The translations under genes were made by a program, and so were the position numbers. The notes under the pieces are model-generated. The model searched no databases and was not told where the DNA came from. It worked only from the letters and a program-made list of their open reading frames with translations. From an uncultured bacterium (GTDB lineage: Bacteria > Bacteroidota > Ignavibacteria > Kapaibacteriales > UBA4661): a DNA stretch of 64,000 nt. Every line of letters begins with the position of its first letter. The first letter of the stretch is position 1. This document shows positions 1-64,000 of the stretch, one piece after another. The stretch is from positions 9,213 through 73,212 of the forward strand of contig CALCNX010000089.1 of assembly GCA_937899715.1 (NCBI GenBank). The letters run 5' to 3'.

Positions 1-5
1 TCGAA

Positions 6-1259
6 ATGCGGGTGCAAGGGGGAAGCCGTATTGCTGGCGTGGCAAAAAATATTTTGGATAATCTGAGCGCGTATTTGTCAGCTACGCAGCTTGGCATCAC
101 ACTTGCGAGTCTGGCATTGGGTTGGATTGGTGAAGACGTGGCGACGCAGATTGTGCTAGGCTTTTTTCATCTTATCAACGTCAACATTGAGATTGAATTG
201 GCACATAGAATCGCTGGTCCGATTGCGTTTGTGACTATTACCGCGCTGCATATTATCTTGGGTGAGCAAGCGCCAAAGTGGTTTGCGATTCAGCGTCCTG
301 AGACGGTTACCATAGCAGTTGCACTGCCGATGCGTCTTTTTTACGCTGTTTTTAAGCCGTTTATCAGCGCATTAAACTACCTTTCCAATGCACTCCTCAA
401 AGTATTAGGTATTGAGATAACGCACGAAGAAGTTCACAGCGCCGAAGAGCTGCAGTATCTGCTCAAGCGTGGCGAAGAGACGGGCGCGATTGAGTCGGCA
501 GACCATGAGCTTATCAAAAATGTTTTCACGCTCAATGAGCGTACCGCCAAGCAAATCATGGTTTCGCGTACCCGTATGTCAGCTATTGACGTGGCAACGC
601 CCGTTGGTGAGCTTTTGGGGCGCGTGATTGAGGAAGGTTTTTCACGTTTACCGGTCTATAAGGAATCGCTGGATAATATCATCGGTGTTATTTATACCAA
701 AGATATTCTCACACTGGCGCAGCACCCGGAACTGATTGTTTTGCTTGATATTGTGCGCCCTGCATACTTTGTCCATGAAAATAAGAGCGTCCGTGAGCTT
801 TTGCGCGAGTTCCAGAAGCGGCGTATTCACGTGGCTATTGTGATTGACGATTTCGGCGGTACTGCCGGAATGATTACGCTCGAAGATATTTTGGAGGAAA
901 TCGTCGGCGATATTCAGGACGAGTTTGATGACGACCAATCCACCATGCGCCGTGTAGATGAATATGAATTTGAAATTGCTGCCTCCACGCCGATAACGGA
1001 ATTGAACGAGATGCTTCCCAAGTCCCTGCCAGAAGACGAGCGCTACGAGACGCTTGGCGGTTATATCAACGTTCTTTTTGGGAAGATTCCCGATGTGAGC
1101 GAAATCATAGTGGAAGGCGGCTATATGTTTACGATTGTCAAAAAGAACAAGCGTGCTGTGGAACTGGTGCGCATCACCTATCTGGAACGCAGTGCCGAAG
1201 AAACGGCTGCGGAAAAAGAACAATCTGCGAATCTCACCACTTTTCCAACCAATATATGA
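6..1259 (+). CDS. CorC/HlyC-family protein (DUF21 membrane domain + CBS pair + CorC_HlyC C-terminal domain). Probably 5'-truncated by the window edge, since the first transmembrane helix of DUF21 is missing.
   Basis: N-terminal hydrophobic DUF21-like segments (LSATQLGITLASLALGWIG...), a central tandem CBS-like region, and a C-terminal transporter-associated domain. The length and domain order are typical of the TlyC/CorC family. The stop overlaps the next gene by 4 nt. Confidence 0.75.
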   Translation: MRVQGGSRIAGVAKNILDNLSAYLSATQLGITLASLALGWIGEDVATQIVLGFFHLINVNIEIELAHRIAGPIAFVTITALHIILGEQAPKWFAIQRPETVTIAVALPMRLFYAVFKPFISALNYLSNALLKVLGIEITHEEVHSAEELQYLLKRGEETGAIESADHELIKNVFTLNERTAKQIMVSRTRMSAIDVATPVGELLGRVIEEGFSRLPVYKESLDNIIGVIYTKDILTLAQHPELIVLLDIVRPAYFVHENKSVRELLREFQKRRIHVAIVIDDFGGTAGMITLEDILEEIVGDIQDEFDDDQSTMRRVDEYEFEIAASTPITELNEMLPKSLPEDERYETLGGYINVLFGKIPDVSEIIVEGGYMFTIVKKNKRAVELVRITYLERSAEETAAEKEQSANLTTFPTNI

Positions 1260-2527
1260 CCAGACGAAACTTGCTTCAGCAAACACTTGCTCTTAGTGCA
1301 AGCACCGCAGTAACAGGTTTGGCAAGCGCTTTGCCACAGGAGGCAAATGCGCATACACTGAGCACTGTCATGGTGCCGAAAACGCCTCCCGTGCGGAATG
1401 TGGTGGTTGTGGGTGCGGGTGTATTCGGCTTGTGGACTGCGCTCACGCTCTTGCGGACGGGTCTGCGCGTAACGCTTGTGGATGCTTTTGGTGTGGGCAA
1501 TATTCGCTCCAGTTCAAGCGATGAGACGCGGGCGCTCAGAGCCGGATACGGCGCAACGGAAGTCTATGTGGGCATGGTGGCGCGGTCAATCGAACTCTGG
1601 AAAGCGCATGAGGAAAAAACAAAGCGAGAATTATTTATTCAGTCCGGTTGCCTGTGGCTTATGGGCGAAGATGAAAAATTTTTCCGCCAATCCATTCCTG
1701 CCTTGAAAAAATATAACTTGCCATTCGACGAGTTTACACCAGATGAGATCACGAAAAAATATCCGCTTGGAACGGCGGACGGTGTGCGGCATGGCTTTTT
1801 CGAGACAAAAGCGGGATATTTACTGGCACGCAGAAGTTGCGAATCGCTGCTGGAAGCATTTATAGCTGAGGGCGGAGAGTACCGCGTGTCGGGAATGAAA
1901 GGAAAAGTTATTCGTGGTGGAGAAGTAGAGTCCATTCAATTGGCAGACGGCGCGGTCTTGAATGCCGAACAATTTGTTTTTGCTTGCGGCGCATGGTTGC
2001 CGGAGATTTTTCCCGAGCTGCTCGAAGATATGATTCGTCCCACGCGCCAAGAGGTGTTCTACTTCGGCGTGAACTTTGAGGACAAGCGCATTAGCAAATT
2101 TCCTGTGTGGGTGGACATGACCGGAAAAGACCTTTTCTATGGCATACAAGGCTCCGGCAAAGAAACGCTTGCAAGTGGCTTCAAGATTGCTTCCGATACG
2201 CGTGGCGGACCATTCAACCCTTCAACGGGTGACCGTATGCCGAGCGAAGAAGGCTTGAGCGCTGTGCGGCGCTTCCTCCGAATGAGATTCCCAGCTTTGA
2301 GCAATGCACCACTCATTCAATCTCGTGTCTGTCAATACGAAAATTCAACCGACGGCGATTTTATTATTGACCGTTTGCCGGATGCCAAAAATGGGCTTAT
2401 CATTGGTGGTGGCTCCGGTCATGGCTTCAAGCACGCTCCGGCTATCGGGGAGATTGCCGCAGATATTCTTTTGAAAGGTAAGCAAACACCAAAAGAATTC
2501 AGGATTAGTCGGCTTATGAAGAAATAG
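1256..2527 (+). CDS. FAD-dependent oxidoreductase of the sarcosine-oxidase / N-methyltryptophan-oxidase (DAO) family with a twin-arginine (Tat) signal peptide.
   Basis: The N-terminus MTRRNLLQQTLALSASTAV...ANA has the RR motif and a hydrophobic core. A Rossmann dinucleotide motif VVVVGAGVFGLWTA follows the signal. A C-terminal GGGSGHGFKHAPAIGE motif is typical of the monomeric sarcosine oxidase family. The ATGA overlap with the upstream gene suggests an operon. Confidence 0.75.
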   Translation: MTRRNLLQQTLALSASTAVTGLASALPQEANAHTLSTVMVPKTPPVRNVVVVGAGVFGLWTALTLLRTGLRVTLVDAFGVGNIRSSSSDETRALRAGYGATEVYVGMVARSIELWKAHEEKTKRELFIQSGCLWLMGEDEKFFRQSIPALKKYNLPFDEFTPDEITKKYPLGTADGVRHGFFETKAGYLLARRSCESLLEAFIAEGGEYRVSGMKGKVIRGGEVESIQLADGAVLNAEQFVFACGAWLPEIFPELLEDMIRPTRQEVFYFGVNFEDKRISKFPVWVDMTGKDLFYGIQGSGKETLASGFKIASDTRGGPFNPSTGDRMPSEEGLSAVRRFLRMRFPALSNAPLIQSRVCQYENSTDGDFIIDRLPDAKNGLIIGGGSGHGFKHAPAIGEIAADILLKGKQTPKEFRISRLMKK

Positions 2528-2548
2528 TGCGGACAGATTAAGTACGAC

Positions 2549-3520
2549 TCATACTTCACCCCTGCGTGGCAGCAGAACTACAAAGGTCGAACCTTGCCCC
2601 AACTCGCTTTCCACCCATATTTGCCCGTGATGCAATTCTACAACCCGTTTTGTAATTGCCAAGCCCACGCCGTGCGAGGATTCGTCGCCCGTCGGACGTG
2701 CTGAAAGGCGCTGAAAAAAGCCAAATAATTTTTGCTTGTCTTCTTCGGTAAAGCCAGGACCTTCGTCCTCGACCTCAAAGCGAATCGTATCGGGAAGTGC
2801 CATGACACGTGTTTGCACCAATGCTCTATGCGGTGAGTACTTGAGCGCATTGCTCACAAAATTTTCCAGCACTTGCTGAACAAGAATCGCATCGGCATAG
2901 AGCGTAAAATCGTCACCCGCGCTGGTGAGTTTGATTGTCTGCCCTTTTTCTTGAGCGCGTAAGCGATTTTGCTCGGCTGTGGCTTCAAGGAGTTTTTTCG
3001 CATTGCACGTGGACTTATTAACCTGAATCCTACCCATTTCCATTGCCGAACTTGCCAGCAGGCTTTCAATCAAGGCAAGCATTCGTTCACAAATCTCACG
3101 GATTCTCGCGCCCGACTCAGGAAATTCTTCGGCAGTAATTTCACCCATCTCAATAAGTTGCACTGCCGCAAGCACTGATGCTAACGGGCTTTTGAGGTCG
3201 TGCGAGACCACGCTGAGAAGCTCCGTTTTGCGCTTATTGGCATCTTCCGCTTTTTTCAGGTTCGCCTCCGATTCTGCAAGAGCCTTTTCCAATTGAGTTT
3301 GCAGGCGAATGAGTTTCGTTTGGTTAAAATCGCTAATACGAGTGAGCTGGGTACTTTCGCGGAGCATAACGGCGTAGCGCTCCGCTAAGATGCGATATTC
3401 ATCGTGGAGGGCAGGCAAAGTCAGGCTTTCTGTCGCCGCACTACTCAGCACTTTAGCATGGTCAAGAAGTTCTTCCTCAGCACGGAAAACAGACTGGTGC
3501 TCGCTGTTTGCCATCGGCAT
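2549..3520 (-). CDS. Cytoplasmic sensor histidine kinase (coiled-coil / HisKA / HATPase_c).
   Basis: H-box SVVSHDLKSPLASV, and N, G1 and G2 boxes in the C-terminal half (VSNALKYSP, EDEGPGF, GVGLAITKRVVELHHG). No transmembrane segment. The ORF-track start at 3568 is TTG, so I chose the in-frame ATG at 3520 (MPMANSEHQ...). Confidence 0.75.
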   Translation of the reverse strand: MPMANSEHQSVFRAEEELLDHAKVLSSAATESLTLPALHDEYRILAERYAVMLRESTQLTRISDFNQTKLIRLQTQLEKALAESEANLKKAEDANKRKTELLSVVSHDLKSPLASVLAAVQLIEMGEITAEEFPESGARIREICERMLALIESLLASSAMEMGRIQVNKSTCNAKKLLEATAEQNRLRAQEKGQTIKLTSAGDDFTLYADAILVQQVLENFVSNALKYSPHRALVQTRVMALPDTIRFEVEDEGPGFTEEDKQKLFGFFQRLSARPTGDESSHGVGLAITKRVVELHHGQIWVESELGQGSTFVVLLPRRGEV

Positions 3521-4058
3521 TGGTAATTTGCGGTTGTGGTGTGTGGAATTACGACGGAATTTACACAAGCCTCAGGCTTTGGCAAAAAGAATTCTATGTT
3601 GGGAATTATTTATTACATCAATCTACTTTTAACACTACTCGAATCAAATCTCTGCACGGAAGGCGCAGAGTAGCCCAATCATAATTATTAGGATTTTCGC
3701 AAACAAATCGGAGCGCGAGCGAAAACCCGCATATATACTGACTTTATCTTACTAACCGAACTTTTGTTCGGACCCCAAAAGAGCATTTTTGCAAAAGTCA
3801 TAATTATATCTTGCATAGTCGAATTTGAACTATACTTTCCTTGCAATACTGTACTCAGATGCTGCAACCACTTCCTCTTTGCGTACTTTTACGTGCTTTT
3901 TTTTATTGATATGCGTAGATGTTCTTGCCTCCTACGTGCGTAATAATCAGGTGTTTGACCGTATAGCATTGACCTCTCCAATATCGTAATTTTGTATCAG
4001 AAATTAACACTTGCCCATCCATCAAGTATCTTTTCATTTCTTGAGACATCATTGAACT

Positions 4059-4637
4059 ATGACTATTGAGTCCAAATCCGATATTGCAATTCTACACAAG
4101 ACCAGATTGTGTGTGAGCAATTCGACAATAATTTCTCCTATTCAATTTGGGATTCATGCTGCGCAGCAGTGTACGGTGAGGGAGAAAGCAGAGCCTTCTT
4201 CGGTAATAGCAGTGGCAGCGAATAGTCAGCCCGTATTGCAAGGATTGACACGATATTTGAAAGCATCACACTTTCACGCTGTGGCGGTTATGGCTTCTCC
4301 GGCGGAATTGGCTTCTTCGATTTCTGAAATTCGCCCTAAGGTGGTTATCATTGAAATTTCATCGCAGTCTATGGAAGGTTTTGAAGCAATTACAGCTATT
4401 CATCGCAGCAATCCCGCCATAAAGATTCTTGTGCTGGCAGATTATACAATGCCATCGCTTGTGAAAATGGTATTTCGTTCGGGAGCGCACGGTTATTTAC
4501 TCGCCATGCCTACACAGACAGCTATGCTACAAGCGCTGGATGCCCTTGGCAATGCAAAAAGTGTCCTTGATAAACAACTCGTTTATCTTCAACCAATACT
4601 AAGCAGCGTACTGACCACAGGATGCGTTACCGTTTGA
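4059..4637 (+). CDS. Degenerate (pseudo-)receiver domain protein; response-regulator fold lacking the phospho-acceptor Asp.
   Basis: Alternating beta/alpha receiver-like pattern. The DD acid pocket is replaced by AN (VIAVAANS) and the phospho-Asp by Glu (VVIIEISS). The conserved Lys position reads LAMP. It sits among the signalling genes. Confidence 0.45.
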   Translation: MTIESKSDIAILHKTRLCVSNSTIISPIQFGIHAAQQCTVREKAEPSSVIAVAANSQPVLQGLTRYLKASHFHAVAVMASPAELASSISEIRPKVVIIEISSQSMEGFEAITAIHRSNPAIKILVLADYTMPSLVKMVFRSGAHGYLLAMPTQTAMLQALDALGNAKSVLDKQLVYLQPILSSVLTTGCVTV

Positions 4638-4675
4638 TAATAAACCAATTATTTTATTTTTAGCTTCATAAATCC

Positions 4676-5176
4676 ATGAAAACCTTACAACAGCTTGTTC
4701 GCCAGGCACAATCCCATACAGTAGGCAGCACTGAATTTCATCGTGCGGTGGTACAAAACATTATTGAGCAAATAGGCTCTACGCGAGCAAGTATCTGGTA
4801 TTTTAATGAATATCAAGACAGTTTGACCTGCGAGGTCTTATTCGACAGGCGCACCGAAGAATATTCCTCCAGTTTTTCCTTATATCTGGAAGACTATCCT
4901 CAGTATTTTGGTGCAATGGTACATGGCGACACTATTTGTGCGCCTGATGCGCTGCGTCACCTACTTACGTCCTGCTTTGCAGAGATGTACTTCGACCCAC
5001 TTGAAATCAAATCCTTGCTTGATGTCTCAATAATCATCAAAGGGAAGGTCGTCGGCGTAATTTGTTGCGAGCATTGCGAACACCGCAAAGACTGGACAGG
5101 CAGTGAGATTGAATACTTAAATACCGTTGCTTCTATGCTCTCGCTGACCGTACCGTTGCTCATGGTGGAAGCGTAA
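4676..5176 (+). CDS. Stand-alone GAF-domain protein.
   Basis: A 166-aa protein whose secondary-structure pattern and motifs fit a GAF fold (…IWYFNEYQDSLTCEVLFD…VSIIIKGKVVGVICCEH). It lies 39 nt downstream of the pseudo-receiver on the same strand. Confidence 0.6.
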   Translation: MKTLQQLVRQAQSHTVGSTEFHRAVVQNIIEQIGSTRASIWYFNEYQDSLTCEVLFDRRTEEYSSSFSLYLEDYPQYFGAMVHGDTICAPDALRHLLTSCFAEMYFDPLEIKSLLDVSIIIKGKVVGVICCEHCEHRKDWTGSEIEYLNTVASMLSLTVPLLMVEA

Positions 5177-5298
5177 GCGCACAAAGCAAACATTAGGCTT
5201 GAAAAATGTCGTGGAAGAGTTTGTGAATCGTGTTTAGAATCATTAGATTACACACAGCGCGGCAATTACCAACATACTCTTGCATACATACCCGTACA

Positions 5299-6492
5299 AT
5301 GAAGCAGATTCTTTGCATAGAAAGCACAGACGGCAGCGATAAACAAGATACACTTCTTGCTATGATTTCTACTATTCTGCCCTCATTTACAACGGAAAGC
5401 GTTTTACGTGGAAGTGATGCTGTCGCCATGCTACAAGAACAGAAGCAAGGGCTTGTCATTGTGGATATGCGCCATTGTACCGTTGAGGACTTGGTCTCGC
5501 TTGATAGTCTTCTTCGATTTCGCCCACAAATGGCATTGATAGCTGTGCTTCCCAAAGCGGATTACGCACTTGCTAAAGCCACTCTCGAAATGGGAGCAGA
5601 TGATATAATTACGCATCCTCTGAGCGAATCGGATATTAGAACAACAATTCTCCGCCAGTACGAGCGCATACAGGCTATTCAGCAAGAGGTACAACGGACG
5701 GTGCATGAGGTGGCTTTACGAATTTCGTATGTTCTACCGCACGAATTTCGTACTCCCCTCAATGGATTGATAGGTTTTATCAATCTTCTGCGGCAGGACG
5801 CGCTGCAAGAAGACGAAAAGCCAATGGCATATCGCTACTTGGAATCCTCCATCAATCGCTTGCACCAAACGGCTGAAAAATTCTTGCTCTACGCCGAATT
5901 GGAGCAGCTTAATCTTGATGAACAGGCGCTTGAAGTGCCATTGTCGTCGTCAGGGCAATTTGCCACATATGGAATGACGAGCCTCACCACAGAAATAGCC
6001 CACGATACCCTTGCAGCATTTGACCGCCTGAGTGATATTACGTTTCACCTAGACGACAGCGAGTATGCGGTACAGATGCGGGCGCAGCACGTCCGATTTG
6101 TGATTGCAGAACTTATCACCAATGCTTGCAAGTTTTCTGAGCCACGTACACCGATTGCACTAACAATGAAGCATGATGCCGAATTTTGCACCATCACCAT
6201 CCGTGACAATGGCTATGGATTCGAGTCCGGCGACCTTCAACGTATTGGCGCATTCAATCAATTTGGTCGTGAACGATTTGAACAGCAGGGCGTGGGATTT
6301 GGCTTGCCAATTGTACAGCAGATTTTGTCGCTTTATGGTGGCAAATTAGACATTCAAAGCAAACGCAATGAAGGTACATCCGTTACGATTGTTGTACCGC
6401 TTGCAGCACTTTCCCAGACTGAAGAGGGGTATGCTTCGGTGCAGTATATCACAATGCACCCATTGCAAGGGCATGATTGGAGCAGTAATTAG
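5299..6492 (+). CDS. Hybrid two-component protein: N-terminal receiver domain fused to a HisKA/HATPase_c histidine kinase.
   Basis: Receiver with LVIVDMRH phospho-Asp context; H-box LPHEFRTPLNGLIGF; N box ELITNACKFS; G boxes DNGYGF and GVGFGLPIVQQIL. ATG at 5299 (MKQILCIEST); the ORF-track start at 5230 is upstream. Confidence 0.75.
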   Translation: MKQILCIESTDGSDKQDTLLAMISTILPSFTTESVLRGSDAVAMLQEQKQGLVIVDMRHCTVEDLVSLDSLLRFRPQMALIAVLPKADYALAKATLEMGADDIITHPLSESDIRTTILRQYERIQAIQQEVQRTVHEVALRISYVLPHEFRTPLNGLIGFINLLRQDALQEDEKPMAYRYLESSINRLHQTAEKFLLYAELEQLNLDEQALEVPLSSSGQFATYGMTSLTTEIAHDTLAAFDRLSDITFHLDDSEYAVQMRAQHVRFVIAELITNACKFSEPRTPIALTMKHDAEFCTITIRDNGYGFESGDLQRIGAFNQFGRERFEQQGVGFGLPIVQQILSLYGGKLDIQSKRNEGTSVTIVVPLAALSQTEEGYASVQYITMHPLQGHDWSSN

Positions 6493-6519
6493 CAGGCATA
6501 GAGTCTCAGCAAGTAAGCA

Positions 6520-6558
6520 AAAAAGCCTCATACAAGTCATTTTGTACGAGGCTTTTTG
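6520..6558. terminator. Bidirectional intrinsic terminator between the convergent hybrid-kinase and lipoprotein genes.
   Basis: AAAAAGCCTCATACAA-gtcatt-TTGTACGAGGCTTTTT: an 11-bp stem with one mismatch, flanked by an A-tract and a T-tract. Confidence 0.6.
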
Positions 6559-6582
6559 ATTGTTTGAACTTAGCTGCATATC

Positions 6583-7449
6583 TTATTCGGTCATCACGAC
6601 AAGATACTTCGCATTTTTCCAGAAGGCTTTCTCATCTTTAATTTTCAGGACGCACTGGTTTTCACCGGATGCGATAATCTCAAAGGTATCGGCATCGTGG
6701 TTGGAGACGAGTGAGGTTCTGTCTTTTGCTGCGGGAATTTGTAATTCTCGCAGCGACGTAATATCAATTTTCGTGAAGTCTTTGAGGTCGAAGTTTTGCT
6801 TCACTGAAATACGTCCACCAAAAAATAGTACCTGCCCTTGTTTGTCAATCACACCTTTTGTCATCAGATCGTCGCGCTTGCCAACCACATAATACGCGGT
6901 GTTCAGCTCTTTGACTTTGCTGTTGATAATCTGGTCTTTTTCGGCAAGTTTTGATTTGAGAGAATCTATCGCGCGGCGTGAGGTAGCAAGTTGTTGGCGA
7001 AGTGCCACGATTTCTTGCTGCTGCTCACTCACGATACGACCAAGCGAATCCGCCTTTTGCGTTACCAAAGCAAGTTTTTTTTCTGTTGAAGCGAGTTTGT
7101 TCTTGAGGTTTTGAATTTCGTCCGCTTGTTTGCGAATCATCGCAGTTTTTTCGTTCATCCGGCGGGCAATGTCTTCCATGCGCTTACGGAAATCATTTGC
7201 CGATTCGCCGCGTTCCGGTCCCATTGTTTTGACAATGCCTTCTTCTGCTTCCAGCGCCGAAAGAACACTCATCATCTCGTCCACTTGGCGCAACGTTTGC
7301 TGGTAGAGGCTGTCGGTGAGGGATTTTTCCGCTACGAGATTTGATTTTTCTGCGTCAACCTGCCGAATAACTTCTTCTTGACCGCCGCACTTGGAGCAGC
7401 CGACAACGGCTACTGCCATCAAAGCGAGAAGAGCTGCTGAATATCGCAT
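6583..7449 (-). CDS. Coiled-coil lipoprotein of unknown function.
   Basis: Lipobox signal MRYSAALLALMAVAVVGCSKC. A long heptad-rich region (EIQNLKNKLASTEKKLALVTQKADSL…) is followed by a beta-rich C-terminus. ATG at 7449; the track start at 7476 is TTG. Confidence 0.55.
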   Translation of the reverse strand: MRYSAALLALMAVAVVGCSKCGGQEEVIRQVDAEKSNLVAEKSLTDSLYQQTLRQVDEMMSVLSALEAEEGIVKTMGPERGESANDFRKRMEDIARRMNEKTAMIRKQADEIQNLKNKLASTEKKLALVTQKADSLGRIVSEQQQEIVALRQQLATSRRAIDSLKSKLAEKDQIINSKVKELNTAYYVVGKRDDLMTKGVIDKQGQVLFFGGRISVKQNFDLKDFTKIDITSLRELQIPAAKDRTSLVSNHDADTFEIIASGENQCVLKIKDEKAFWKNAKYLVVMTE

Positions 7450-7598
7450 AAATATGTAGAAATTGAGGTGAAACAAGATTTATTTTTCGTTCCCAGAATG
7501 ACACGCAATAATGCGCATCACCTTTGACCTCTCAAATATCGCGCCAAGTTTATTTTCATCGCAACTTTATCCCTCTAATCAGCCCAATTATCTTGTGT

Positions 7599-8135
7599 TT
7601 ATTTGTCTGATGATGCGGGTTCTGTTGCGGCTTCAATCATGCACAAAAGAAAATTTTTCTCAACCGCCGTGCCGGGTGCTGCATTAAGAGTCCCTACAAC
7701 ACCGTCCATCGGCGATTTGATGTCATTTTCCATCTTCATAGCTTCCAAGATAAAGAGGCGCTCGCCTTTTTTCACGTGCTGCCCCGCTTTCACGTTCACC
7801 GTTTTGAGCAGACCGGGCATTGGCGCAACAACCTTCATATTGCCCGACTTGGTGGTAGCAGTTTCTTTGAGCAAGTTATGAAAATGCTTGTCGCGGTCGG
7901 ATAGTGCTTCCGCACTATACGTGTAGCCATTGACCGATAATTGTACGCCTGTGTCTTCATCTCCAATCACAACGATTGGTCGGCGCTTGCCGTCGCGGAC
8001 AAGATACACAACGGCTTCGTTATTCTCGTCGCGTTCAAAAACCATTGAGATATTATTCGATAATTGAACAGTTGTGCCGTGGACAACAGCACCAACCTCA
8101 CGTTCAATAAAAGCGGATGTGAGAGAATAATTCAT
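7599..8135 (-). CDS. Biotin/lipoyl-attachment-domain protein (biotin carboxyl carrier protein-like).
   Basis: C-terminal biotinyl-lysine motif EAMKMEN with flanking MDGVV. No adjacent carboxylase or decarboxylase partner. Confidence 0.65.
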   Translation of the reverse strand: MNYSLTSAFIEREVGAVVHGTTVQLSNNISMVFERDENNEAVVYLVRDGKRRPIVVIGDEDTGVQLSVNGYTYSAEALSDRDKHFHNLLKETATTKSGNMKVVAPMPGLLKTVNVKAGQHVKKGERLFILEAMKMENDIKSPMDGVVGTLNAAPGTAVEKNFLLCMIEAATEPASSDK

Positions 8136-8258
8136 ACTCTAGTAGAGCAAAAAATGTGTAAAGTGGTAGTAAGTGCCTCCAATCATCAAGGATTGGCTTA
8201 CGAGAAAAGCGTGATAAACCTACATAGTGCGAGGTAACATCATCATTGAGTAGCATTA

Positions 8259-8894
8259 TCAAAGTGAAATAGCTTTTTTCATTGGAACAAATGTAATCGT
8301 GCCATATTCCCCCATCGTATGCTGAATAGGTTCACTTGCCACAAAGCCGTAGGTGCGATAGAGTTTCTCACCCGGCAGCGTTGCCATAAGTTCTAATTGC
8401 GTGAATCCATGCGCTTTTGCTGCACGTTCACACTCTTCCAAAATAAGAGTACCGATTCCCCGTCTCGCCCATGCCGGATGCACAAAAAATGCCCGCACTT
8501 TCGCCGCATCCGTCGCGGGGTCGAGTTCTTCGGATTCGCGTCCTTCAAATTGATCGCCGCCAAACAAGGTTTTGCGACGGCTCCAGCCGCCACAAGCAAC
8601 CACTATTGGTACAGCACCGTCTATACGAGCTTCCACCGCAAAATATGTACCATCTTTGACAAGTTCTGAATCAATACCAAACACCGTCCGAAGAGCGCCT
8701 TCGATTTCTCGCTCGCTGTACTCCTCACGGCTCAGTTCACGGACAGAGAGCGCCACGATATGTTCCAACACTTCTTTTTCGTCCTGTCTGGCGGGACGAA
8801 TAAAAAACGGTATGGCTTGTCCGCCATCGTTTGGTTTCATCGTCGTTGTCGCCGTTGAATTATTTTTGTCCGTATTTTGCTTTGTATTGCTCAT
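8259..8894 (-). CDS. GNAT-family N-acetyltransferase.
   Basis: Acetyl-CoA-binding motif …VHPAWARRGIGTLILEECERAAKAHGF… The start at 8894 overlaps the upstream amidohydrolase by 35 nt; an alternative start MKPNDGG would be at 8840. Confidence 0.65.
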   Translation of the reverse strand: MSNTKQNTDKNNSTATTTMKPNDGGQAIPFFIRPARQDEKEVLEHIVALSVRELSREEYSEREIEGALRTVFGIDSELVKDGTYFAVEARIDGAVPIVVACGGWSRRKTLFGGDQFEGRESEELDPATDAAKVRAFFVHPAWARRGIGTLILEECERAAKAHGFTQLELMATLPGEKLYRTYGFVASEPIQHTMGEYGTITFVPMKKAISL

Positions 8895-10182
8895 AGAGAA
8901 ATTTTTGCTTGTTGACGAGCTGCAGTTTTTTTCCGCGAATAAACGCCGACTCTACGCTGTTGGTACGCATATCAAGTGCATCGCCATCCGAAACAAAGAG
9001 CGTTGCGTCTTTGCCTACTTCGAGTGTTCCCAAGCGGTCATCTACGCCAAGAATTTTTGCCACATTCGCTGAAATAGCCATCAATGCCTCTTCTTTGCTC
9101 AGTCCGTACGCAGCAGCCGTGCCTGCCTCAAAGCCAATATTTCGCTGCTGCCAGCCTTGCGGGATAGCGCCTGTCGAATAGAGTATACCCGCTTTTTGTA
9201 ATGCGGCGGGAGTTTTGTAAGGCTGCTCAATATCATCTGACCAGCGTTCCGGCAAATTGTGTGTACCTTCCAACATTACGGGAACATTATTTGCTTTGAG
9301 CACATCGGTTAAAAGCCAACTATCGGCACCACCGACAATAACAGGTGTAATGCCAAATTCTTTCGCAAAATTGACAGCCGCCAAAATTGATTTAGCATGG
9401 TCAGCACGGATAAAGAGCTTTTTTGAGCCATCAAACAAACCGCGCATTGCCTCGAAGCGAAGGTTTTTTTCTTTCGGTGTGCTTTTCACATAGCTTTGTG
9501 CTTCGCGGAAAAACTGATACAATGCAGCAATTTGTTTAGCAATCGTTTCATCTTGTGTCTTGCGGTCAGGTTCTAACGCTCCGGGCTGACGTGTGATAGT
9601 CGGAAAATTAACATGAATGCCCACATCAGTTTTGAGTGCTGCATCTTCCCAGTTCCACGCATCCATTTCCATCACCGATGAGCGTCCTGATACCAAACCG
9701 CCTCTGGGAGCAACCATTGCCGCAAGCACTCCATTGAAGCGGACGGTCGGAATAATCTGTGATTCAGCATTGTAGGCGATGAGCGCCCGCACGTGCGGAT
9801 TCAGCGAACCGACTTCGTCTGCGTCGTTTGTGGAGCGCACTGCTTCTACTTCCACCAGACCCAGCGTTGTATTAGCAGCAATAAAGCCCGGATAAACGTG
9901 CTTTCCTTTCACATCCACTACGTCAGCCCCGGTGCGGTCAAACGCTGCGTCTGCTTTGCCAACAAGTGTGATTTTTCCACTCGCAAAGCCCACCACACTG
10001 TTCTCAAGGACAGTGCCATTACCAACGTGGACAGTCGCGCCCACAAGGAACAGAGGCTTTGTCTGTGCTGTGGCAGGTGTGGGTATAGATTGTGCGAAAA
10101 GATGTGGCATCGCCGCCGCAATAATGAGAATCAAAATTGCAAGAGAAATTGCTATAAAGCGAGGAAGGAAGCGGTTTTTCAT
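8860..10182 (-). CDS. Secreted metal-dependent amidohydrolase-family protein.
   Basis: N-terminal signal peptide MKNRFLPRFIAISLAILILIIAAAMPHLFAQ. Amidohydrolase fold motifs (HVHLG-like region; …GTDSWP…-like segments). 26 nt downstream of argD on the same strand. Confidence 0.65.
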   Translation of the reverse strand: MKNRFLPRFIAISLAILILIIAAAMPHLFAQSIPTPATAQTKPLFLVGATVHVGNGTVLENSVVGFASGKITLVGKADAAFDRTGADVVDVKGKHVYPGFIAANTTLGLVEVEAVRSTNDADEVGSLNPHVRALIAYNAESQIIPTVRFNGVLAAMVAPRGGLVSGRSSVMEMDAWNWEDAALKTDVGIHVNFPTITRQPGALEPDRKTQDETIAKQIAALYQFFREAQSYVKSTPKEKNLRFEAMRGLFDGSKKLFIRADHAKSILAAVNFAKEFGITPVIVGGADSWLLTDVLKANNVPVMLEGTHNLPERWSDDIEQPYKTPAALQKAGILYSTGAIPQGWQQRNIGFEAGTAAAYGLSKEEALMAISANVAKILGVDDRLGTLEVGKDATLFVSDGDALDMRTNSVESAFIRGKKLQLVNKQKFLYEQYKAKYGQK

Positions 10183-10208
10183 AATGGCAATGATTTATAG
10201 GATAGGAA

Positions 10209-11423
10209 TTAGTTGATATTTGCTTGTTCGGAGTGTGCTTTGAAACAATCTTGCATAGCGACGACAAACTCATCCACTTCTTTGCGAGTGGCGATAAGCG
10301 GCGGTAGCAACCGAATAACGGTGTCGGCTGTGGCATTAGCCACCACACGGCGCTTGAGCAGTGCCTCAATAAATGGTGCGGCGGGAACACTGAGTTTCAA
10401 GCCCGCCATAAAGCCGCACCCACGCACTTCTTCGACGATATTTGGAAAATTTTGCTGAATCACATTCAGGTTTTCACGCAAGTAACAGCCTACTTCGTGG
10501 ACGTTTCGCATCACGCCGCCGTAGAGTTCTTTCATCACGACAACCCCTGCCGCACACGCCACAGGGTTCCCGCCGAAGGTCGTTCCGTGCATCCCTTTGT
10601 CCCAGACGGTTTCCAAATGCTGCGCCATCAAAATAGCACCCAATGGCAGTCCGCCACCGATGCCTTTTGCCATCGTAACAATATCGGGCTTGACAAGGTA
10701 GTGGTCGAAGCCGAAAAATTTGCCTGTTCGTCCTGCGCCTGCCTGCACTTCATCGGCAATAATCAGAAAACCATATTGCTCCTGCAATTCCAATAACGTG
10801 GTAACAAACTCCGGCGCGGCAAAGACAATACCGCCCTCGCCTTGAAGAAACTCCAGCACCACGGCACACGTTTTCTCGTTGACGGCATCACGCAGTGTCT
10901 CGCTGTTATTGAAAGGAAGTACGTGCGCATTCGGGAGAAACGGCTCCATACCGTCTTTGTAAAGCGGTTTTGCCATGATAGAAAGCGCTCCGTAGGTGCG
11001 TCCATGGAAGCCACCCGTGAAAGCGAGCACTTCTGTTTTTCCTCGTGTGTTCCCCCACTTACGAGCCAGTTTTAATGCGCCCTCCATAGCTTCTGTGCCG
11101 GAGTTCGAGAAAAATACTCGTGCATAGCCCGTGTGCTGCACCAATAATTCTGCCAATTCTATTTGTGGTTCTTGGTAGAATACGTTGGAGAGATGCATAA
11201 AGGCTTGTGCCTGTCGGGTAACGGCATCCAGTAAGCGCGGATGACCGTAGCCAAGCGCATTGACGGCTATACCGCTCAGAAAATCAAGATATGAATCCCC
11301 ATCTACGCTTGTGATGCGGCAGCCGGATGCGTAGTGAACCGCAATCGGCAATCGCCGATAGACCTGATACATGGACTGCTGCTCACGTTCAATGACTGCT
11401 TGACTGGAAGTCGGAATATTCAT
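10209..11423 (-). CDS. argD: Class-III pyridoxal-phosphate aminotransferase, most like acetylornithine aminotransferase.
   Basis: Class-III signatures FSNSGTEAMEGALKLARK and IADEVQAGAGRTGKFFGFDH with a PLP-lysine region DIVTMAKGIGGGLPLGA. Size and start are typical of ArgD. Confidence 0.8.
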   Translation of the reverse strand: MNIPTSSQAVIEREQQSMYQVYRRLPIAVHYASGCRITSVDGDSYLDFLSGIAVNALGYGHPRLLDAVTRQAQAFMHLSNVFYQEPQIELAELLVQHTGYARVFFSNSGTEAMEGALKLARKWGNTRGKTEVLAFTGGFHGRTYGALSIMAKPLYKDGMEPFLPNAHVLPFNNSETLRDAVNEKTCAVVLEFLQGEGGIVFAAPEFVTTLLELQEQYGFLIIADEVQAGAGRTGKFFGFDHYLVKPDIVTMAKGIGGGLPLGAILMAQHLETVWDKGMHGTTFGGNPVACAAGVVVMKELYGGVMRNVHEVGCYLRENLNVIQQNFPNIVEEVRGCGFMAGLKLSVPAAPFIEALLKRRVVANATADTVIRLLPPLIATRKEVDEFVVAMQDCFKAHSEQANIN

Positions 11424-11898
11424 CGGCAGGGGTGAAAAGTATCACAAAATGATAATGGATATGAAACAGTAAAAATACAAAACACTCCGCACAAAGACTA
11501 GAAATTCATTACCAAACTAACAAAAAATTGTTTGACTGCTTTTTGATATTTTGGGGAGAGTTTAACTTGTTCTGTGTAAACTCCCCCACACCCAGCCCTC
11601 TCCCAGAGGGCAAGGGCTTTAGAGGCTTTAGAGCGGATTGGATGGTGTTCAAAAGAAGTTGATAGTGTGCTTGAGAAGCAAAGCGGCATACTGCCTTATT
11701 GTAGTTTGTCAACTCACAAAAGGAACACTACCAGATTGGTTTTTCTTATTTTAGCTCCTTCTCCTTTTGGGAGACGGTGGGGGATGAGGTCTGATTACAC
11801 AAAGATTCCGTACACTCTCATAGCAGTTCACAATTAATTACAGATGAAGAAATAGTTTATCGTCGTAACATTTTTTTGTAAGTTACGTTTGACTAACT

Positions 11899-12306
11899 AT
11901 GAAAATCCTTTCCCAAATATTGGCTACTGTGCTCGTAGTTCAGCTGCTTGTTGCCACAAGTAGCATACCGCTCGTGTACCATTTTTGCGGGGACGAAGTG
12001 GAAAGCGTTTCGGTCGGTGTGGCGAAACAGTGCGATTGTCAGCACGATGATCAAGATGAAGACGATAGCTGTGCTAAAGATTGCTGTCGTAACGAACTTC
12101 ATATTAGCGAATTTCACCCCGATGCACTTTTAAGTGCGCCAATTGTTCCTCCCACGTCCTTATTTGCGGCTCTCCACATTGTTCTGCCGTTTTCTTCTCC
12201 TGCTTCCGCTTACGAGAAGCACCCCGTTTGCACTATTGCTTTTGATACTCACCCTCCAGCCCGAAGTTCGGATATTCCTATCCTTTTTCGCTCTCTCCTG
12301 ATTTAA
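11899..12306 (+). CDS. Hypothetical exported Cys/Asp-rich protein at the 5' edge of the copper island.
   Basis: Hydrophobic N-terminus, then the acidic cysteine cluster CDCQHDDQDEDDSCAKDCC. No recognisable family; plausible metal-binding. Confidence 0.4.
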   Translation: MKILSQILATVLVVQLLVATSSIPLVYHFCGDEVESVSVGVAKQCDCQHDDQDEDDSCAKDCCRNELHISEFHPDALLSAPIVPPTSLFAALHIVLPFSSPASAYEKHPVCTIAFDTHPPARSSDIPILFRSLLI

Positions 12307-12521
12307 GCCTCCAATCGCCACATTGAACCGACGGAATATCTTCGCTGATACATTCTGTGCGGTTTGTCGTGCATTCTTCTGCTTTTTTATTCTATTTTTT
12401 AGCAAGCAATCCCAAGCCCGGAGCGCAAGCATAGTTCTGCATACTGCGAAGTACGCTGAACACTTGTTTGTACTTCAAATTTCTTCCTAATTTTTCTAAA
12501 CTTTTATATTCGAGGTTATAT

Positions 12522-12911
12522 ATGAAACCCTGCTGTGAAACAAGCGCACCAAAGCGCAGATTCAGCACAAATGCTCTTTTGAGCATTGTTGCTATAATGA
12601 TTGTCGGTATTGTTCTCGTAAACGCGACCGCGTTCGGAGCGCCCAAAAAAGAGACCGTGAAGGTCTGGGGCAACTGCGGTATGTGCAAAAAGACAATTGA
12701 AAAATCGCTCAAAGGCGTAAACGGTCTTGAATCGGCATCGTGGGACAAAACCACCAAGATTCTTACTGTTAGCTACGACGATAGCAAAATTGCCATGAAG
12801 CAAATTGAGGAAAAAGTCGCTGCCGCCGGTTACGACACACAAAATGTAAAAGCAAACGACGGTGCATACAGCAACCTAGCAAAATGCTGCAAGTACGACC
12901 GCAAGAAATAA
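12522..12911 (+). CDS. Membrane-anchored heavy-metal-associated (HMA) domain protein.
   Basis: N-terminal transmembrane segment, then a ferredoxin-like HMA fold carrying a variant metal-binding motif GNCGMCKKTIEKSL in place of the canonical GMTCxxC. ATG at 12522. Confidence 0.65.
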   Translation: MKPCCETSAPKRRFSTNALLSIVAIMIVGIVLVNATAFGAPKKETVKVWGNCGMCKKTIEKSLKGVNGLESASWDKTTKILTVSYDDSKIAMKQIEEKVAAAGYDTQNVKANDGAYSNLAKCCKYDRKK

Positions 12912-12925
12912 TCTTAGGCACTTGG

Positions 12926-12988
12926 GGAGTGCGGAATGGATTGCACAAAGCTCGTAAATCTACCATACGCAAATAATTTCCGCACTCC
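12926..12988. repeat. Copper-island palindromic intergenic element, copy A (GGAGTGCGGAA …41 nt… TTCCGCACTCC).
   Basis: Perfect 11-bp terminal inverted repeat. It starts 15 nt after the stop of the HMA gene (12911) and ends 32 nt before the PepSY ATG (13021). Confidence 0.7.
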
Positions 12989-13020
12989 ATGATTTGACTA
13001 TTTATTCAAGAGAAAAAGCT

Positions 13021-13773
13021 ATGAAATTTCGCACTATATGGATTCGCACAACGCACCGCTACATGGGTGTTATTGTTGGTATTCAGTTTATCTTCTGGAC
13101 GGCAAGCGGTTTGTTTTTCGCATGGAACGATATTGATGCTGTCCATGGAGATACCCTAATGGCGCATCAACACCCTTCATTTATATTCGACACGGTGAGT
13201 GTTGTTCCCGTCGCAACTGCGGTGGAGGCGCTTAAAAGTAATGTTACGAATGTCTAAAGCGTTCAATCTCTCCAGCTCCGTGAATTCTTGCACGAACCAA
13301 TGTATGAGCTTCGGTATCTACGTGACGAAAAAGAGCATTTCGCCTTGGTGAATGCTCATACAGGCGTATTCCACAAGCCGCTTACTGCTGAAGAAGCTAG
13401 CGCTGTTGCCGTAGCTGACTTTACGCCCCATGCGGCGGTGCAAAGCGTGGAATATATTACGGAAGTGGAATCCTCATCGGAATACCGCGACAAACCACTT
13501 CCTGCCTATCGCGTTACCTTCGACCATGAAAGCGCTACGCATATCTATGTTTCTGCCGAGCGCGGCACTGTTACTTCCCGGCGAAATGGTCGGTGGCGTA
13601 CTTGGGATTTTCTTTGGGCATTTCACATCCTCGACTTTCAAACCCGAGACAATATTCACAATTGGCTTTTGCGGGGTATGTCAGCACTGGCGGTAATGAC
13701 CGTATTGAGTGGTTTTCTCTTGTGGGGTTTTACTTCGTCCACACTCCGCAAACGGTTTGCCGCAAAATCGTAA
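13021..13773 (+). pseudogene. PepSY-associated transmembrane-helix protein interrupted by an in-frame TAA at 13255-13257.
   Basis: ORFs 12994..13257 and 13288..13773 lie in the same frame and are separated only by a TAA. The translation across the stop stays protein-like (…VTNV*SVQSLQLREFLHEPMYELRYLRDEK…). There is an N-terminal TM (GVIVGIQFIFWTASGLFFAW) and a C-terminal TM (LRGMSALAVMTVLSGFLLWGF), matching the small PepSY_TM architecture. Confidence 0.45.
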
Positions 13774-13875
13774 TAGACAACACACAATCTCCCGAGAGAA
13801 GTTCGGGTACACTAAATAGACAGCCGCCGTGGAGAACCTCCATTTGTACTCCAAATCTACTCACTTCATAACACT

Positions 13876-14454
13876 ATGCTGAAAACATTGATTCTTCTCG
13901 TATTGGCAGCATTGTCCTTGAGCACAAAGACACTGCAAGCCGACAGCACCGCCGCTAATGTTGAGCACGCACTACCCGATAGCACACAGATTACAAAAGC
14001 GACAAAAAGTCCGCGTATGACAATAAAGGGTACCATTGGTAAAGCCACCATCACCATAGACTACGGCTCGCCCAGGGTTCGTGGGCGCGTGATTTGGGGT
14101 GGTCTAATTGCCTATGGTACGGTCTGGGCAACGGGAGCGCATCACGCAACCTCCATTGCCTTCAGTCGTGCTGCAGTTATCGGAGGGAAAATCGTTAAAG
14201 CAGGCAAGTATGCGCTTTTTACCATTCCCGATAAAAACGAATGGACAGTGATTATCAACAAAAACTACGACCAACACTTAGCAGATGATTACGACGAAAA
14301 ACTGGACATTATTCGTCTGAAAGTAATGCCCAAATCAGTTGAAACAATTCAGGAAGAACTAACATTCGGTATTGTCGCTTCCGATGCAAGCGAAGGACAT
14401 ATCAGTTTTGCATGGGATAAACTCATCTGGACGCTTCCTCTGAAATCTCTTTAA
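13876..14454 (+). CDS. Secreted DUF2911-like protein.
   Basis: Signal peptide MLKTLILLVLAALSLSTKTLQA. Motifs VIWGGLIAYGTVWATGAHHATSIAF and AGKYALFTIPDKNEWTVIINKN match what I recall of DUF2911. Confidence 0.5.
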   Translation: MLKTLILLVLAALSLSTKTLQADSTAANVEHALPDSTQITKATKSPRMTIKGTIGKATITIDYGSPRVRGRVIWGGLIAYGTVWATGAHHATSIAFSRAAVIGGKIVKAGKYALFTIPDKNEWTVIINKNYDQHLADDYDEKLDIIRLKVMPKSVETIQEELTFGIVASDASEGHISFAWDKLIWTLPLKSL

Positions 14455-14473
14455 GCGAAGTGAGAAACAGATT

Positions 14474-15040
14474 ATGCAAACAACACTCCACATCAAAAAC
14501 ATGGTCTGCGCTCGCTGTATCCGCACGGTGCATGACGAGTTGACAGCACTTGGCTTGCAGGTCAAAAGCGTTACGCTGGGCGAAGCCACTGTTGAAGGTG
14601 AGGCGCACCTAGACGAGATTCGCCCACGACTGGAGGCACAAGGATTTGAATTGTTAGAAAGCAATACCGCCAAACTTGTGGAGCATATCAAAACGGCAGT
14701 GATTCATTTAGTGCGTTCTGATACTTTGGAAGCAATGACAGAGCGGGTGTCAGAATATCTTGCGCGAGTGATTGGTAAAGATTACGAATATCTGAGCAGT
14801 CTATTTTCATCGGTGGAAGCCATGACGATTGAACGGTATATTATTCTCCAAAAAATTGAACGCGTCAAAGAACTTCTGGTGTATGATGAATTGACCTTGA
14901 GCGAAATAGCGTATCGCTTGGGATACAGCAGCACAGCACACGTATCGCGGCAATTCAAAGAGGTTGTTGGTATGCCGCCCAGTGCTTTCAAATCGCTGAA
15001 GGACAAGCCCCGCACCGCTCTTGACCGCATCGGGCAATGA
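14474..15040 (+). CDS. Metal-responsive AraC-family transcriptional regulator with an N-terminal HMA-like metal-binding domain.
   Basis: N-terminal HIKNMVCARCIRTV (MxCxxC-type) ferredoxin-like domain, plus a C-terminal AraC helix-turn-helix (LSEIAYRLGYSSTAHVSRQFKEVVGMPPSAFK). It sits immediately upstream of copZ/copA. Confidence 0.75.
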   Translation: MQTTLHIKNMVCARCIRTVHDELTALGLQVKSVTLGEATVEGEAHLDEIRPRLEAQGFELLESNTAKLVEHIKTAVIHLVRSDTLEAMTERVSEYLARVIGKDYEYLSSLFSSVEAMTIERYIILQKIERVKELLVYDELTLSEIAYRLGYSSTAHVSRQFKEVVGMPPSAFKSLKDKPRTALDRIGQ

Positions 15041-15046
15041 AAAAAC

Positions 15047-15121
15047 CGAGCGTGTGGAAAAATTCGCTCCGAAAGAAAGTATTCAAGACCAAAGGAAGAA
15101 TCAACTTTTCGTTCACACTCC
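15047..15121. repeat. Possible degenerate sixth copy of the same element (right arm GTTCACACTCC, left arm GAGCGTGTGGAA).
   Basis: The right arm matches copy B's GTTCGCACTCC at 10 of 11 positions. It sits between the HMA-AraC regulator stop (15040) and copZ (15232). The left arm is only weakly similar. Confidence 0.35.
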
Positions 15122-15231
15122 GGCAAAGAATTCTGCAACTCTTTTCGGTTTATCTGTAACGTTGGAAGCAGCATCACATGGTATTTTTGTAGTGTAAGTT
15201 TTTTCATACACTATCATCTGGAGAAATAATC

Positions 15232-15471
15232 ATGACACACACATTTGCTATTCCCGGTATGACCTGCTCAGGCTGTGAGCGCACTGTTACTCGTATTTTG
15301 AGCAGTATTGACGGCATTACCGATGTTAAAACAGCACTACAACCATATTCCCACGTGGAAATTACCATGACGCGGCATCTTGAGACCGATGCTCTCAACG
15401 CCGAACTTGGCAAGGTTGCCAAAGGGAAATATGTGCTTTTGTCTGACACCGCAAACGGGGGAGCATTATGA
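15232..15471 (+). CDS. copZ: Copper chaperone CopZ (single HMA domain).
   Basis: [14 protein letters not shown] motif; 79 aa; its stop overlaps the copA start. Confidence 0.8.
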
Positions 15472-17759
15472 ACGCCGATCAGTCAGACCCGGTGATTTCT
15501 ACGGTAACACTGGACATTAGCGGTATGAGCTGCGCTTCTTGTGCTGCGATGGTAGAAGATGCGCTCGCTACCACGCCGGGTGTGCAAAAAGCAAGCGTCA
15601 ATCTTGCATCTGAGAAAGCAACCGTATCCTTTGCACCGAAGCAGGTAAACGTGGAAATGCTCAAAACATCTGTTGAAAGCGCAGGCTACGGGGCAAGCGA
15701 AATAAAACACGATGGTAATCGTGCAGCACAAGCCGAAGCCACCGAGACGCGCAAACTCGCCGAGTACAACGCACTCAAACGCCGCTTCGCCATTGCTGCT
15801 CTGCTTGCAGCAGTAATTATGCCCCTTTCAATGACGATGCTGTTTCCAAGCGTGGAGCATTTTTTTCACCAGACTATAGGAATGCAGGCATTAAACTACA
15901 TTTTGCTTGTGCTCACGCTGCCTGTGTTGCTTTATAGCGGGCGCGAATACTATGTTTCGGCATACAACACGTTTTTGCATCGTGCGGCAAATATGGACAC
16001 CTTGATTGCCGTCGGTACGGGAGCAGCATTTGTGTACAGCGTCGTGGCGACGGTTGTGCCTGCACTTTTTGAGCAACACGGTATGAAAGCGGAGGTGTAT
16101 TTCGACACCACAGCAACAATTATAGCACTTGTTCTGCTCGGCAAAGTTTTGGAAACGCGGGCAAAAGGTCAAACGTCTGCTGCTATCAAAAAACTCATCG
16201 GTTTGCAAGCAAAGACCGCACGAATCCTCGTGCATGGTCAGGAACAAGAAATACCCATTGAGAGCGTCGTCGTGGGCAATATCGTCGTGGTACGTCCGGG
16301 CGAAAAAATCGCCACTGACGGCGAAATTACAGAAGGTTCGTCATCGGTTGATGAATCCATGCTCACGGGCGAAAGTTTGCCAATCGAAAAGACACAAGGT
16401 TCATCAGTGTTTGGCGGCACGGTCAATAAGACAGGACGCTTTACCTTTCGCGCAACGAAGGTCGGCAGCGATACCGCACTTGCACAAATCGTGCGGCTTG
16501 TGGAAGAAGCACAAGGCTCGAAAGCCCCTATTCAACGCCTCGCAGACAAGATTAGCGGCATATTTGTTCCGGCAGTTGTGGTAATTTCCATTCTCACGTT
16601 TGTTGCATGGTTCAATCTCATGCCCGCCGATGTGCGGTTGCCTTTTGCGCTCGTGAATTTTGTTGCAGTGCTTATCATTGCTTGTCCCTGTGCCTTGGGT
16701 CTTGCTACGCCAACGGCGATTATGGTTGGCACAGGCAAAGGCGCGGAACACGGTATTCTGATTCGCAATGCCGAAAGTTTGGAGAAGGCGCACCAAATCT
16801 CAGCAATTCTGCTTGATAAAACGGGTACCATCACGAAGGGCGAACCGACGGTAACAGACTTTGTGATTCTCGGTGAACTGGCACTGCGAGGGAAAACGAT
16901 ACAGCTTGCCGCTTCGCTCGAAAGCAATTCCGAGCATCCTCTTGCGGCGGCGATTGTGAACTGCGGCACACGCGAAGGCGTACAGTTATTGCCCGTAAGC
17001 CATTTTATGGCAGTAGAAGGCAAAGGTGCAACGGGTGTGGTGGACGGGAAACGCATCGCTATCGGTAATACAAAACTTATTGCTGACGAAAACATCATAC
17101 TTACCCAAGAGGCTCTGCAAACCGCAGAGCGCCTTATTGCCAATGCACGAACAGCTATGTTTGTGGCGATTGAGGGACAAATTCAAGCGGTAATAGCTGT
17201 GGCAGATGTAGTGCGCGGAACATCGCGCGAGGCAGTAGCGGCATTGCAAGCGCGTGGAATCGAGGTAGTGATGCTCACGGGCGACAACCAAAAAACGGCA
17301 GAGCATATTGCCTCTGAGGTAGGAATCAAGCGGGTCTTTGCGGATGTTCTTCCGCAGGACAAAGCAAATGCAGTAAAGCAACTGCAAGCAGAAGGCAAGA
17401 TTGTTGCAATGGTCGGCGATGGCATCAACGACGCTCCGGCACTGGCTCAAGCAGACGTGGGCATAGCCATTGGCGCAGGAACGGACGTGGCAATGGAAGC
17501 AGCGAGTATAACGCTGATGCGGAGCGATTTGCGCGATGTGGTAAAAGCCATTGACCTTTCGCGCCGCACGATGGCGAACATCAAGCAAAATCTCTTTTTC
17601 GCATTTGTCTATAACGTGCTTGGGATTCCACTTGCGGCAGGGCTGTTCTATCCCTTCACAGATTGGCTTTTAAGTCCGATGATAGCGGCGGCGGCGATGG
17701 CAATGAGTTCGGTATCGGTGCTGACCAACGCGCTCCGCCTCAAAACGATAAAACTATAG
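15468..17759 (+). CDS. copA: Copper-translocating P1B-type ATPase.
   Basis: N-terminal HMA ([14 protein letters not shown]), transmembrane CPC motif ([13 protein letters not shown]), phosphorylation site DKTGTIT, hinge [10 protein letters not shown] nucleotide motif ([10 protein letters not shown]). Confidence 0.9.
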
Positions 17760-17830
17760 GAGTGCGAACGGAAGTTCGCCCAATCAACCAAAAGACAAAT
17801 TTTATTCTGCGAACTTCTTGTTCGCACTCC
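17759..17830. repeat. Copper-island palindromic element, copy B (GGAGTGCGAACGGAAGTTCGC … GCGAACTTCTTGTTCGCACTCC).
   Basis: It begins at the last base of the copA stop codon and ends 14 nt before the cupredoxin ATG. The outer GGAGT/ACTCC arms enclose two GCGAAC-N4/5-GTTCGC sub-hairpins. Confidence 0.7.
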
Positions 17831-17844
17831 AATTCTCTATAATT

Positions 17845-18222
17845 ATGGACACAGCACAAATTCTCGTAACGCTTGCTGGCACTGGACTCGTGGTGTTTGT
17901 GGTGTGGTATTTCTTTTTCGGCAAACGCGAAACAAAGGCTGCAATGCTCACAGCAAGCGGCGTTCAAGAAATCTCTGTTCTAGTCAAAGGCAGCTACACG
18001 CCTGAGATTATCGAAGTCGTCAAAAACAAACCCGTGCGTCTCAAATTCTACCGCGACGAAACCTCAAGTTGCTCGGAAGAGCTGGTTTTCGGCGAGTTCA
18101 ATCTCCGACGCGAGCTACCTGCTTTTGAAACGACGGTGATAGACATTACACCCACGAAAATAGGCACATTCGAGTTTACGTGTGGGATGAATATGCTCCG
18201 TGGCAAACTTGTAGTCAGATAA
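17845..18222 (+). CDS. Membrane-anchored cupredoxin-like (EfeO-N/Cup-type) small copper-binding protein.
   Basis: N-terminal transmembrane helix, then a beta-sandwich with C-terminal EFTCGMNMLRGKLVV. ATG at 17845; the track start at 17818 is a TTG inside the upstream repeat element. Confidence 0.5.
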   Translation: MDTAQILVTLAGTGLVVFVVWYFFFGKRETKAAMLTASGVQEISVLVKGSYTPEIIEVVKNKPVRLKFYRDETSSCSEELVFGEFNLRRELPAFETTVIDITPTKIGTFEFTCGMNMLRGKLVVR

Positions 18223-18229
18223 CAAACAC

Positions 18230-18293
18230 GGAGTGCGGACGGAAGTTCCGCAAAAAAAATAGAACTTAGTATGCGAACTTCCGTTCGCTCTCC
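18230..18293. repeat. Copper-island palindromic element, copy C (GGAGTGCGGACGGAAGTTCCGC … GCGAACTTCCGTTCGCTCTCC).
   Basis: It starts 8 nt after the cupredoxin stop and ends 13 nt before the multicopper-oxidase ATG. Same architecture as copy B. Confidence 0.7.
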
Positions 18294-18306
18294 ATTAGGA
18301 ATAACC

Positions 18307-19836
18307 ATGAAAACCAATCGGCGAACATTTTTGCAGCTTGCGGGCGGCACTGCGTTTGCACTCGCAGGTGGAAATGCCTTTCAAAGCTGCATGAACCCAA
18401 TGAATTCCGGTAATATGACCGAAGTAACAATTGGTGGCGAAACAGGTCTGCCGTTCCGCCAACCTTCGGTCTGGAATGGTTCTGGTATCAGCGCAAGCAC
18501 TACGACGCTCGACGTGCAAGGCGCTCCCGTTCAAGCATGGGCAATGGGCAGCTCGGTACTCGCGCCAACTATTCGCGTGCCGAAAGGTGCAGCGTTTTCA
18601 GTGCAACTTCAAAATCAGCTTGCAATGGAGACCAATATCCACTGGCACGGCTTGACTGTTCCCTCAACCATGGACGGGCATCCGAAAGACGTTGTCAAAA
18701 CGGGCGGTACATTTACTTATGCTTTCCCCGTTTTTGACCGTGCTGGAACGTACTGGTATCATCCGCACCCGCATAAAAATACGGCACGACAGACCTATAT
18801 GGGCATGGCGGGATTGTTCATCGTTGACGACCCCGCAGAAGCCTCTCTCAATCTGCCTTCGGGCGAATTTGACGTACCGCTCGTGCTGCAAGACAAACGC
18901 TTTCAGCAAGTGAAACGCTTCGTTTATGCACCTTCGATGGCAGACGTAATGACGGGTTATTTGGGCGATACAATGTTCGTAAACGGTGCTCCGGTGCCAT
19001 ATCTGGACGTAGAGAATGGTCTCTACCGCTTTCGTGTGCTGAACGCAGCAACGGCACGGGTAATGAAATTGGGCTTTGAAAACGGCATGGTGTTTCACGT
19101 TATTGGTACAGACGGGGGATTGATTGACGCGCCACAACAGGTAACAAGCGTAATGCTCTCGCCGGGCGAGCGTGTTGAGATTCTCGTGAACTTTGCGAGC
19201 ATAGCGCTTGGTGGCTCGGCGTTGTTTCAAACGCAGGAATTTACCTTGCCCGCTGCACCAGCATCACAGAGCGGGATGAATGGAATGACGATGAGCGCGT
19301 ACAAGCAAGGAATGGCAATGCCTATCATGCGCTTCAATGTGAAACGACAAACTACGCGGCAAACGACCATTCCACAGGCTCTCACACCGATTGAGCGCAT
19401 AAGCGCAGCACAAGCGACGAAAACACGGACGTTCACACTGAATATGGAAATGGTGTCGCTTGAAGGTGGTGCAACGCCTCATGGTGGCACAAATGGTGGC
19501 GAAATGATGCGCCACACGATAAATGGTAAACTCTTCGCAATGGAACGCATTGATGAGAAAATCACTTTTGGCACAACCGAAATCTGGGAATTCCAGAACA
19601 AAGGCGATGAGCCACACCCAATGCACGTTCACGGAACCCAGTTTCAAGTTTTGTCGCGCTCCGGTGGTGCGCTCGCGCCAGTGGATATGGGGTGGAAAGA
19701 CACTGTGCTGGTGAATCCCAATGAGAGTGCGCGCGTCATTCTGCGCTTCGACAAGTATCGAGGTATATACTTGGTGCATTGCCACAACCTTGAACACGAA
19801 GACGATGGTATGATGCAAAATTTTGAAGTCGTATAG
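18307..19836 (+). CDS. Tat-exported multicopper oxidase (CueO/CopA-like).
   Basis: Tat signal MKTNRRTFLQLAGGTAFALAGG. Copper ligand motifs HWHG, WYHPHPH, HPMHVHG, HCHNLEHEDDGMM. Confidence 0.85.
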   Translation: MKTNRRTFLQLAGGTAFALAGGNAFQSCMNPMNSGNMTEVTIGGETGLPFRQPSVWNGSGISASTTTLDVQGAPVQAWAMGSSVLAPTIRVPKGAAFSVQLQNQLAMETNIHWHGLTVPSTMDGHPKDVVKTGGTFTYAFPVFDRAGTYWYHPHPHKNTARQTYMGMAGLFIVDDPAEASLNLPSGEFDVPLVLQDKRFQQVKRFVYAPSMADVMTGYLGDTMFVNGAPVPYLDVENGLYRFRVLNAATARVMKLGFENGMVFHVIGTDGGLIDAPQQVTSVMLSPGERVEILVNFASIALGGSALFQTQEFTLPAAPASQSGMNGMTMSAYKQGMAMPIMRFNVKRQTTRQTTIPQALTPIERISAAQATKTRTFTLNMEMVSLEGGATPHGGTNGGEMMRHTINGKLFAMERIDEKITFGTTEIWEFQNKGDEPHPMHVHGTQFQVLSRSGGALAPVDMGWKDTVLVNPNESARVILRFDKYRGIYLVHCHNLEHEDDGMMQNFEVV

Positions 19837-19903
19837 GAGTGCGGAATGTACACCGCTTCTTCAAGTCAAACTAAAATTTTATGCAGAATAAATTCTGCAC
19901 TCC
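19836..19903. repeat. Copper-island palindromic element, copy D (GGAGTGCGGAAT …44 nt… ATTCTGCACTCC).
   Basis: It starts at the last base of the multicopper-oxidase stop and ends 18 nt before the cusA ATG. The terminal inverted repeat matches 11 of 12. Confidence 0.7.
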
Positions 19904-19921
19904 AATAAGATTCCTACCGCC

Positions 19922-22900
19922 ATGATTGAAAATATCATCGAATGGAGCGCGAAGAACCGTTTTATCGTTCTTTTAGCGTACTGCATCATTATCGGCATTG
20001 GCGTTTTCGCCGTCGCACGGCTGCCTGTGGATGCTATTCCCGACCTTTCGGAAAACCAAGTAATTGTCTTTACGGAATGGATGGGACGCTCACCCGAAGT
20101 GGTCGAAAATCAAGTAACCTACCCGATTGTGTCGAATCTGCAAGGACTTCCGCAGGTCAAAGCAGTACGCGCTTCCTCCATGTTCGGAATGTCGTTTGTG
20201 TTCGTCATTTTTGAGGACAACACGGATTTGTATTTTTCGCGGAACCGTGTGCTGGAGCGCTTGAACGTCATTCAAGCAAAACTGCCCGCAGGCGTTACGC
20301 CCACGCTTGGACCTGACGGCACGGGAGTTGGTCACGTGTTCTGGTACACGCTCGAAAGCAAAAAACCTCAAAGTAAAAGCTCTCAAAGCAATAGCTCAAC
20401 AAGCAAGGATGGAAAGCACTTCTACGATGCCGGAACACTCCGCGCTGTGCAGGATTGGTACGTGCGCTATAAACTCTCAGCGGTGGAAGGAGTGGCGGAA
20501 GTGGCAAGCATCGGCGGTTTTGTCAGGCAATATCAAGTGGATATTGACCCGATGAAACTTCGCGCTTACAACGTGAGCGTAGCGGAAGTCGTGAACGCGC
20601 TCCAACGCAGTAACAATGAGGTTGGCGGGAAACTACTTGAAATCAGCAGCGCAGAGTATTTTGTGCGCGGTCAGGGCTACATTCATTCCAAAGAAGACAT
20701 CGAAAATACTGTCGTCCGCACGGCATCGAATGGCGTTCCCTTGATGATACAAAACATTGCCACCGTGCAGCTTGGCGGCGACATCAGGCGCGGCACGATG
20801 GACAGAGACGGCAAAGGTGAGGCAGTTGGCGGAATTATCGTTATGCGGAGCGGCGAAAACGCTCGTGCGGTGATTGAGCGCGTGAAGCAAAAAATTACGG
20901 AGATTTCGCCCGGACTGCCCGAAGGCGTGGAAATATACGCCTCCTACGACCGCTCGACGTTGATTGAAGCGGCGGTAGGGACGCTTGAACGCGCTTTAGT
21001 TGAAGCCGCCATCGTGGTTTCGATTATCGTCGGAATTTTTCTTCTGCATTGGCGGAGTATTATCCGCATTATCATTGAATTGCCGATTGCTGTGCTGATG
21101 TCGTTTATTCTGATGTATGCTTTGGGTATCACGTCCAACATTATGAGTCTGGGCGGGATTATCCTTGCTGTGGGCGTGATTGTGGATTCGTCCATTGTTC
21201 TGGTGGAAAATTCGTATCGCAATATTGCCCACGCCATTGAACAAAAAGGACACCTCACGCCGGATGAGTACAAGCGGATTGCGATTGATTCCGCGAAACA
21301 AGTCGGTCGAGCTATTTTCTTTAGCGACCTCATTATTCTTGTGTCGTTTCTGCCCGTGTTTTTGCTTACCGGGCAAGAAGGCAAGCTCTTCAAGCCGCTT
21401 GCATTCACGAAAAGTTTCGCGCTTTTGTCGTCCGCAATCGTCGTTGTAACGCTTATTCCTGTTTTGATGACAATGCTTATGCGTGGCAATTTCAAGCCTG
21501 AAGATGCCAATGTACTCACGCGCTTTTTCAAATGCCTCTACGAGCCGATTATTCATTGGGTGCTGAAGTGGCGCAAAACCACAATGGCAATCAACATTCT
21601 CGCACTTCTCGCCACGATTCCGATGATAATGAACACGGGTTCGGAATTCATGCCACCGCTTGATGAAGGTTCGATTTTGTATATGCCCGTAACGCTGCCG
21701 AATGCTTCCACACCGGAAGTAAACCGCATTTTACAGGAACAAGACCGCATTATTAAAACCGTGCCGGAAGTCGCTCATGTTCTGGGCAAGGCAGGACGCG
21801 CCGAAACTGCAACCGACAACGCGCCGGTGAGCATGATTGAGACAATTATTCTGCTCAAGCCCAAAGAAGAGTGGCGGGCTGGGCTTCGCAAAAAAGACAT
21901 TATAGCCGAACTGGATAAAAAACTGCAAATCCCGGGCGTTCGCAACGGCTGGACGCAACCGATTATCAACCGCATCAATATGCTTTCCACAGGCGTTCGT
22001 ACTGACATTGGCTTCAAAATTTACGGTGATAATTTGGACACGCTGGAACACTACGCCATCAAAGCCGAAGAAATCTTAAAAACGGTTCCGGGAGCAGCGG
22101 ATGTGGTGGCAGACCGTGCACAAAACGGATATTATCTGGACATCAGTATCAAGCGAGAAGCCGCAGCACGATACGGCGTAAAGGTCGCCGATGTGCAGGA
22201 CATTATCGAAACCGCTATTGGCGGACAAAATTTGAGCGTTATTCTGGATGGTCGTATGCGCTTCCCGCTCCGAATGCGCTTCGCACGGGATTCCCGCGAA
22301 AGTATTGATGAATTGGAGCGTTTAATTGTACCTATTCCGGCACGAGGTTCTGTGGAAGCAAGTTTCGGTGTAGGCAGTAGTGCAACTGGTGGTATGAGCA
22401 GCGGCAGTGTGGCGGCGAGTGGAGGTATGGGTGGAATGAATAACTCTGCCACTCCCGTTAAAGAAGCAAGCAACAATGCGGGTGCTGATGCAGGAAGTTC
22501 CTCGTCGCTCTTCTCAAGCGGTCAGTCAGGCGGGCAAACTTTTGTTCCCCTTTTCTATCTCGCTGATATTCGTGTCGTGAATGGTCCTTCGATGATAAAC
22601 AGCGAACACGGTTCACTCAGGGCTGTTGTGTTCATGAATGCTCGTGGGCGTGATATGGGCGGCGTAGTGGAGGATGCACAGCGTACCATCGCGGAAAAAC
22701 TGAAACTGCCGACGGGGTATTCGGTGGAATGGAGCGGGCAGTACGAGCATAAAATTCGCGCCGACCGCACTATCAAAATCATCATGCCCGTTGTGTTTCT
22801 CATCATTTTCGTTTTGCTGTATTTCACGCTGAAAGATTACGTCGAGGCAGGAGTAGTGATGCTTTCCGTGCCATTTGCGCTCATTGGCGGAATGTACATG

Positions 22901-23347
22901 ATTTACGCATTAGGCTATAATTTTTCGATTGCTGTGTGGGTAGGATTTATCGCGCTCTACGGCGTGGCGGTGGAAACAGGTGTGGTGATGGTGGTTTATC
23001 TGCACGAGGCATTGGACAAACGCTTGCTGGCTGTACAGCGCGGTGAGCGTGGTGCGCTCACGAACACCGATATTTACAAGGCAGCAGTAGAAGGCTCCGT
23101 ATTGCGCTTGCGCCCCAAACTGATGACGGTGCTGACGGCAATGATTGGGCTTGTACCCGTGATGTGGGCGACAGGAACAGGTGCGGACGTAATGAAGCCG
23201 CTCACTGCCCCGATGATTGGTGGTCTGCTTACGTCTGCTGTTCACGTGCTGGTCGTAACGCCGGTACTGTTTGTGATGATGAAAGAGCGGGCTTTGAAAC
23301 GTGGAACACTCGAAGTCTCGAAAATGGCAGGATGGATGGGGCATTGA
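19922..23347 (+). CDS. cusA: Heavy-metal efflux RND transporter, CusA/CzcA (HME) family, with a ~90-aa Gly/Ser/Met-rich low-complexity insertion.
   Basis: 12-TM RND architecture and typical HME-RND segments (…AIPDLSENQVIV…, …GGIILAVGVIVDSSIVLVEN…). Insertion …GSSATGGMSSGSVAASGGMGGMNNSATPVKEASNNAGADAGSSSSLFSSGQSGGQTF… near residue 820. Confidence 0.9.
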   Translation: MIENIIEWSAKNRFIVLLAYCIIIGIGVFAVARLPVDAIPDLSENQVIVFTEWMGRSPEVVENQVTYPIVSNLQGLPQVKAVRASSMFGMSFVFVIFEDNTDLYFSRNRVLERLNVIQAKLPAGVTPTLGPDGTGVGHVFWYTLESKKPQSKSSQSNSSTSKDGKHFYDAGTLRAVQDWYVRYKLSAVEGVAEVASIGGFVRQYQVDIDPMKLRAYNVSVAEVVNALQRSNNEVGGKLLEISSAEYFVRGQGYIHSKEDIENTVVRTASNGVPLMIQNIATVQLGGDIRRGTMDRDGKGEAVGGIIVMRSGENARAVIERVKQKITEISPGLPEGVEIYASYDRSTLIEAAVGTLERALVEAAIVVSIIVGIFLLHWRSIIRIIIELPIAVLMSFILMYALGITSNIMSLGGIILAVGVIVDSSIVLVENSYRNIAHAIEQKGHLTPDEYKRIAIDSAKQVGRAIFFSDLIILVSFLPVFLLTGQEGKLFKPLAFTKSFALLSSAIVVVTLIPVLMTMLMRGNFKPEDANVLTRFFKCLYEPIIHWVLKWRKTTMAINILALLATIPMIMNTGSEFMPPLDEGSILYMPVTLPNASTPEVNRILQEQDRIIKTVPEVAHVLGKAGRAETATDNAPVSMIETIILLKPKEEWRAGLRKKDIIAELDKKLQIPGVRNGWTQPIINRINMLSTGVRTDIGFKIYGDNLDTLEHYAIKAEEILKTVPGAADVVADRAQNGYYLDISIKREAAARYGVKVADVQDIIETAIGGQNLSVILDGRMRFPLRMRFARDSRESIDELERLIVPIPARGSVEASFGVGSSATGGMSSGSVAASGGMGGMNNSATPVKEASNNAGADAGSSSSLFSSGQSGGQTFVPLFYLADIRVVNGPSMINSEHGSLRAVVFMNARGRDMGGVVEDAQRTIAEKLKLPTGYSVEWSGQYEHKIRADRTIKIIMPVVFLIIFVLLYFTLKDYVEAGVVMLSVPFALIGGMYMIYALGYNFSIAVWVGFIALYGVAVETGVVMVVYLHEALDKRLLAVQRGERGALTNTDIYKAAVEGSVLRLRPKLMTVLTAMIGLVPVMWATGTGADVMKPLTAPMIGGLLTSAVHVLVVTPVLFVMMKERALKRGTLEVSKMAGWMGH

Positions 23348-23395
23348 TTTTTTTGAATTGACTCTATTTCACCAAAATCTACTGTACAAAAATGT

Positions 23396-24721
23396 ATGCG
23401 ACTAATAATCATTGCTCTTTTACCAACGCTTCTTTGTGGAGTTTCACTCCCTGCGCAGCCGCTTGATTCCTTGCTTGCCGAAGCTACACGAAACAACGCA
23501 CAGCTTCGCGCTTACGGTTTCGCTGTGCAAGCCGCCGAACATCGCATAGATGCTGCTGGCGCACTGCCACCTCCGCAAGCAGGTGTATCGGTGGAGCAAG
23601 TGCCGGTCGGCAATTTTAACATTGTGAACAGCGCACTATCCAACAACTTCTACGCTTCGCAAATGTTCATGCTGGGCGGAAAACTTGACGCAATGCAAGA
23701 CATGGAGCGGGCGCGAGTAAAAAACGAACACGAGCGCACTCAAGAATTTGCAGCTAAACTTCGCGCCGAAATTACGACCGCCTACACGATGCTTTGGCGC
23801 ATTGACCGCCAGCGCGAGGTGTACGCCAGCACTGCCACCCTTCTTTCGCGCTCCATCGAAGTCGCATCGGCACAAGTGCAAGCCGCACGACTTCCCTACA
23901 CAGAAGTAATGCGCTTGGAAGCAGAGAAATCCCTTGCGCTTCTGAAACACACAACGCTTGGTAACGAACGTAAATCTGCGATTGCTATGCTGAATGCGCT
24001 ACTGGGGCGTACAAATACGGCTTCGGTGAATATTACGCCTATTCTCGCAGAACGACGATTTATCGAAGAACAAGTTCGTATCAATCTTAAACGACTTGTC
24101 GTCTCCAATCCCACGCTACGACGTATGACAAGCATGATTGCCATGACTGAAGCGGAACGGATTTCGAGCGAAAAAGAGTCAATTCCTGACGTGATGCTAC
24201 AAGGGATGATTATGCGAATGCCTCAAGGAATGGCGCTTACGGCGAATTCACCTATTTTCACTGGTGCGCTTGAATCACCATTTGCCTACGTTGTTCGTGC
24301 GCCGAATGCCCCACCTGACTTTATGTATAGCCTCATGGCACAAATTACGTTGCCCTTTGCACCATGGTCGTCGGCAAAATATACCGCCAAAACACAAGAA
24401 CTCGCAGCCATAGCCACCTCGCAAACACTGGAGCGCGAGAATATGGAGCGGATGCTCTCGGCACAAGTAGAAGAACAAGTACAAAAAATGCAGACTGCCG
24501 CAGAAACCGCAGACATCCTCGAAAAAACGGTCATTCCGCTTTACGAACGCACGTTGGATGCCCAATTAACAATGCTCTCCACCGCACAAGCAAGCATAAA
24601 CACACTGCTCGACACTGAGCGAATGCTATTGATGAAGCGCGATGACCTGCTCATGGCACGTGAGCAATACCACCTTGCGCTCGCTCAGCTAGAATACTTG
24701 CTTGGCGAGCCGTTGCGATGA
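23396..24721 (+). CDS. cusC: Outer-membrane efflux factor (TolC/CusC-like).
   Basis: Signal peptide and two-repeat OEP architecture with coiled-coil periplasmic segments. Located between cusA and cusB. Confidence 0.75.
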   Translation: MRLIIIALLPTLLCGVSLPAQPLDSLLAEATRNNAQLRAYGFAVQAAEHRIDAAGALPPPQAGVSVEQVPVGNFNIVNSALSNNFYASQMFMLGGKLDAMQDMERARVKNEHERTQEFAAKLRAEITTAYTMLWRIDRQREVYASTATLLSRSIEVASAQVQAARLPYTEVMRLEAEKSLALLKHTTLGNERKSAIAMLNALLGRTNTASVNITPILAERRFIEEQVRINLKRLVVSNPTLRRMTSMIAMTEAERISSEKESIPDVMLQGMIMRMPQGMALTANSPIFTGALESPFAYVVRAPNAPPDFMYSLMAQITLPFAPWSSAKYTAKTQELAAIATSQTLERENMERMLSAQVEEQVQKMQTAAETADILEKTVIPLYERTLDAQLTMLSTAQASINTLLDTERMLLMKRDDLLMAREQYHLALAQLEYLLGEPLR

Positions 24722-24730
24722 TTTTTTATC

Positions 24731-24794
24731 GGATTGCGGAATTTTAATTCCGCCTTTTTCAACAATTTCAATCGCGGAATAAATTCCGCACTTC
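24731..24794. repeat. Copper-island palindromic element, copy E (GGATTGCGGAATTTTAATTCCGC … GCGGAATAAATTCCGCACTTC).
   Basis: Two perfect GCGGAAT-N2/4-ATTCCGC palindromes flanked by degenerate GGAtTG / CACTtC arms. It lies between the cusC stop (24721) and the cusB ATG (24805). Confidence 0.6.
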
Positions 24795-24804
24795 ATGCAC
24801 GATT

Positions 24805-26100
24805 ATGAACTACCTCATTCTTGCCATTCTTTTTATCCTGACGGCGTGTTCGCAAAAACAGAACGCGCAAAATGGACACGCAGGACACAATGATTCTACC
24901 GCTCTGCAAGCCGCAAAGCCCGTCAAATATATCTGTCCGATGCACCCCAAAGTAACGTCCGACAAAGAAGGTATTTGTCCAATTTGTCAGATGGACTTAG
25001 TGCCGGAAAACAGCCCTGAAGCGAAGGAATACGCGGAGGACGAGCATTCTCACGAGCATAGTTCTCACGAGAACAGTTCTCATACGGAACATACGTTGGG
25101 CGAGCTTGCCATAACAGGGCAAAGCCGTGTACTGGCGGATGTGCAAACAGCAACCGTTCAGAGCGAGTCTATTCATCGCACCGTCAATGTTGTTGGCACA
25201 TTGGACTTTGCCGAACAGAATCGCCGCAGTATCACTGCCCGCGTGAGTGGACGGATTGAAAAATTATACGTGAACCAGTCTGGGATGACCATTCGTAAGG
25301 GGCAGGCACTTTTTGATGTGTACAGCCCCGAACTCCTACAAGCACAAAACGAGTATATCATTGCCTTCAAAAACCAGCAATTAGCAAGCCTGAGCGGTGG
25401 CACAAGCACGGCAATTCTCAGAAAATTGAAAGAGCGTTTGATGATTTGGGGGCTGACCGAAGAGCAAGTTCAGGCACTAGAGCGCTCGCAGGATGCACCA
25501 CTCACAACCACTCTTCATGCGCCTTTCGGCGGGACGGTGATTGAGAAAAAAGTTGTGGAAGGAACGTTTGTGAGCATCGGCGCACCACTCTTTGAAGTTG
25601 CCGACCTTTCTACGCTGTGGAATATAGCAGGGATTTATGAAACAGACGTGGCGGCGGTGAAGATTGGTCAACAGGTTGCTCTGAGGACGCAAACCTATCC
25701 GGGCGAGACCTTCAAAGGGCGCATTGCCTTTATCTATCCCGTCGTGAACGCGGAATCGCGCACGGTGAAAGTCCGTATTGAAACGCCCAACCCTCACAAA
25801 AGGCTACGTCCGGCGATGTACACCGAAACAACGTTTATGCTCAATCAAGGCAAAGGCTTGACTGTTCCCAATGATGCGGTGTTGGTAACAGGCAAACAAT
25901 CTATTGTTTGGGTGCAGGCACAGGTCGAAGCAAACAAATTCGAGGCGCGGCGCGTAACGCTGGGAGCAAAATTTGACGGTAAAATACAAATTCTTTCCGG
26001 TGTATCGGCAGGAGAAAAAGTGGTGGCACGTGGTGGATTTTTGCTGGATTCGGAGCGGCAGTTGCGCGGTGGAACTGGCAGCGAAGGACATCAGCATTAA
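24805..26100 (+). CDS. cusB: RND efflux membrane-fusion (periplasmic adaptor) protein CusB-like, with an N-terminal YxCPMHP heavy-metal-binding domain and a His-rich stretch.
   Basis: Lipobox LILAILFILTACSQ; HMBD-type motif YICPMHPKVTSDKEGICPICQMDL; His-rich EDEHSHEHSSHENSSHTEH; HlyD/biotin-lipoyl-like barrel segments. Confidence 0.85.
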   Translation: MNYLILAILFILTACSQKQNAQNGHAGHNDSTALQAAKPVKYICPMHPKVTSDKEGICPICQMDLVPENSPEAKEYAEDEHSHEHSSHENSSHTEHTLGELAITGQSRVLADVQTATVQSESIHRTVNVVGTLDFAEQNRRSITARVSGRIEKLYVNQSGMTIRKGQALFDVYSPELLQAQNEYIIAFKNQQLASLSGGTSTAILRKLKERLMIWGLTEEQVQALERSQDAPLTTTLHAPFGGTVIEKKVVEGTFVSIGAPLFEVADLSTLWNIAGIYETDVAAVKIGQQVALRTQTYPGETFKGRIAFIYPVVNAESRTVKVRIETPNPHKRLRPAMYTETTFMLNQGKGLTVPNDAVLVTGKQSIVWVQAQVEANKFEARRVTLGAKFDGKIQILSGVSAGEKVVARGGFLLDSERQLRGGTGSEGHQH

Positions 26101-26160
26101 GGCGCAACACCACAAAAAACGAGCGGTGGAGCATTTTTTTCGCTTGCAGAGTTACTCTCC

Positions 26161-26874
26161 TCACCGATAATCAGGCTTCACCGCATACTCAATTGGGTCA
26201 TCCAATCCGGCAAGCTGAAAGCCGCGCAGACGCAAGGCACACGAGTCGCACTCCCCGCAAGCCACGTCATTCCGCTTGTAGCAGCTCCACGTCAGATGGA
26301 GCGGAGCGCCTAATTCAGCGCCTTTCAAGACAATATCTTTTTTGGAAAATGTAATGACTGGTGTGTAAATCGTGATGCGCGTTTCCGGTTTTGTGCCTGC
26401 ATCAATCACACTTTGGAACGCCTCGTAAAATTCACGTCTGCAATCGGGATAGCCGCTTCCATCTTCCTCCACAGCGCCGATATAAAGTGCTTTTGCGCCC
26501 AGCACTTCTGCCCAACTCACCGCAATTGCCAGAATATTTGCGTTGCGAAAGGGAACATAACTGGTTGGGATAGTCGTGGTTACCAAATCCGCACTCGAAA
26601 CTTCGATGGTTGTATCGGTGAGACTGCTACCGCCTATCGCCGCAAAGTGGGTTACGTCCACCGCGAGGCGTTTTTCTACTCCGTAGAAGTCTGCAATCGC
26701 GTGAAATGACCGAAGTTCACGCTCTTGTGTACGTTGCCCGTAGTTCAAATGTAGTGCCGCAATTTCATAGCCTGCCGCGTGAGCAATGGCAGCGCACACG
26801 GCAGAATCCATGCCGCCGCTCAAGAGAACAACAGCGAGAGGCTTTATTTCAGGTTTGGTATTGGATTTATTCAT
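26161..26874 (-). CDS. queC: 7-cyano-7-deazaguanine synthase.
   Basis: PP-loop SGGMDS at the N-terminus and the C-terminal zinc cysteines CGECDSC; 237 aa. Confidence 0.9.
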
Positions 26875-27010
26875 TCGTCAAGACGGGAAGTTTTTGTATC
26901 TTTGATGTTTGATAATTTTAGCGAGGAACGTAGGTTTTTCAGCCTAAAAAGACAAAGAAAGTTGTCACAACACCATTAAATACTTACTTTCTCTGAACGT
27001 ACTAAAAAGA

Positions 27011-28084
27011 ATGGAACCGCGTTCTGCCCTGACAATTTACCGAAAAATGATGAAAATAGGAACTGTTGAAGTCGAGCAAGGCGTACTGCTTGCGCCAATG
27101 GAAGATGTGAGCGATTTACCGTTTCGCGTGCTCTGTCGTGCGTTGGGGGCGGATATTATGTACACCGAATTTATCTCCTCCGAAGGTTTGGTCAGGGATG
27201 CAGGTCGTTCTGTTAAAAAACTCACCCTTCACCAGGACGAACACCCCGTTGCTATTCAGATTTTTGGTGGAAATTTGGACGTGATGAAAGAAGCGGCGCT
27301 CATTGCAGAGGCATCGGGACCCGATTTTATTGACATCAACTGCGGTTGCTGGGTGAAAAATGTGGTTGTGCGTAGCGCAGGGGCAGCATTGCTCAAAGAA
27401 CCCGATACAATGGTCACCATGGCAAAAACCCTTGTGGAGACTGTTGAACTGCCAGTAACGGTCAAAACACGGCTTGGATGGGACAAAAACTCTATTATCA
27501 TTGTTGATTTGGCAAAGCGATTGGAGCAAGAAGCAGGAATTGCAGCGCTCGCAATTCACTGCCGCACACGTGATATGGGGCATGAAGGCGCAGCCGATTG
27601 GACATGGGTAGAGAAAGTGAAAAATGCCGTGAACATCCCCATTATCCTGAATGGTGACGTGAACACGCCTGAAGATTGCCAACGTGCCTTTAGTACGACG
27701 GGCTGTGATGCGGTAATGATTGGCAGGGCAGCCATTACCAATCCATTTATTTTTCGTCAAGCAAAAACCTATCTTCGTACTGGCGAACTTGAGGCTCCGC
27801 CTAGTCTGCAAGAGCGTATTGAACTCTGCTTGCAGCACTTACGTCATTCGGTGGCGTTCAAAGGCGAGGGACTGGCAGTACGGGAATTTAGAAAGTTTTA
27901 TAGCGGCTATTTGAAGGGTCTGTACGATGCTTCATCTGTCCGCCGCGATATCATGCGTTACGATAGTTTTGCACAGGTAGAAGAGCGACTTTGGCTCTAT
28001 CATGCGCAGCTTTCGGAACGCCAAAACGCTGAAGAATCTTCAGCAGAATTCACAGAATACGCAGAACACGCAATGGCGATGTAA
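27011..28084 (+). CDS. dus: tRNA-dihydrouridine synthase (DusB-like).
   Basis: TIM-barrel Dus motifs LAPMEDVSDLPFR, IDINCGCW, and catalytic region …HCRTR…; ~350 aa. An alternative start MMKIG is at 27047. Confidence 0.85.
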   Translation: MEPRSALTIYRKMMKIGTVEVEQGVLLAPMEDVSDLPFRVLCRALGADIMYTEFISSEGLVRDAGRSVKKLTLHQDEHPVAIQIFGGNLDVMKEAALIAEASGPDFIDINCGCWVKNVVVRSAGAALLKEPDTMVTMAKTLVETVELPVTVKTRLGWDKNSIIIVDLAKRLEQEAGIAALAIHCRTRDMGHEGAADWTWVEKVKNAVNIPIILNGDVNTPEDCQRAFSTTGCDAVMIGRAAITNPFIFRQAKTYLRTGELEAPPSLQERIELCLQHLRHSVAFKGEGLAVREFRKFYSGYLKGLYDASSVRRDIMRYDSFAQVEERLWLYHAQLSERQNAEESSAEFTEYAEHAMAM

Positions 28085-28221
28085 GGTAGGCACAGAGCCA
28101 GCAATGGTGCGCTCAGCCGCGCCGCGGAACATACTCCTCCGCGCTAAGGATTGCTTTTACCCAAACAGTGTGCTTCATCTGATGCTTCCATACACTTCTC
28201 GCCGCACAACATCTATAACGA

Positions 28222-30741
28222 ATGGCACGACGACCCCCACGCCCCCAGCAATCAAGCTCTTCGGGGCGCTCCCGTTTTGACGACGCACCGTACCCCGGCA
28301 GTCATGGCACCCCAAACGAGCGTACTCCACCACGCGGTAATCCGCCACGCAGCACTGCACCACGCCCTAATGCAAGGCGCAGTAACCAAGTGCGTAACGA
28401 TGCACCCTCTGGCAATACTTCGCGCAGTAATGCTTCGCACAGCTCTCCATCACGGGATGAATTTCCACGCGACAATTTTTCACGAGATAACTTTCGACAA
28501 GGCTTCCGTCCCGACTCGCCACGTGGCGGGCGCACCTCTCGTGTCAGTTCGTCGTCTCGTACTCCACGAACCACACCGCCTAGAGAGCGCACGGTATCTC
28601 AGTTAGAGAATCGCCCTGAGCCACAGGTAGAAAGCCGTATTATCCCCGTCAACCCCTTTACTCCTCAGCTTCCCGCATCATTTGCGACGCTGGAGAATGA
28701 ACATCTTTATCTTGATTCCACCTCCGAGGCATTGCTAAACGATACGTTGTATAGCGTTCGGGTGGAACAAGCTCTCATGCGATATGTGGCAGAACGCCAG
28801 ACACAGACTGTTCCGCAGCCAATTCGTATCCCTGAAGACGGAGAAGAGAAAACGGCAAATAGTGCGGAACTTGCTCCCAAGCAAGCACTCACGCCAGCCC
28901 GTACCCGCCACGCTCGTAGTATCGGCGGTGAGACAGGTGACGAAGGCACTTCTGTACCAAAACCTGCTCGCAGAGTGCAATTACCCGATGAACCCGACCA
29001 TGTCAAAAGTCCTTTCGGCGACGTTATTGAGACTATTCAAGAAGTTCTCATCGCCCGCAATAGTGGGCGCTATGTGCCGACACCCAAGTCATCGGAGAAG
29101 CCGCGCCCGCCCGGTGTTGATTTACATCCGGCTATCGGTTTCAAAATGTATGCGCCCAATCCGCACAAACCCGCCGGTACACAGGCACGTCGCGGTATGC
29201 AACGCTATCCGAATCGCCAAGAACGAGTCTATCCGGCAGCCGTGCCCATTGATGCTGTCTTTGAAACAATGCCTACGGCTCTGAACGCCTTCCATGACCG
29301 CCTGCAGAGTGTCTTGCGCTACGAAGCCGAAATGCCCGCAAGTTCAGAAGTGGTCGTCGCCGTAAGCGGTGGCGTGGATTCGGTCGTTCTTTTGGATATG
29401 CTGATGTGCCTTGCTCGAAATAATGCCCTCACGAGTGGGAAGCGACAACTGCAAGTAGCCGTTGTACATTTCAACCATCGTTTGCGCGGCATAGAATCAG
29501 ACAATGACGCCAATTTTGTCCGTGAGACGTGTAAGCGGTACGACATTCCTTGCTACATCGCTTGGGCAGATGTAGAGCGCTTTGCAGAGATTCAAAGCAT
29601 GACTATTGAGCAAGCAGGGCGCGAATTGCGCTATAAATTTTTGGAATTTGTCGCCTACAAACGCCGTGCTGATGCCGTCCTGACGGCGCACACACTGAAT
29701 GATTCAGTCGAGACCGTGCTGATGAATATGTTACGCGGTTCAGGACTAACGGGGCTTTCCGGCATTCCTGCGCAACGAGTTTTTGGCGAACATACCAAAC
29801 TGCTACGTCCGCTCTTGAGTATGAAAAAAGCCGAGATTCAGGAGTATGCAGCCCTTCGCGGTTTGTCATGGCGCGAGGATTCGTCCAATTCGCAATCGGT
29901 CTTTCGTCGTAATAAAATCCGAAATGAATTGCTGCCATTGCTGGAACGTGAGTATTCATCGGGTATTGTTGATGTGCTGCACCGTACATCGCAGATTATT
30001 TCGGGCGCGGAGGATATTGTGCGTGATGCGGTGGAACGCGCTTTACCAACCGCTTTAGTGGAAGATGAATTTCAGCCGTACATTGGTCTGACGGTAACGG
30101 CGTTACGTGTGCAGAAGCGCTTTTTACAGACAGAAATGGTTCGCCGCGTGGTACAACGCCGTTTTGGTCTCGCTCTTGGCTTTGATGCCGTTGATAGAGT
30201 TCTGTCTCTCATGGATGCCGAAGTGGGTGCAAAGGTAGATGTCATGCGGGGTTTCATTGCTCTCCGCGACCGAGCGGCAATTTTACTTTCGCCCGCCCCC
30301 GGAGTGCATAATATCAACGTCCGCGTGGAGAAGAACAATCGCTATGATTTTGGCGGCTGGCAGATTATTCTTGAGGAAGTTGACCGAAAAAATGTCAAAT
30401 TCACCGCCGACCCTGCGGTCGAATTTCTTGATACCCGCGCACTGCCCTATCGCATGACGCTCCGCACGTGGCAGCCCGGAGATGTATTTACGCCGCTTGG
30501 AATGAAGGGGACAATGAAAGTAAGTGACTACCTTACCAATTCTAAAATTTCCTTTTTCAACCGCCAAAATATTTTGGTGCTCACCGCCGCTATGCCCGAA
30601 GGCGAGCAGGTAATATGGCTCTGCGGCTTGCGTTTGAGCGACCAATTTCGCCTTCCTCCCGATGCCCATAAAGCGCTCCGTCTGGAGTTTCGCCGCCCTA
30701 AAGGAATTGTTCTACCTGCTCCACCACAAGAAAAAATATGA
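28222..30741 (+). CDS. tilS: tRNA(Ile)-lysidine synthetase TilS with a ~370-aa Arg/Ser/Pro-rich N-terminal extension.
   Basis: PP-loop VVVAVSGGVDSVVLLDML lies at about residue 380 of the ORF. A C-terminal TilS substrate-binding region follows. The upstream 370 codons are continuous, low-complexity, and rich in R/S/P/N. Confidence 0.75.
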   Translation: MARRPPRPQQSSSSGRSRFDDAPYPGSHGTPNERTPPRGNPPRSTAPRPNARRSNQVRNDAPSGNTSRSNASHSSPSRDEFPRDNFSRDNFRQGFRPDSPRGGRTSRVSSSSRTPRTTPPRERTVSQLENRPEPQVESRIIPVNPFTPQLPASFATLENEHLYLDSTSEALLNDTLYSVRVEQALMRYVAERQTQTVPQPIRIPEDGEEKTANSAELAPKQALTPARTRHARSIGGETGDEGTSVPKPARRVQLPDEPDHVKSPFGDVIETIQEVLIARNSGRYVPTPKSSEKPRPPGVDLHPAIGFKMYAPNPHKPAGTQARRGMQRYPNRQERVYPAAVPIDAVFETMPTALNAFHDRLQSVLRYEAEMPASSEVVVAVSGGVDSVVLLDMLMCLARNNALTSGKRQLQVAVVHFNHRLRGIESDNDANFVRETCKRYDIPCYIAWADVERFAEIQSMTIEQAGRELRYKFLEFVAYKRRADAVLTAHTLNDSVETVLMNMLRGSGLTGLSGIPAQRVFGEHTKLLRPLLSMKKAEIQEYAALRGLSWREDSSNSQSVFRRNKIRNELLPLLEREYSSGIVDVLHRTSQIISGAEDIVRDAVERALPTALVEDEFQPYIGLTVTALRVQKRFLQTEMVRRVVQRRFGLALGFDAVDRVLSLMDAEVGAKVDVMRGFIALRDRAAILLSPAPGVHNINVRVEKNNRYDFGGWQIILEEVDRKNVKFTADPAVEFLDTRALPYRMTLRTWQPGDVFTPLGMKGTMKVSDYLTNSKISFFNRQNILVLTAAMPEGEQVIWLCGLRLSDQFRLPPDAHKALRLEFRRPKGIVLPAPPQEKI

Positions 30742-30823
30742 CGTGGCGAGCACATAGCAGCAAGACAACACACTAATTTTGCTAAACAAGCGTTTACACG
30801 AACAGTACACAATCACATTCTTT

Positions 30824-31387
30824 ATGACGATGATGAGCAACAACGATATTCTGGAACTCCACGATAAGCATTTCAAAAAACTTATTAGCCGCGAGCAAAT
30901 CCACGATGCAGTCAAGCGTCTCGGCGCTCAGATTACGGCGGATTACAATGCAAGCGAGGTAGTATTCGTCGTAGTACTAAAAGGCAGTATTCTTTTTGCA
31001 ACCGACCTCATTCGTGAAGTCCATCTACCGTGCAAACTTGAATTCATACGCGCCGAAAGCTACGGTACGGGTATGCACTCGTCAGGCAAAGTGAACGTAA
31101 CGCATTATACAGGCATGGATTTGGCAGGCAAGCACGTCATTGTTCTCGAAGACATTGTTGACACAGGCTTGACGGTCAAGCAAATTCTTGCGCATCTCGA
31201 AGAAATGAACCCCGCATCGCTCAAAATTGCAACGCTTTTCTTGAAGCCTGAAGTATGCAAAGGTACGGTCGCAACACATTATGTAGGGTTTGAAATTTCG
31301 CCGCTCTTCATTGTCGGCTATGGGCTAGATTACAACGAACTCGGGCGCAACCTCGCTGATGTCTATATCCTACACGAAACTCCGTAA
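30824..31387 (+). CDS. hpt: Hypoxanthine-guanine phosphoribosyltransferase.
   Basis: PRPP-binding motif VIVLEDIVDTGLT; conserved tilS-hpt-ftsH synteny. ATG at 30824; the track start is TTG. Confidence 0.85.
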   Translation: MTMMSNNDILELHDKHFKKLISREQIHDAVKRLGAQITADYNASEVVFVVVLKGSILFATDLIREVHLPCKLEFIRAESYGTGMHSSGKVNVTHYTGMDLAGKHVIVLEDIVDTGLTVKQILAHLEEMNPASLKIATLFLKPEVCKGTVATHYVGFEISPLFIVGYGLDYNELGRNLADVYILHETP

Positions 31388-31491
31388 GGTTATCTCTCAT
31401 AAGGCATCATCAAACGTTTTTCGCTCTACTGTCGTCGTAGTGTACAAGGAACAGTAAGAGCCGTGCGATTTCGTACAAAAACAAAAATTCA

Positions 31492-31522
31492 GGAATGTGT
31501 GAATCTCTCATTTGCACATTCC
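31492..31522 (+). promoter_or_regulatory. Stem-loop in the ftsH 5' leader / hpt-ftsH intergenic region.
   Basis: GGAATGTG-N15-CACATTCC 8-bp stem, about 120 nt upstream of the ftsH ATG. A second CTTGTAAGC…GCTTACAG hairpin lies at about 31593-31622. Confidence 0.3.
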
Positions 31523-31640
31523 GCCGCCAAGTGGCAACCGCAAGGCAACATAAACAAAGTAAAATAACAACTTTTCGTCTTTCACTCATCGCTTGTAAGC
31601 ACTATTTTCTAACGCTTACAGCGCTCCAAAGGAGAACAGA

Positions 31641-33767
31641 ATGGCAGCTGATGAACGCAAAAACACGAACAACAGCGAGCCGAAAAAGCCGAATCGCCCG
31701 CAGAACCGTGATAACAAAAATAATCTCAAGGGTTTGCGCAATAATAACAATGACGAATCCCCAGCAGGCAAAGTCATGAAAACGGCGATGATATGGCTCT
31801 TCATTTTCGGCTTTGTTGTCGTAATGTATATGCTCGTCAGTAGCGGACAGCAATCGGAAGTGTCCGTTACCTATACCGAGTACAAACAATTCCTCGAAGC
31901 AGGGAAAATTGAATCGGCAACAATTTCTAAATCGCAGCTCAACGACTTCGTTTTTCACGGCGTTCTGCGTGAAAAAGTAAGCATCCTGAAACCTAATGGC
32001 ACGGGACAAGTCGAGGTACAGCGCTTTTTCACACGCTTGGGCGTACTGGATTCTGAAACCGAAAAGGCTTGGGCAGATAAAGGCATCGTTTGGCGCTACG
32101 AAGAAGGCGACAGTCCTTGGCTTAGTATGGTCATTTCCTTCTTGCCGTGGCTTATCTTGATTGGTGTTTATTTCTTCGTTATGCGCCGTATGCAGGGCGG
32201 AAGCGGCGGACCGGGCGGTACACGCGGCATTTTCTCCTTCGGCAAAGCACGTGCGCGACTGATGAATGAGAATGCCAAGACCGTGACCTTTGAAGATGTC
32301 GCTGGTGCGGACGAAGCAAAATATGAACTTGAAGAGATTATCGAATTCCTCCGCGACCCCAATAAATTCCAACGCTTGGGCGGTAAAATTCCACATGGCG
32401 TTCTGATGCTTGGACCTCCAGGGACGGGTAAAACCTTGCTTGCTCGTGCTATTGCGGGTGAAGCAGATGTGCCGTTCTTCTCTATTTCCGGCGCAGACTT
32501 CGTGGAAATGTTCGTGGGCGTAGGTGCAAGCCGCGTACGTGACCTTTTTGAGCAAGCAAAACGCAGCGCTCCGTGTATTATTTTCATTGATGAGATTGAT
32601 GCCGTTGGTCGCCATAGAGGCGCAGGATTAGGCGGCGGACACGATGAGCGCGAACAAACGCTGAACCAACTTCTTGTCGAAATGGACGGCTTTGAGCAAA
32701 ATATGGGCATCATCGTTGTTGCAGCCACAAACCGTCCCGACGTTCTTGACCCAGCACTTTTGCGCCCCGGACGCTTCGACCGCCAAGTGGTTGTTGACCG
32801 CCCTGATGTACGCGGACGCGAAGGTATTTTGAAAGTTCATGCTCGCCACATTCCACTTTCGCCGGATGTCAATTTGGAAATTGTCGCACGTGGTACGCCG
32901 GGACTTTCCGGCGCAGACCTTGCGAATTTGATGAACGAAGCTGCTCTTTTCGCTGCTCGCAAGAATAAAGATTTTGTAACGATGGACGACATCGAAAGTG
33001 CAAAAGATAAAATTCTGATGGGTGTTGAGCGGAAAAGCATGGTTATTTCCGAAAAAGAAAAAGAAGTCACCGCATATCATGAGATGGGACACGCACTGGC
33101 AGGAAAACTTCTTCCGTACAGCGACCCTGTCCACAAGGTAACAATTATTCCGCGTGGTCGTGCACTCGGCGTTACCTCGTATGTTCCCAATGAAGACGCA
33201 CACACATACTCGAAAGATTACCTCGAGACACGGCTTATTACCTTGCTCGCCGGACGCGCTGCCGAGACCATCGTTTTCAATCAGCTGACAACCGGTGCAG
33301 GCAACGACATTGAACGGGCAACAATGCTTGCTCGCAAGATGGTCTGCGAATGGGGAATGAGCGAGAAACTGGGACCGCTTAATTTTGCCAGCAAAGACGA
33401 AGAAGTGTTCCTCGCCCGTGAAATGGCGCATCCACGCCAGCACAGCGATGAAACAGCACGTATCATTGACGACGAAATCCGCCGTATTGTCACCACATCC
33501 ATGCACCAAGCAGAGGTACTCTTGCGCGAGAATATCGAAATGCTCCACAAGACTTCCAAAGTCCTACTTGAGCGTGAGATTCTTGATGCCGAAGAATTGG
33601 ACATGATTATGCGTGGCGAGGAATTACCACCTTCCACACGAGAAAAGCGGGTACCATATGGCACAGCAAAAAATGGTGCTAACGGTGTTGCTCCCAGCGA
33701 TGATGCCGCAACCGATACGGCACAGGATGTTTCTGTGAAACCTGAAATCACACCGCCAACAGTGTAG
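31641..33767 (+). CDS. ftsH: ATP-dependent zinc metalloprotease FtsH.
   Basis: Walker A GPPGTGKT, Walker [13 protein letters not shown] region, zinc site HEMGHAL. Good Shine-Dalgarno site (AAGGAGAAcagaATG). Confidence 0.95.
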
Positions 33768-33791
33768 GCTAGGCTTCAACAAGAATGTTTT

Positions 33792-33836
33792 GCAAGGCAA
33801 TTGCTCGAAAAGAGTAGTTGCCTTGCTTGTTTTTAG
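33792..33836 (+). terminator. Intrinsic terminator downstream of ftsH.
   Basis: GCAAGGCAA…TTGCCTTGC 9-bp perfect stem followed by TTGTTTTT. A second AGTTGATAT-N13-ATATCAACT hairpin with a T-tract follows at 33851-33890. Confidence 0.6.
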
Positions 33837-33986
33837 GGTGCGCCAAAAGTAGTTGATATGTTTTTTGTTGATATATCAACTTTTTCTTTTGCAAAGGATA
33901 TATTCTTTGCTAACTTCGTAGCACCCTGATTCTATCACGAGTCTGTTATTATTACTCATTCTGTTTCACCTCATTTTCCCCGCGTT

Positions 33987-34763
33987 ATGCAATACGATAA
34001 CATCATTCTTTCCAATCCCGCCGACGGTGTTGGTGCTGTACAACTCAATCGCCCGAAAGTTCTGAACGCGCTGAATACCAAAACAATGTCGGAAATTCTT
34101 CACGCAATGAAAGAATACGATGCCGACCCAAACATTCGCTGTATGGTTCTACACGGCGATGAGCGTGCCTTTGCCGCAGGCGCGGACATACGCGAGATGA
34201 GCGACGCGACGGCAGTTCAGATGATGGTACGCAATCCATTTTCTGCATGGGAAGATATGCGCGGCATCAAGAAGCCGATTATTGCGGCAGTAAGCGGTTT
34301 TGCGCTTGGCGGTGGCTGTGAATTGGCAATGCTTTGCGATATGATTGTTGCTTCGGAAACGGCACAATTTGGTCAACCTGAAATTAAACTTGGACTCATT
34401 CCCGGAGCCGGCGGTACGCAGCGTATGACCAAAGCGATTGGCAAGGCGCGTACAATGGACATTGTGTTGACCGGACGTAATTTCACAGCACAAGAGGCAT
34501 TCGCAATGGGCTTGGTTTCTCGTATCGTTCCGGCTGCCGAGTGGCTAGAGGCGGCTATCAACATGGCAAAAGAAATCGCTTCCATGCCCGCGATTGCTGT
34601 CCGCGAGGGCAAAGAAGCGGTCTTGAAATCGTTTGACCTCAGTATCGAAATGGGCTTGGAATTCGAGCGCAAAAACTTCTACCTTCTTCTCACCACCGAC
34701 GACGCTCGCGAAGGAATGAAAGCATTTATGGAAAAGCGTATGCCCGTTTGGAAAGGGCAGTAA
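33987..34763 (+). CDS. Enoyl-CoA hydratase/isomerase (crotonase family).
   Basis: Crotonase motifs AAVSGFALGGGCELAMLCD and the oxyanion region. 258 aa. Confidence 0.8.
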   Translation: MQYDNIILSNPADGVGAVQLNRPKVLNALNTKTMSEILHAMKEYDADPNIRCMVLHGDERAFAAGADIREMSDATAVQMMVRNPFSAWEDMRGIKKPIIAAVSGFALGGGCELAMLCDMIVASETAQFGQPEIKLGLIPGAGGTQRMTKAIGKARTMDIVLTGRNFTAQEAFAMGLVSRIVPAAEWLEAAINMAKEIASMPAIAVREGKEAVLKSFDLSIEMGLEFERKNFYLLLTTDDAREGMKAFMEKRMPVWKGQ

Positions 34764-34786
34764 TTTCCGATAACGCCCATAAAAAA

Positions 34787-34834
34787 ATGCCCGCAAAAAA
34801 CGTACAAGAAGTGATGCTTTTTGCGGGCATTTTT
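34787..34834. terminator. Bidirectional terminator between the convergent enoyl-CoA hydratase and rsmE genes.
   Basis: ATGCCCGCAAAAA-N18-TTTTTGCGGGCAT: a 13-bp perfect stem with an A-tract upstream and a T-tract downstream. Confidence 0.65.
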
Positions 34835-34849
34835 ATGATAGAATACTTG

Positions 34850-35545
34850 CTACTCGTGAAATAGTGTTAGCGCTGTCAGCCCCGACAATGCAGCTGTTTC
34901 AGCACGAAGGCGCGTAGGCGCGAGTGTCCACAAAACGGAACGTGTATCATTCCGCAATAGTATTTGTTCTTCTTCCGAAAAGCCGCCTTCCGGTCCGACG
35001 CATAAACACACACTTGTGGCATGATACCGCGATGGCTTCTGCCCTTCAGTGTCAGCCAGGATAATGCGCGTTTCTGCGGGAAGCATGGTGAGAAGCGACT
35101 GAGGAGTCATAGGTTCATGAAGTTGTATTAATCGTGCCCGATGCGCTTGCTTCATAGCAGCAAGGGACTTTGCAAAGAGACGCTCAGGTTTGGTGCGGTC
35201 TCGTTCACTGTGTTTGGTGAGAAGCGGCACAAAATCGCTTGCACCGAGCTCAATCGCTTTTTCAAGCGCAAATTCCATCCGCTCCCGGTTATCTAAAATT
35301 CCCAGCGCCATAACTATGCGGTATGGCAACTCCCCGTACTCAGGTATTATCCGCACAAGACGGCACAGTACATCGTGTTTACTTATTTCCGCCACAATAG
35401 CCTCAGCGCAATAGCCGCGACCATTAGAGAGCATAATCCGTTCACCTGCTCGGAGGCGCAGCGCACGGGTGTGCTGTGCCTCGTCACCTGTTAGTACTAT
35501 GTTTGTACTGCTTGGCTCTATATCAGGTGCGTAAAGACATTCCAT
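34850..35545 (-). CDS. rsmE: 16S rRNA (uracil1498-N3)-methyltransferase RsmE.
   Basis: N-terminal PUA-like motif …HTRALRLRAGE…, and a C-terminal SPOUT knot motif LCVGPEGGFSEEE. Confidence 0.8.
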   Translation of the reverse strand: MECLYAPDIEPSSTNIVLTGDEAQHTRALRLRAGERIMLSNGRGYCAEAIVAEISKHDVLCRLVRIIPEYGELPYRIVMALGILDNRERMEFALEKAIELGASDFVPLLTKHSERDRTKPERLFAKSLAAMKQAHRARLIQLHEPMTPQSLLTMLPAETRIILADTEGQKPSRYHATSVCLCVGPEGGFSEEEQILLRNDTRSVLWTLAPTRLRAETAALSGLTALTLFHE

Positions 35546-35658
35546 TGTGTGCCGCGTGAGAATTTGTAGATTGCAAGATGGGGATTGCGGTCTAATATAA
35601 GCTCGTACAAGCCGTAATTTTTTGCCGAACCCTTCAATCAGATTTTTTTCTTGTCCTT

Positions 35659-36183
35659 ATGAAAACGTACATCGCGCATCATCAGTCGCCTTTGGGCTTA
35701 GTAGAGATACGAATTCAAGGCGCTGACATGGAAACATCACCCACAATTGGTCTTACCCATCTGACCATTCTGGACGATACTCCCACTCTTACACCTTCCA
35801 TCTCCTCCAAAGACGTGCAAATTAGCGCTCTTATCGAACAAACTCGTTGCGAATTGGACGAGTATTTTGCAGGCAAACGGCATGAATTTACGTTACCACT
35901 CACGCCGCAAGGAACAGCATTTGAACAGCGCGTCTGGTCGGCATTGCAAACGATTCCATTTGGAACAACACGGTCGTATTCTCAGCAGACGGAACTACTT
36001 GGCGACATGAAAGCCCTACGTGCTGTAGCGGCGGCAAACGGGCGTAATCCTTTGTGGCTTGTAGTTCCCTGCCACCGCGTTATTGGCAAAAACGGTGATT
36101 TGACAGGCTACGCTGGAGGTCTCTGGCGCAAAGAATGGTTACTGAGACACGAAGGTGCATTGCCTCAAGCACGCCTTTTCTAA
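35659..36183 (+). CDS. ogt: Methylated-DNA-protein-cysteine methyltransferase.
   Basis: Active-site PCHRVIG motif and DNA-binding helix region. Confidence 0.85.
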
Positions 36184-36192
36184 GGAGTGTAC

Positions 36193-37401
36193 TCACATTT
36201 CCACCGTATAGCCATACTGCTTCAAGATTGTTCGTGCAAGAACGGTTTTATGCACTTCATCGGGTCCGTCGTAAATACGAGCTGCGCGTTCGTGTCTGTA
36301 CCAGTAGGAAAGTATCGTGTCGTCCGTGATACCAAGCGCTCCGTGCGCCTGAATAGCACGGTCAAGCACGTGTTGGAGTACATTCGCCACAAAAAATTTA
36401 ATCGTGGAAATAGATTCTTTCATTGCCTGAGCGCCGTGTTTGTCTATTCCATCTGCGGTATGCAGCACCATATACCGCGCCGCATCTATCTCCGCGCGGC
36501 TTTCCGCTATCCATGCTTGTATGATTTGCTTGCTGGCAAGCGGCTTACCGGAAGAAAGTTCGCGCGAGACCGCATAACGGCACATCATGTCCAATGCCCG
36601 TTCACAAATCCCCACAAAGCGCATACAATGGTGTATTCGCCCCGGTCCCAAACGGTGCTGTGCGAGAGAAAAACCTCCGCCTTCTTTACCCAGCAAATTT
36701 GCAGCCGGAACACGGCAATTTTCAAAGCGGACTTCCGCATGACTAGCGTAACTATCGCCTTCTTCACCCATGATTTTGATATTCCGCACGAGCGTAAAGC
36801 CCGGTGTTGAGGTAGGAACAAGAATCATGCTCGCGCGTTTGTGCGGTGCTTCGTCGGGATTTGTCACCGCCATAGTCACAGCAAACGTAGCGCCGTCTGC
36901 CGATGAGGTAAACCATTTGTGTCCGTTTATCACGTACTCATTGCCCTCACGCACTGCTGTGGTTGCCATATTCACGGGATTTGACCCCGCAAATTCTGGT
37001 TCGGTCATTGCGAAGCAGGAGCGAATATCACCGCGCATGAGAGGCTCAAGAAACGTGTGTTTCTGCTCCGGTGTGGCGAACTGATGCAAAAGTTCCATAT
37101 TGCCAATATCCGGTGCTTGGCAGTTAAAAGTATAGTGCCCAAGTGGGCTGCGCCCTAGCTCTTCGCTGACAAGACCAAATTCTGTGAGCGTTAGCCCCAA
37201 GCCACCATCTTCGGGCGGCAAATGCGGTGCCCATAAACCCATTTCCTTTACACGCGAGCGCAAACCTTGTAAAGTCGGCTCAAGTGCACGAAAGGAGCCG
37301 TGGAGATAGGCGGATTCAAGCGGGAACAATTCTTGTGCAACAAATTCTCGCACACGCGGCAGAATAGCTGCAAGGCGCTCGGTAATAAAGATAGTGGTCA
37401 T
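36193..37401 (-). CDS. Acyl-CoA dehydrogenase.
   Basis: ACAD N-terminal, middle and C-terminal domain signatures (…GSNPVNMATTAVREGNEYVINGHKWFTS… …ARYMVL…). ATG at 37401 (MTTIFITERL); the track start at 37512 is upstream. Confidence 0.85.
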   Translation of the reverse strand: MTTIFITERLAAILPRVREFVAQELFPLESAYLHGSFRALEPTLQGLRSRVKEMGLWAPHLPPEDGGLGLTLTEFGLVSEELGRSPLGHYTFNCQAPDIGNMELLHQFATPEQKHTFLEPLMRGDIRSCFAMTEPEFAGSNPVNMATTAVREGNEYVINGHKWFTSSADGATFAVTMAVTNPDEAPHKRASMILVPTSTPGFTLVRNIKIMGEEGDSYASHAEVRFENCRVPAANLLGKEGGGFSLAQHRLGPGRIHHCMRFVGICERALDMMCRYAVSRELSSGKPLASKQIIQAWIAESRAEIDAARYMVLHTADGIDKHGAQAMKESISTIKFFVANVLQHVLDRAIQAHGALGITDDTILSYWYRHERAARIYDGPDEVHKTVLARTILKQYGYTVEM

Positions 37402-37510
37402 GGCTACAAGTCGGAAAGACAGAGAGAAACAAGGGCTTATGATGTGAAATATACGGTATTTTTCCCGTTGTGCAGCACAAAACTTATCGCTAATTTTGCC
37501 CCCAGAAATC

Positions 37511-39277
37511 ATGTCTTTGCCCCGTTATAGTACCACAACTTACATTACAAGCAGTATGCAACGCTTTCTTCGTTCATTTATCCCACCCTCGTTTTTACCA
37601 CGTACCGATGCCCGCCGTCGCGCTCGTATTCTCGTTGATACTGCCTTCATAATCGTCTTTATTGACCTTGTTCATGCTGCCCTCTATACCTTTGCTTACG
37701 GAGCTTCGTGGCATTTAGTTATTATCAGTCTGCTTATTATTGCCAGCCTTGCTGCCCCGTTTATTCTTAAACTGACGGCTTCGTTGAGCGTTGCGGGTCA
37801 TGCCTTTGCTTTCTCCATGAGCGCTGCGTTTATTGGTTTTGCAGTATTGGAAGGTGGTATTACGACTTCTATCACACCACTGTTTACACTGCCGCCAATT
37901 ATTGCGCTGCTCACTGCGGGGCGAAAAGCCGCAGCCTTCCATTTTGGGTTAGTAGCCTTGAGCATTATTCTGTTCGTCGTTGCATCACATTTGGGTTGGC
38001 TGAAGGCAACGGAATTTTCGGCGAAGTGGGATTCTCTCATTTCCGGGGTAGTAATTTTTGCTGTTGTTTTCGGCTGTTTGGCACTGATGATTATGTTCGA
38101 TAATGGCACACAATATAGCCAAAGACTTCTTCAAGAAGAAAAAGCAGCTTCGGAGCAAAAAGTAATAGATGCAATCGTGCGCATACGGGAGCAACAAGAA
38201 GAGGCACAAGAAAGGGAAGCAGAAACCCTGCGACTGGCTGAAGAGCAAAAATTGTATTTGGAGCAAAGCGCACGGCTTATCTTGGAATCTATGCAGCGTT
38301 TCGCATTTGGTGATTTGACGGCACGGGTTGAAGAAGGGCGCACGGATGATATTGGGCAGATTTTTAAGGGTTTCAATCGTAGCATAGCGTCGGTAGAAAA
38401 GTTGGTGCAGCAGGTCATTCACAATGTAGAGCACACAAATACGATTGCAACCCATATCAGTTCTGCCTCAAGCCAGATGGCTGCCACCAGCGAAGAACAA
38501 TCAGCACAAATTGTACAAATTGCCTCCACCGTAGAAGAAACCGCACGTTCGGTAAGTGAAAACGCCAAACACGCTGTGCGTGTGGATATGCTGACGCGGC
38601 AAACAGGCGAAAATGCTGTTCGCGGTGCGGAAGTCGTTCGTGCAGCAGTGAGCAAAATTGAAGAAATTGCTTCGGTTGTCAGCGATGCGGCAAAAGTGGT
38701 AGAAACGCTTGGTAATTCCAGCGCGGAAATCGGTGAAATCGTACAAGTTATCGAAGAAATTGCCGACCAGACCAATCTTTTGGCACTCAATGCCGCCATC
38801 GAAGCTGCTCGTGCTGGTGAGCAAGGACGCGGCTTTGCGGTCGTTGCCGATGAAGTTCGTAAACTTGCCGAGCGCACCGCCCAAGCCACCAAACAAATCA
38901 GCCAAACGATTAAACTCATTCAACATGATACTGAGCGCGCTGTGAACGGGATGCAACGCGGCGATGCTGAAGTACGGCAGGGGCTAACATTGGCGCAGCA
39001 AGCAGGAGAAGCGCTTGAAAAAATTGTGGACAGCGCTCAAGAGGTGGCTGTTATGGTCAAAAACTCGGCATCGGTCATGGAAGAACAGTCTTCTTCGGTG
39101 GATTCTGTTGCCAAAAGCATTGAGCAAATTTCTGCGTCTGCAGAAGAAACAACCGTCAGTCTGGGCGAAATTGCCCGTTCAACAGAGCATTTGCTGGGCT
39201 TGACCGATGATTTACAAAATTTGGTAAGTCAGTTTGAAGTCGGGAGCACCAACGTTACCAAAAGTCTTTCGCGTTAG
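37511..39277 (+). CDS. Methyl-accepting chemotaxis protein with a multi-pass membrane N-terminal domain.
   Basis: About five predicted TM helices. The highly conserved MCP signalling domain is present (…[38 protein letters not shown]…). ATG at 37511. Confidence 0.8.
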
Positions 39278-39350
39278 AGTAATCCGCATTAGAGCAAACA
39301 ATAATTGCAAATCATTTGCAAAAGCGAAATTTTCGTTGTAGTTTTGTCTC

Positions 39351-39740
39351 ATGCTCACCGCGCTTCGTCATACCGATTCTCTTGCTACGCGCTCTTTCGC
39401 GCTGGCGCTTGCTGTGCTCTTTTGCACAGTGCGCATGGCTGCTGCATGGCACACCCACGAAGCATTTCACCACCACAACACGCCCGGCAGCAAGGCTGCC
39501 TCAGAAGCCTACTCCATTGCAGGTTTCGACCATAATACCTCGCCGACTAACCAGACAGCGGAGAATGACGATTGCCCGTTATGCCATGTATTGTCGCAGG
39601 GCATAGCGGAAATTGCGCTTGTAGCATTTGCTTTTGCACTTGCCCTCATGCTTGTTTTGCTTCTTGCGTCGGTATCATTTTCACCTGCTCGCCTCTCCAT
39701 TTCTTGCCTTTCCGACCGCGCTCCTCCTCGTTTCGCATAA
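39351..39740 (+). CDS. Hypothetical small His/Cys-containing membrane protein upstream of a TonB-dependent receptor.
   Basis: N-terminal hydrophobic segment, a His cluster HTHEAFHHHN, a DDCPLCH motif, and a C-terminal TM. No family recognised. Confidence 0.4.
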   Translation: MLTALRHTDSLATRSFALALAVLFCTVRMAAAWHTHEAFHHHNTPGSKAASEAYSIAGFDHNTSPTNQTAENDDCPLCHVLSQGIAEIALVAFAFALALMLVLLLASVSFSPARLSISCLSDRAPPRFA

Positions 39741-39804
39741 GCTCCTCTGCATAGCTTGCACCGCCTTTCTTTGTACTGCCTTTTCTTGAATACACCTTGA
39801 TTCT

Positions 39805-42276
39805 ATGACCATTTCACGACATAGCTTTGTGCTGTGGGCGTGTATGATGCTTACGCAATGCTGCTTCATACCAGCGTTGTACGGGCAAATACTCGTCGGC
39901 ACGGTGCTGGATAATCGCACCAGTAAGCCACTTTCCAGCGTACGCCTCTACATCCTCGAAAGTAAACGTGGTATGCTTTCACGTGCGGATGGGTCATTTA
40001 CGCTTCCTATCGGCGAACGCGGCACGTACACGCTTCGCGCAACACTTCTTGGCTATACGGCACTGGAAGAGCGTATTGTGGCTACTTCTCCAGATACCAT
40101 TCGCATTCGTATCCGTTTGCAGCAAGCCGTAGTGCGCCTTGCTGCTGCACGAGTCGTTACCGACCGTATCAATTCGGACAATTTGCCAACACAAAACATG
40201 ACCACTATTACCACACAAGATTTGGAGCGCTCTCGCGGGCAAACCTTTGGCGAGGCACTGCAAAATGTAGCGGGGGTAACACTTATGCAGACAGGAGCTT
40301 CGATTTCAAAGCCTGTTATTCGAGGGTTGCACAGCCAGCGTATCGTGGTGGTCAACGCAGGAGTAGCACAAGAAGGACAGCAGTGGGGCGCAGAGCACGC
40401 GCCGGAGATTGACCCCTTCGCTCCCTCCAAGATAGAAGTGGTGCGTGGTGCGGCGGGTGTGGAATATGGTGCGGGCGCTATCGGTGGCGTGATTCGGGTT
40501 CTCCCGCGAACGCTACCTCGCGGCACGTGGTTTGGTGGGGAAGCACAAACAGCTCTTTTTACTAATAACTCACAAGGCGTATTATCACTGGCATTAGAAG
40601 GCGGAAAGGCGGTAATTGGTGATAGTAACACGCTGCTGAATGAACTTGGTAAGGGGTTTGGCTGGCGCACGCAAGGCAGCGCAAGGCGGGCAGGCGATTC
40701 GCGTGCACCGTCGTATGTGATTGGTAATACAGGTTTTCAGGAAATAAATGGTTCCGTAGCATTTGGTTACACCGGGGAGCGCTTTGGAATTGAAGCCTAT
40801 TACTCACTTTTTACCACCGAACTCGGTATTTTTAGCGGTGCGCATATCGGAAGTTTACCTGATTTGTTGCGGGCGATGGAGAATGGTCGCCCCTTAGTGG
40901 ATTATGAATGGACGTACGCGATTGATGCGCCAAAGCAGCAAATTACGCATGATTTGTGGTCGGTAAATGCCCATTATGCTGCGGACTGTGGGCGCTTCGA
41001 GCTGCAATACGGCTGGCAGCAAAATAATCGTGCCGAATTCGATAGCCACAATGCTCGTATTCGCGGGGATTCGGGCGTGCTCATGCAATCGCTCATGCGC
41101 CCCGCCATGAACTTGCAATTAACAACGTATTCGCTTGATGCAAAATTTCGCCACAAGCCACTGAACATTGCACCCGAAGCCGTACTGACGGGCATTGTGG
41201 GCGGGAGCGGTGTAGCGCAATGGAACGTGCAGAGCGGTAGGGCGTTTCTGATTCCTAGTTTTCAAGCGCAGTCCGGGGGAGCATATTTGATTGAAACGTT
41301 GGCAATGCCTGATTTTATCGCCAATGCAGGATTCCGCTATGATGCGCGGCACGTGAACGTCATCGGCTCGGAATTTCGGGATATTCCCGACACAACGCAG
41401 ACGTTTTCCGGTTTTTCTGCGGCACTTGGCGTGGTGATGAATTTTGGGTTGGAAATAAACACAAACGACAGCACACAATTTATATCACTGCAAACTAGCC
41501 AAAGACCATCCTTCAAGCCGTTTTCCCTTGCACTCAATCTTGCTTCGGCATGGCGAGCGCCGCTGGTGAACGAGCAATTTTCCGAAGGCGTTCATCACGG
41601 CACGGCACAATATGAAATCGGTAATCCGAACCTGAAGCCGGAACGCAGTTACAGCGCAGATGCGACGCTGGCATTGCGAACCGAAAAAGCTCACTTTGAA
41701 CTCAGCGGCTACGTGAACACGATTGATAATTTTATCTATCTTCGTCCTGACGCTGCAAATCCGACGGTTACGATTCGCGGAACATTTCCGACCTTTCACT
41801 ACGCCCAGACATTTGCACTCTTGCGGGGTGTGGATGCAAGTGCCGATGCTCTTTTGAGCGATAATGTGCGCTTGGGCGGAACGCTCTCACTTGTGCGTGG
41901 TGATAATGTTGCTGACTCCGAGCCGCTTATTTTCATGCCTGCCGACCGACTTCGTTCGTTTATTCGCTACGAAGCTGCGTCATTGCTTGGCATGGCGGAT
42001 ATCTTTGCAGAAATCTCGTCAACACTTGTGCGGACACAAGACCGCTTCCCTGCGAATGTGGATTATGCTGCGCCACCGCCCGGCTATGTACTGTTTGATT
42101 GCGCAGTGGGAGGGCACGTGGAAACGTTCGGCACAAGACTTTCGTGGAATGTATCAGTGCGGAATATTGCAAACACGGCGTATCGAGACTATCTCAGCCG
42201 CTACCGTTATTTCACCGATGATCCGGGGCGGAACGTGGTTGTGCGAGTATCGGTGCCGTTTGGAGATGGGCGGTGA
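39805..42276 (+). CDS. TonB-dependent outer-membrane receptor with an N-terminal carboxypeptidase-regulatory-like domain.
   Basis: Signal peptide; CarbopepD_reg-like segment ILVGTVLDNRTSKPLSSVRLYI; plug domain; C-terminal beta-barrel with an aromatic terminus. Confidence 0.85.
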   Translation: MTISRHSFVLWACMMLTQCCFIPALYGQILVGTVLDNRTSKPLSSVRLYILESKRGMLSRADGSFTLPIGERGTYTLRATLLGYTALEERIVATSPDTIRIRIRLQQAVVRLAAARVVTDRINSDNLPTQNMTTITTQDLERSRGQTFGEALQNVAGVTLMQTGASISKPVIRGLHSQRIVVVNAGVAQEGQQWGAEHAPEIDPFAPSKIEVVRGAAGVEYGAGAIGGVIRVLPRTLPRGTWFGGEAQTALFTNNSQGVLSLALEGGKAVIGDSNTLLNELGKGFGWRTQGSARRAGDSRAPSYVIGNTGFQEINGSVAFGYTGERFGIEAYYSLFTTELGIFSGAHIGSLPDLLRAMENGRPLVDYEWTYAIDAPKQQITHDLWSVNAHYAADCGRFELQYGWQQNNRAEFDSHNARIRGDSGVLMQSLMRPAMNLQLTTYSLDAKFRHKPLNIAPEAVLTGIVGGSGVAQWNVQSGRAFLIPSFQAQSGGAYLIETLAMPDFIANAGFRYDARHVNVIGSEFRDIPDTTQTFSGFSAALGVVMNFGLEINTNDSTQFISLQTSQRPSFKPFSLALNLASAWRAPLVNEQFSEGVHHGTAQYEIGNPNLKPERSYSADATLALRTEKAHFELSGYVNTIDNFIYLRPDAANPTVTIRGTFPTFHYAQTFALLRGVDASADALLSDNVRLGGTLSLVRGDNVADSEPLIFMPADRLRSFIRYEAASLLGMADIFAEISSTLVRTQDRFPANVDYAAPPPGYVLFDCAVGGHVETFGTRLSWNVSVRNIANTAYRDYLSRYRYFTDDPGRNVVVRVSVPFGDGR

Positions 42277-42286
42277 GAGACATCAT

Positions 42287-42529
42287 TTACCGAGCAAGTT
42301 CCAAAGGCTCGTGCACAAGCAGCATTAAATCTTGCGTTGAGATAGATTCGATGGCAAATGCTTTGCCGTTCAGGTCAGCAAATTCAACCAAGGCAAACTC
42401 TCCAATGTGATCATCAACGACTGTTCCGCCACAGCCACGCGGCAGTACAATCTGTTTACCGCTTGCAAAGTGAGTTGTAGTGAGCTCTTTGAGCAAAACA
42501 ACAGCAGAATGTTCTTGAAGTATTGGCAT
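42287..42529 (-). CDS. DUF4926-like small protein.
   Basis: 80 aa. The pattern VVLLKEL…GKQIVLPRGCGGTVVDDHIGEFALVEFADLNGKAFAIESISTQDL matches what I recall of DUF4926 (SH3-like, E[VF]EF.D..G). AT-rich local composition. Confidence 0.5.
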   Translation of the reverse strand: MPILQEHSAVVLLKELTTTHFASGKQIVLPRGCGGTVVDDHIGEFALVEFADLNGKAFAIESISTQDLMLLVHEPLELAR

Positions 42530-42543
42530 AAATTACATCCTTG

Positions 42544-42882
42544 TTAATCAATGTAAGCAGTTGATAGATGAGGTACTTGAGTTTTATGATTTACACACCA
42601 CCCCGTGCGAATACGACAAGTGCTGACATCAGTGGTCAGGTTGAAAACAATATTGTAAATATCGCAATAGGGTGTGGTCTTAACAAAAAACGCTTGATTG
42701 GTTTGTGAAGCAGAAAAGATTGCATCCAGTAGAATTTCGCTATTCGTCTGAGAAATACCAAGCAACCGTTGAAATAAAAGAGCTTTATGCTTGCCATATT
42801 CATGCTCTGTATTCAAACAGTATTGCTCAACTTTTTCAAGAATTTGCTTGCGGTCAATCATGGAAGCATTTGGCAGATACAT
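42544..42882 (-). CDS. Conserved hypothetical small protein, upstream partner of the DUF4926-like gene.
   Basis: 112 aa, 14 nt upstream of the DUF4926-like gene on the same strand. No recognisable domain; I am unsure whether it is DUF6883-like. Confidence 0.4.
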   Translation of the reverse strand: MYLPNASMIDRKQILEKVEQYCLNTEHEYGKHKALLFQRLLGISQTNSEILLDAIFSASQTNQAFFVKTTPYCDIYNIVFNLTTDVSTCRIRTGWCVNHKTQVPHLSTAYID

Positions 42883-42981
42883 AGCAATAATAGGATTTTA
42901 ACAGACAACCTTTACCAAAACTACAATTTTTCTGTCATTAGTTCATAGTTTTTGCTTTTTCACCCTTTTCCCCAAAACATT

Positions 42982-43560
42982 ATGAAGACCTTTTTTTCTC
43001 GCACTAATGCCATTAAAACGGCATGGTTACTTCTGTTCGTAACACTAGCATTGACAAATGCTTGCCGCCCTATCTCCAATCCTGCACAAACAGACCTTGA
43101 GGAAGTCTTGCCGAACGTGATAACGCTGACCTTGAGCAGTCCGCAGGGCAATACCACTGCCGTTTGGCATGGCTCTACCAATGCAACGGGTTCAGCAGTG
43201 CATATCGACACACTCGTTCTTGCGGCAGGGCGCACGTATGCCGGTGCGATTAGCGCCGTGAATGCAACCAAGTCGCCCAGCGTTGATTTGACTGCCGAGT
43301 ACAAAAAACTGGCGGATGAGCATCAGTTTTTTTATATCGTTGCGGGAGATGCGAAAAACCGCGTGAGTATTACTGTTACCGATAAAGACGGAAATAATTT
43401 GCCCGTCGGCTTGGAGTTTACCCTTGCCGCAAGTGCAGGCGCATCAGTGCGCGGGACGCTCAACGTCGTGCTTTCGCATTATGACGGGGTGAAGAAAAAT
43501 GGTACTAGTATGAGTTCGGAAAGCGATATTGATATTACTTTTCCGGTAGTTATTCGGTAG
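42982..43560 (+). CDS. Hypothetical lipoprotein with a beta-rich secreted domain.
   Basis: Signal/lipobox MKTFFSRTNAIKTAWLLLFVTLALTNAC. ATG at 42982; the track start is TTG. Confidence 0.5.
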   Translation: MKTFFSRTNAIKTAWLLLFVTLALTNACRPISNPAQTDLEEVLPNVITLTLSSPQGNTTAVWHGSTNATGSAVHIDTLVLAAGRTYAGAISAVNATKSPSVDLTAEYKKLADEHQFFYIVAGDAKNRVSITVTDKDGNNLPVGLEFTLAASAGASVRGTLNVVLSHYDGVKKNGTSMSSESDIDITFPVVIR

Positions 43561-43684
43561 TGCTTGAAGTGAACGTGTGAAAAAAATGCGTCATTGTCTT
43601 TTTCTCTGCAACTTTTCCGCGACCTTGTGCATCTTCCTTTTGTAGTTCCAATTTTGCCCCACGACCGACAACGTCTGCAAGCGC

Positions 43685-44254
43685 ATGACCGAAACGCTTC
43701 CACGCATATCCGAAGAGACAAGGCACCGACCAATGCTTGAGCAGCCCAATCATACCGACCACGCTGAACGCCAAGCACGATTCTGTGCGCTTGTGGAGCC
43801 GCATATTGAGGCGGTTGGGCGCTTTGTTCATGCGCTCACGCGCAACCGCGAGGAAGCACGTGATATTACGGGCGATGTTCTCCTTATTGCCTTTGAACGT
43901 CTGGACGACCTCAAAAGCGAGCAAGCGTCCGCATCGTGGCTCTTTTCGATTGCCCGCAATACGTTCTATCAGCGTAAACGGCGCAGCAAATTCTGGGGCT
44001 TTTTTGATGAAAAAGCCGCGCACGAAAACCCTACGGAAGCTCCGCAGCCGGACGTTTCTGCCGATGTTGCCCTTTTGCACAAAGCTCTTTCCCGACTGCC
44101 CGAAGCACAGCGCGAAGCCGTCACTCTCTTTGAAATAGCAGGTCTTTCGCTGGAGGAAATTCTCGCCGTGCAAGGCGGTACGCTCTCCGGCGTGAAATCG
44201 CGCGTTACACGCGGGCGCGAAGCACTGAAGAAAATGATGACGGATAAAGTATGA
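43685..44254 (+). CDS. ECF (sigma-70 group IV) RNA polymerase sigma factor.
   Basis: Region 2 (…FVHALTRNREEARDITGDVLL…FSIARN…) and a region 4 helix-turn-helix (…LPEAQREAVTLFEIAGLSLEEILAVQGGTLSGVKSRVTRGREAL…). Confidence 0.8.
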   Translation: MTETLPRISEETRHRPMLEQPNHTDHAERQARFCALVEPHIEAVGRFVHALTRNREEARDITGDVLLIAFERLDDLKSEQASASWLFSIARNTFYQRKRRSKFWGFFDEKAAHENPTEAPQPDVSADVALLHKALSRLPEAQREAVTLFEIAGLSLEEILAVQGGTLSGVKSRVTRGREALKKMMTDKV

Positions 44255-44292
44255 AGCCTCACCAAGACCAATGACCAAGCAACTAACGACCA

Positions 44293-46311
44293 ATGACCAA
44301 ATTAGACGAATACTTTGACCGCGCCCGCCGCGAAACACCGCCTCTCCACAAGGATGAAGTGAGCAACATCCTTCGAGAGAAATTATCCGAACGCCGCGAC
44401 CGTGAGACCGCTCACACTCGTGGGAATGGCGTTTGGTGGCGGAGCATCGGGCGTGTTTTTCTCACACTTCCCCCAAAAGGTTGGATTATGATTTCCGCAT
44501 TGCTCACAAGCGCAATTCTTGCCACAGCATTTTTCTGGCAAATAACGCCGCAAAGCGCATACAATGGTGCTTCTGCATCACAAACATCAACATTTCACGC
44601 AGCAGCACCGCAAACTGTCGCGCAAATAAACGTTTCACAAAAAAAACTCGCCCTAAAAGCCCAAACAAAAACGAATTACGCGGCAAAAATGCAAGCGCCA
44701 ACGAAGCCCGAAGGACTCACGACCACAAATGCTCAAACACTCAAAGACAGCCTTCCTGCGCCGTATGATTTTGTACCCGTGGACGAAGAGCCTTTCATAG
44801 ATATTCAGACATTAATGCAAAAAGTTGTTTATCCCGAAGTCGCCAAAAAGCTGGGTTTAGAGGGTAAAGTGAATGTGCGTATTCTTGTGCTGCCCGATGG
44901 CAGCGTCTCACGTCGTTCATTTGTAGAGTATTCCGATGTACATCTATTTGACTCATCGGCACTAAATAGTGTTTACGCTACACATTGGGAACCCGCCAAA
45001 CGAGCAGGAAAGACTGTTTCATGTTGGGTAAGTGTACCGATCTCTTACCGCTTGAAGGAACGCATGGGCAAAAATGTAATTATGAAAGCGCAAATACTGA
45101 CATTGACAGCGGAAGAATTAAAGAAGATAGGTGTGGAGCAGGATGCGAAGGGTATCGTTACCACGCTAGGCTGGAACAAATCACGCGAAAAATTGTATCG
45201 TATGCAGACAAGTATCCATTCCGATATTACGCCCAAACTAATGAGTGATAGCGTTTTTGCTGAATATTTACATACCCTTCGCAAAGAAGGCAAATATGCT
45301 ACGGCAGCACAATGGGAAACTGCTCAACGTGAAGCTGGGAAGCGGTCGCTACGGGACTTAATACGTGATAGCGTCATGAATTCTAACGAATCCGGCATTG
45401 TCAACATTGTTTCCACGAAGCAGTCCGAGAAAGTGGTTGATTACATGGAATTACGCGCAACTGCCCGCCAATTCTCGCTTCCACGCCTTGTAACTGATGG
45501 TCATAACTATCGCTATTTTGTGGATATGTCAGACCTTCCACGATTACAAAAGAGTCGTGAAATACAAAAGGAAATGACTGAATTTTACCGCCAATTGAAA
45601 CTTGCCAAGATAGACACGGCACAAGCACTTGATTCCGCAAGAAAATTTCATAGCAGATATAACTCTGCAACGTATAAGGCAATGATAGCAGCAGCAGATA
45701 GCAACGAGAAAGCTAGGTTAATAAAACAATTCAATGAAGAGTATCGTCAAAATCTTGTGCAGGAAAAGCAAGAAGAACTGCAATTCGAGCAAGAAAAATC
45801 CGACGTTAGCAAGCTCATCGGCATTCGCATCCCCAGCAACCAAGCCCGCGCCGAAGGTGATGAATACTTGCTTTGGTACGACCCCACGCCGGAATTTATT
45901 GCCCTTCTGCCGGAGCGCTACCGCACAGGATTGGAACGCGAAGTAGCCGCCGCAAAGAAATACGCAACCAAATGCGAAATCCCCACCGAAGAAGAGCGGA
46001 AGGCTATTCCGGGCTATTTCGATTCGTGGCGCTCCTGTGACGGTGTGCTGAAAATTGCAAGTATTTTCCCCAATCCTGCCGACGTGAAAGCAACCGTGCG
46101 CTTTACGCTCGCCGAAGCCCGCAGCATTACGATTACCGTGCATGGTCTGAATGGTGACCGCCTTGCTATCTTAGAGCCAACGCCCGTGCTACCTGCTGGC
46201 GAACACGAACTGCCCTTGGACTTCACGGGGCGCAACGTGGGCGTGTATTTACTGGCGCTCTCGACCGATAAGAACGAGACTGCAATTAAGCGCGTGATGA
46301 TTTCGCGGTAA
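44293..46311 (+). CDS. Chimeric membrane protein: cytoplasmic anti-sigma-like N-terminus, single TM, TonB C-terminal-like domain, long charged linker, and a C-terminal T9SS (Por) sorting-like domain.
   Basis: About 55 cytoplasmic residues, then a TM (GWIMISALLTSAILATAFFW). TonB_C-like region …IDIQTLMQKVVYPEVAKKLGLEGKVNVRILVLPDGSVSRRSF…SALNSVYATHWEPAKRAGKTVSCWVSVPISYRL. C-terminus SIFPNPADVKATVRFTLAEARSITITVHGLNGDRLAIL…GVYLLALSTDKNETAIKRVMI resembles TIGR04183. Located 38 nt after the ECF sigma gene. Confidence 0.65.
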   Translation: MTKLDEYFDRARRETPPLHKDEVSNILREKLSERRDRETAHTRGNGVWWRSIGRVFLTLPPKGWIMISALLTSAILATAFFWQITPQSAYNGASASQTSTFHAAAPQTVAQINVSQKKLALKAQTKTNYAAKMQAPTKPEGLTTTNAQTLKDSLPAPYDFVPVDEEPFIDIQTLMQKVVYPEVAKKLGLEGKVNVRILVLPDGSVSRRSFVEYSDVHLFDSSALNSVYATHWEPAKRAGKTVSCWVSVPISYRLKERMGKNVIMKAQILTLTAEELKKIGVEQDAKGIVTTLGWNKSREKLYRMQTSIHSDITPKLMSDSVFAEYLHTLRKEGKYATAAQWETAQREAGKRSLRDLIRDSVMNSNESGIVNIVSTKQSEKVVDYMELRATARQFSLPRLVTDGHNYRYFVDMSDLPRLQKSREIQKEMTEFYRQLKLAKIDTAQALDSARKFHSRYNSATYKAMIAAADSNEKARLIKQFNEEYRQNLVQEKQEELQFEQEKSDVSKLIGIRIPSNQARAEGDEYLLWYDPTPEFIALLPERYRTGLEREVAAAKKYATKCEIPTEEERKAIPGYFDSWRSCDGVLKIASIFPNPADVKATVRFTLAEARSITITVHGLNGDRLAILEPTPVLPAGEHELPLDFTGRNVGVYLLALSTDKNETAIKRVMISR

Positions 46312-46333
46312 GCGCCCACAGCAGAAGCAAGCA

Positions 46334-47707
46334 TCAACCAATCACCGGACTATTTCGCTTGGAATAGTCCGGTATTGTTTCGGTCTGTATCTCATCGGGT
46401 CCGTGCTGTATTTTTTTAGTGAGCAAGTACATAAAAAGCACAAAGAGCAGCGCATAGACGAGCGTAAAAAGAATAAGCGAGAACAAGATTTGTTCAGCCT
46501 TGACGGACTTGGAAAGAGCATCACTTGTGCGGAGCAAGCCATAGACCACCCACGGCTGCCGCCCCATTTCTGCCGCAAACCACCCGCATTGATTCGCAAG
46601 TTGCGGCACAACCACCGCAAAGGCGTACGTCAGCATGAGCCATGAATACTGAAAGAGTTTCCCCCGCCACCACAGAAAAACGGAAAAAAGCGTCAGCCCA
46701 ATCATAAACATTCCACTCGCTACCATGAGATGATAAAACTGGAAAACAGCGTTGATTTGCAACGGGCGGTCGTTTTTAGGGAAGGAGTTGAGACCTCTGA
46801 CAGGCGTGGTGAAGTCTTGATGCAGAAGAAATGTCAGCCCCTTCGGAATATACAAGCCCATTATTTGTTCGGTGCTTTGGTTCACATAGCCCATAAGGTA
46901 CATATCGGCAACCGCCAAACTGTCGTAGTGTCCTTCAAAAGCCGCCAGCTTTGCGGGCTGGTTCACCGCCACACCGTCTGCGGAGCGATGTCCCGTGAAA
47001 AGCTGCGTCAAACCTGCTACCGTCGCTATCGCGAGCGCAATTTTGAATGCTTTTTGGGATAATTCCACGTGCCGCCGCTTCAGAATGTAGTACGCATGAA
47101 CACTCAGCACCAAAAATGAACCCGCTAAAAAAGCTCCCACAATCACGTGCGAAAGCCTGTCCACCGACGACGGATTAAAGACCATTGCCCAAAAGTCCGT
47201 TATTTCCGCCCGTGCTTTCATGCCCTCGCCCACGATATGAAATCCCGCCGGCGTTTGCTGCCATGAGTTCGCAACCACAATCCAAATTGCCGAGAACATC
47301 GAACCAAGTGCTACCATCACCGTCGAAAAAAAATGTACTTTCGGGCTAACGCGATTCCAACCAAAGAGCAAAACTCCCAGAAAACCTGATTCCAACGCAA
47401 ACGCAAAAATACCTTCCGCCGCCAACGCTGAACCGAAAATATCTCCCACATAGCGCGAATACGTCGCCCAGTTCGTACCGAATTCAAATTCCATCACAAT
47501 CCCCGTTGCTACGCCGATGCCGAAGATGAGCGCAAAAATTTTTATCCAAAAGCGCGTCATCTGTTCGTATATTTTGTTGCCCGTTCGCAAATACAAGCCC
47601 TCCATTGCCACCAAGACCACGCCCAGCCCAATGCTGAGAGGCGGGTAAATGTAATGAAAACTGATGGTAAAAGCGAATTGCACGCGGGCGAGAAGCTCTG
47701 CATCCAT
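46334..47707 (-). CDS. cydA: Cytochrome bd ubiquinol oxidase subunit I.
   Basis: Starts [29 protein letters not shown]; the Q-loop region and nine-TM pattern are present. ATG at 47707; the ORF-track start at 47983 extends 92 codons upstream. Confidence 0.85.
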
Positions 47708-47873
47708 AGCGGTTTGGGGCGATAGTGGAAAATGTAATGCGGGTAGATTGGTACTAGATTGGTACAATTTCTCGGTTAATCTACGCAATTTGTCCCTTGA
47801 TTTCAAGCAACGATTTCGCAAGTTGCAGTTCGCCACTTTCATCTCTTTTTGCTTCGATGTTGCCACATCAAGC

Positions 47874-49793
47874 ATGGAAACAAGCACCATCAAATGTATG
47901 AGTAAACCAACGTCGCTGTTCGACCGCATCCTGAGCGCCCTTTTTACGCGCCCTGCAAACGATTCTTCCCCAGCCAATGCCAAAGGCTACCGTGAGCGCT
48001 TTGTGGCTCTGCGCAATTTACCACGCTTTTTCGGCTTGATTTGGCAGGTTAGCCCGCCGATGATGCTCACGACCTCGCTTTTGCGCATACTGCGGGCATC
48101 GGTTCCTGTGCTGGCGCTCTATGTAGCGAAGTTAATTGTGGATGAAGTGGTGATGCTTACTCGCTTGCCAAATCAAAATACCGCCCATCTTTGGGAATTA
48201 GTTGCGTTTGAATTTGGGATTGCCGTTGCGTCGGATGCGCTGAATCGTGGAATCGCGCTTCTGGACAGCCTTCTGGGCGATTTATTCACCAATGCAACGT
48301 CCGTCCAACTCATGCACCATGCAGCTACACTGGACTTGGAGATGTTCGAGGATTCCAATTTTTACGACAAATTGGAAAAAGCCCGCAGGCAGACTACTTC
48401 GCGCATTTCGCTGATGACCCAAAGTCTCGCGCAAGCGCAGGATGCTGTTTCTATGCTGGTGTTGGCAGGGGGCTTGGTAGTGTTTTCCCCATGGCTTTTG
48501 GGACTGCTTTTGCTCACCGTGATTCCGGCGTTTATTGCCGAAACACGCTTCAACCAAAAGAGTTACTCGCTGATGAACTCGTGGACTCCCAAGCGGCGCG
48601 AACTCGATTATCTGCGCTACATCGGAGCCAGCGACGAGACGGCAAAAGAAATCAAAATTTTCGGACTGGCTGGCTACCTTGCCGACCGTTACAAAACGAT
48701 TGCCGACAGCTATTACGCGGAAAATCGTACTCTTGTAGTCAGACGTGCCTTCTGGGGCGGTGTTCTGGCAATGCTCGGTACAGCGGGTTATTACGCAGCA
48801 TACATTTTCATTATTGCCCAAACGCTGCTTGGCAAGCTCTCTCTGGGCGATATGACCTTTCTTGCGGGTTCGTTTCGGAGTATGCGCGGCACGCTGGAAG
48901 GCGTATTGGGGCGCTTTGCGAGTATTGCCGAAGGTGCATTGTATCTGCAAGATTTATTCGATTTTTTTGCTCTCAAGCCACGCATTGCACCTCAACTGCA
49001 AGCAGGTGATGCGCCTCTCATCGTGCTTCCGCGCCCCATCCAGCAAGGTTTTTTCTTTGAGAACGTTGGCTTTAAGTATGTGAATGCCGAGCGGTGGGCG
49101 TTACGCAACGTTTCCTTCACGCTCCGTGCGGGCGAAAAGTTGGCACTCGTGGGCGAAAATGGTGCAGGAAAAACAACGCTTGTCAAACTTCTGGCACGGC
49201 TCTACGACCCCACCGAAGGGCGAATTTTGCTGGATGGGCGTGACCTGCGCGAATATGACGTAAACGAATTACGTTCTGAAATCGGGGTAATTTTTCAAGA
49301 TTTCATTCGCTACCAAATGCAAGCAGTGGTCAATATCGCCGTGGGGCGCATAGACGAACGCGAGAACCAGCCACGCATAGACAACGCCGCCGCACAAAGC
49401 CTCGCCGACAGCGTGATTAAGCGCTTGCCCGAAGGCTATGACCAGATGGTGGGGCGCTATTTTCAGAAGGGCGTTGATTTGTCAGGCGGGGAGTGGCAGA
49501 AATTGGGCTTGGCACGAGCGTATATGCGGGATGCACAGGTGCTTATTCTGGACGAGCCGACAGCCGCGCTTGATGCCCGCGCCGAACATGAAGTATTTGA
49601 GCGATTCACCGAACTGACCGCCGGGAAAACTGCCGTTCTCATTTCGCACCGTTTCTCCACCGTCCGCATGGCTGATAGAATCTTAGTGCTGGAAGGCGGC
49701 ACGCCCGTAGAGATTGGCTCGCACGAAGCACTTCTACACGCCGAAGGGCGTTATGCAGAGCTTTTCCGATTACAGCAAAAGGGCTATATGTAG
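47874..49793 (+). CDS. ABC exporter with fused six-TM permease and ATPase (MsbA/CydDC-like).
   Basis: Walker A GENGAGKTT, signature LSGGEWQKL, Walker B ILDEPTAAL, H-loop. Likely start METSTIKCMSKPT; the track start at 47664 would overlap the cydA promoter region. Confidence 0.85.
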   Translation: METSTIKCMSKPTSLFDRILSALFTRPANDSSPANAKGYRERFVALRNLPRFFGLIWQVSPPMMLTTSLLRILRASVPVLALYVAKLIVDEVVMLTRLPNQNTAHLWELVAFEFGIAVASDALNRGIALLDSLLGDLFTNATSVQLMHHAATLDLEMFEDSNFYDKLEKARRQTTSRISLMTQSLAQAQDAVSMLVLAGGLVVFSPWLLGLLLLTVIPAFIAETRFNQKSYSLMNSWTPKRRELDYLRYIGASDETAKEIKIFGLAGYLADRYKTIADSYYAENRTLVVRRAFWGGVLAMLGTAGYYAAYIFIIAQTLLGKLSLGDMTFLAGSFRSMRGTLEGVLGRFASIAEGALYLQDLFDFFALKPRIAPQLQAGDAPLIVLPRPIQQGFFFENVGFKYVNAERWALRNVSFTLRAGEKLALVGENGAGKTTLVKLLARLYDPTEGRILLDGRDLREYDVNELRSEIGVIFQDFIRYQMQAVVNIAVGRIDERENQPRIDNAAAQSLADSVIKRLPEGYDQMVGRYFQKGVDLSGGEWQKLGLARAYMRDAQVLILDEPTAALDARAEHEVFERFTELTAGKTAVLISHRFSTVRMADRILVLEGGTPVEIGSHEALLHAEGRYAELFRLQQKGYM

Positions 49794-49926
49794 GAAAGAA
49801 CGGTCACGCGCCGTCAACAAACGATATTTCCGCACACAAATTCGCAATTCTTGATTAAATTTGCCGTTGGCGCTGAACTCCGTTTGTTCTGCCGCCAACA
49901 CCGCACGTTGATTGAAGGATGCTTGC

Positions 49927-50709
49927 ATGAGAAAAATACGCGTTACACGCTCCATTATTCCGAACCTCTTTACGCTCATGAACCTCTTCGGAGGCTTCAT
50001 GGCGATTACGCGCATTGCATCGGGCGACCTCATGGCGGCGGCGGGATTTATTGTGCTGGCGGGGATATTTGACGTGTTAGACGGCGCAGTTGCTCGTCTT
50101 ACCAAGTCCACCAGTGAGTTTGGCGGTGAACTGGATTCGCTTTGCGATGCCGTTTCATTCGGTGTTGCTCCGGCGTTTATGGTCTATAAAGCGTATTTCC
50201 AGATGCAGGGCGATTTGGGTGCAGTCATTGCTTCGCTTCCGGCGCTTGCCGGTGTGCTACGTTTGGCTCGGTATAACATACAATCCGCAGGAAGCTCCGA
50301 TAAACGCTATTTTCGCGGTATGCCTATTCCGGCAGGTGCATTGACGCTTCTTTCCTATACGCTATTTTATCATTTCGGCTCTCAAAGCCAGATGATTCCT
50401 GATGAATGGAAGCCGCTTGGCATGATGCTCGTTACAATCGCTGTGGCAGCGATTATGGTTAGCACCGTCAAGTATGATGCCGTTCCTACGCCGTCAGCAA
50501 GAGTTATTCGTGAGCGCCCCTGGGTGATGAGCTACTTTTTTCTTGGCGTTGTGCTGACGATTATTTCCAAAGGCGCATGGCTCTTCCCTTTTATGCTTTC
50601 GTATATTGTTATAGGGTTGGTGCGCAGCACGATTAATTTTTTCAGAACCTATAACGACATCGAAGAAGATACTATCGAAGAAGAAGACGCAGACCCGTTT
50701 GACGTGTGA
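49927..50709 (+). CDS. pssA: CDP-alcohol phosphatidyltransferase (phosphatidylserine synthase-like).
   Basis: CDP-OH_P_transf motif DVLDGAVARLTKSTSEFGGELDSLCDAVSFGVAPA. Six TM helices. 260 aa. Confidence 0.8.
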   Translation: MRKIRVTRSIIPNLFTLMNLFGGFMAITRIASGDLMAAAGFIVLAGIFDVLDGAVARLTKSTSEFGGELDSLCDAVSFGVAPAFMVYKAYFQMQGDLGAVIASLPALAGVLRLARYNIQSAGSSDKRYFRGMPIPAGALTLLSYTLFYHFGSQSQMIPDEWKPLGMMLVTIAVAAIMVSTVKYDAVPTPSARVIRERPWVMSYFFLGVVLTIISKGAWLFPFMLSYIVIGLVRSTINFFRTYNDIEEDTIEEEDADPFDV

Positions 50710-50824
50710 AAGCCTTTTTGCCTCGTGATAAAGTAGCTAGAGATTTTTGCGTTTGCCTGAGGAAAGTCGCATATTTGCGTTTGAGATATACACCATTAGA
50801 CCTCATCTTTATAGGTTTTTCGAT

Positions 50825-51031
50825 ATGTTACAAACAGTTCAAGGCGTTCTGAACCCTGATGGCAATATTCTTCTGCTTGAGGAAGTTATTACTTCGCATC
50901 CGGTGAGAGTATTGGTAACAGTGCTGGACGACGAACCCAGCCTTGCCGTGATGAGTGAGCAGTCGCTGGCTCAGGACTGGCTCAACGACGCAGAGGAGGA
51001 AGCATGGCTCCATCTTCAAGTGGCGCAATAG
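50825..51031 (+). CDS. Small antitoxin-like protein (AF2212/DUF104-like) paired with a MazF toxin.
   Basis: 68 aa. The pattern MLQTVQGVLNPDGNILLLEEV…PVRVLVTV resembles DUF104 antitoxins. Its 3' end overlaps the toxin gene by 28 nt. Confidence 0.5.
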   Translation: MLQTVQGVLNPDGNILLLEEVITSHPVRVLVTVLDDEPSLAVMSEQSLAQDWLNDAEEEAWLHLQVAQ

Positions 51032-51354
51032 TGCTTGTGCAGTTTCCATTTTCCAATCTTGCACAATCGAAATTACGTCCTGCATTGGTGATGGCAGCAT
51101 CGCACGTAAATGATTGGATTTTGTGCCAAATTACAAGCAATCCTTACGCTGACCCGCTAGCAATCGAAATTTTGAAGTCTGATTTTGCGATTGGTTCTTT
51201 ACACCGCACAAGTTATGCTCGCCCCGATAAACTGTTTACTGCAAGCGAGCAAATTTTTACCGCAGAAGTCGGCAAACTATCAAAAACTAAATTTCTATCC
51301 ATTGCTAATGCCGTTAAGCGCATTATTGATGAAGGAATCGTTATGTACCGATAG
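51004..51354 (+). CDS. Type II toxin, PemK/MazF family endoribonuclease.
   Basis: GAIVLVQFPFSNLAQSKLRPALVM… resembles the conserved MazF/PemK N-terminal strand and loop. 116 aa. Confidence 0.7.
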   Translation: MAPSSSGAIVLVQFPFSNLAQSKLRPALVMAASHVNDWILCQITSNPYADPLAIEILKSDFAIGSLHRTSYARPDKLFTASEQIFTAEVGKLSKTKFLSIANAVKRIIDEGIVMYR

Positions 51355-51412
51355 AATGCAAGTACATTTCAAGTAATCAACTCCTAATAACTAAAAAACG
51401 CACACAATCCAA

Positions 51413-51667
51413 ATGACCAACTACCGCGCCGCTATCCGTATTCAGCTCCGCAAACAAATCCTTGATGTGCAGGGTAAAACTGTCGAACACGCACTTCATT
51501 CACTGGCTTTCCAGAATATAAGCGATGTTCACATCGGCAAATATGTCGAATTGACCGTAGCCGCAGCAAGTAAAGATGCGGCTTTGGAACAAGTCAAAGA
51601 TGCTTGCTCCAAACTTATCGCCAACCCGATAATGGAAGATTTTCATATAGACCTCGTGGAAGCATGA
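51413..51667 (+). CDS. purS: Phosphoribosylformylglycinamidine synthase subunit PurS.
   Basis: 84 aa with a typical PurS sequence (…IQLRKQILDVQGKTVEHALHSL…). It overlaps the next gene by 4 nt (ATGA). Confidence 0.85.
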   Translation: MTNYRAAIRIQLRKQILDVQGKTVEHALHSLAFQNISDVHIGKYVELTVAAASKDAALEQVKDACSKLIANPIMEDFHIDLVEA

Positions 51668-52122
51668 GTACGGCTCGTACCACCGAAGAACTTACTGAAA
51701 AACGGCGCTTCTTGAAACAGGTGCTCGTTGGTGCAAGCGCCGCATATATTTTTGCACCGCTCTATGCAGTCTGGCGCTATCTTGTGTCGCCTTCCGAAAA
51801 GCATGTACCGATTGCGCCGCTGACACTAAAATCCGATGAATTAGCGCAAAAGCGTTTCACCTTTCTGCGCTTTGGCGACAAAAACGTCATCGTTCGCCGC
51901 GACAATGACGCTTTGCGGGCATTCAATTTGCGCTGTACCCATGCGGGTTGCACGGTCGAATGGCAGAACGGGGCGCAAAAATTTGTCTGTAACTGTCATG
52001 GTGCAGAATTTCACGCCGACGGCACGGTGGCAAAACTCCCCGCCACAGAGCCTCTCGAAGAACTCACGATTCGCACCGACCAAGGTGTTGCAACGCTTTT
52101 CGACGAAGCAAAGCAGCGCTGA
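51664..52122 (+). CDS. Membrane-anchored Rieske [2Fe-2S] protein (PetC-like) with a Tat-like N-terminus.
   Basis: RRFLKQVLVGASAAYIF signal-anchor. Cluster-binding boxes CTHAGCTV and CNCHGAEF at about 17-residue spacing. Confidence 0.8.
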   Translation: MSTARTTEELTEKRRFLKQVLVGASAAYIFAPLYAVWRYLVSPSEKHVPIAPLTLKSDELAQKRFTFLRFGDKNVIVRRDNDALRAFNLRCTHAGCTVEWQNGAQKFVCNCHGAEFHADGTVAKLPATEPLEELTIRTDQGVATLFDEAKQR

Positions 52123-52158
52123 AAAGCAGTGCGATGTTCCCCACAATAATCCCGAAAT

Positions 52159-52485
52159 ATGGCAAAACTTACGTCACTATCGGACTTACAGGCGCTTCTG
52201 CCGGACGATTTTGTTCCACAGACTGAAGAGAAGCCCACGCTCAAACAAGGCTACGACGGCAAGGCGCAGCGCTTGCGTGTTACGACGGAAAAACGTGCAA
52301 ACAAGACTGTTACACTCGTGCGTGGCTTTCAATCGAACCCCGAAGAGCTTAATGCACTCGTGGGAGCGCTCAAGAAGCAGTGTGGAGCAGGCGGACGTGT
52401 ACTGGACAATGAAATCGAATTGCAAGGCGACCACCGCACAAAAGCCGCATCATTCCTTGCGAAACAGGGCTTTGCTGTGCAATAA
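52159..52485 (+). CDS. yciH: Translation initiation factor SUI1/YciH.
   Basis: 108 aa; the SUI1 fold region KRANKTVTLVRGF…LKKQCGAGG is typical. Confidence 0.85.
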   Translation: MAKLTSLSDLQALLPDDFVPQTEEKPTLKQGYDGKAQRLRVTTEKRANKTVTLVRGFQSNPEELNALVGALKKQCGAGGRVLDNEIELQGDHRTKAASFLAKQGFAVQ

Positions 52486-52512
52486 TCTCTCCCATTTCCC
52501 CTTTTTGCTCCC

Positions 52513-52866
52513 ATGATTATTCTCCCCGAATCCGATGATACCTTGCTTCACGAGTGTGAGATTCAAACGTTCCGTTCCGGCGGCAAAGGTGGGCAAAATG
52601 TCAATAAAGTCGAGACCGGAGTACGCCTCATACACCACCCAAGCGGTCTTATTGCACAATCCACCACCGAGCGTAGCCAATATCTAAACAAAAAGCGATG
52701 CCTCAAAAAACTCCGTCTGCGTGCCGCAGCGCTGAATTATCGTGCACCGGAGCGCATTGCCACAAAGGTTCCCGGCTCTGCCAAACGCGAGAATCACAAA
52801 CGCAAACGCCTTCAATCATCAAAAAAATCCCTCCGCAAGCGCCCCTCGTGGTCGGATGACGAATAA
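52513..52866 (+). CDS. arfB: Alternative ribosome-rescue factor ArfB (peptidyl-tRNA hydrolase with GGQ motif).
   Basis: GGQ motif [18 protein letters not shown] and a basic C-terminal tail ([20 protein letters not shown]). Confidence 0.8.
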
Positions 52867-52952
52867 GCGCAAAAGATACGAAAAGCCCTGGGGCTGCTCT
52901 TACTCAAGAATTATTGAAATCATCATGTTTTATCCGCAAACCTTCCGTTCCC

Positions 52953-54371
52953 ATGAGTCCCTTCCTTCCTCCCCAAATAGCTGTACTGTTTGCCTTGCTG
53001 CTTTTAGCAGGGTGCAATAAAACAAGCAAAGAAAGCGGTGCTGCCATGCAAGCTACAAATGACGACAAGCGGTATCTGCCGCAAAAATATGTTGAGCTTA
53101 AACACCCCGAATGGAGCAAGAATGCGACCATTTACGAGGTTAATTTGCGTCAGTACACGCCCGAAGGTACAATCAAAGCGTTTGAGACACATCTGCCGCG
53201 CTTAAAAGAATTAGGTGTAGATATTATTTGGCTCATGCCGATTCACCCGATTGGCATAAAGAACAGAAAAGGAACGATGGGAAGTTATTATTCCGTCAAG
53301 GATTACTACGGCTTAAATCCTGAATTTGGGACAATGGATGAATTTAAGGCACTGGTCAAAAAGATTCACTCTATGGGAATGTACGTGATTATTGACTGGG
53401 TTGCGAATCACTCCGCATGGGATAACTCCTTAGTCCAGGAGCATCCCGAATGGTATTCAAAATCTATCGAAGGTCATTTTCAGCCGACACCGTGGTATGA
53501 TTGGGAAGATATTATTGACTTCGACTACGAGCAGCCGGGCTTGCGGAAATACATGACTGGTGCTTTGAAGTATTGGGTAAAAGAAACCGACATTGACGGC
53601 TACCGATGCGACGTGGCGGGTTTTATTCCTGTGGACTTTTGGGATAATGCTCGCACGGAATTAGACCAAATCAAGCCTGTTTTTATGCTTGCAGAATGGG
53701 AATCACGCGACCTCCACAAAAAAGCCTTCGATATGACCTACGCTTGGAGCCTTTGGGACAAAATGCGTGATGCAACCACAGGCGGCAAGAACATTGACGG
53801 GCTGGTGGAATATATGGCGCACCATGTCAGCACATTCCCCGATGACGGCTACCGCATGACCTTTACGGATAATCACGACAAAAACTCATGGGAAGGGAAT
53901 CAGTACTCCAATTTCGGCGATGGACTGGAAGCCGCAATGGTATTTGCCTCGGTCGTGAGCGGAATGCCACTTGTTTATAGCGGACAAGAAGCAGGCTTAG
54001 GCAGGTCATTAGCATTTTTTGAAAAAGATACGATTCAGTGGAAATCGCACCGAAACACGGAGTTGTACAAAACGCTATTCGCCCTGAAGCACAATAACCA
54101 AGCGCTCTGGAATGGCTCGCACGGCGGTGTGATGACGAGAATATATAACGATAAAATGAAACAGGTGATTTCGTTTGCCCGCGAAAAAAATGGCGACAAA
54201 GTGCTGCCAATTATCAATTTCAGCGACAAGCCAGTAAACGTAATTCTGCAAACAAAGTACCACATCGGCACATATACCGACCTTTTCACCAATAAAAAAT
54301 ATGATCTGAAAGGGAACGATGAGATTGCGCTTGCTCCGTGGGGCTATCTTGTATTAACCCAAGACAAGTAG
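52953..54371 (+). CDS. GH13 alpha-amylase-family glycoside hydrolase lipoprotein.
   Basis: Lipobox AVLFALLLLAGCNK. GH13 catalytic regions DWVANHS, GYRCDVAGF, EWESRD, FTDNHD. ATG at 52953; the track start is TTG. Confidence 0.85.
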   Translation: MSPFLPPQIAVLFALLLLAGCNKTSKESGAAMQATNDDKRYLPQKYVELKHPEWSKNATIYEVNLRQYTPEGTIKAFETHLPRLKELGVDIIWLMPIHPIGIKNRKGTMGSYYSVKDYYGLNPEFGTMDEFKALVKKIHSMGMYVIIDWVANHSAWDNSLVQEHPEWYSKSIEGHFQPTPWYDWEDIIDFDYEQPGLRKYMTGALKYWVKETDIDGYRCDVAGFIPVDFWDNARTELDQIKPVFMLAEWESRDLHKKAFDMTYAWSLWDKMRDATTGGKNIDGLVEYMAHHVSTFPDDGYRMTFTDNHDKNSWEGNQYSNFGDGLEAAMVFASVVSGMPLVYSGQEAGLGRSLAFFEKDTIQWKSHRNTELYKTLFALKHNNQALWNGSHGGVMTRIYNDKMKQVISFAREKNGDKVLPIINFSDKPVNVILQTKYHIGTYTDLFTNKKYDLKGNDEIALAPWGYLVLTQDK

Positions 54372-54399
54372 GATTGGAGTGCCGCGACAAAGGTAGCGC

Positions 54400-54436
54400 A
54401 AAAAAGGGCTTGCAGACAGCATCTGCAAGCCCTTTG
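54400..54436. terminator. Bidirectional terminator between the GH13 gene and the convergent large T9SS-sorted protein gene.
   Basis: AAAAGGGCTTGCAGA-cagca-TCTGCAAGCCCTTTG: an 11-bp stem flanked by A and T tracts. Confidence 0.65.
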
Positions 54437-54463
54437 CTTTGCCAATCATTTTTTGTCAATACG

Positions 54464-57400
54464 TTACCGTGCAATCATCATTCGCACACTGGCGCGAATG
54501 TTCTCACCCACAATCCGCACCAGATATACACCGACGGGAAGGTTATGTGCATCCAGTTGAAGCGTTGTGTTGGCAGCTGTTACATCGGTCTCAAAGACTT
54601 CTTCGCCACGCATATTCACAACAGATAAACGCGCTGCACCGCTAAAGGACGGAATTTGGATAAATGCCGCATCCGAAGCCGGATTTGGCGCTACGCCAAG
54701 CGTCTGCACGAGCGATACGCCACCAGAAACGCTTGTCAGTACAGCGCTCACAGGCTTTTGCAAGATAATAGATTTCTCAATGGCGGCAGGCTGCTCGGCG
54801 AGAACCTTCGCCGTGGCGCTTTCATAGCCCGGCTTATCCACTATGAGTGTGTACAAGCCATGCTCTACCATGCCCGCATCAAAACGCCCTTGCTTATCGG
54901 TAACAGTTTGGGAGACAACACTGCCTTCTTTATCCGTCAGATAGACTGATGCACCCAAAACGCTTGCCCCGTTGAAACCTGCTTCGCTGCTCACGGAGCC
55001 GGAAACTGTTGCCACAACTGCCGTTGCCGTTGGGCGGCGCGGTGCGAGAGCAATAGTAATGCGCTCCGTGCTTGTTGCGCCGACGTTCAATCTCGCTGCA
55101 TCGCGCCAGCGTGTGGTGGCGGTTGTTCCTGCAACATAATAACCGGAAGCAAAGTCTCGTTCGTTGTTTGGGAATGCCTGTAAGACATATTCACCGGGCG
55201 TAAGATTACGCACAGTAAACGTGCCTGTGCTGTCCACATTTTCCGTGCGGACTTCCAGCGAAGCATATTGAGGCGTATTGGCGGTGGTAGCGGTCATAAA
55301 CACCGTGATGCGCCCCGGTATTGCAACACCGCTTGTACTCTGTACTTTCCCTGTAATGGCATTATTGAACGTTGGGCGCTCTTGCAGTGCAAAATTGATT
55401 CCCGTCAAATCGCTCGTAAGCCTGAAACGACGGGCTTCGGCGAGATTAAGCGTATTATCGTAATACATCGGGAGCAATTGCGGCGGTCGCACGGTTGCGG
55501 TTGTGGGTCGCGGCTCATCGGGCAGCGCACGAATCGTGAAAATATAGCGATTGTCGAGCTGCGTGAGGCGGTAATTACCTTGCGCGTCAGTGCGAACCGT
55601 GCGGCGAATAATACCGCCATTGACCAAAGTCGGGTCGGCATCACCGACTGCCTCAACCATTCCCGCCACCGGAGCACCATCGGCGCGGCGTGTTACCCGT
55701 CCGCTGATGGCAAAAAACTGCGCAGCTGGACGATGTTGGACAACGACTGAGCGCGTAAGCGTATCGCCGCAGCGTACAGTAATTTGCACTGCACGCTCAG
55801 GCGTGGAAACGGTCGCAATCGTACTTGCGGCTGTACCTGCGAACCATACATCATTGAAATCAGAACCAGAGAAGCTCAAAATATATGCTCCTGCGCCGAC
55901 GGGCATAGAGTACACGCCATTGCGAATGGTGGCTGTATAGTACAATGCCGAGCCGCCAATCGATGCAGCAGTAACATTGGCTACAAGTGCTCGCGCAGTA
56001 CCACTTACGACCACTGCTCCATCAGTATAACGCGCTGTCCCTTGCAGAACGCCACAAAGTGCTGCACGGGCATTTCCTGAAAAGCGCTGTCGGGCTTCTG
56101 CGGGGCGAGGTGTGCCGTTTGGCAAACGCGCAATAATTTCAAACGTGAACTGACCCGCAATCGTCGGAGTCCAGCGAACATCACCCGTGAGCGAATCAAT
56201 CTGAGTACCCGTAGGTGCTGTGCCAAGCGAATACGTAATCGTTGCCGTTGTAGGGCGGGAAGCCTCTGCGCGGGCGCGGTAAACAAACTCGCGTCCAACA
56301 TCCACAAAGACTGAACCCGGTTCTGTGGTAAAGCGCAGGGTAATTGGAGCAAGGGCAACATTCACCTGATAGGTCTGCGTGGTGCTGAGTGTCGGATTGT
56401 CCTTGAGTGCTGCACGGATGCTTATCGTGAGTAATCCATTGGTCGCTACCGTCCAGCGCACTGTTCCACGCGTGGCATCAATTGTCATACCTTGCGGAGG
56501 ATTGATAAGACTAAAGGTGAAGGCAGATGCCGCAACTGTGGTAATAGGATTCGGAACACTATCTGGGCGGGTAACAATAGCCACAAGCGAATTCAAATTG
56601 CCGTAAGCAACGACCGGCTGATAAACATAATTCTGTCCTACAGTGACGCTACGAGGCGGTTGCGAAGTAAAGAGCATTTGCGGCATTGAGACTCGTATGC
56701 GGAAATCTTGTGTAACCGTTTGCGTGGTGGAACCGCCGACCACACTTGCCCGTAGCAGAATGCGAACGGTTGCCGTTGTGGGAAGGCTCGTAGGCTGCCA
56801 GCGTACAATGCCGGAATTAGCATCAACCGTCATACCGCTTGGCGCATCCACGAGCGTATAGCTCATCGGGACACGTTGCGTGATGGGCACAATAGTCACC
56901 TCGCCCGGGCGGGAACCAGTTTGGATATTTGCCCCTTGCAAGGCAGCAATAGCGTTATAGATGTACCCCTGCCCCACAAATGCTTCGGTTGGAGGATTTG
57001 TAACAAAAATAGGACGGGGTTCTGTAACGCGGATTTCGACATTTTGCGTAGCGCTTGCTGTGGGAACAGTTGTGGAAGCCGCGCGAATACTGAATTGAAC
57101 TATTCCCGAAGCACTTGGAGTCCAACGCACCGTTCCACGTGTCGCATCAATCGTCATTCCTTGCGGAGCACCGATGAGGCTGTATTGAATTGCCCCTGTT
57201 TGTGTACGCGGCGGTGTTGCCAAAACGGGGTCAACACCGTAATATGCGAATGCCTGATAGGTGTACGGAGCGCCGACCGATGCCGTGCGAGAGGCTTCTC
57301 CCACAAAACGAACTGTGGGCTGCGCAGCACTTTCGGGAATAACGGTAATGTTAAATGTTTGTGTTACATTCTGATTTGCGTTGGTAGCCATAGCAGCACG

Positions 57401-57712
57401 AAGCGAAACTCGCACGGTCGCGGGGCTTGGAGCCGTCGAAGCCGTTGTTGTCCAGAGTACAAGTCCACTGACAGAATCAAGCGTCATGCCGCGTGGTGCG
57501 CTCGTGAGCCTATATCGAATAGCTGCCATGCTGTCGCGCCCGAATGCGCGAGCTTGATAGCGATATTCACGGTTGGCGATTGCAATCACGGGAGGATTAG
57601 AAACAAACCGAATAATAGGTAGTACGGGATTTGTGGGCGTATTCTGCGCTTGGGTGCTCCCGTAAGCACACACGCCGAGAAAAAACAGAAGGAGAGTACG
57701 AAAGGTTCGCAT
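54464..57712 (-). CDS. Large secreted/surface protein with repeated putative-Ig (He_PIG-like) domains, carboxypeptidase-regulatory-like domains and a C-terminal T9SS sorting domain.
   Basis: Signal peptide MRTFRTLLLFFLGVCAYGSTQAQ. At least four repeats of the form PxGMT[IL]D..[ST]G.V[RL]WTP. Central beta-sandwich CarbopepD_reg-like segments. C-terminus …AARLSVVNMRGEEVFETDV…PVGVYLVRIVGENIRASVRMMIAR matches Por_Secre_tail. Confidence 0.75.
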   Translation of the reverse strand: MRTFRTLLLFFLGVCAYGSTQAQNTPTNPVLPIIRFVSNPPVIAIANREYRYQARAFGRDSMAAIRYRLTSAPRGMTLDSVSGLVLWTTTASTAPSPATVRVSLRAAMATNANQNVTQTFNITVIPESAAQPTVRFVGEASRTASVGAPYTYQAFAYYGVDPVLATPPRTQTGAIQYSLIGAPQGMTIDATRGTVRWTPSASGIVQFSIRAASTTVPTASATQNVEIRVTEPRPIFVTNPPTEAFVGQGYIYNAIAALQGANIQTGSRPGEVTIVPITQRVPMSYTLVDAPSGMTVDANSGIVRWQPTSLPTTATVRILLRASVVGGSTTQTVTQDFRIRVSMPQMLFTSQPPRSVTVGQNYVYQPVVAYGNLNSLVAIVTRPDSVPNPITTVAASAFTFSLINPPQGMTIDATRGTVRWTVATNGLLTISIRAALKDNPTLSTTQTYQVNVALAPITLRFTTEPGSVFVDVGREFVYRARAEASRPTTATITYSLGTAPTGTQIDSLTGDVRWTPTIAGQFTFEIIARLPNGTPRPAEARQRFSGNARAALCGVLQGTARYTDGAVVVSGTARALVANVTAASIGGSALYYTATIRNGVYSMPVGAGAYILSFSGSDFNDVWFAGTAASTIATVSTPERAVQITVRCGDTLTRSVVVQHRPAAQFFAISGRVTRRADGAPVAGMVEAVGDADPTLVNGGIIRRTVRTDAQGNYRLTQLDNRYIFTIRALPDEPRPTTATVRPPQLLPMYYDNTLNLAEARRFRLTSDLTGINFALQERPTFNNAITGKVQSTSGVAIPGRITVFMTATTANTPQYASLEVRTENVDSTGTFTVRNLTPGEYVLQAFPNNERDFASGYYVAGTTATTRWRDAARLNVGATSTERITIALAPRRPTATAVVATVSGSVSSEAGFNGASVLGASVYLTDKEGSVVSQTVTDKQGRFDAGMVEHGLYTLIVDKPGYESATAKVLAEQPAAIEKSIILQKPVSAVLTSVSGGVSLVQTLGVAPNPASDAAFIQIPSFSGAARLSVVNMRGEEVFETDVTAANTTLQLDAHNLPVGVYLVRIVGENIRASVRMMIAR

Positions 57713-57902
57713 AGCGAAATTCCTTGTAATTGAAATGATAAAAGCCCTGCTATTTGCTGAGAGATGAATATAAAGGCGTTTCTTGCGAGACGCTTTAGGC
57801 AAGAACAAGAAAACGACACAAGAGTTACAATATATTCAATTTGTGAGCCAAAATTTCTCCGAGAGCAAGGCTTTTTCAATCACTATCATACCATATTTCG
57901 CA

Positions 57903-58745
57903 TCATACCTCAATTGTCCCCTGCAAATACGAGACACCATGACCGCCCAAGAAAACACGGTCGCCCTTCACTTCACAAAAAAGCTGTCCGCCGCGTTTAG
58001 AAACTTGCTGCGCAATCAATACAGTTTTGTTCAATTTCTCTGCCCAATACGGCACAAGTGTACAGTGCGCCGAGCCTGTGACCGGGTCTTCAAAAATGCC
58101 AGCATAAACAGCAAAATACCGCGAGACAAAATCTACCACGTCGCATTGCACGTTTGCCTGTTCCTCTAGCGATAAGCTGTTTGGCACGGCAGCTGTCGCA
58201 ATAATACCGTGCTTGGCAAAAAACGCCTTATCGCCGCCAAAATCGGGTGCGAGGCTGAGAACATCACGCGGCGATTCCAGAACGACCATATAGTTCATAG
58301 CGCTTCGGTACGTTGCTTGTGGCGTAACGCCAAGCGCCGTGATGATTGCCTGCGGCGTTTCGACTCGCTCGGTAGTGCGCTTCGGGAAATCCAACGTGAA
58401 AAGGTCTTTGCCATCGCGCATACCCTTACTCACACGAAGTTCACCGCTTTTGCTGTGAAACCGCACAACATCTTGGGTGTACCCCAAATGCTTGTACAGC
58501 ACAAATGCACTGGCAAGCGTCGCGTGTCCGCAGAGCGGAACTTCAATTTCCGGCGTGAACCAACGCAAATCATAACTACCATCGTCTTTACGCACAAAAA
58601 ATGCTGTTTCGGCGAGATTATTCTCGGCAGCGATATTGAGAAGCATGTCGTCCGAAAGCCATGTTTCGAGCGGTACGACTGCCGCAGGATTGCCGCGAAA
58701 AACCGCGCTTGCAAATGCGTCAATTTGATAAATGGGGAGTTTCAT
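57903..58745 (-). CDS. PhzF-family isomerase (phenazine biosynthesis-like protein).
   Basis: The N-terminus MKLPIYQIDAFASAVFRGNPAAVV is the classic PhzF start; 280 aa DapF-like fold. Confidence 0.85.
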   Translation of the reverse strand: MKLPIYQIDAFASAVFRGNPAAVVPLETWLSDDMLLNIAAENNLAETAFFVRKDDGSYDLRWFTPEIEVPLCGHATLASAFVLYKHLGYTQDVVRFHSKSGELRVSKGMRDGKDLFTLDFPKRTTERVETPQAIITALGVTPQATYRSAMNYMVVLESPRDVLSLAPDFGGDKAFFAKHGIIATAAVPNSLSLEEQANVQCDVVDFVSRYFAVYAGIFEDPVTGSAHCTLVPYWAEKLNKTVLIAQQVSKRGGQLFCEVKGDRVFLGGHGVSYLQGTIEV

Positions 58746-59001
58746 CGGAGTTCAGAAAAAGTAAAAAATTTAGGGAAATGGACAAAAGAGATTGGGATGA
58801 GCGCTGTATCTCCAAGAACAAAACTACATGATTCCGTAGAATCATCACAGATACAGCAAAAATATTTTTCGCAAGTACAGTTTTTCGTTTTAACACAGAA
58901 CGACTGTTTGCCTTGTTTTAATGTTCTGAAATTCCTATCTTGTAACGTGTTATTTCAAGCCATTTGCCTCTTGTTTTACTCACTTTTGCCTCCGAATTAC
59001 G

Positions 59002-61926
59002 ATGGAATATACCGATACTTCAGCCATCCAACTTCAATCAAATACCACCGAACAACTGGCGCTCGTAGAGATTGCCTCATCGCTCGAAACATTTTTGCGC
59101 CCCGACCAAGTCCTTACGCGCCCCATAGAACGTATTGCTTATGCGCATGATGCAAGTTGCTATCGTCTTGTGCCGCAAGCAATCGTGCGCCCGGATTCTC
59201 TCGACGACGTGCGCCGCCTCATGGCATGGAGCAACGATACTCGCATTCCGCTCACATTCCGTGCTGCGGGCACAAGTCTTTCGGGGCAAGCGGTCACTAG
59301 TGGCGTGATTGTGGACATCACGCGCGGCGCATGGGATGCTATCGCAATTTCGCACGAAGGCTCTGTGGTGAGGGTTGGTCCGGGCATGGTTGGCTCCAAA
59401 GTGAATGATTATTTGCGGAAATATGGCAAGAAAATTGGTCCCGACCCCGCTTCACTAGCTGCCTGCATGGTTGGCGGTATTGTGGCAAATAATGCAAGCG
59501 GTATGTGCTGCGGCGTAACGCAAAACACTTATCACACGCTCGAATCATTGACCTTTATGCTCCCAAACGGCGTGGTTATTGATTCTTCACTGCCCAATGC
59601 AAATGATATTCTAGTGCGTACTTCGCCTGAAATAGCTGAAGGACTTATGGCGCTCAAAGCAGAAATAGAAGCAAATACGCCACTTGTGGAGAAGATTCGC
59701 CGCAAATACAAAATTAAAAACACCGTTGGCTACGGCATCAATGCTTTCCTTGATTATGCCGCACCTGTTGAGATTTTGCGCCATTTAATGGTCGGCTCAG
59801 AAGGTACGCTCGGCTTTATTGCTGAGGCGGGCTTTCACACCGTGCCGGATTTGCCGATGAAATCAACGGCATTGCTCTTTTTTAGTACGGTTGCGGAGGC
59901 GTGCGCCTCCATTGTCGCTTTGCGGGATTCTGGCGCGGCGGCACTTGAACTCATGGACTACGCCTCGCTTGCGGCTATGCGCGACCAATACGGCGCTCCA
60001 AAAGACATTATTGATGCACTTCCCACGACAGCAGCTTGTCTGCTGGTGGAGTATCAAGCCGCTGACAAAGAAGTCCTCCAAACCTTGCGTAGTGCGGGTG
60101 AGGCGCTCTTGACCTCGTTACCGCTTGTCGCAACACAGCCGTTTACCGAAGATGCAAAGCAGCAGGCAATTTTTTGGAAGCTGCGCAAAGGCGTGATTCC
60201 TGTTGTCAGTGCCAAGCGCCGCCCCGGAACGACGGTTATCAACGAAGATATTGCTTTCCCGATTGAATTTCTCGCCGATGGCGTAACGGCACTGCAAGAG
60301 CTTTTTGTGAAGCATGGTTATCCAGACGGTGTGGTTTTTGGTCATGCGAAGGACGGCAATCTCCATTTTACGCTTGCACAGGCTTTCGACACCGATGCCG
60401 ATGTTGCTCAATTTGAGGGGCTTTTAGATGATATTGCGCATTTGGTCGTTGGTTGCTTTGACGGCTCGCTCAAGGCAGAACACGGCACGGGACGCAATAT
60501 GGCTCCTTACGTCGAAATGGAGTGGGGCGCGGAAGCCTACTCCATTATGCGCCGCCTGAAGGCGCTTATTGACCCGAACAATATCTTGAACCCGGGCGTT
60601 ATTATGAACGACAACCCAAAAGCCCACGTTGAGAACTTGAAGCCAATTCCAGTGGTGGAAAAAGAAGTGGATAGCTGTATTGAATGTGGTTGGTGCGAGA
60701 ATAAATGTCCCTCACAAGGGTTGACGCTCACTCCACGCCAGAGAATAGTAGTGCGGCGTGAAATTACCCGCGTCAAGAATGCCTCGAAAGACGGAAAAAC
60801 CTTGAGCGACGCGCCATTTAGCGCATGGCAGTTGGAAAGAGATTACGATTATTACGGCTTGGAAACGTGCGCTACGGACGGGATGTGCGCGACAATCTGC
60901 CCTGTCCATATCAACACCGGTGATTTGGTGAAATTATTGCGCAGCGAGCAACATTCCGGCTTTGCGCAAGACAACGCCCGAACGATTTCGCGGCATTTTC
61001 ACGCCGTGGAAAGTATTGCGAAATTGGGAGTACAAGCCGGGAGGGCGCTTGAAAGCATCGGTGCTGAGGGCGTGGTAAATTTTATGAGCGATGTTGTAGG
61101 TAAGATATTGGAGACACGGCTGCCGGGCTGGAATGACAACATTGGTACGCCCATACGTCTGCCCCAAGCATTGAATGAAAATGCTGATGCTATCTACTTT
61201 CCCGCCTGCGTGACCCGTTTGATGGGCGGCGGTGAAAATCCACATGATATGAATCAAGTAGAAATGCTGCTGCGTGTTGCAGAAAGGGCTGGTGTTGCAC
61301 TCTGGATACCCGAAAAAAGTACGAATTATTGCTGCGGTACGCCGTTTTCCTCAAAGGGCTTCATGGAGGCATACCGCGACATGATGGAGCGCACTGTAGA
61401 TGAGTTCTGGAAGTGGTCGGACGGTGGACGATTGCCGATTCTGACCGATGCAAGTTCATGTACTTATACATTCCGCAACGCGGGCAAAGACCTTTCGGGG
61501 CAAGCATTGGAGCGCTTTACGCAACTGACGATTGTGGATTCCATCGAATACGTCCACGACGTACTTTTGCCAAAGCTGATTGAACGCGGCTTACTAACAC
61601 GCTTGCCCGAATCCGCGCTCCTCCATCCGGTTTGCTCAGTGATGAAATTAGGCTTTGCCGATAAACTCCAAGCTATTGCCGAAGCCTGTGCTGATGATGC
61701 GGTAACGCCGATAAACGTGGGCTGCTGCGCTTTTGCAGGCGACCGAGGTATGATTGCGCCGGAGCTTACCGCCAACGCAACCTTGCTTGAAGCCCGCGAA
61801 GCCCGTGAGCGCCACTACGATGGCTATTATTCCAGCAATCCTACCTGCCAAATTGGGATGACAACAGCAGTTGGTGAGGAATATCAATCGTATATCGCTC
61901 TTGTGGAGCGGGCTACACGGGCATAA
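59002..61926 (+). CDS. Multidomain FAD-linked oxidase fused to a 4Fe-4S / CCG-domain module (YdiJ-like large 2-hydroxyacid dehydrogenase).
   Basis: FAD_binding_4 (PCMH) region (…RAAGTSLSGQAV…), FAD-oxidase C-terminal domain, two CxxCxxCxxxCP ferredoxin motifs (CIECGWCENKCP, CATDGMCATICP), and two CCG motifs (CCGTPF, CCAFAGD). 974 aa, like E. coli YdiJ. Confidence 0.85.
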   Translation: MEYTDTSAIQLQSNTTEQLALVEIASSLETFLRPDQVLTRPIERIAYAHDASCYRLVPQAIVRPDSLDDVRRLMAWSNDTRIPLTFRAAGTSLSGQAVTSGVIVDITRGAWDAIAISHEGSVVRVGPGMVGSKVNDYLRKYGKKIGPDPASLAACMVGGIVANNASGMCCGVTQNTYHTLESLTFMLPNGVVIDSSLPNANDILVRTSPEIAEGLMALKAEIEANTPLVEKIRRKYKIKNTVGYGINAFLDYAAPVEILRHLMVGSEGTLGFIAEAGFHTVPDLPMKSTALLFFSTVAEACASIVALRDSGAAALELMDYASLAAMRDQYGAPKDIIDALPTTAACLLVEYQAADKEVLQTLRSAGEALLTSLPLVATQPFTEDAKQQAIFWKLRKGVIPVVSAKRRPGTTVINEDIAFPIEFLADGVTALQELFVKHGYPDGVVFGHAKDGNLHFTLAQAFDTDADVAQFEGLLDDIAHLVVGCFDGSLKAEHGTGRNMAPYVEMEWGAEAYSIMRRLKALIDPNNILNPGVIMNDNPKAHVENLKPIPVVEKEVDSCIECGWCENKCPSQGLTLTPRQRIVVRREITRVKNASKDGKTLSDAPFSAWQLERDYDYYGLETCATDGMCATICPVHINTGDLVKLLRSEQHSGFAQDNARTISRHFHAVESIAKLGVQAGRALESIGAEGVVNFMSDVVGKILETRLPGWNDNIGTPIRLPQALNENADAIYFPACVTRLMGGGENPHDMNQVEMLLRVAERAGVALWIPEKSTNYCCGTPFSSKGFMEAYRDMMERTVDEFWKWSDGGRLPILTDASSCTYTFRNAGKDLSGQALERFTQLTIVDSIEYVHDVLLPKLIERGLLTRLPESALLHPVCSVMKLGFADKLQAIAEACADDAVTPINVGCCAFAGDRGMIAPELTANATLLEAREARERHYDGYYSSNPTCQIGMTTAVGEEYQSYIALVERATRA

Positions 61927-61951
61927 AACAGGTCAGTGGAAGGTTCTCAGG

Positions 61952-63454
61952 TTATGCTTCCAAGCGTTTCATCTGCGGGAAGAACAGAACATCACGTATG
62001 GAATCTTGGTTTGTGAGCAGCATCACAAGACGGTCTATGCCAATACCCAAGCCCGATGTGGGCGGCATACCGATTTCAAGCGCGTGCAAGAAATCCTCGT
62101 CGAGCGTCATTGCTTCGTCGTCGCCACCAGCGCGGAAGCGTGATTGCTCCTCAAGACGGTTACGCTGGTCAATGGGGTCATTCAACTCGGAATAGGCGTT
62201 GGCAAATTCTTGTCCATTGATAAACAACTCAAAACGCTCGGTCAAACCTTCTTTGGAGCGATGCTTCTTTGCCAGAGGTGACATCTCAAGCGGGTAATCC
62301 GTGATATAGGTCGGCTGAATAAGGTGATGCTCAACTTTTTCGCTGAAAATCTCGTCTATGATTTTGCCCGCCGTTGCTTTCGGCTCCACCTCAATGCCTA
62401 ATTCTTTCGCCACAATATGCAACGCAGCAGCATCCATGCCGCTTATATCCTTGCCGGTATATTCTTGGATACTCTCCAGCAACGGCAGACGGCGAAACGG
62501 CGGCTTGAGCGAAACGGTGTGTTTGCCAATGGTAACATCCGTGGTTGCAAGCGCTGTTTGCGCGATGTGTTCAAGTAAGTTTTCTACCATTTCCATCATC
62601 CAATACACGTCTTTGTAGGCGACGTAAATTTCCATCATCGTAAATTCGGGGTTATGGGTTTTGTCCATACCTTCATTACGAAAATTCTTACTGATTTCAT
62701 ACACCCCTTCAAAGCCGCCTACAATCAAGCGCTTCAAGTACAATTCGTCAGCAATGCGGAGATAAAGCGTCGTATCGAGCGAGTTATGATGAGTGGTGAA
62801 GGGACGCGCCAGAGCACCGCCATAAAGCGGTTGCAAAATTGGCGTTTCCACCTCTAGCCAACCGCGATCATCAAAATAGCGGCGCATGGCGGTAATGATT
62901 TTGCTGCGCTTGACAAAGGTATCGCGTATCTGGGGGTTTACCACGAGGTCTTTGTAACGCTGGCGATAGCGCAATTCCTTGTCCGCAAAGGCATCGTACA
63001 TAACTTTATTGCCTGCGTCGTCCTCGACTTCTTTTGCAATCGGAATAGGAGCAAGTGATTTGCAAAGAAGCGTTAGCTCGGTCGCATGAACGCTGATTTC
63101 ACCCATCTTTGTACGGAACACATACCCCTTCACGCCAACAATATCGCCAATGTCGTAGAGTTTGAAATCGTCATAATTCGGTATATCGCCCGTGCGTAGG
63201 TATGCTTGAATACGACCGGAAGCATCTTGAATGTGACAAAAGCTCGCCTTACCCATCCGGCGCAGCGCCATAATCCGCCCAGCAATAGCAACTGTTTTGA
63301 ATTCTTCCGGCGCTTCATCCTTGAAGTTGGTGAGAATCGCTGTAGCGTCATGGGTCTTATCAAAGGTGTAAGGATAAGGATTAACGCCGTGTTGGATAAG
63401 GTGGTCGAGTTCTTCGCGGCGGCGGAGTTCTTGGTCGTTGAGTTCGCGTGTCAT
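61952..63454 (-). CDS. lysS: Lysyl-tRNA synthetase, class II.
   Basis: N-terminal OB anticodon-binding domain. Class II motifs 1-3 (…[18 protein letters not shown]…, …[13 protein letters not shown]…, [14 protein letters not shown]). Confidence 0.95.
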
Positions 63455-63725
63455 GCGTTGTGTGATTGATTGGGGTGAATGATATGAGCGTTATCAAAGC
63501 ACAAAGTTACGCATTTCAAAACAAATTGTGATAGATTCACCTTTTAGGAAGAGAATTTTTTTGAAAATCCATAAAAAAGCACGATATTTGAGTTTTGCCA
63601 AAAAAACGACTTGACACAAGAAAATCCCTGAAAAACAACGCTTCACCAGTGGAAACCTTTCAGCGAACATTTTTGTAAGCCAACTGTTGTAAACCAATTT
63701 TGTATCATTATCGAACAAACGTTAC

Positions 63726-64000
63726 TTGGGTAAGTTTAGAAGCACTCGGCGTCCGCCGATTAATAAAAAGCACGACCTTAATGTTCGTGTCAACGAAGAA
63801 GTAGATGCACTGCGTGTCCGTGTTGTTGATGAAGACGGGCAAATTATCGGTATTATGTCCGGTCGAGAGGCGCTCGATATAGCAATCGCTCGTGGGCTTG
63901 ACCTCATTGAAATTGCACCGAAAGCAGAACCGCCGGTGTGTAAAATCATTGATTTGGGCAAATACCGCTACGAACAACAGAAACGTGAAAAGCAGCAAAA
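63726..64000 (+). CDS. infC: Translation initiation factor IF-3, 5' part only (3'-truncated by the window). Start uncertain; IF-3 commonly uses a non-ATG start.
   Basis: In-frame translation …RRPPINKKHDLNVRVNEEVDALRVRVVDEDGQIIGIMSGREALDIAIARGLDLIEIAPKAEPPVCKIIDLGKYRYEQQKREKQQ matches the IF-3 N-terminal domain. Candidate starts are TTG 63726 and ATT 63759. Confidence 0.7.
   Translation, partial: MGKFRSTRRPPINKKHDLNVRVNEEVDALRVRVVDEDGQIIGIMSGREALDIAIARGLDLIEIAPKAEPPVCKIIDLGKYRYEQQKREKQQ

Follow-up and report, generated by a model that had tools for sequence, protein, structure and literature searches.

A 14-kb copper detoxification and efflux block of a Kapabacteria genome carries REPIN elements and probably has a partly separate recombination history

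In the window (the whole 64-kb stretch of DNA analysed, from a Kapabacteria genome), we identified a 14-kb block of copper detoxification and efflux genes at 11.9-26.1 kb, in which every gene lies on the + strand (Table 1). The block is probably a stand-alone unit for copper(I) detoxification and efflux in a Kapabacteria-type (FCB-group) bacterium, with REPINs as its repeats and with a recombination history partly separate from that of its surroundings. Homology with relatives corrects its span to ~11846 to ~26126, that is, from 53 nt 5' of the first ATG to 26 nt past the cusB stop codon. The left end contains TACGTTTG, a match to the Bacteroidota -7 motif TAnnTTTG that we take to be a putative promoter element; just past the right end (26126), divergence from lineage B falls from ~25% to ~8%. 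The earlier note had listed these genes as a coherent copper and metal-handling block between argD and queC. Pfam and NCBIfam recovered each of them in place and on the + strand, with family or domain matches for all 12 genes, and both flanks were correctly named.

Table 1. Features of the copper block and its flanks, in window coordinates. E values marked R1 are from the covariance model of REP units, in the order of the units.
Feature	Position	Strand	Evidence or remark
Class-III aminotransferase, argD-like (left flank)	10209-11423	-	
Conserved left end, promoter-like GAAGAAATAGTTTATCGTCGTAACATTTTTTTGTAAGTTACGTTTGA	11846-11898	+	homology to all relatives begins here
HYC_CC_PP / DUF8199 protein, small, Cys/Asp-rich, signal-anchor	11899-12306	+	NCBIfam NF047658, 41.7 bits (cut-off 28)
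Membrane-anchored HMA protein, N-terminal hydrophobic anchor	12522-12911	+	Pfam HMA, E 8e-11
REPIN 1	12926-12988	12926-12944 (+), 12969-12988 (-)	R1 E 0.012, 0.0022
PepSY/PepSY_TM gene, inactivated	13021-13773	+	Pfam PepSY; aligned to intact orthologues
DUF2911 protein with signal peptide	13876-14454	+	Pfam PF11138, E 4.8e-47
One-component regulator, HMA-like N-terminus and AraC-type HTH_18 DNA-binding domain	14474-15040	+	Pfam HTH_18, E 1.6e-16
CopZ-like copper chaperone, GMTCSGC	15232-15471	+	Pfam HMA, E 1.5e-9
CopA, P1B-1 Cu(I)-exporting ATPase	15468-17759	+	NCBIfam TIGR01511, 639.5 bits (cut-off 397)
REPIN 2	17759-17830	17759-17779 (+), 17809-17830 (-)	R1 E 5.5e-5, 7e-4
Cupredoxin-like protein, membrane-anchored, Cupredoxin_1	17845-18222 (likely start)	+	Pfam PF13473, E 9e-20
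REPIN 3	18230-18293	18230-18251 (+), 18273-18293 (-)	R1 E 0.0043, 0.01
Tat-exported three-domain multicopper oxidase (MCO), CueO-like	18307-19836 (likely start)	+	Pfam Cu-oxidase_3, Cu-oxidase, Cu-oxidase_2
REPIN 4	19836-19903	19836-19856 (+, decayed), 19883-19903 (-)	R1 E 0.02, 3.4e-5
CusA/CzcA-family heavy-metal RND pump, CusA-type, 1141 aa	19922-23347	+	TIGR00914, 1133 bits
cusA/cusC junction	23346-23444	+	99 bases, unrelated to the REPIN-REPIN-RAYT-REPIN (713 bp) of L193
Outer-membrane factor, CusC/TolC-like, OEP	23396-24721	+	Pfam OEP, E 5e-24
REPIN 5	24731-24794	24731-24753 (+), 24774-24794 (-)	R1 E 1e-5, 5.5e-5
CusB-type periplasmic adaptor	24805-26100	+	Pfam HlyD_D23, E 1e-72; HMBD, E 6e-13
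Right end of module	26101-26126	+	homology with L005 (other neighbours) ends here
queC (right flank)	26161-26874	-	

The product of the first gene is PF26622 (DUF8199) in the precomputed annotation. The anchored HMA protein has the metal site GNCGMC, with MKPCC at its N-terminus and KCCKYD at its C-terminus. The PepSY_TM gene is broken by a single in-frame TAA (13255-13257), where relatives encode Gln, Arg or Thr within an intact ORF of ~258 aa; the identical stop is present in L001, an independent assembly of the window strain. Residues 2-59 of the regulator give a weak CopZ-type match, and its HMA-like domain has the motif KNMVCARC. The copZ stop overlaps the start of copA. In the CopA translation, a single HMA domain at the N-terminus is accompanied by the motifs CPC, DKTGT, YN and MxxSS. 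The likely start of the cupredoxin-like gene is the one in Table 1 instead of 17818, and that of the oxidase (MKTNRRTFLQ) is likely as well, since alignments to relatives begin only at residue 12 if the longer ORF is used. The oxidase carries the Tat motif NRRTFLQ and Met-rich segments, and scores 342 bits against the NCBIfam CueO model, under the equivalog cut-off of 525. Comparison of CusA with E. coli CusA (E = 2.5e-285) and with ZneA (E = 1.8e-157) agrees with its type; it keeps M573, M623 and M672 of the three-methionine Cu(I)/Ag(I) site together with D405, and has a clade-specific Gly/Ser/Met-rich insert of ~75 aa after residue 808 (~22340-22540). The outer-membrane factor has a lipobox-like LLCG, and the CusB adaptor combines an HMBD at its N-terminus (YICPMHP...CPICQM) with a His-rich linker.

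From what is known of these families, the HMA-AraC protein would detect cytoplasmic Cu(I) via its CxxC site and govern transcription. CopZ would deliver Cu(I) to CopA, the P1B-1 ATPase, for export to the periplasm, where the Tat-exported CueO-like oxidase, perhaps together with the anchored cupredoxin-like and HMA proteins, would oxidise or buffer it. CusA, the outer-membrane factor and CusB would then drive Cu(I) out of the cell through the outer membrane, and the metal-binding domain at the N-terminus of CusB would replace the absent CusF. As predicted from residues, the substrate in vivo would be copper and not silver or a different soft metal.

Gene order and metal-site variants in the block are the norm of its lineage. 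The cus order had been described as non-canonical, but cusA-(cusC)-cusB was found in 17 of the 18 loci with a CusA at least 50% identical, and Kapabacteria and Cytophagales that have this CusA subfamily show cusA-OMP-cusB as their standard order (in a Cytophagales MAG, an OEP gene was confirmed to separate cusA from cusB). Likewise, HMA motifs that had been called variant are family signatures: KNMVCxRC is kept in all 29 regulator homologues (29/29), and C[G/E]MC in 20 of the 23 homologues of the anchored HMA protein.

The private repeats of the island are REP/REPIN elements. The repeat unit consists of GGAGT and a hairpin of 6-7 bp, and paired units are inverted and 12-35 nt apart; the island contains five such doublets of 63-72 bp with a 6-bp hairpin, and the remaining 50 kb contain 0. 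A covariance model (R1) that was built from other genomes only, with the window excluded, identified ten units and no more in the 64 kb (E <= 0.02). Every one of them is within 12926-24794, and beyond these the model scored nothing in the window below E = 0.1. The repeat family reported earlier is therefore genuine, and it derives from a mobile element, a nature that the earlier note had missed. Stem covariation is seen among 36 distinct units (8 with GC replaced by AU, and 7 with AU replaced by CG or UA), with a score that was reached by 0 of 500 shuffles. In L002-L006, L187, L188, L191, L193 and L195, REPINs fill the spacers between island genes; of the MCO loci fetched, the 75 that do not belong to the five closest relatives (L007-L081) lack the element. 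REPINs are usually scattered genome-wide. Here, R1 identified no units in 21 kb of backbone sequence of the RAYT-positive MAG or in three other backbone loci, the restriction to the island holding within the ~90 kb of flanking or backbone DNA covered.

The window strain retains its five REPINs in a partly decayed state. Both hairpins of REPIN 1 are partially decayed, whereas REPIN 5 is the copy in the best state, with a + strand unit that is followed by CTTTTTC and gives a terminator-like match. The left head of REPIN 2 (stems GCGAAC/GTTCGC) overlaps the copA stop codon, and that of REPIN 4, in which the - strand unit has the stem GCAGAA/TTCTGC, overlaps the oxidase stop codon. The sequence GGAGTGCG occurs in 6 copies across five island spacers, with 1 other in the 64 kb, within queC; in the MCO/cusA spacer, the - strand has GGAGTGCA as a seventh copy.

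In a sister strain with 98% identity, as well as in three further lineages, the cusA/cusC junction holds a RAYT gene, with these REPINs on its flanks in every case; the homologues at this junction in L191-L195 are 72-93% identical. The locus L193 is 98.35% identical to window positions 15225-23345, yet has the 713-bp RAYT segment, which the window strain lacks; the 99 window bases in its place include a CusC signal peptide differing from that of L193. The RAYT of L005 (15117-15656) matches Pfam Y1_Tnp and the TnpA-REP of E. coli (PDB 4ER8; E = 1.2e-11), a Y1/HUH enzyme that is also homologous to the RAYT of the sister strains. Its HUH motif (HYH) aligns with HMH of TnpA-REP, and Tyr is present at both aligned tyrosine positions in the NPxKHG region, each a candidate catalytic residue. 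The RAYT is the predicted cognate transposase of the island REPINs, and given its absence from the window, nothing in the window strain would be able to move the repeats at present. REPINs and RAYT may have a role in gene shuffling or in expression.

Irrespective of where they come from, the repeats could be kept for an action on the mRNA like that of REP/BIME elements within some E. coli operons: as hairpins between cistrons, they would cause attenuation of transcription, define sites of processing or shield the ends of transcripts. This is possible, if on the doubtful side. The genes all point the same way with short spacers between them, a T-rich run typically comes after the left unit on the coding strand (CTTTTTCAAC and similar), and the window unit at 24736-24753 is terminator-like by score. 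By reading of the sequences, imperfect left units mostly have G-T pairs, which are permitted in RNA (4 G-U pairs were counted at the closing position, orientation disregarded), and the elements are kept at orthologous junctions between genomes that are ~25% diverged. However, each unit repeats the sequence of its partner on the opposite strand, loop included (TTTA/TAAA), as needed for recognition at the DNA level and not for RNA function; moreover, there is no Rfam match, the copies in the window show partial decay, and at several junctions where L005 has a REPIN the window has none. An improbable alternative is that the repeats are mainly cis-regulatory, each gene being preceded by an operator of the HMA-AraC regulator so that copper induces the genes individually. 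They are indeed confined to the copper module, 10-30 nt 5' of start codons, and the regulator is encoded in 6/6 complete element-bearing islands; L189 lacks it and also lacked elements in a first search, although one diverged doublet was found later. Copper loci of other lineages contain TACT-G6-TA in 6-8 copies per locus on one strand (related 11-mers number up to 14 per locus, both strands counted), a motif that we presume to resemble RcnR/CsoR operators. Against operators, units of the same kind flank the RAYT within the island in five loci, the stems covary such that no fixed sequence is maintained, unit spacing ranges from 12 to ~35 nt, and units also lie within coding sequence (the cusA insert and the CusC signal peptide). 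In addition, L002 has units while the regulator gene is absent from the locus, and Cytophagales with orthologous regulators (42-53% identical) lack the repeat motif. The REPINs may later have been co-opted as binding sites.

The earlier note had suggested that the block was acquired or is maintained as a unit. Its proposed composition check gave no acquisition signal, since G+C in the island (0.45-0.51) is the same as in the rest of the window and the tetranucleotide distance (0.087) is mid-range among equally long control segments (0.074-0.134). Integrase and transposase genes are both absent from the window, and the repeats listed include no flanking direct repeat. No relative was found to have an empty argD-queC site, and the gene beside argD differs in every relative compared, so that insertion between argD and queC is without support. 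What stands is that the block behaves as one unit. Its two ends do not change with the context: the left neighbour is unrelated in 5/6 element-bearing relatives (L003 and L188 share ~330 nt), and in L005 both neighbours differ from those in the window. Identity at four-fold sites is 36-58% in the island vs. 67-81% in queC-ftsH, with the step at ~26.2 kb, the right edge of the module. Single genes bounded by REPINs (PepSY, methyltransferase and DUF2231) occupy differing slots between genomes. The constant ends with other neighbours, the genes that change slots and the jump in divergence at the right edge indicate, as far as sequence comparison goes, that the module has recombined in a history of its own, apart from that of at least some of the surrounding DNA.

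It is nevertheless conceivable, though we consider it unlikely, that the block is no island and is an ordinary vertically inherited cluster of the genus, with neighbour changes that reflect usual genome rearrangement. The unremarkable composition fits this, as do the presence of the cluster in every close relative found and the adjacency of queC-dusB-tilS in two species-level lineages (5 contigs besides the window: L003, L162, L188, L193-like and L195). Left-flank housekeeping genes (four-fold identity 35-55% to lineages C and D), moreover, match the island in their divergence from these lineages, so the island may have diverged in step with the genome, in which case the right flank, with its unusual similarity, could itself be the exchanged piece. 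Vertical inheritance does not readily account for identical ends beside unrelated neighbours, for the sharp synonymous step that coincides with the right end, for the identity mosaic with L193 (oxidase 100%, cusC-cusB 95%) or for what is present at or within the block of relatives: a tyrosine recombinase (L188) or tRNA-Val/tRNA-Leu (L003) at the left end, an IS5 transposase and the RAYT. We give almost no credence to an integron-like array in which single-gene cassettes are moved into and out of palindromic sites by a tyrosine recombinase, even though many of the co-oriented genes have imperfect palindromes (54-84 bp) between them, single genes change slots, and the L188 recombinase gene is directly 5' of the first gene. 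That recombinase is beside the island in 1 locus among the six with the left end sampled, and has weak Xer-like matches alone, with no integron-integrase signature. The palindromic sites lack attC core sequences (RYYYAAC/GTTRRRY) and are paired with a RAYT instead, and the gene content of the block is functionally coherent and largely conserved.

All genes that the earlier note had listed between the argD-like gene and queC were recovered by ORF listing and by Pfam and NCBIfam scans, all of them on the plus strand (see the table); the finding is real, and its reading as a copper-handling block is sound. A single TAA breaks the PepSY_TM gene, which is otherwise intact and conserved, and the relatives have a sense codon at this position within an intact ORF of ~258 aa; because an independent assembly of the same strain shares the stop codon, the nonsense mutation is genuine and young.

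Features of the copper module, its flanks and its repeats (window coordinates unless a relative's locus is named)
Feature	Position	Strand	Remark
argD-like aminotransferase	10209-11423	-	left flank
HYC_CC_PP/DUF8199 protein	11899-12306	+	
Anchored HMA protein	12522-12911	+	GNCGMC
PepSY/PepSY_TM gene	13021-13773	+	in-frame TAA at 13255-13257
DUF2911 protein	13876-14454	+	
Regulator, HMA + HTH_18 (AraC-type)	14474-15040	+	KNMVCARC
CopZ	15232-15471	+	
CopA	15468-17759	+	
Cupredoxin_1 protein	17845-18222	+	
Three-domain multicopper oxidase	18307-19836	+	Tat-exported
CusA/CzcA-family RND pump	19922-23347	+	
OEP outer-membrane factor	23396-24721	+	
CusB-type adaptor	24805-26100	+	with HMBD domain
queC	26161-26874	-	right flank, followed by dusB and tilS
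Spacers with repeat elements			HMA/PepSY, copA/cupredoxin, cupredoxin/oxidase, oxidase/cusA, cusC/cusB
REPIN inside cusC ORF, L193	8752-8814		compare window 23396-23460
REPIN inside cusC ORF, L005	15746-15805		compare window 23396-23460
REPIN inside cusC ORF, L191	9654-9713		compare window 23396-23460

In the translation of CopA we identified CPC (TM4), YN (TM5), MxxSS (TM6), DKTGT and an N-terminal HMA domain; the protein scores 639.5 bits against the copper P1B-1 model TIGR01511 (cut-off 397) and 699 against the E. coli CopA equivalog model, below the cut-off of 1316. CusA matches E. coli CusA with E = 2.5e-285 vs. 1.8e-157 for the zinc pump ZneA, scores 1133 bits against TIGR00914 and, in a residue-by-residue alignment to E. 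coli CusA chain 3T51, keeps M573, M623, M672 and the proton-relay Asp D405; CusB (HlyD_D23 plus HMBD) and an outer-membrane factor (OEP) are encoded beside it. The oxidase has three cupredoxin domains, the Tat motif NRRTFLQ and Met-rich stretches, and scores 342 against the NCBI CueO equivalog, under the cut-off of 525. The regulator joins an HTH_18 DNA-binding domain to a CxxC HMA-like domain, which places it among AraC/XylS-type proteins with a metal domain, and metal sensing is predicted. From what is known of these families, the HMA-AraC protein would sense Cu, CopZ would feed export through CopA, copper would be oxidized in the periplasm, and efflux would proceed via Cus. As far as our searches showed, the HMA-AraC protein appears to be an uncharacterized type of copper sensor, and a literature search for HMA-AraC copper regulators found nothing relevant.

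The block encodes the same functional set as the E. coli CueR-CopA-CueO and CusRS-CusCFBA systems: a sensor of cytoplasmic Cu(I) (here a predicted one), a P1B-1 ATPase, a multicopper oxidase that is exported by Tat and has Met-rich segments, and a three-part RND pump in which CusA has the M573/M623/M672 site. Unlike in E. coli, all parts are encoded in a single block of genes with a common orientation, an HMA-AraC fusion takes the place of the MerR-type CueR or the two-component CusRS, CusA carries a 75-aa insert, and there are additional DUF8199, anchored HMA, PepSY_TM, DUF2911 and cupredoxin-like genes. The pump genes are ordered A-C-B, with the HMBD domain of CusB in place of CusF, as opposed to C-F-B-A with CusF; no CusF-like ORF was found in the block, and the same holds for the relatives.

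The earlier note took this gene order as non-canonical and the HMA motifs as variants, and neither view held against the relatives. Of the 18 loci with a CusA at least 50% identical, 17 have cusA before cusB with a gap of the size of an outer-membrane protein gene (the exception is L007), and in a Cytophagales MAG (L015) the OEP gene follows cusA and is itself followed by two HMBD-CusB copies. The motif KNMVCxRC is present in 29 of 29 regulator homologues and C[G/E]MC in 20 of 23 anchored-HMA homologues. Emticicia, Runella, Chryseolinea and further taxa also have the accessory set of HMA-AraC, anchored HMA, DUF2911, PepSY_TM, oxidase and CopA. Copper clusters of Cytophagales (Emticicia, Runella, Chryseolinea, Cyclobacteriaceae; L013-L081) thus share the accessory genes, the cusA-OMP-cusB order and the metal motifs at 42-54% protein identity, but differ in the order of sub-blocks and in the frequent duplication of cusB, and lack both the GGAGT-hairpin repeats and the transposase described below. 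For annotation, cusA-OMP-cusB order, HMBD-CusB without CusF and HMA-AraC regulators are therefore the normal layout in the FCB group and no sign of anomaly. Among species-representative genomes, the nearest relatives of the oxidase are in five Kapaibacterium/Ignavibacteria MAGs (77-80% identity), followed by Cytophagales and other Bacteroidota (41-54%); one of the relatives compared below, L003, is the published Kapabacteriales MAG Clear-D13 (PMC7714850).

Five island spacers each contain a 63-72 bp element bounded by GGAGTGCGGAA...TTCCGCACTCC. Six copies of GGAGTGCG lie in these spacers, along with a seventh, variant one (GGAGTGCA); the rest of the 64 kb has a single copy, inside queC. The repeat unit consists of a GGAGT head and a hairpin (stem of 6-7 bp, loop of 4-6 nt), in which the stem is GCGGAA or one of the variants GCGAAC, GCGAAT, GCGAAA and GCAGAA, each with the matching complement, and the loop is TTTA, TGTA, TTCA or GGAA. 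Paired units face each other at a spacing of 12-35 nt, and the doublets in the relatives span 54-84 bp, apart from one of 96 bp (L006) that includes an extra unit. In a set of 36 distinct units taken from other genomes, we counted 15 cells with compensatory double changes, at two positions of the stem, and the covariation score was reached by none of 500 shuffles; 98.6% of the stem cells are paired, a percentage (unlike the double changes) inflated by the selection of units with at most one stem mismatch. A covariance model built from the other-genome units retrieved exactly the ten units of the window, with no further match under E = 0.1. The repeats that the earlier note had called private are thus genuine, with all ten units of the 64 kb in the island. 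The GGAGT-hairpin element occupies island spacers in every close relative: we identified 30 exact-head units (GGAGTGCG) in L005 and 11-12 each in L003 and L006 and, with one head mismatch allowed, 13 units in L188 and 16 in L187. No Rfam family matches the repeats, the sole match being a chance snoRNA. Viral contigs were also scanned for GGAGTGCGGAANNNNTTCCGC, and this lead was rejected: of the 23 matches, 22 come from a single homologous phage sequence that is present in two variants, and the remaining one is unrelated, so that they amount to chance matches multiplied by homology.

In the close relative L005, the cusA/cusC spacer contains a 179-aa ORF that is flanked by such elements and matches Pfam Y1_Tnp and E. 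coli TnpA-REP (PDB 4ER8, E = 1.2e-11); its HYH motif aligns with HMH of TnpA-REP, two aligned tyrosines in the NPxKHG region are conserved, and in databases its relatives carry the annotation REP-associated tyrosine transposase (RAYT). Homologues with 72-93% identity are present at the same junction in L191-L195, in every one of them with a REPIN (an inverted doublet of repeat units) on each side. Judged by sequence and structure, the repeats are REPINs as these have been defined, with a probable cognate RAYT (PMC3116915, PMC5581495). No RAYT was found in the 64 kb of the window by tblastn. Its sister strain L193 is 98.35% identical to the window over 15225-23345 and 95.2% over 23445-26106, and has 713 bp of REPIN-REPIN-RAYT-REPIN at the cusA/cusC junction vs. 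99 unrelated bases in the window; the same presence/absence difference is observed between L195 and both L003 and L188, and the presence of RAYT is therefore polymorphic within both species-level lineages. The idea that REPINs decayed because RAYT was lost was rejected, given that the RAYT-positive L193 has the same partly decayed copies.

In the RAYT-positive genomes, the REPIN downstream of RAYT lies within the cusC ORF and is translated as a signal peptide, KNRSAKFISLFLLIFCGI..., with a lipobox-like LxxC, whereas in genomes without RAYT, including the window, the CusC signal peptide (MR...) is unrelated to the REPIN-derived one. A further REP-like sequence is found in the CusA insert, a clade-specific, Gly/Ser/Met-rich stretch of ~75 aa (residues ~808-880; window 22340-22540). 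The L005 copy (14115-14135), GCGGAATGAATTCCGCACTCC, is a perfect right-arm unit that encodes GGMNSALP; a copy is found in L191 as well (8108-8128), the one in L003 has one extra base, and that in the window is more decayed (GGMNNSATP). A REPIN inserted into coding sequence may be the origin of the CusA insert. The cusA/cusC junction is itself a hot spot, occupied by RAYT, an IS5-family transposase (L187 17540-18455), a methyltransferase gene (L004 8043-8657) or nothing.

Outside the islands, sampling covered ~90 kb of flanking or backbone DNA. The other 50 kb of the window contain no units, vs. ten in the 14 kb island; at the typical REPIN density in E. coli and Pseudomonas, about one per 7 kb, seven would be expected in 50 kb. 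Units were likewise absent from 21 kb of backbone (L199) of the same RAYT-positive MAG as L005, from three other backbone loci (L196-L198), from the 7 kb right flank of the RAYT-positive locus L195, from the island flanks of the relatives and from 75 more distant multicopper oxidase loci. A more distant relative, L189, whose oxidase is 55% identical and whose locus lacks the regulator and copA, has a diverged REPIN at cusA/cusC (18136-18221, TGAGTACGGAATACATTCCGC...GTACAGAATACATTCTGTACTCC), and the association of REPINs with the copper locus is therefore old.

We compared these elements to known REPIN-RAYT systems, that is, REP/BIME with TnpA-REP in E. coli and the REPINs of Pseudomonas fluorescens (Bertels & Rainey, PMC3116915, PMC3337134, PMC5581495). 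The shared features are a short conserved 5' head with a hairpin, inverted pairs with a short spacer, mostly extragenic copies that are homogenized within a genome and slightly different between genomes, and a small Y1/HUH transposase homologous to TnpA-REP, without a TnpB partner, whose gene is flanked by its own REPINs. In the systems described so far, however, a single-copy RAYT disperses the REPINs across the chromosome (PMC5581495), whereas the repeats here are confined, within the ~90 kb sampled outside, to one 14-17 kb metal-resistance module, in which they occur at almost every gene junction. Further differences are that the head is GGAGT as opposed to GTAG, that RAYT lies inside the module at a fixed junction (cusA/cusC) and is polymorphic within species, that some units form part of coding sequence and are translated (in the CusC signal peptide and in the CusA insert), and that the window strain has the repeats without the transposase. 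Going by the genomes compared, the noteworthy point is an island with a REPIN family of its own and, in sister strains, with the RAYT gene embedded in it as well; a literature search for RAYTs inside metal islands found nothing relevant. REPINs and RAYTs are commonly portrayed as partners of the host that are inherited vertically and act across the whole chromosome, and whose benefit to the host is unknown (PMC5581495; bioRxiv 10.1101/2021.07.10.451892). Here, the whole system appears to be tied to one adaptive module, so that function becomes testable: natural strains with and without RAYT that are 97-98% identical allow comparison, and both the role of REPINs as transcript or recombination boundaries in one operon-like block and the effect of copper stress on activity are open to test.

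The proposal of the earlier note that the block is an island, acquired or maintained as a unit, was partly borne out, through evidence other than that proposed. The G+C content of the island is like that of the rest of the window, and its tetranucleotide distance (0.087) is within the range of the control segments (0.074-0.134), so that base composition was rejected as evidence of acquisition. The highest tetranucleotide deviation of the window (z of 2.6-2.9), above that of the copper island, is at 2001-9000, a region encoding histidine kinases, response regulators and a GAF protein. In support of an island, the same ends recur in different genomic contexts. On the left, homology with six relatives starts at a conserved, promoter-like sequence ~55 nt ahead of the first ATG, and beyond it the six are mutually unrelated except for ~330 nt common to L003 and L188; the left neighbours are argD in the window, tRNA-Val and tRNA-Leu in L003 (2763-2973), a tyrosine recombinase with weak Xer-like matches in L188 (1026-2129), a caspase-like gene in L005, and others in L002 and L006. 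The islands of L188 and L003 are otherwise near-identical (97% nt). On the right, homology with L005 ends 26 nt past cusB, and in L003, L188, L195 and L162 it runs on into queC-dusB-tilS. The block is thus discrete, with the same ends in differing contexts, as genomic islands are recognized.

A second signal is a sharp step in divergence at the right end. Against lineage B (L003, L188 and L195, mutually 97-98% identical), identity at 4-fold degenerate sites is 36-58% in the island genes and 67-81% in queC, dusB, tilS, hpt and ftsH, with the step at ~26.2 kb. Because the left-flank genes are as diverged from lineages C (L187, L196) and D (L005, L199) as is the island (35-55%), either the island or the right flank may be the exchanged piece; whichever side was exchanged, the putative recombination breakpoint coincides with the module edge. 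Identity between L193 and the window is itself a mosaic (100% in the oxidase and cupredoxin genes, 96-97% in copA, 95% in cusC-cusB). Against the island stand its composition and the failure to find an empty site. The ArgD relatives are 86-93% identical and keep synteny on the far side, but a search among them for an empty argD-queC site found none: the gene beside argD differs in each, with miaB-like, uvrD or TonB-receptor genes at the position of the island. In a metagenome scan with QueC, the best relatives were only 70% identical and none shared the neighbourhood, and exact look-ups of the window QueC, ArgD and oxidase returned the same strain only, with the island in place. The window was found to contain no tRNA genes and, outside the island, neither an integrase nor a transposase nor a RAYT; its general repeat listings show no direct repeat flanking the island. 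The 314 bp between the argD-side homology and the conserved end of the island (11532-11845) have no similarity to any fetched locus; they contain two G+C-rich hairpin motifs, CCCTCTCCCAGAGGG and TCTCCTTTTGGGAGA...GGTGGGGGATGAGG.

Across eight genomes, the core order is kept while single genes change slots, always without a change of strand. PepSY_TM is ahead of DUF2911 in the window and L005 and behind the oxidase in L002, L003, L004 and L188; the methyltransferase is at copA/cupredoxin in L002 and at cusA/cusC in L004; DUF2231 follows DUF8199 in L005 and L006 and precedes the oxidase in L002, with a 154-aa partner ORF in L002 and L006. Extras confined to single genomes encode BrkB, MFS, YHS, YNCE-like propeller and SnoaL-like proteins. 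In L005, a 355-aa gene lies between near-identical REPIN copies (2852-2908 and 4015-4071), and REPIN arms seem to keep to their neighbouring genes, the left arm to the gene upstream and the right arm to that downstream. REPINs or RAYT may cause the slot changes; some insertions, namely that of BrkB and that of the methyltransferase in L002, have no REPIN at their junctions. The L002 island (3091-6591) lacks the anchored HMA, HMA-AraC regulator and copZ genes, with copA directly after DUF2911, and has only three REPINs, partly decayed. In its full form, the reading that the REPIN-RAYT system lives in, travels with and is confined to the copper module, with junction REPINs as recombination boundaries and REPIN DNA occasionally recruited as coding sequence, is an unlikely one. 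Under it, PepSY_TM, the methyltransferase, DUF2231 and RAYT itself would be excised, lost or re-inserted in new slots, and the CusC signal peptide and CusA loop insert would be examples of recruited REPIN DNA; if true, this would be an HUH-transposase-based, integron-like means of keeping a resistance module modular.

An actual integron-like system is not supported. Like the block, integron cassette arrays consist of co-oriented single-gene units, with imperfect palindromes between them that are homogeneous in any one genome, and their genes take different slots in different genomes, but here the palindromes pair with an HUH transposase, the gene content is coherent and mostly conserved, there are neither IntI nor attC core sites (R''/R'), and the repeats end in GGAGTGC.../...GCACTCC. 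That the repeats are primarily operator sites of the HMA-AraC regulator is also unlikely, considering the link to RAYT, the covarying stems, the variable spacing of units, the copies inside coding sequence and the absence of the repeats from Cytophagales with orthologous regulators. A role at the RNA level, added to their nature as REPINs as in E. coli BIMEs, is plausible: on the coding strand, the left unit usually has a T-run after it, and a terminator-like score was obtained for one unit of the window. It is the only such REP unit in a terminator scan of the window that gave 31 hits vs. 20.6 (sd 4.7) in shuffled controls, a difference called close, as was that in a sigma-70 promoter scan (17 vs. 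15.3).

Several other observations were made along the way. At 39351-42276, the window encodes a DUF2946 protein followed by a TonB-dependent receptor, a pairing known from copper-uptake loci, here without GGAGT repeats; at 51004-51354 there is a PemK/MazF-type toxin gene, upstream of which a small ORF (50747-51031) could encode an antitoxin. The copper loci of L055, L078 and L081 (Saprospiraceae) and of L072 contain 6-14 copies of TACTGAGGGGGTA or TACTGGGGGGTA, a motif that resembles the TACT-G6-N-AGTA operators of RcnR/CsoR-family repressors, and further private high-copy motifs are present in L044 (CTACGGCGGGC), L036 (AAGATTTAAGA) and L031 (AGTTTTTAAAA).

Follow-up and report, generated by a model that had tools for sequence, protein, structure and literature searches.

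REP doublets in the gene gaps of a metal-efflux operon of Kapaibacterium-like Bacteroidota and the RAYT gene that accompanies them in close relatives

REPINs are non-autonomous elements of REP-associated tyrosine transposases (RAYTs), HUH/Y1 enzymes of the IS200/IS605 superfamily, and the known REPIN populations are usually dispersed. One of these enzymes is Escherichia coli TnpA-REP (YafM; PDB 4ER8), placed in Bertels group 2 and Quentin subclass 2.2. REPIN populations of the Pseudomonas fluorescens SBW25 type comprise tens to hundreds of copies, dispersed genome-wide (PMC3116915, PMC5581495). The RAYT-associated REPs described carry the canonical tag GT[AG]G (PMC3733652, PMC6006769). Subclasses 2.4 and 2.6 of Quentin et al. 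2018 are TnpA-REP-like and Bacteroidetes-rich, the latter being 'flanked by atypical secondary structures' (PMC6006769).

The locus considered here lies in a 64-kb stretch of DNA, hereafter the window. Pfam scans and the gene calls of an identical contig (L001) revealed a co-directional metal-resistance gene set on the plus strand (12468-26100), with genes for an HMA protein, a small ORF, PepSY and DUF2911 proteins, an AraC-type regulator, a small HMA protein, a CopA P-type ATPase, a cupredoxin, a multicopper oxidase, a CusA-like RND pump, an OEP, and a CusB-like adaptor, in this order. The gene order is conserved across lineages. An earlier sequence-only reading of the window had included, among several possibilities, a horizontally acquired island, but its GC content is 0.490 against 0.491 outside, which gives no compositional hint of foreign origin.

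That reading had also reported five palindromic elements in the gaps of the island, and the sequence, a covariance model, and folding bore all of them out. Their ends match GGAGTGCGGAA and TTCCGCACTCC with 0-2 mismatches, close to the one or two per copy first described. All nine matches to the 11-mer at 0-1 mismatch in the 64 kb fall inside the five elements, while at two mismatches or fewer there are 35 matches, compared with 17.2 +/- 4.4 in shuffles. The elements fold far better than shuffled sequences (z = -3.2 to -7.7 as DNA, and -4.0 to -7.9 as RNA, the check that had been proposed), with 0 of 200 shuffles folding as well as any of the five, and with RNA hairpins of -19 to -33 kcal/mol. 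The half-site covariance model finds ten of ten halves. Elements start -1 to 14 nt past the preceding stop codon and end 10-32 nt ahead of the following ATG, essentially the spacing originally given (0-15 and 13-32 nt), and no target-site duplications are present in their flanks. The five elements are real, far beyond chance. Meanwhile, a possible sixth copy at 15047-15121 was not supported, as it folds like shuffled sequence (z = -0.7 and -0.2) and has no covariance-model match at E <= 10.

The five elements are REPINs, that is, inverted doublets of a REP of approximately 21 nt, small non-autonomous mobile hairpin repeats to which no strand is assigned. Each REP opens at its 5' end with the unpaired tag GGAGT, and next to it comes a hairpin of 5-7 bp whose stem varies by compensatory changes, typically GCGGAA-TTTA-TTCCGC or GCGRAC-GGAA-GTYCGC, and all ten halves fit this architecture. 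REPIN 1 (12926-12988), between the HMA gene and the small ORF, has perfect 11-nt termini and decayed inner hairpins (covariance-model halves of 14.4 and 12.2 bits; fold z of -4.4 as DNA and -4.7 as RNA). REPIN 2 (17759-17830), in the CopA-cupredoxin gap, is made of the halves GGAGT-GCGAAC-GGAA-GTTCGC and GGAGT-GCGAAC-AAGAA-GTTCGC (33.2 and 21.8 bits; z -7.7 and -7.9). REPIN 3 (18230-18293), between the cupredoxin and the multicopper oxidase, belongs to the GGAA-loop subtype (24.7 and 29.6 bits; z -6.9 and -7.2). REPIN 4 (19836-19903), between the multicopper oxidase and CusA, displays a decayed left hairpin and a right half, GGAGT-GCAGAA-TTTA-TTCTGC, with a compensatory G:C to A:T change (16.2 and 31.8 bits; z -3.2 and -4.0). 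REPIN 5 (24731-24794), in the OEP-CusB gap, is of the TTTA-loop subtype with one mismatch per tag (19.0 and 31.4 bits; z -4.4 and -4.9), and the same element is common to L262, L263, and L002. Two stop codons, both TAG, overlap an element by one nucleotide: the first G of REPIN 2 completes that of CopA, and the first G of REPIN 4 completes that of the oxidase.

When doublets were picked by their tags alone, a perfect stem of 6-7 bp directly followed the tag in 37 of 52 distinct halves, against 0.7% by chance. Double-sided changes occurred at four of the six stem pairs and G-U pairs at none, in sequences pre-selected for perfect stems. Free divergence of the stem with pairing kept is the signature of a hairpin, rather than of a duplex sequence read by a protein.

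In close relatives, the same operon encodes a dedicated transposase. L002, from the same species as the window strain (DNA identity of 97-99%), carries a RAYT gene at 8207-8746 whose 179-aa product matches NCBIfam NF047646 (REP-associated tyrosine transposase) with 97.5 bits, above the curated cut-off of 80 bits, and has E. coli TnpA-REP (4ER8) as its best solved relative. RAYT genes of 177-179 aa lie between the RND pump and OEP genes in L002, and also in four further Kapaibacterium-like lineages (L060, L129/L130, L131, and L132-L139), the RAYTs of these four being 66-77% identical to that of L002. The same REP doublets stand on both sides of the gene, and the four lineages share the order CusA - doublet - RAYT - doublet - OEP - doublet - CusB. 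Neither the HUH motif nor the catalytic Tyr varies among the island RAYTs, which have NHYH / W-Y / YLLNNP as signature motifs. Relatives at 60-64% identity occur in Desulfonema ishimotonii and in an Anaerolineae MAG, where they are flanked by GGAGT and lineage-specific hairpins.

The window strain has deleted this gene and kept the doublets. No RAYT gene was detected by tblastn in the 64-kb window, and positions 23346-23444 are replaced in L002 by its positions 8096-8808. The deletion scar lies at 23373-23450. Within it, 23373-23393 (plus strand, CusA-OEP gap) aligns locally to the end of the L002 RAYT gene (CAAGATGCTGACTTCTAAAAAT) and is probably the leftover of its last ~22 nt. The adjoining 23394-23450 (plus strand) is probably a decayed REP doublet from which the OEP gene now takes its start codon (23396) and codons of its signal peptide (MRLIIIALLPTLLCGVSL), as suggested by alignments to L002, L191, and L129 and by N-terminal translations; the L002 homologue is an intact doublet that translates as ...SAKFISPLFLLLLCGINSALR. 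Unless its genome encodes a RAYT at some other place, the doublets of the window strain probably cannot move. The absence of the transposase gene here hid the RAYT connection from the sequence-only reading, whose suggestions of REP/BIME-like hairpins and of miniature inverted-repeat remnants, taken together, came near the truth, namely REP doublets of a RAYT.

This REP type is not copper-specific but forms a widespread family, contrary to the earlier view of an island-specific one. The exact REP was found at at least 120 metagenome loci, nearly always as inverted doublets; 119 of the 120 loci listed have a non-copper context, the remaining one being the copper island, and the non-copper loci (at least 119) span GC contents of 0.32-0.64. 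Flanking genes, annotated for a few loci inside and beyond this metagenome set, included those for aconitase-family, M16 peptidase, and alpha/beta-hydrolase proteins and a second RND operon, so that copies in relatives are not confined to metal loci. In the same species, another doublet lies ~5 kb beyond the left end of the window. The claim that the 64 kb held no other full-length copy is only approximately true, as the covariance model revealed one diverged 67-nt doublet outside the island (3710-3776, no strand assigned), with the right half GGGGT-CCGAAC-AAAA-GTTCGG (21.8 bits, E = 0.004, 3756-3776, minus strand) and a decayed left half (8.4 bits, 3710-3730, plus strand). This doublet (fold z = -3.0 and -2.3, folded as 3711-3777) lies between divergent histidine-kinase (2549-3568, minus strand) and response-regulator (4059-4637, plus strand) genes. 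Even so, five of the seven copies seen in ~72 kb fall within one 14.7-kb operon, a local enrichment of about tenfold around the operon-resident transposase, which differs from the dispersed REPINs of SBW25.

The locus is reminiscent of E. coli REP/BIME sequences in having a hairpin preceded by an unpaired 5' tag, inverted pairs, extragenic locations that are often between operon cistrons, and a cognate HUH/Y1 transposase gene with repeats on its flanks, of which TnpA-REP is the best solved relative. It differs in its tag (GGAGT rather than GTAG), its short stem of 5-7 bp with a 4-nt loop, its host phylum (Bacteroidota rather than Gammaproteobacteria), and the position of the RAYT gene as a cistron within a metal-efflux operon. 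The W94-Q95 residues of E. coli TnpA-REP, in a stretch reported to contact the guide sequence, correspond to W-Y in the island RAYT (PMC6006769). As in SBW25, a REP doublet forms a long hairpin and is the replicating unit, REPINs flank the RAYT gene, and the RAYT position is conserved across related species, suggestive of vertical inheritance (Bertels and Rainey 2011, PMC3116915; Bertels et al. 2017, PMC5581495). Subclasses 2.4 and 2.6 share the host phylum and a non-GTAG flanking structure with extra genomic copies, and the mean length of subclass 2.6, 179 aa, equals that of the island RAYT (PMC6006769). By tabulated signatures, the island motifs differ from those of subclass 2.4 (NH[IFV]H, WQ, YIxNNP) and of subclass 2.6 (NH[LIV]H, WQ, YIH[QN]NP) (PMC6006769). 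The ends of IS608 and ISDra2 (IS200/IS605) likewise have subterminal hairpins, a guide sequence lying 5' of the foot, no target-site duplication, and a Y1 HUH transposase whose recognition of single-stranded DNA would be shared by analogy. Unlike in those elements, the transposase gene here lies outside the hairpin pair, each doublet is a non-coding sequence of 63-72 nt, and the RAYT appears not to copy itself, holding one conserved position in each island.

Based on these findings, we consider it very likely that the elements belong to a REPIN-RAYT system, locally enriched around an operon-resident transposase, although the departure of GGAGT from the canonical GT[AG]G tag (PMC3733652, PMC6006769) counts against this reading.

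The doublets could instead be kept mainly as RNA hairpins of the polycistronic copper mRNA, with 3' exonuclease protection or attenuation of translation or transcription setting the ratios of CopA, cupredoxin, oxidase, pump, and adaptor, and with a REP/RAYT origin being secondary. Their placement in co-directional stop-to-start gaps and the stability of their RNA hairpins agree with this, as does the filling of the same gaps in five lineages despite a REP subtype that differs among lineages for a given gap. E. coli REPs are also known to stabilise upstream mRNA, and REPs near a stop codon can lower expression of the upstream gene. We nonetheless regard this as unlikely, since the same sequence occurs in more than 100 unrelated contexts, including a divergent promoter gap and a position downstream of a convergent gene, and the inner hairpins of copies 1 and 4 have decayed. 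The Watson-Crick-to-Watson-Crick stem changes without G-U pairs also suit a constraint acting on DNA, on either strand, better than one acting on RNA, weakly so given the biased sample.

It is very improbable that the elements are palindromic operator half-sites (TGCGGAA/TTCCGCA) for a metal-responsive regulator such as the adjacent HMA-AraC protein, as the sequence-only reading had offered: palindromes, metal island, and adjoining AraC-family gene suit such a role, but the sites lie between cistrons rather than at promoters, the stems vary freely with pairing kept, the identical REP occurs at the non-copper loci across their range of GC, and REPs flank RAYT genes in several phyla. Equally implausible are readings as attC sites of an integron or as classical MITEs that a DDE transposase would move, for while imperfect inverted repeats of 63-72 nt directly after the stops of co-directional genes superficially resemble a cassette array, Pfam scans revealed no integrase among the island genes, the termini as read from the sequence misfit the attC core sites RYYYAAC/GTTRRRY, target-site duplications are lacking, the genes form an operon whose order is conserved from lineage to lineage, and the enzyme associated with the elements belongs to the Y1 HUH transposases.

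Under the REPIN-RAYT reading, and with E. coli TnpA-REP and IS608 as the models, the RAYT would bind the REP hairpin on single-stranded DNA, the 5' tag would position cleavage, and doublets would be excised or copied to new sites. Copies would persist where insertion is harmless, in intergenic gaps. Enrichment in the island may stem from proximity to the RAYT gene and co-transcription with it; alternatively, the clustering could reflect selection for function in this operon.

Among the Kapaibacterium-like Bacteroidota of this clade, the metal-efflux operon includes the RAYT gene as one of its cistrons. With a dedicated RAYT in the same operon of close relatives, the doublets represent a familiar type of element in an unusual location. 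Since a polycistronic mRNA carries them and they start so close to stop codons, they may also affect mRNA decay or translation of the upstream gene, in the manner of E. coli REPs.

The five palindromic elements proposed by the sequence-only reading were all found exactly where it had placed them, at 12926-12988, 17759-17830, 18230-18293, 19836-19903 and 24731-24794, in gaps of the copper/metal-resistance island (12468-26100). The 11-mer GGAGTGCGGAA or its complement, with 0-1 mismatch, has nine matches in the 64 kb, and all nine lie at the ends of these elements; for three of the five, the terminal-arm pairs (I1, I11, and I19) were also recovered by an inverted-repeat finder. The surrounding genes are co-directional and encode an HMA protein, a PepSY protein, a DUF2911 protein, an AraC-type regulator, CopA, a cupredoxin, a multicopper oxidase, a CusA-like RND pump, an outer-membrane factor (OEP), and a CusB-like adaptor. 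This metal-resistance set is bordered by an argD-like aminotransferase gene and queC. The stop-to-start placement claimed for the elements holds for the gaps, with the distances corrected: the distance from the upstream stop to the element is -1 to 14 nt, and 10-32 nt separate the element from the next ATG. The folding check suggested at that time gave a clear answer, as each element folds much better than its dinucleotide shuffles, both as RNA (z = -4.0 to -7.9) and as single-stranded DNA (z = -3.2 to -7.7). Meanwhile, the possible sixth copy at 15047-15121 was not recovered by the covariance model described below, and it does not fold better than shuffled sequence. In the whole window, no match to an Rfam family attained the gathering score, a permissive search of the island gave chance-level matches only (snoZ103 and a plant-virus element), and no target-site motif or duplication was evident at the element flanks. 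We also noted a 79-aa HMA-domain gene at 15232-15471, directly 5′ of copA and overlapping its start, which is called in the identical contig L001. Because this gene falls below the 80-aa cut-off of the ORF listing and was missed there, the gap between the AraC-type regulator and CopA is smaller than it appears.

The anatomy of the elements identifies them as paired REP sequences. Each of the five, 63-72 nt in length, consists of two inverted copies of a unit of ~21 nt, in which an unpaired 5′ tag, GGAGT, is followed directly by a hairpin with a stem of 5-7 bp and a loop of usually 4 nt. Two subtypes of this unit were distinguished, GCGGAA-TTTA-TTCCGC (TTTA loop) and GCGRAC-GGAA-GTYCGC (GGAA loop). 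The stem changes in a paired manner between copies, which display GCGGAC/GTCCGC, GCGAAC/GTTCGC, GCAGAA/TTCTGC, GCGAAA/TTTCGC, ACGGAC/GTCCGT, and CCGAAC/GTTCGG. A perfect stem of 6-7 bp stands right behind the tag in 37 of 52 distinct halves, taken from doublets of orthologous islands defined by two 5-nt tags alone, as compared to 0.7% for random sequence. When 17 distinct units were aligned without gaps, four of the six stem pairs changed on both sides and no G-U pairs were present; these units were chosen by a scanner that requires perfect stems, so their 100% pairing is circular and the covariation pattern alone is informative. A covariance model of the half-site recovered all ten halves of the five elements, and also a diverged copy at 3710-3776 which the strict structural scanner had overlooked. 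A short tagged palindrome, occurring as inverted doublets (REPINs) that fold as one long hairpin, is what characterizes the members of REP/REPIN-RAYT systems, where RAYT stands for REP-associated tyrosine transposase. The literature describes such systems well, and the intercistronic location of REPs is a classical observation.

The transposase itself was found in a relative. A search of public assemblies with the cupredoxin protein retrieved L002 (GCA_044227435.1), a locus of the same species that is 97-99% identical to the window. There, the RND pump and OEP genes are separated by an additional gene encoding 179 aa. Its product matches the NCBIfam model for REP-associated tyrosine transposases (NF047646) with 97.5 bits, the curated cut-off being 80, as well as Pfam Y1_Tnp (PF01797), and its best PDB match is 4ER8, the E. 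coli TnpA-REP. All 12 homologues compared share the HUH motif and the catalytic Tyr. Upstream of the gene lie a single REP and a doublet, and downstream another doublet, all made of GGAGTGCG... units as in the window. A RAYT flanked by its own repeats is the defining arrangement of the REP/REPIN-RAYT system (PMC3116915, PMC5581495, PMC3733652), and it occurs in L002 and in the related loci L060, L129/L130, L131, and L132-L139, but not in the window.

The closest RAYT homologues, with 66-77% identity, are all encoded at the same place, between CusA and OEP. This syntenic position is shared by five lineages in which CusA is 85-90% identical, among them a representative-genome locus annotated as Candidatus Kapaibacterium sp. 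(L060; RAYT 72%, CusA 90%). The order of genes and repeats in the five lineages is CusA, doublet, RAYT, doublet, OEP, doublet, CusB, and the CopA-proximal gaps are filled by doublets as well. The gap between OEP and CusB holds the TTTA-loop subtype in the window, L060, and L131, and the GGAA-loop subtype in L129. Because the subtype occupying a given gap differs between lineages, the sequences argue for turnover of the doublets rather than simple inheritance of one insertion.

More distant RAYT homologues (60-64% identity) are encoded by Desulfonema ishimotonii and an Anaerolineae MAG, in unrelated gene neighbourhoods. The stems beside them have sequences of their own, GCAGGG/CCCTGC and CCAAAGC/GCTTTGG, and carry the same tag, GGAGT, as the copies of the island and of the metagenomes. 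Since these distant homologues are also flanked by GGAGT-tagged hairpins, GGAGT is, on comparative grounds, the conserved tag of this RAYT clade, taking the part that GTAG has in the REPs of E. coli. The E. coli enzyme carries W94-Q95, described as part of the region contacting the guide sequence (PMC6006769), whereas the island RAYT displays W-Y at the aligned position, a replacement that would fit a different tag.

No RAYT gene was detected in the window by tblastn over the 64 kb, the best match (E = 0.15, at 309-443) being inside a CNNM/CorC gene. Instead, positions 23346-23444 stand in place of L002 8096-8808. Here, 23373-23393 can be aligned to the 3′ end of the RAYT gene (~22 nt), and 23394-23450 to the doublet 3′ of it. 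As judged from the alignment, the replacement is the scar of a RAYT deletion and not unrelated sequence. The RAYT-less allele is shared by L262 and L263, contigs of two other samples, and thus strains of this species differ in RAYT carriage. A separate case is the island of L191 (ERZ1066127 NODE-101; 4844-6370 and 3200-3450), where an Omp85/DUF5982 outer-membrane protein gene replaces the RAYT and the last RAYT codons are left; this lineage is without the multicopper oxidase gene, and its OEP-CusB doublet is tandemly duplicated together with its flanks (~123 bp x 2).

The family had been taken for island-specific, which proved incorrect. At least 120 JGI metagenome loci, of GC 0.32-0.64, carry the exact TTTA-loop unit; among the matches listed, nearly all are inverted doublets with a spacing of 50-90 nt, and a copper island is present in one of 120 (L191), the other 119 having no copper genes. 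In related genomes, one doublet lies beside an aconitase-family gene (L012) and another upstream of an M16 peptidase gene (L111), while two contigs that share the assembly of L191 and have similar coverage hold one beside an alpha/beta-hydrolase gene (L159) and one in a second RND operon (L183). The latter (L183:4349-4413) sits in the pump-adaptor gap of an unrelated operon encoding an RND protein, an HlyD-type adaptor, and an OEP. In the window itself, the diverged doublet at 3710-3776 occupies a divergent promoter gap. Neighbouring contigs extended the window by ~8.7 kb to the left and 0.7 kb to the right, and revealed, in the same species, a decayed doublet 3′ of a SpoU methylase gene, ~5 kb beyond the left end of the window. 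Altogether there are six doublets in the 64-kb window, five of them in the island, and one in the 7-8.7 kb extension. The sampled density of five copies per 14.7 kb of island vs two decayed copies per ~57 kb outside amounts to a roughly tenfold enrichment (P ~0.005, binomial on 5 vs 2 copies; 6.5e-4 for 5/5, before the outside copies were counted). Within the sequence sampled, the REP family is thus enriched in the island. The idea of a horizontally acquired island received no support from a composition check: because GC is 0.490 inside and 0.491 outside, nothing marks the island as recently imported.

Several other repeats were observed during these searches. Among the matches listed, a scan of representative genomes with the doublet pattern returned mostly unrelated-looking inverted 7-mer arrays, (GGAGTGC/GGAATGC)n ... 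(GCATTCC/GCACTCC)n, from high-GC Acidobacteriota, Planctomycetota, Gemmatimonadota, Verrucomicrobiota, and Chloroflexota (L010, L011, L015, L016, L030, L071, L080, and many other loci). The repeated 7-mer is made up of the REP tag and the first bases of the stem. The REP type of the island was also seen in tandem, in a GC-rich (0.60) organism of the metagenomes: 10-12 units in one orientation follow each other with a period of ~30 nt (L158:5080-5401 and L221:3099-3471), a higher-order arrangement different from the inverted doublets. Immediately next to the decayed doublet, two direct copies of a 45-bp sequence (TATACCTACACTTGGCTTACAGTTCGTATTTTGATACACGCAGA x 2) stand in tandem, within the 580 bp that separate an amidohydrolase gene from the SpoU methylase gene (L264:1888-1990, ~5.2 kb to the left of window position 1). 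A weak REP-like match at window 5719-5756 (16.2 bits, E = 0.09), in a histidine-kinase-like ORF, overlaps two direct copies of ACGAATTTCGTA and is probably due to chance.

Among other explanations for the elements, the one that survives best concerns their retention: the operon doublets may be kept for shaping mRNA stability or translation, which is compatible with a REPIN-RAYT origin. In E. coli, reduced expression of the upstream gene has been reported for REPs near stop codons, and the doublets lie in this very placement, within 15 nt of stop codons. The proposal that they are operator sites for the AraC-type regulator was rejected in view of their intercistronic position, the 119 of 120 listed loci without copper genes, and the conservation of pairing while sequence varies. 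That they are not ordinary terminators was rightly noted before, as there is no T run in the 3′ flanks (ATGATTTG, AATTCTCT, ATTAGGAA, AATAAGAT, and ATGCACGA). Membership of the GTAG-tagged REP superfamily, with GT[AG]G at the hairpin foot, was rejected on the basis of the tag; of the GTAG and CGTC superfamilies defined by Di Nocera et al. 2013 (PMC3733652), GGAGT fits neither. DDE-type MITEs were discarded since there are no target duplications and the associated enzyme is a Y1 HUH RAYT, and integron attC sites since the island genes include no integrase domain and the termini GGAGTGCGGAA/TTCCGCACTCC do not fit RYYYAAC...GTTRRRY.

REP sequence was also observed inside coding frames. The doublet just 3′ of the RAYT lies within the OEP reading frame (L002:8733-8830; L129:9635-9730; L191:4700-4802, minus strand; window 23396-23450), which opens at an ATG overlapping the RAYT stop. 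Translation of the doublet gives an N-terminus resembling a signal peptide, ...SAKFISLFLLIFCGI[HN]SALRAQ/PLDSLL, the doublet-encoded OEP N-terminus being MLTSKNRSAKFISPLFLLLLCGINSALRSQ. In the window, the OEP start codon and predicted signal peptide (MRLIIIALLPTLLCGVSLPAQP) correspond, in the alignment, to a copy of the doublet that has decayed. Apparently, a mobile repeat has been exapted into the OEP coding sequence. In addition, the coding sequence of cusA contains a single REP unit (GCGGAATGAATTCCGCACTCC), located in the part for a variable loop rich in Gly/Ser, at L129:8108-8128 and L060:1508-1528. It reads GGMNSALP, and the window holds a decayed version at ~22440-22460, NSATP.

As for how a REPIN-RAYT system would have produced this pattern, the paradigms are E. 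coli TnpA-REP and IS608 (PMC3479197, PMC6006769). By analogy, the RAYT would act on single-stranded DNA, recognizing hairpin and tag and cutting beside the tag, which would move or copy doublets, and those that survive would mark insertion-tolerant sites, namely intergenic gaps. A doublet precedes the RAYT ATG by 10-12 nt and the OEP start overlaps the RAYT stop, so the enzyme is expected to be made when the operon is transcribed; it may then act preferentially nearby, which would lead to the observed clustering. A bolder version, which we consider rather improbable, is that the RAYT-REPIN pair is a resident of the copper/silver efflux operon with co-opted doublets. Transcribed with the operon, the RAYT would be copper-induced and would preferentially seed and renew doublets in the gaps between the cistrons of its own operon; as RNA hairpins these would adjust the proportions of the efflux proteins, and one would provide the OEP start codon and signal peptide. 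If true, transposase and repeat would form a "domesticated" pair linked to a single stress operon, and GGAGT would be a new guide tag.

A literature search found no paper linking REPs or RAYTs to copper operons, and the motif string retrieved unrelated primer sequences only. Three features, for which the literature search found no description, are new: a GGAGT tag outside the GTAG and CGTC superfamilies (PMC3733652); a RAYT signature, NHYH / W-Y / YLLNNP, that matches no one tabulated subclass (PMC6006769); and the conserved residence of a RAYT in a metal-efflux operon of Bacteroidota that is filled with its own REPINs. The REPIN identity accounts for the odd palindromes, the spurious TTG "starts" within them, and the gene missing from the window's strain, and it warns annotators not to take the elements for regulator sites. 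To the known REPs, these findings add a class with the non-canonical tag GGAGT, common to a RAYT clade spanning Bacteroidota, Desulfobacterota, and Chloroflexota. They also show a rare arrangement, the RAYT gene being conserved as one of the cistrons of a metal-efflux operon with gaps filled by its REPINs. The strains of one species with (L002) and without (the window, L262, and L263) the RAYT offer a natural comparison for REPIN decay after transposase loss, and a REP translated as a signal peptide would exemplify the exaptation of a mobile element into coding sequence.

What the first reader, a model, noticed from the sequence alone, without database searches (positions are those of the whole stretch)
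28222..29330. TilS carries a 370-residue Arg/Ser/Pro-rich, probably disordered, N-terminal extension
The TilS PP-loop (SGGVDS) begins at about residue 380 of an 839-aa ORF. The preceding ~1.1 kb is one continuous frame with extreme composition (…PRPQQSSSSGRSRF…RSTAPRPNARRSNQVRNDAPSGNTSRSNASHSSPSRDEFPRDNFSRDNF…TSRVSSSSRTPRTTPPRER…). This gives rise to several overlapping alternative-frame ORFs in the track.

Bacterial TilS proteins are normally 430-470 aa, and a long basic, RS-like tail is unusual. It could be an RNA- or ribosome-tethering region, a fused upstream gene, or the true start could be an internal ATG (MPASSEVVVAV, at about 29326) with the upstream frame open by chance.
Basis: partly seen in the sequence, partly recalled or inferred. 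Interest (0 to 1): 0.55.

Follow-up and report, generated by a model that had tools for sequence, protein, structure and literature searches.

The report
TilS enzyme with long disordered head
An essential tRNA-modifying enzyme (TilS) in this Kapabacteria-type bacterium really is made with an extra ~350-residue, mostly disordered, positively charged N-terminal arm that selection has kept across its relatives, an unusual and undescribed add-on whose job (most likely holding RNA) is still untested.

Summary
ORF 28222..30741 (+) encodes 839 aa. A canonical type-I TilS occupies aa 352-839, with the PP-loop SGGVDS at 382-387. About 350 residues with no Pfam or PDB match precede it.

The extension is translated, not a chance-open frame:
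- The ATG and a MARRPxRP N-terminus are conserved in five relatives' genomes, always directly after dus.
- dN/dS is 0.22 (leading part) to 0.10 (conserved block) in the tilS frame only. An independent pair gave 0.08.
- The proposed internal start, M371, is Leu or Ile in relatives.
- A profile of the extension found only TilS proteins among 1.84 billion representatives, so it is not a fused gene.

Only aa 1-145 are extreme (R 19%, P 17%, S 17%, no Lys, net +14), and this is not an SR-type domain. Residues 146-351 carry conserved motifs. One, HPAIGFKMY, is predicted to dock on the enzyme core.

Sister Kapabacteria lineages carry unrelated Lys-rich or AT-hook-like extensions of 470-620 aa at the same place. 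An outgroup has a 473-aa TilS abutting dus.

Best reading: a lineage-specific polycationic nucleic-acid-tethering arm plus core-docking motifs. That function is inferred, not shown. New variant of a known enzyme; moderate interest.

The parts
28222..30741 (+). Full tilS coding sequence, 839 aa plus stop
   Evidence: ORF listing. TilS domains by Pfam and NCBIfam. Full-length homologs of 764-854 aa at 48-93% identity.
28085..28221 (+). 137-nt dus-tilS spacer. Its 3' end (GCCGCACAACATCTATAACGA) and the first codons (ATGGCACGACGACC) are conserved in relatives. There is no Shine-Dalgarno motif, no sigma-70-like promoter and no + strand terminator.
   Evidence: DNA alignment of the window with L001-L005. 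Promoter and terminator scan. SD-like motifs are rare genome-wide, 3 of 25 ORFs.
28222..28656 (+). Leading Arg/Ser/Pro-rich polycationic disordered region, aa 1-145 (27 Arg, 0 Lys, net +14, pI 11.9). It starts with the conserved N-terminus MARRPxRP.
   Evidence: Composition and charge-hydropathy. AlphaFold2 pLDDT below 50. dN/dS 0.22 in frame, p = 4e-7, and above 1 in the other frames; replicate pair 0.077. Length varies from 100 to 161 aa, but net charge stays +9 to +16 and pI 11.2-12.0 across relatives.
28453..28506 (+). Short aromatic repeats inside the disordered region: RDEF-P-RDNF-S-RDNF-RQGF (aa 78-95). The equivalents in relatives are RDNF, QERF and RGGF repeats.
   Evidence: Protein alignment A1. 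Motif counts of 2-5 per protein in most relatives.
28657..28836 (+). Conserved motif F.PQ.P.SFA.LENE.LYL and a predicted helix (aa 172-194) containing R.EQALMR
   Evidence: Alignments A1 and A2. The helix is predicted both in the full-length protein (pLDDT 63-76) and in the extension alone (about 73).
28837..29007 (+). Variable, slightly acidic linker (aa 206-262), predicted disordered
   Evidence: Poorly alignable, with many indels. pLDDT below 50. dN/dS about 0.27.
29008..29274 (+). Most conserved block of the extension (aa 263-351): SPFGDxIxTxQEVLIARNxGRYVPxPK..EKPRPPGVDLHPAIGFKxYAPNPH ... YPAAVPxDAVFxTMP
   Evidence: Invariant and near-invariant columns in A2. dN/dS 0.105. No match in Pfam or PDB.
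29125..29151 (+). HPAIGFKMY (aa 302-310), a predicted beta-strand inferred to dock on the TilS core
   Evidence: pLDDT about 93 with strand 306-310 in the full-length model. In the extension-only model the strand is lost and pLDDT falls to about 57-61 (pTM 0.16). Coordinates could not be inspected, so docking is an inference.
29275..30738 (+). Canonical type-I TilS (aa 352-839): first helix 352-368, PP-loop domain and C-terminal substrate-binding domains
   Evidence: TIGR02432 at 185.5 bits (cut-off 93.6) and TIGR02433 at 31.2 bits (cut-off 20.2). Sequence match to PDB 3a2k residues 14-442. Foldseek hit to 3a2k, E 1.8e-31 over 476 columns. dN/dS 0.033.
29365..29382 (+). PP-loop ATP-binding motif SGGVDS (aa 382-387)
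   Evidence: S, G, G, D and S are invariant in the 91-sequence TilS alignment A3; all six residues are invariant in the 20-sequence alignment A1.
29332..29334 (+). It is not conserved.
   Evidence: The position is Leu or Ile in P0005-P0015. It lies downstream of the canonical first helix.

Best explanation
Shown. The 839-aa ORF is the real tilS product of a Kapabacteria-type bacterium (Bacteroidota sensu GTDB; the nearest relative is the Kapabacteriales MAG Clear-D13). A normal type-I tRNA(Ile)-lysidine synthetase (aa 352-839) carries a translated, selected, lineage-specific N-terminal appendage of about 351 aa. The appendage lies between dus and the TilS core.

The appendage has two parts:
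(a) A fast-evolving Arg/Ser/Pro-rich polycation (aa 1-145). Its sequence and length drift, but its N-terminal MARRP motif, its strong positive charge and its RDxF-type aromatic repeats are kept.
(b) A motif-bearing segment (aa 146-351). It does not fold on its own, but it contains conserved helices and a strand.

Inferred. Part (a) works as a flexible, non-specific nucleic-acid (tRNA or rRNA) tether. It would raise the local concentration of the rare substrate tRNA-Ile2(CAU), or hold the enzyme in an RNA-rich compartment. This is analogous to the basic N-terminal appendages of eukaryotic class IIb aminoacyl-tRNA synthetases. Part (b) anchors the arm to the catalytic body through the HPAIGFKMY strand and offers helices for a partner or for tRNA.

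Confidence that the extension is real, translated and under selection is about 0.95. Confidence in the nucleic-acid-tether mechanism is about 0.4.
For: Reality of the extension:
- Fifteen protein clusters of 677-854 aa at 48-93% identity cover up to 100% of the query.
- Five genome loci keep the ATG and the MA(R/K)RP start 1-2 codons after an in-frame stop, right after dus.
- NG86 dN/dS for the window against L001, in the tilS frame, is 0.22, 0.26, 0.105 and 0.033 for aa 1-145, 146-255, 256-372 and the core. Fisher p is 4e-7 or lower for the IDR, the 256-372 block and the core, and 4e-5 for aa 146-255. The other two frames give 0.7-7 plus stops.
- The independent pair L003/L005 gives 0.077 and 0.129.
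- Arg codon usage is the same as in the core.

Architecture:
- In the AlphaFold2 model, pLDDT is below 50 for aa 1-170 and 196-270. There is a helix at 172-194 and a strand at 306-310 with pLDDT about 93, and the strand disappears when the core is removed.

Function, indirect evidence:
- Charge and composition are conserved (net +9 to +16, pI 11.2-12.0) although the sequence turns over.
- Sister Kapabacteria TilS proteins carry non-homologous but equally basic extensions in the same position. P0018, P0123 and P0124 are Lys-rich, with a conserved SRREKRRLEWLEKRRQWRDQK helix. P0017 has six RxGRP(K/R) AT-hook-like motifs. The P0016 frame is stop-free and Arg-rich for 410 codons or more.
- The outgroup P0019 has a 473-aa TilS overlapping dus in the same gene order.
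- Basic N-terminal extensions that give non-specific tRNA binding are documented for class IIb aaRS (PMC3824080).
Against: - No binding, localisation or activity data exist, so the tether function rests on composition and analogy.
- One relative (P0012, locus L008) truly lacks the leading polycation: dus ends 13 nt before tilS. Part (a) is therefore dispensable in at least one lineage.
- Part (b) is roughly neutral in charge, so it is not itself an obvious RNA binder.
- Docking of aa 302-310 is inferred only from pLDDT differences, because the coordinates could not be inspected. The extension columns of the alignment are only about 15 sequences deep.
- M350 (the TMP motif) is conserved in most relatives. 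A second, short isoform from an internal start cannot be excluded.
Confidence: 0.55

Rival explanations
1. The extension is real, but it acts through proteins rather than RNA. It could be a solubility or 'entropic bristle' tail or a chaperone-interaction region for an aggregation-prone enzyme. Alternatively it could be a hub of short linear motifs that recruits a partner such as the ribosome, FtsH or another tRNA enzyme.
For: Conserved short motifs and helices sit inside long disordered linkers, which is typical of protein-binding linear motifs. Part (b) is near neutral in charge. The abstract of bioRxiv 10.1101/2025.07.01.662558, listed, reports TilS as an obligate Hsp90 client in another bacterium. 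tilS sits in the conserved tilS-hpt-ftsH cluster.
Against: This reading does not explain why very different sequences in sister lineages all stay strongly basic (Arg-rich, Lys-rich, AT-hook-like). A pure solubility tail would more often be acidic or mixed. No partner has been identified.
Confidence: 0.25
2. Two isoforms are made. The long form starts at ATG 28222, and a canonical form of about 490 aa starts at the conserved internal Met350 (nt 29269). The extension would then modulate only a sub-population of the enzyme.
For: M350, in the motif (T/A/V/I)MP, is conserved in most relatives and sits just before the canonical first helix. Initiation in this genome is largely Shine-Dalgarno-independent, so internal starts cannot be ruled out from the sequence.
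Against: No promoter-like site was found inside the gene. The Met lies in a conserved peptide motif (VFxTMP), so its conservation is already explained at the protein level. Purifying selection on all upstream codons shows the long form is made.
Confidence: 0.12
3. The true start is the internal ATG at 29332 (M371), and the upstream 1.1 kb is non-coding or open by chance.
For: The extreme composition creates several overlapping open frames. Public gene callers often truncate the relatives at internal starts.
Against: M371 is Leu or Ile in relatives, and starting there would remove helix 352-368. Frame-specific dN/dS is 0.1-0.26 with p of 4e-5 or lower, while the other frames look neutral or worse and contain stops. 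P(open by chance) is about 2e-6. All indels in five relatives preserve the frame.
Confidence: 0.02
4. The extension is a separate upstream gene fused to tilS, either biologically or through an assembly or frameshift error.
For: The extension has its own conserved blocks and no similarity to TilS.
Against: A profile search of aa 145-372 against 1.84 billion representatives returned 3 hits, each with the matched stretch upstream of a TilS PP-loop core in the same protein, and no stand-alone protein. The same continuous ORF appears in six independent assemblies. The extension does not fold autonomously (pTM 0.16). The outgroup has dus directly abutting tilS, with no intervening gene.
Confidence: 0.02

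Closest known systems
Type-I bacterial TilS (tRNA(Ile)-lysidine synthetase; structures 3a2k from Geobacillus kaustophilus and 1ni5 from E. coli MesJ)
   Same: Residues 352-839 have the PP-loop N-domain, the SGGVDS motif and the C-terminal substrate-binding domains. They sit in the usual tilS-hpt-ftsH neighbourhood.
   Different: Solved and typical TilS proteins are 430-470 aa and begin at the helix that corresponds to aa 352 here. This protein has 351 extra N-terminal residues with no counterpart in Pfam or PDB. No description was found in the literature searches.
N-terminal basic extensions of eukaryotic class IIb aminoacyl-tRNA synthetases (AspRS, LysRS, AsnRS)
   Same: A flexible, positively charged N-terminal appendage on a tRNA-handling enzyme. 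In those enzymes it confers non-specific tRNA binding (PMC3824080). This is the functional model proposed here.
   Different: Those extensions are 20-70 aa, Lys-rich, and form one amphipathic helix. This one is 351 aa and Arg/Ser/Pro-rich, with extra conserved motifs. There is no sequence homology. The analogy is untested here.
Sister Kapabacteria TilS extensions (P0018, P0123, P0124 Lys/Ser/Ala-rich; P0017 with RxGRP(K/R) AT-hook-like repeats; P0016 Arg/Gln/Glu/Pro-rich)
   Same: Same position between dus and the PP-loop domain, same general build (a long basic disordered region with a few conserved motifs), and the same gene order.
   Different: There is no detectable homology to the window's extension (hhalign probability 0.1%). 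The basic residue is Lys rather than Arg, and the lengths are 470-620 aa.
Eukaryotic SR-protein RS domains
   Same: Rich in Arg and Ser, and disordered.
   Different: There is no alternating RS/SR dipeptide pattern: 11 observed against 8.9 expected from composition. The region is also Pro-rich. It is not an RS domain.

Membership tests
TilS (tRNA(Ile)-lysidine synthetase) | PP-loop ATP-pyrophosphatase N-domain with the SGGxDS motif | tested here: met
   PF01171 E 4e-53 over aa 377-569. TIGR02432 scores 185.5 bits against a cut-off of 93.6. SGGVDS at aa 382-387: S, G, G, D and S are invariant in 91 TilS sequences.
TilS (tRNA(Ile)-lysidine synthetase) | TilS-specific C-terminal substrate-binding domain (type-I architecture) | tested here: met
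   PF11734 scores 25.1 bits (cut-off 22). TIGR02433 scores 31.2 bits (cut-off 20.2). Foldseek matches 3a2k over 476 columns and the C-domain structure 3hj7.
TilS (tRNA(Ile)-lysidine synthetase) | Conserved neighbourhood tilS-hpt-ftsH | tested here: met
   hpt lies at 30779..31387, followed by an FtsH-sized ORF (not family-scanned here) at 31641..33764. Relatives show the same order, with ftsH identified by Pfam there.
TilS (tRNA(Ile)-lysidine synthetase) | Typical single-module length of about 430-470 aa, starting at the first helix of the PP-loop domain | tested here: not met
   The protein is 839 aa and the canonical first helix begins at aa 352. This is why it is classed as a variant, not a typical member.
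TilS (tRNA(Ile)-lysidine synthetase) | Catalyses lysidine formation at C34 of tRNA-Ile2(CAU) | not testable with these tools
   Needs an enzyme assay or complementation. No tRNA gene lies in the window.
SR-type RS domain | Runs of alternating Arg-Ser dipeptides | tested here: not met
   11 RS/SR dipeptides against 8.9 expected from composition in aa 1-145.
AT-hook nucleic-acid-binding motif | R-G-R-P core flanked by basic residues | tested here: not met
   There are 0 matches in the window protein and 6 pattern matches in the sister protein P0017. Pfam reports no AT_hook hit even there.
Twin-arginine (Tat) signal peptide | An RR motif followed by a hydrophobic h-region | tested here: not met
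   MARRP is followed by a polar stretch. Mean hydropathy of aa 1-30 is -1.58, and there is no hydrophobic segment before aa 136.
Class IIb aaRS N-terminal tRNA-binding extension | A short Lys-rich amphipathic helix appended to an aaRS anticodon-binding domain | tested here: not met
   The host enzyme is different, aa 1-145 contain no Lys, and no helix is predicted there. It is a functional analogy only.

The most novel reading that the evidence does not exclude
Across the class Kapabacteria, the essential decoding enzyme TilS has acquired a 350-620-aa basic disordered N-terminal arm. The arm would give it a second activity or a specific location. Examples are condensate formation or ribosome- or nucleoid-tethered channelling of tRNA-Ile2, or a moonlighting DNA- or RNA-binding regulatory role. 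On this reading, lysidine formation in this lineage depends on an IDR-mediated mechanism not seen in any studied bacterium.
Probability: 0.15. Interest if true: 0.65.

Novelty: new variant of a known kind. Interest (0 to 1): 0.42.

Why it matters
TilS is essential in almost all bacteria and is regarded as a compact enzyme of 430-470 aa with a well-understood tRNA recognition mode. Here a class-wide appendage nearly doubles its size. It is kept by selection even where its sequence is free to drift, and it is repeatedly re-invented as a polycation.

This would be a clean natural system for asking what long disordered basic tails do for bacterial RNA enzymes: substrate capture, localisation or phase behaviour.

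There is also a practical point. Public annotation pipelines mis-call these genes. At least five relatives are truncated at internal starts, and spurious overlapping genes are called in the low-complexity DNA. Length-based or start-codon-based curation of TilS in Bacteroidota-related MAGs is therefore unreliable.

Tried and rejected
- The extension-only word-indexed search returned nothing. This was a prefilter artefact. Local phmmer with the same query against P0001-P0015 gives E-values from 1e-207 to 4e-10 at the same database size.
- Pfam, NCBIfam and PDB sequence searches of the extension gave no match.
- hhalign of the extension profile against the Lys-rich extension of P0018 showed no homology.
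- The sigma-70 promoter and terminator scan found nothing on the + strand, either in the spacer or inside the gene. The tool does not cover Bacteroidota-type promoters.
- Tandem-repeat search of the DNA found only two weak 15-nt repeats, so the region is not a simple repeat expansion.
- My first idea that several relatives (P0013, P0015, P0016) lack the leading polycation was wrong. Their frames stay open upstream and encode it. Only P0012 truly lacks it.
- dN/dS against the more distant relatives L002-L004 is saturated at synonymous sites and was not relied on.
- Literature searches for a TilS N-terminal extension or disorder found only the apicoplast-targeted Plasmodium enzyme and unrelated papers.
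- The alternative-frame ORFs in the region (28151..28606 +, 28302..28592 -, 28784..29284 +) were rejected as composition artefacts.
Full report
**Observation.** The window holds an 839-aa ORF on the + strand from ATG 28222 to stop 30741. Pfam places the PP-loop domain at aa 377-569 and TilS_C at aa 746-817, and nothing on aa 1-376. NCBIfam's TilS domain models both pass their cut-offs: TIGR02432 at 185.5 against 93.6 bits, and TIGR02433 at 31.2 against 20.2 bits. The C-terminal 491 residues align to solved TilS structures: 3a2k residues 14-442, 1wy5 and 1ni5. The AlphaFold2 model's best structural match is 3a2k, E 1.8e-31 over 476 columns. The neighbours are a dihydrouridine synthase gene (dus, 27011..28084) upstream and hpt (30779..31387) downstream. 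The 370 codons before the PP-loop are open well beyond chance. P is about 2e-6 from local composition, 0 of 20,000 shuffles stayed open, and the other five frames have 4-25 stops. There are small corrections. The internal ATG is at 29332. The canonical TilS fold already starts at helix 352-368. Only aa 1-145 have extreme composition: R 19%, P 17%, S 17%, 27 Arg, no Lys, net +14, pI 11.9.

**Is the extension translated?** A search with the extension alone returned nothing, but that was an artefact of the word prefilter. Local phmmer with the same query scores P0001-P0015 at E-values from 1e-207 to 4e-10. The full-length search found 15 clusters of 677-854 aa at 48-93% identity, covering up to 100% of the query. 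A scan of one genome per species found five loci, named Kapabacteriales / Candidatus Kapaibacterium / 'Ignavibacteria bacterium' MAGs. The closest is strain Clear-D13 (that MAG is described in PMC7714850). All five have dus immediately upstream. In all five the long frame starts at MA(R/K)RP. In three of them an in-frame stop lies two codons upstream of that ATG. The ATG and the following bases (ATGGCACGACGACC) are conserved in the DNA alignment, while the spacer varies in length.

**Selection.** For the window against Clear-D13 (dS about 0.3-0.4, so unsaturated), dN/dS in the tilS frame was as follows:

| Region (aa) | dN/dS | Fisher p |
|---|---|---|
| 1-145 | 0.22 | 4e-7 |
| 146-255 | 0.26 | 4e-5 |
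| 256-372 | 0.105 | 8e-9 |
| TilS core | 0.033 | 6e-58 |

Read in the other two frames, the same DNA gives ratios of 0.7-7 and contains stops. Differences in aa 1-145 fall 14, 7 and 29 on codon positions 1, 2 and 3. An independent pair (L003 against L005) gives 0.077 for the leading region and 0.129 for the rest of the extension. Arg codon choice matches the core.

**The internal-start and fusion alternatives.** M371 is Leu or Ile in most relatives. It also lies after the canonical first helix, so it is not the start. M350 (the TMP motif) is mostly conserved and lies just before that helix, so a minor second isoform cannot be excluded. It also sits inside a conserved peptide motif. Shine-Dalgarno evidence is useless here, because only 3 of 25 large ORFs in the window have an SD-like motif. 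No sigma-70-like promoter was found inside the gene. A profile of aa 145-372 (alignment A2) searched against 1.84 billion representative proteins returned only three hits. In each, the matched stretch lies upstream of a TilS PP-loop core in the same protein. PDB gave nothing. There is no free-standing homolog, so there is no evidence for a fused gene. In the outgroup P0019 the same dus-tilS-hpt-ftsH order holds, with a 473-aa TilS whose start overlaps dus. The extension is thus an insertion at the 5' end of tilS.

**Anatomy.** The alignments and the AlphaFold2 models give a two-part picture.

- **Part (a), aa 1-145.** pLDDT is below 50. Length varies from 100 to 161 aa and the region is hard to align. 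It keeps the MARRPxRP N-terminus, a net charge of +9 to +16, a pI of 11.2-12.0, Arg rather than Lys, and short aromatic repeats (RDEF/RDNF/RQGF here; QERF or RGGF elsewhere). It is not an SR-type domain: RS/SR dipeptides number 11 against 8.9 expected.
- **Part (b), aa 146-351.** Composition is ordinary and net charge is near zero. It contains the motif F.PQ.P.SFA.LENE.LYL and a helix at 172-194 with R.EQALMR. A variable acidic linker follows. Then comes the strongly conserved block SPFGDxIxTxQEVLIARNxGRYVPxPK..EKPRPPGVDLHPAIGFKxYAPNPH...YPAAVPxDAVFxTMP.

In the full-length model, residues 301-310 reach pLDDT of about 93 and form a strand at 306-310. When the extension is modelled alone, pTM is 0.16, the strand is lost and pLDDT falls to about 57-61. 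I infer that this segment docks on the catalytic body and that the extension is not an autonomous domain. The coordinates could not be inspected.

**Distribution.**
- Several relatives that looked shorter are gene-calling errors. The frames of L011 (P0013) and L009 (P0015) stay open 135 and 175 codons further upstream and encode MARQTPPRRGQ... and MARRTLQRTQRS....
- L004 (P0007) starts at MAKRPSRT.
- Only P0012 truly lacks part (a), because dus ends 13 nt before tilS. It still keeps part (b).
- Deeper relatives also have long TilS proteins in the same dus-tilS-hpt setting. P0018, P0123 and P0124 are 941, 1066 and 868 aa. Their extensions are Lys/Ser/Ala-rich with conserved motifs of their own, such as SRREKRRLEWLEKRRQWRDQK.
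- P0017 (918 aa) has six RxGRP(K/R) AT-hook-like motifs.
- In the '508-aa' P0016, the tilS frame is stop-free and Arg/Gln/Glu/Pro-rich for all 410 codons up to the contig edge.
- These extensions show no detectable homology to the window's.

A long basic disordered N-terminal arm on TilS therefore looks like a trait of the Kapabacteria-type lineage as a whole, with rapid sequence turnover.

**Mechanism.** The following is shown: this is a real, selected appendage on an otherwise ordinary type-I TilS. The rest is inferred. Positive charge persists through complete sequence replacement. One lineage has AT-hook-like motifs and another has a highly basic conserved helix. Part (a) is disordered. 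Together these point to non-specific nucleic-acid binding. The arm would act as a flexible tether that helps capture tRNA or keeps the enzyme in an RNA-rich location. This is analogous to the basic N-terminal extensions of class IIb aminoacyl-tRNA synthetases, which confer non-specific tRNA binding (PMC3824080). Part (b) probably anchors the arm on the core and may bind a partner.

The rivals are a protein-interaction or solubility role, and dual isoforms from M350. The chance-ORF, internal-start and gene-fusion readings are effectively excluded.

**Novelty.** Literature searches found no description of such a bacterial TilS; only the Plasmodium apicoplast enzyme's extension is discussed. I class this as a new variant of a known enzyme, of moderate interest. 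The catalytic part is ordinary. The appendage is unusual in size, conservation pattern and lineage-wide recurrence, but its function is unknown.

Noticed in passing
L009:2476-3000, L011:1414-1818, L004:5497-5800, L010:1-1230: Public gene calls truncate the TilS of several relatives at internal starts (P0015, P0013, P0007, P0016). The 89-aa opposite-strand call at L009:2615-2884 and the 338-aa call at L010:2-1018 overlap the open tilS frame and are probably spurious products of T-poor, low-complexity DNA.
   Followed up: partly
window 28151..28606 (+), 28302..28592 (-), 28784..29284 (+): Alternative-frame ORFs of 96-166 aa overlap the extension. Read in the two other + strand frames, the region shows dN/dS of 0.7 or higher and acquires stops, so the two + strand ORFs are composition artefacts. 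The - strand ORF was not tested separately and is rejected by extension.
   Followed up: yes
window 28205..28236 and the matching positions in L001-L005: The bases around the start (…ATAACGAATGGCACGACGACC…) are conserved even at synonymous positions across six loci, although the rest of the spacer varies from about 60 to about 360 nt. This may be an RNA-level constraint on SD-independent translation initiation.
   Followed up: no
window, 25 large ORFs (e.g. 27011, 28222, 31641): Only 3 of 25 large ORFs have a Shine-Dalgarno-like motif upstream. This is consistent with Bacteroidota-style SD-independent initiation in this genome.
   Followed up: partly
window 19922..23347 (+): A CusA/RND-type efflux pump ORF (1141 aa) carries a Ser/Gly-rich low-complexity insert of about 60 aa near aa 820-880. 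It sits in an apparent copper-resistance cluster (CopA-like 15468..17759, multicopper-oxidase-like 18271..19836, CusC/CusB-like 23396..26100). These identities were judged by eye and not confirmed by family search.
   Followed up: no
P0018, P0123, P0124 (locus L006:4001-6826): The sister-clade TilS extensions share their own conserved motifs inside Lys/Ser/Ala-rich disorder: PS(L/I)EE(V/L)xAFIxSxK and a very basic helix (I/L)SRRE(Q/K)RRL(D/E)WLEKRRxWR(E/D)QK. P0123 also has a run of RD(A/T/Q)RD repeats.
   Followed up: partly
tool behaviour: The word-indexed homolog search returned no hit for the extension alone, although 93%-identical proteins are in the database. Low-complexity words seem to swamp candidate selection. 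Negative results for compositionally biased queries should not be trusted.
   Followed up: yes
L008 (GCA_025055035.1, P0012): This is the only relative that truly lacks the leading Arg-rich region. It also has the most degenerate versions of the HPAIGFKxY and YPAAVP motifs. It may be a lineage in which the appendage is decaying.
   Followed up: no
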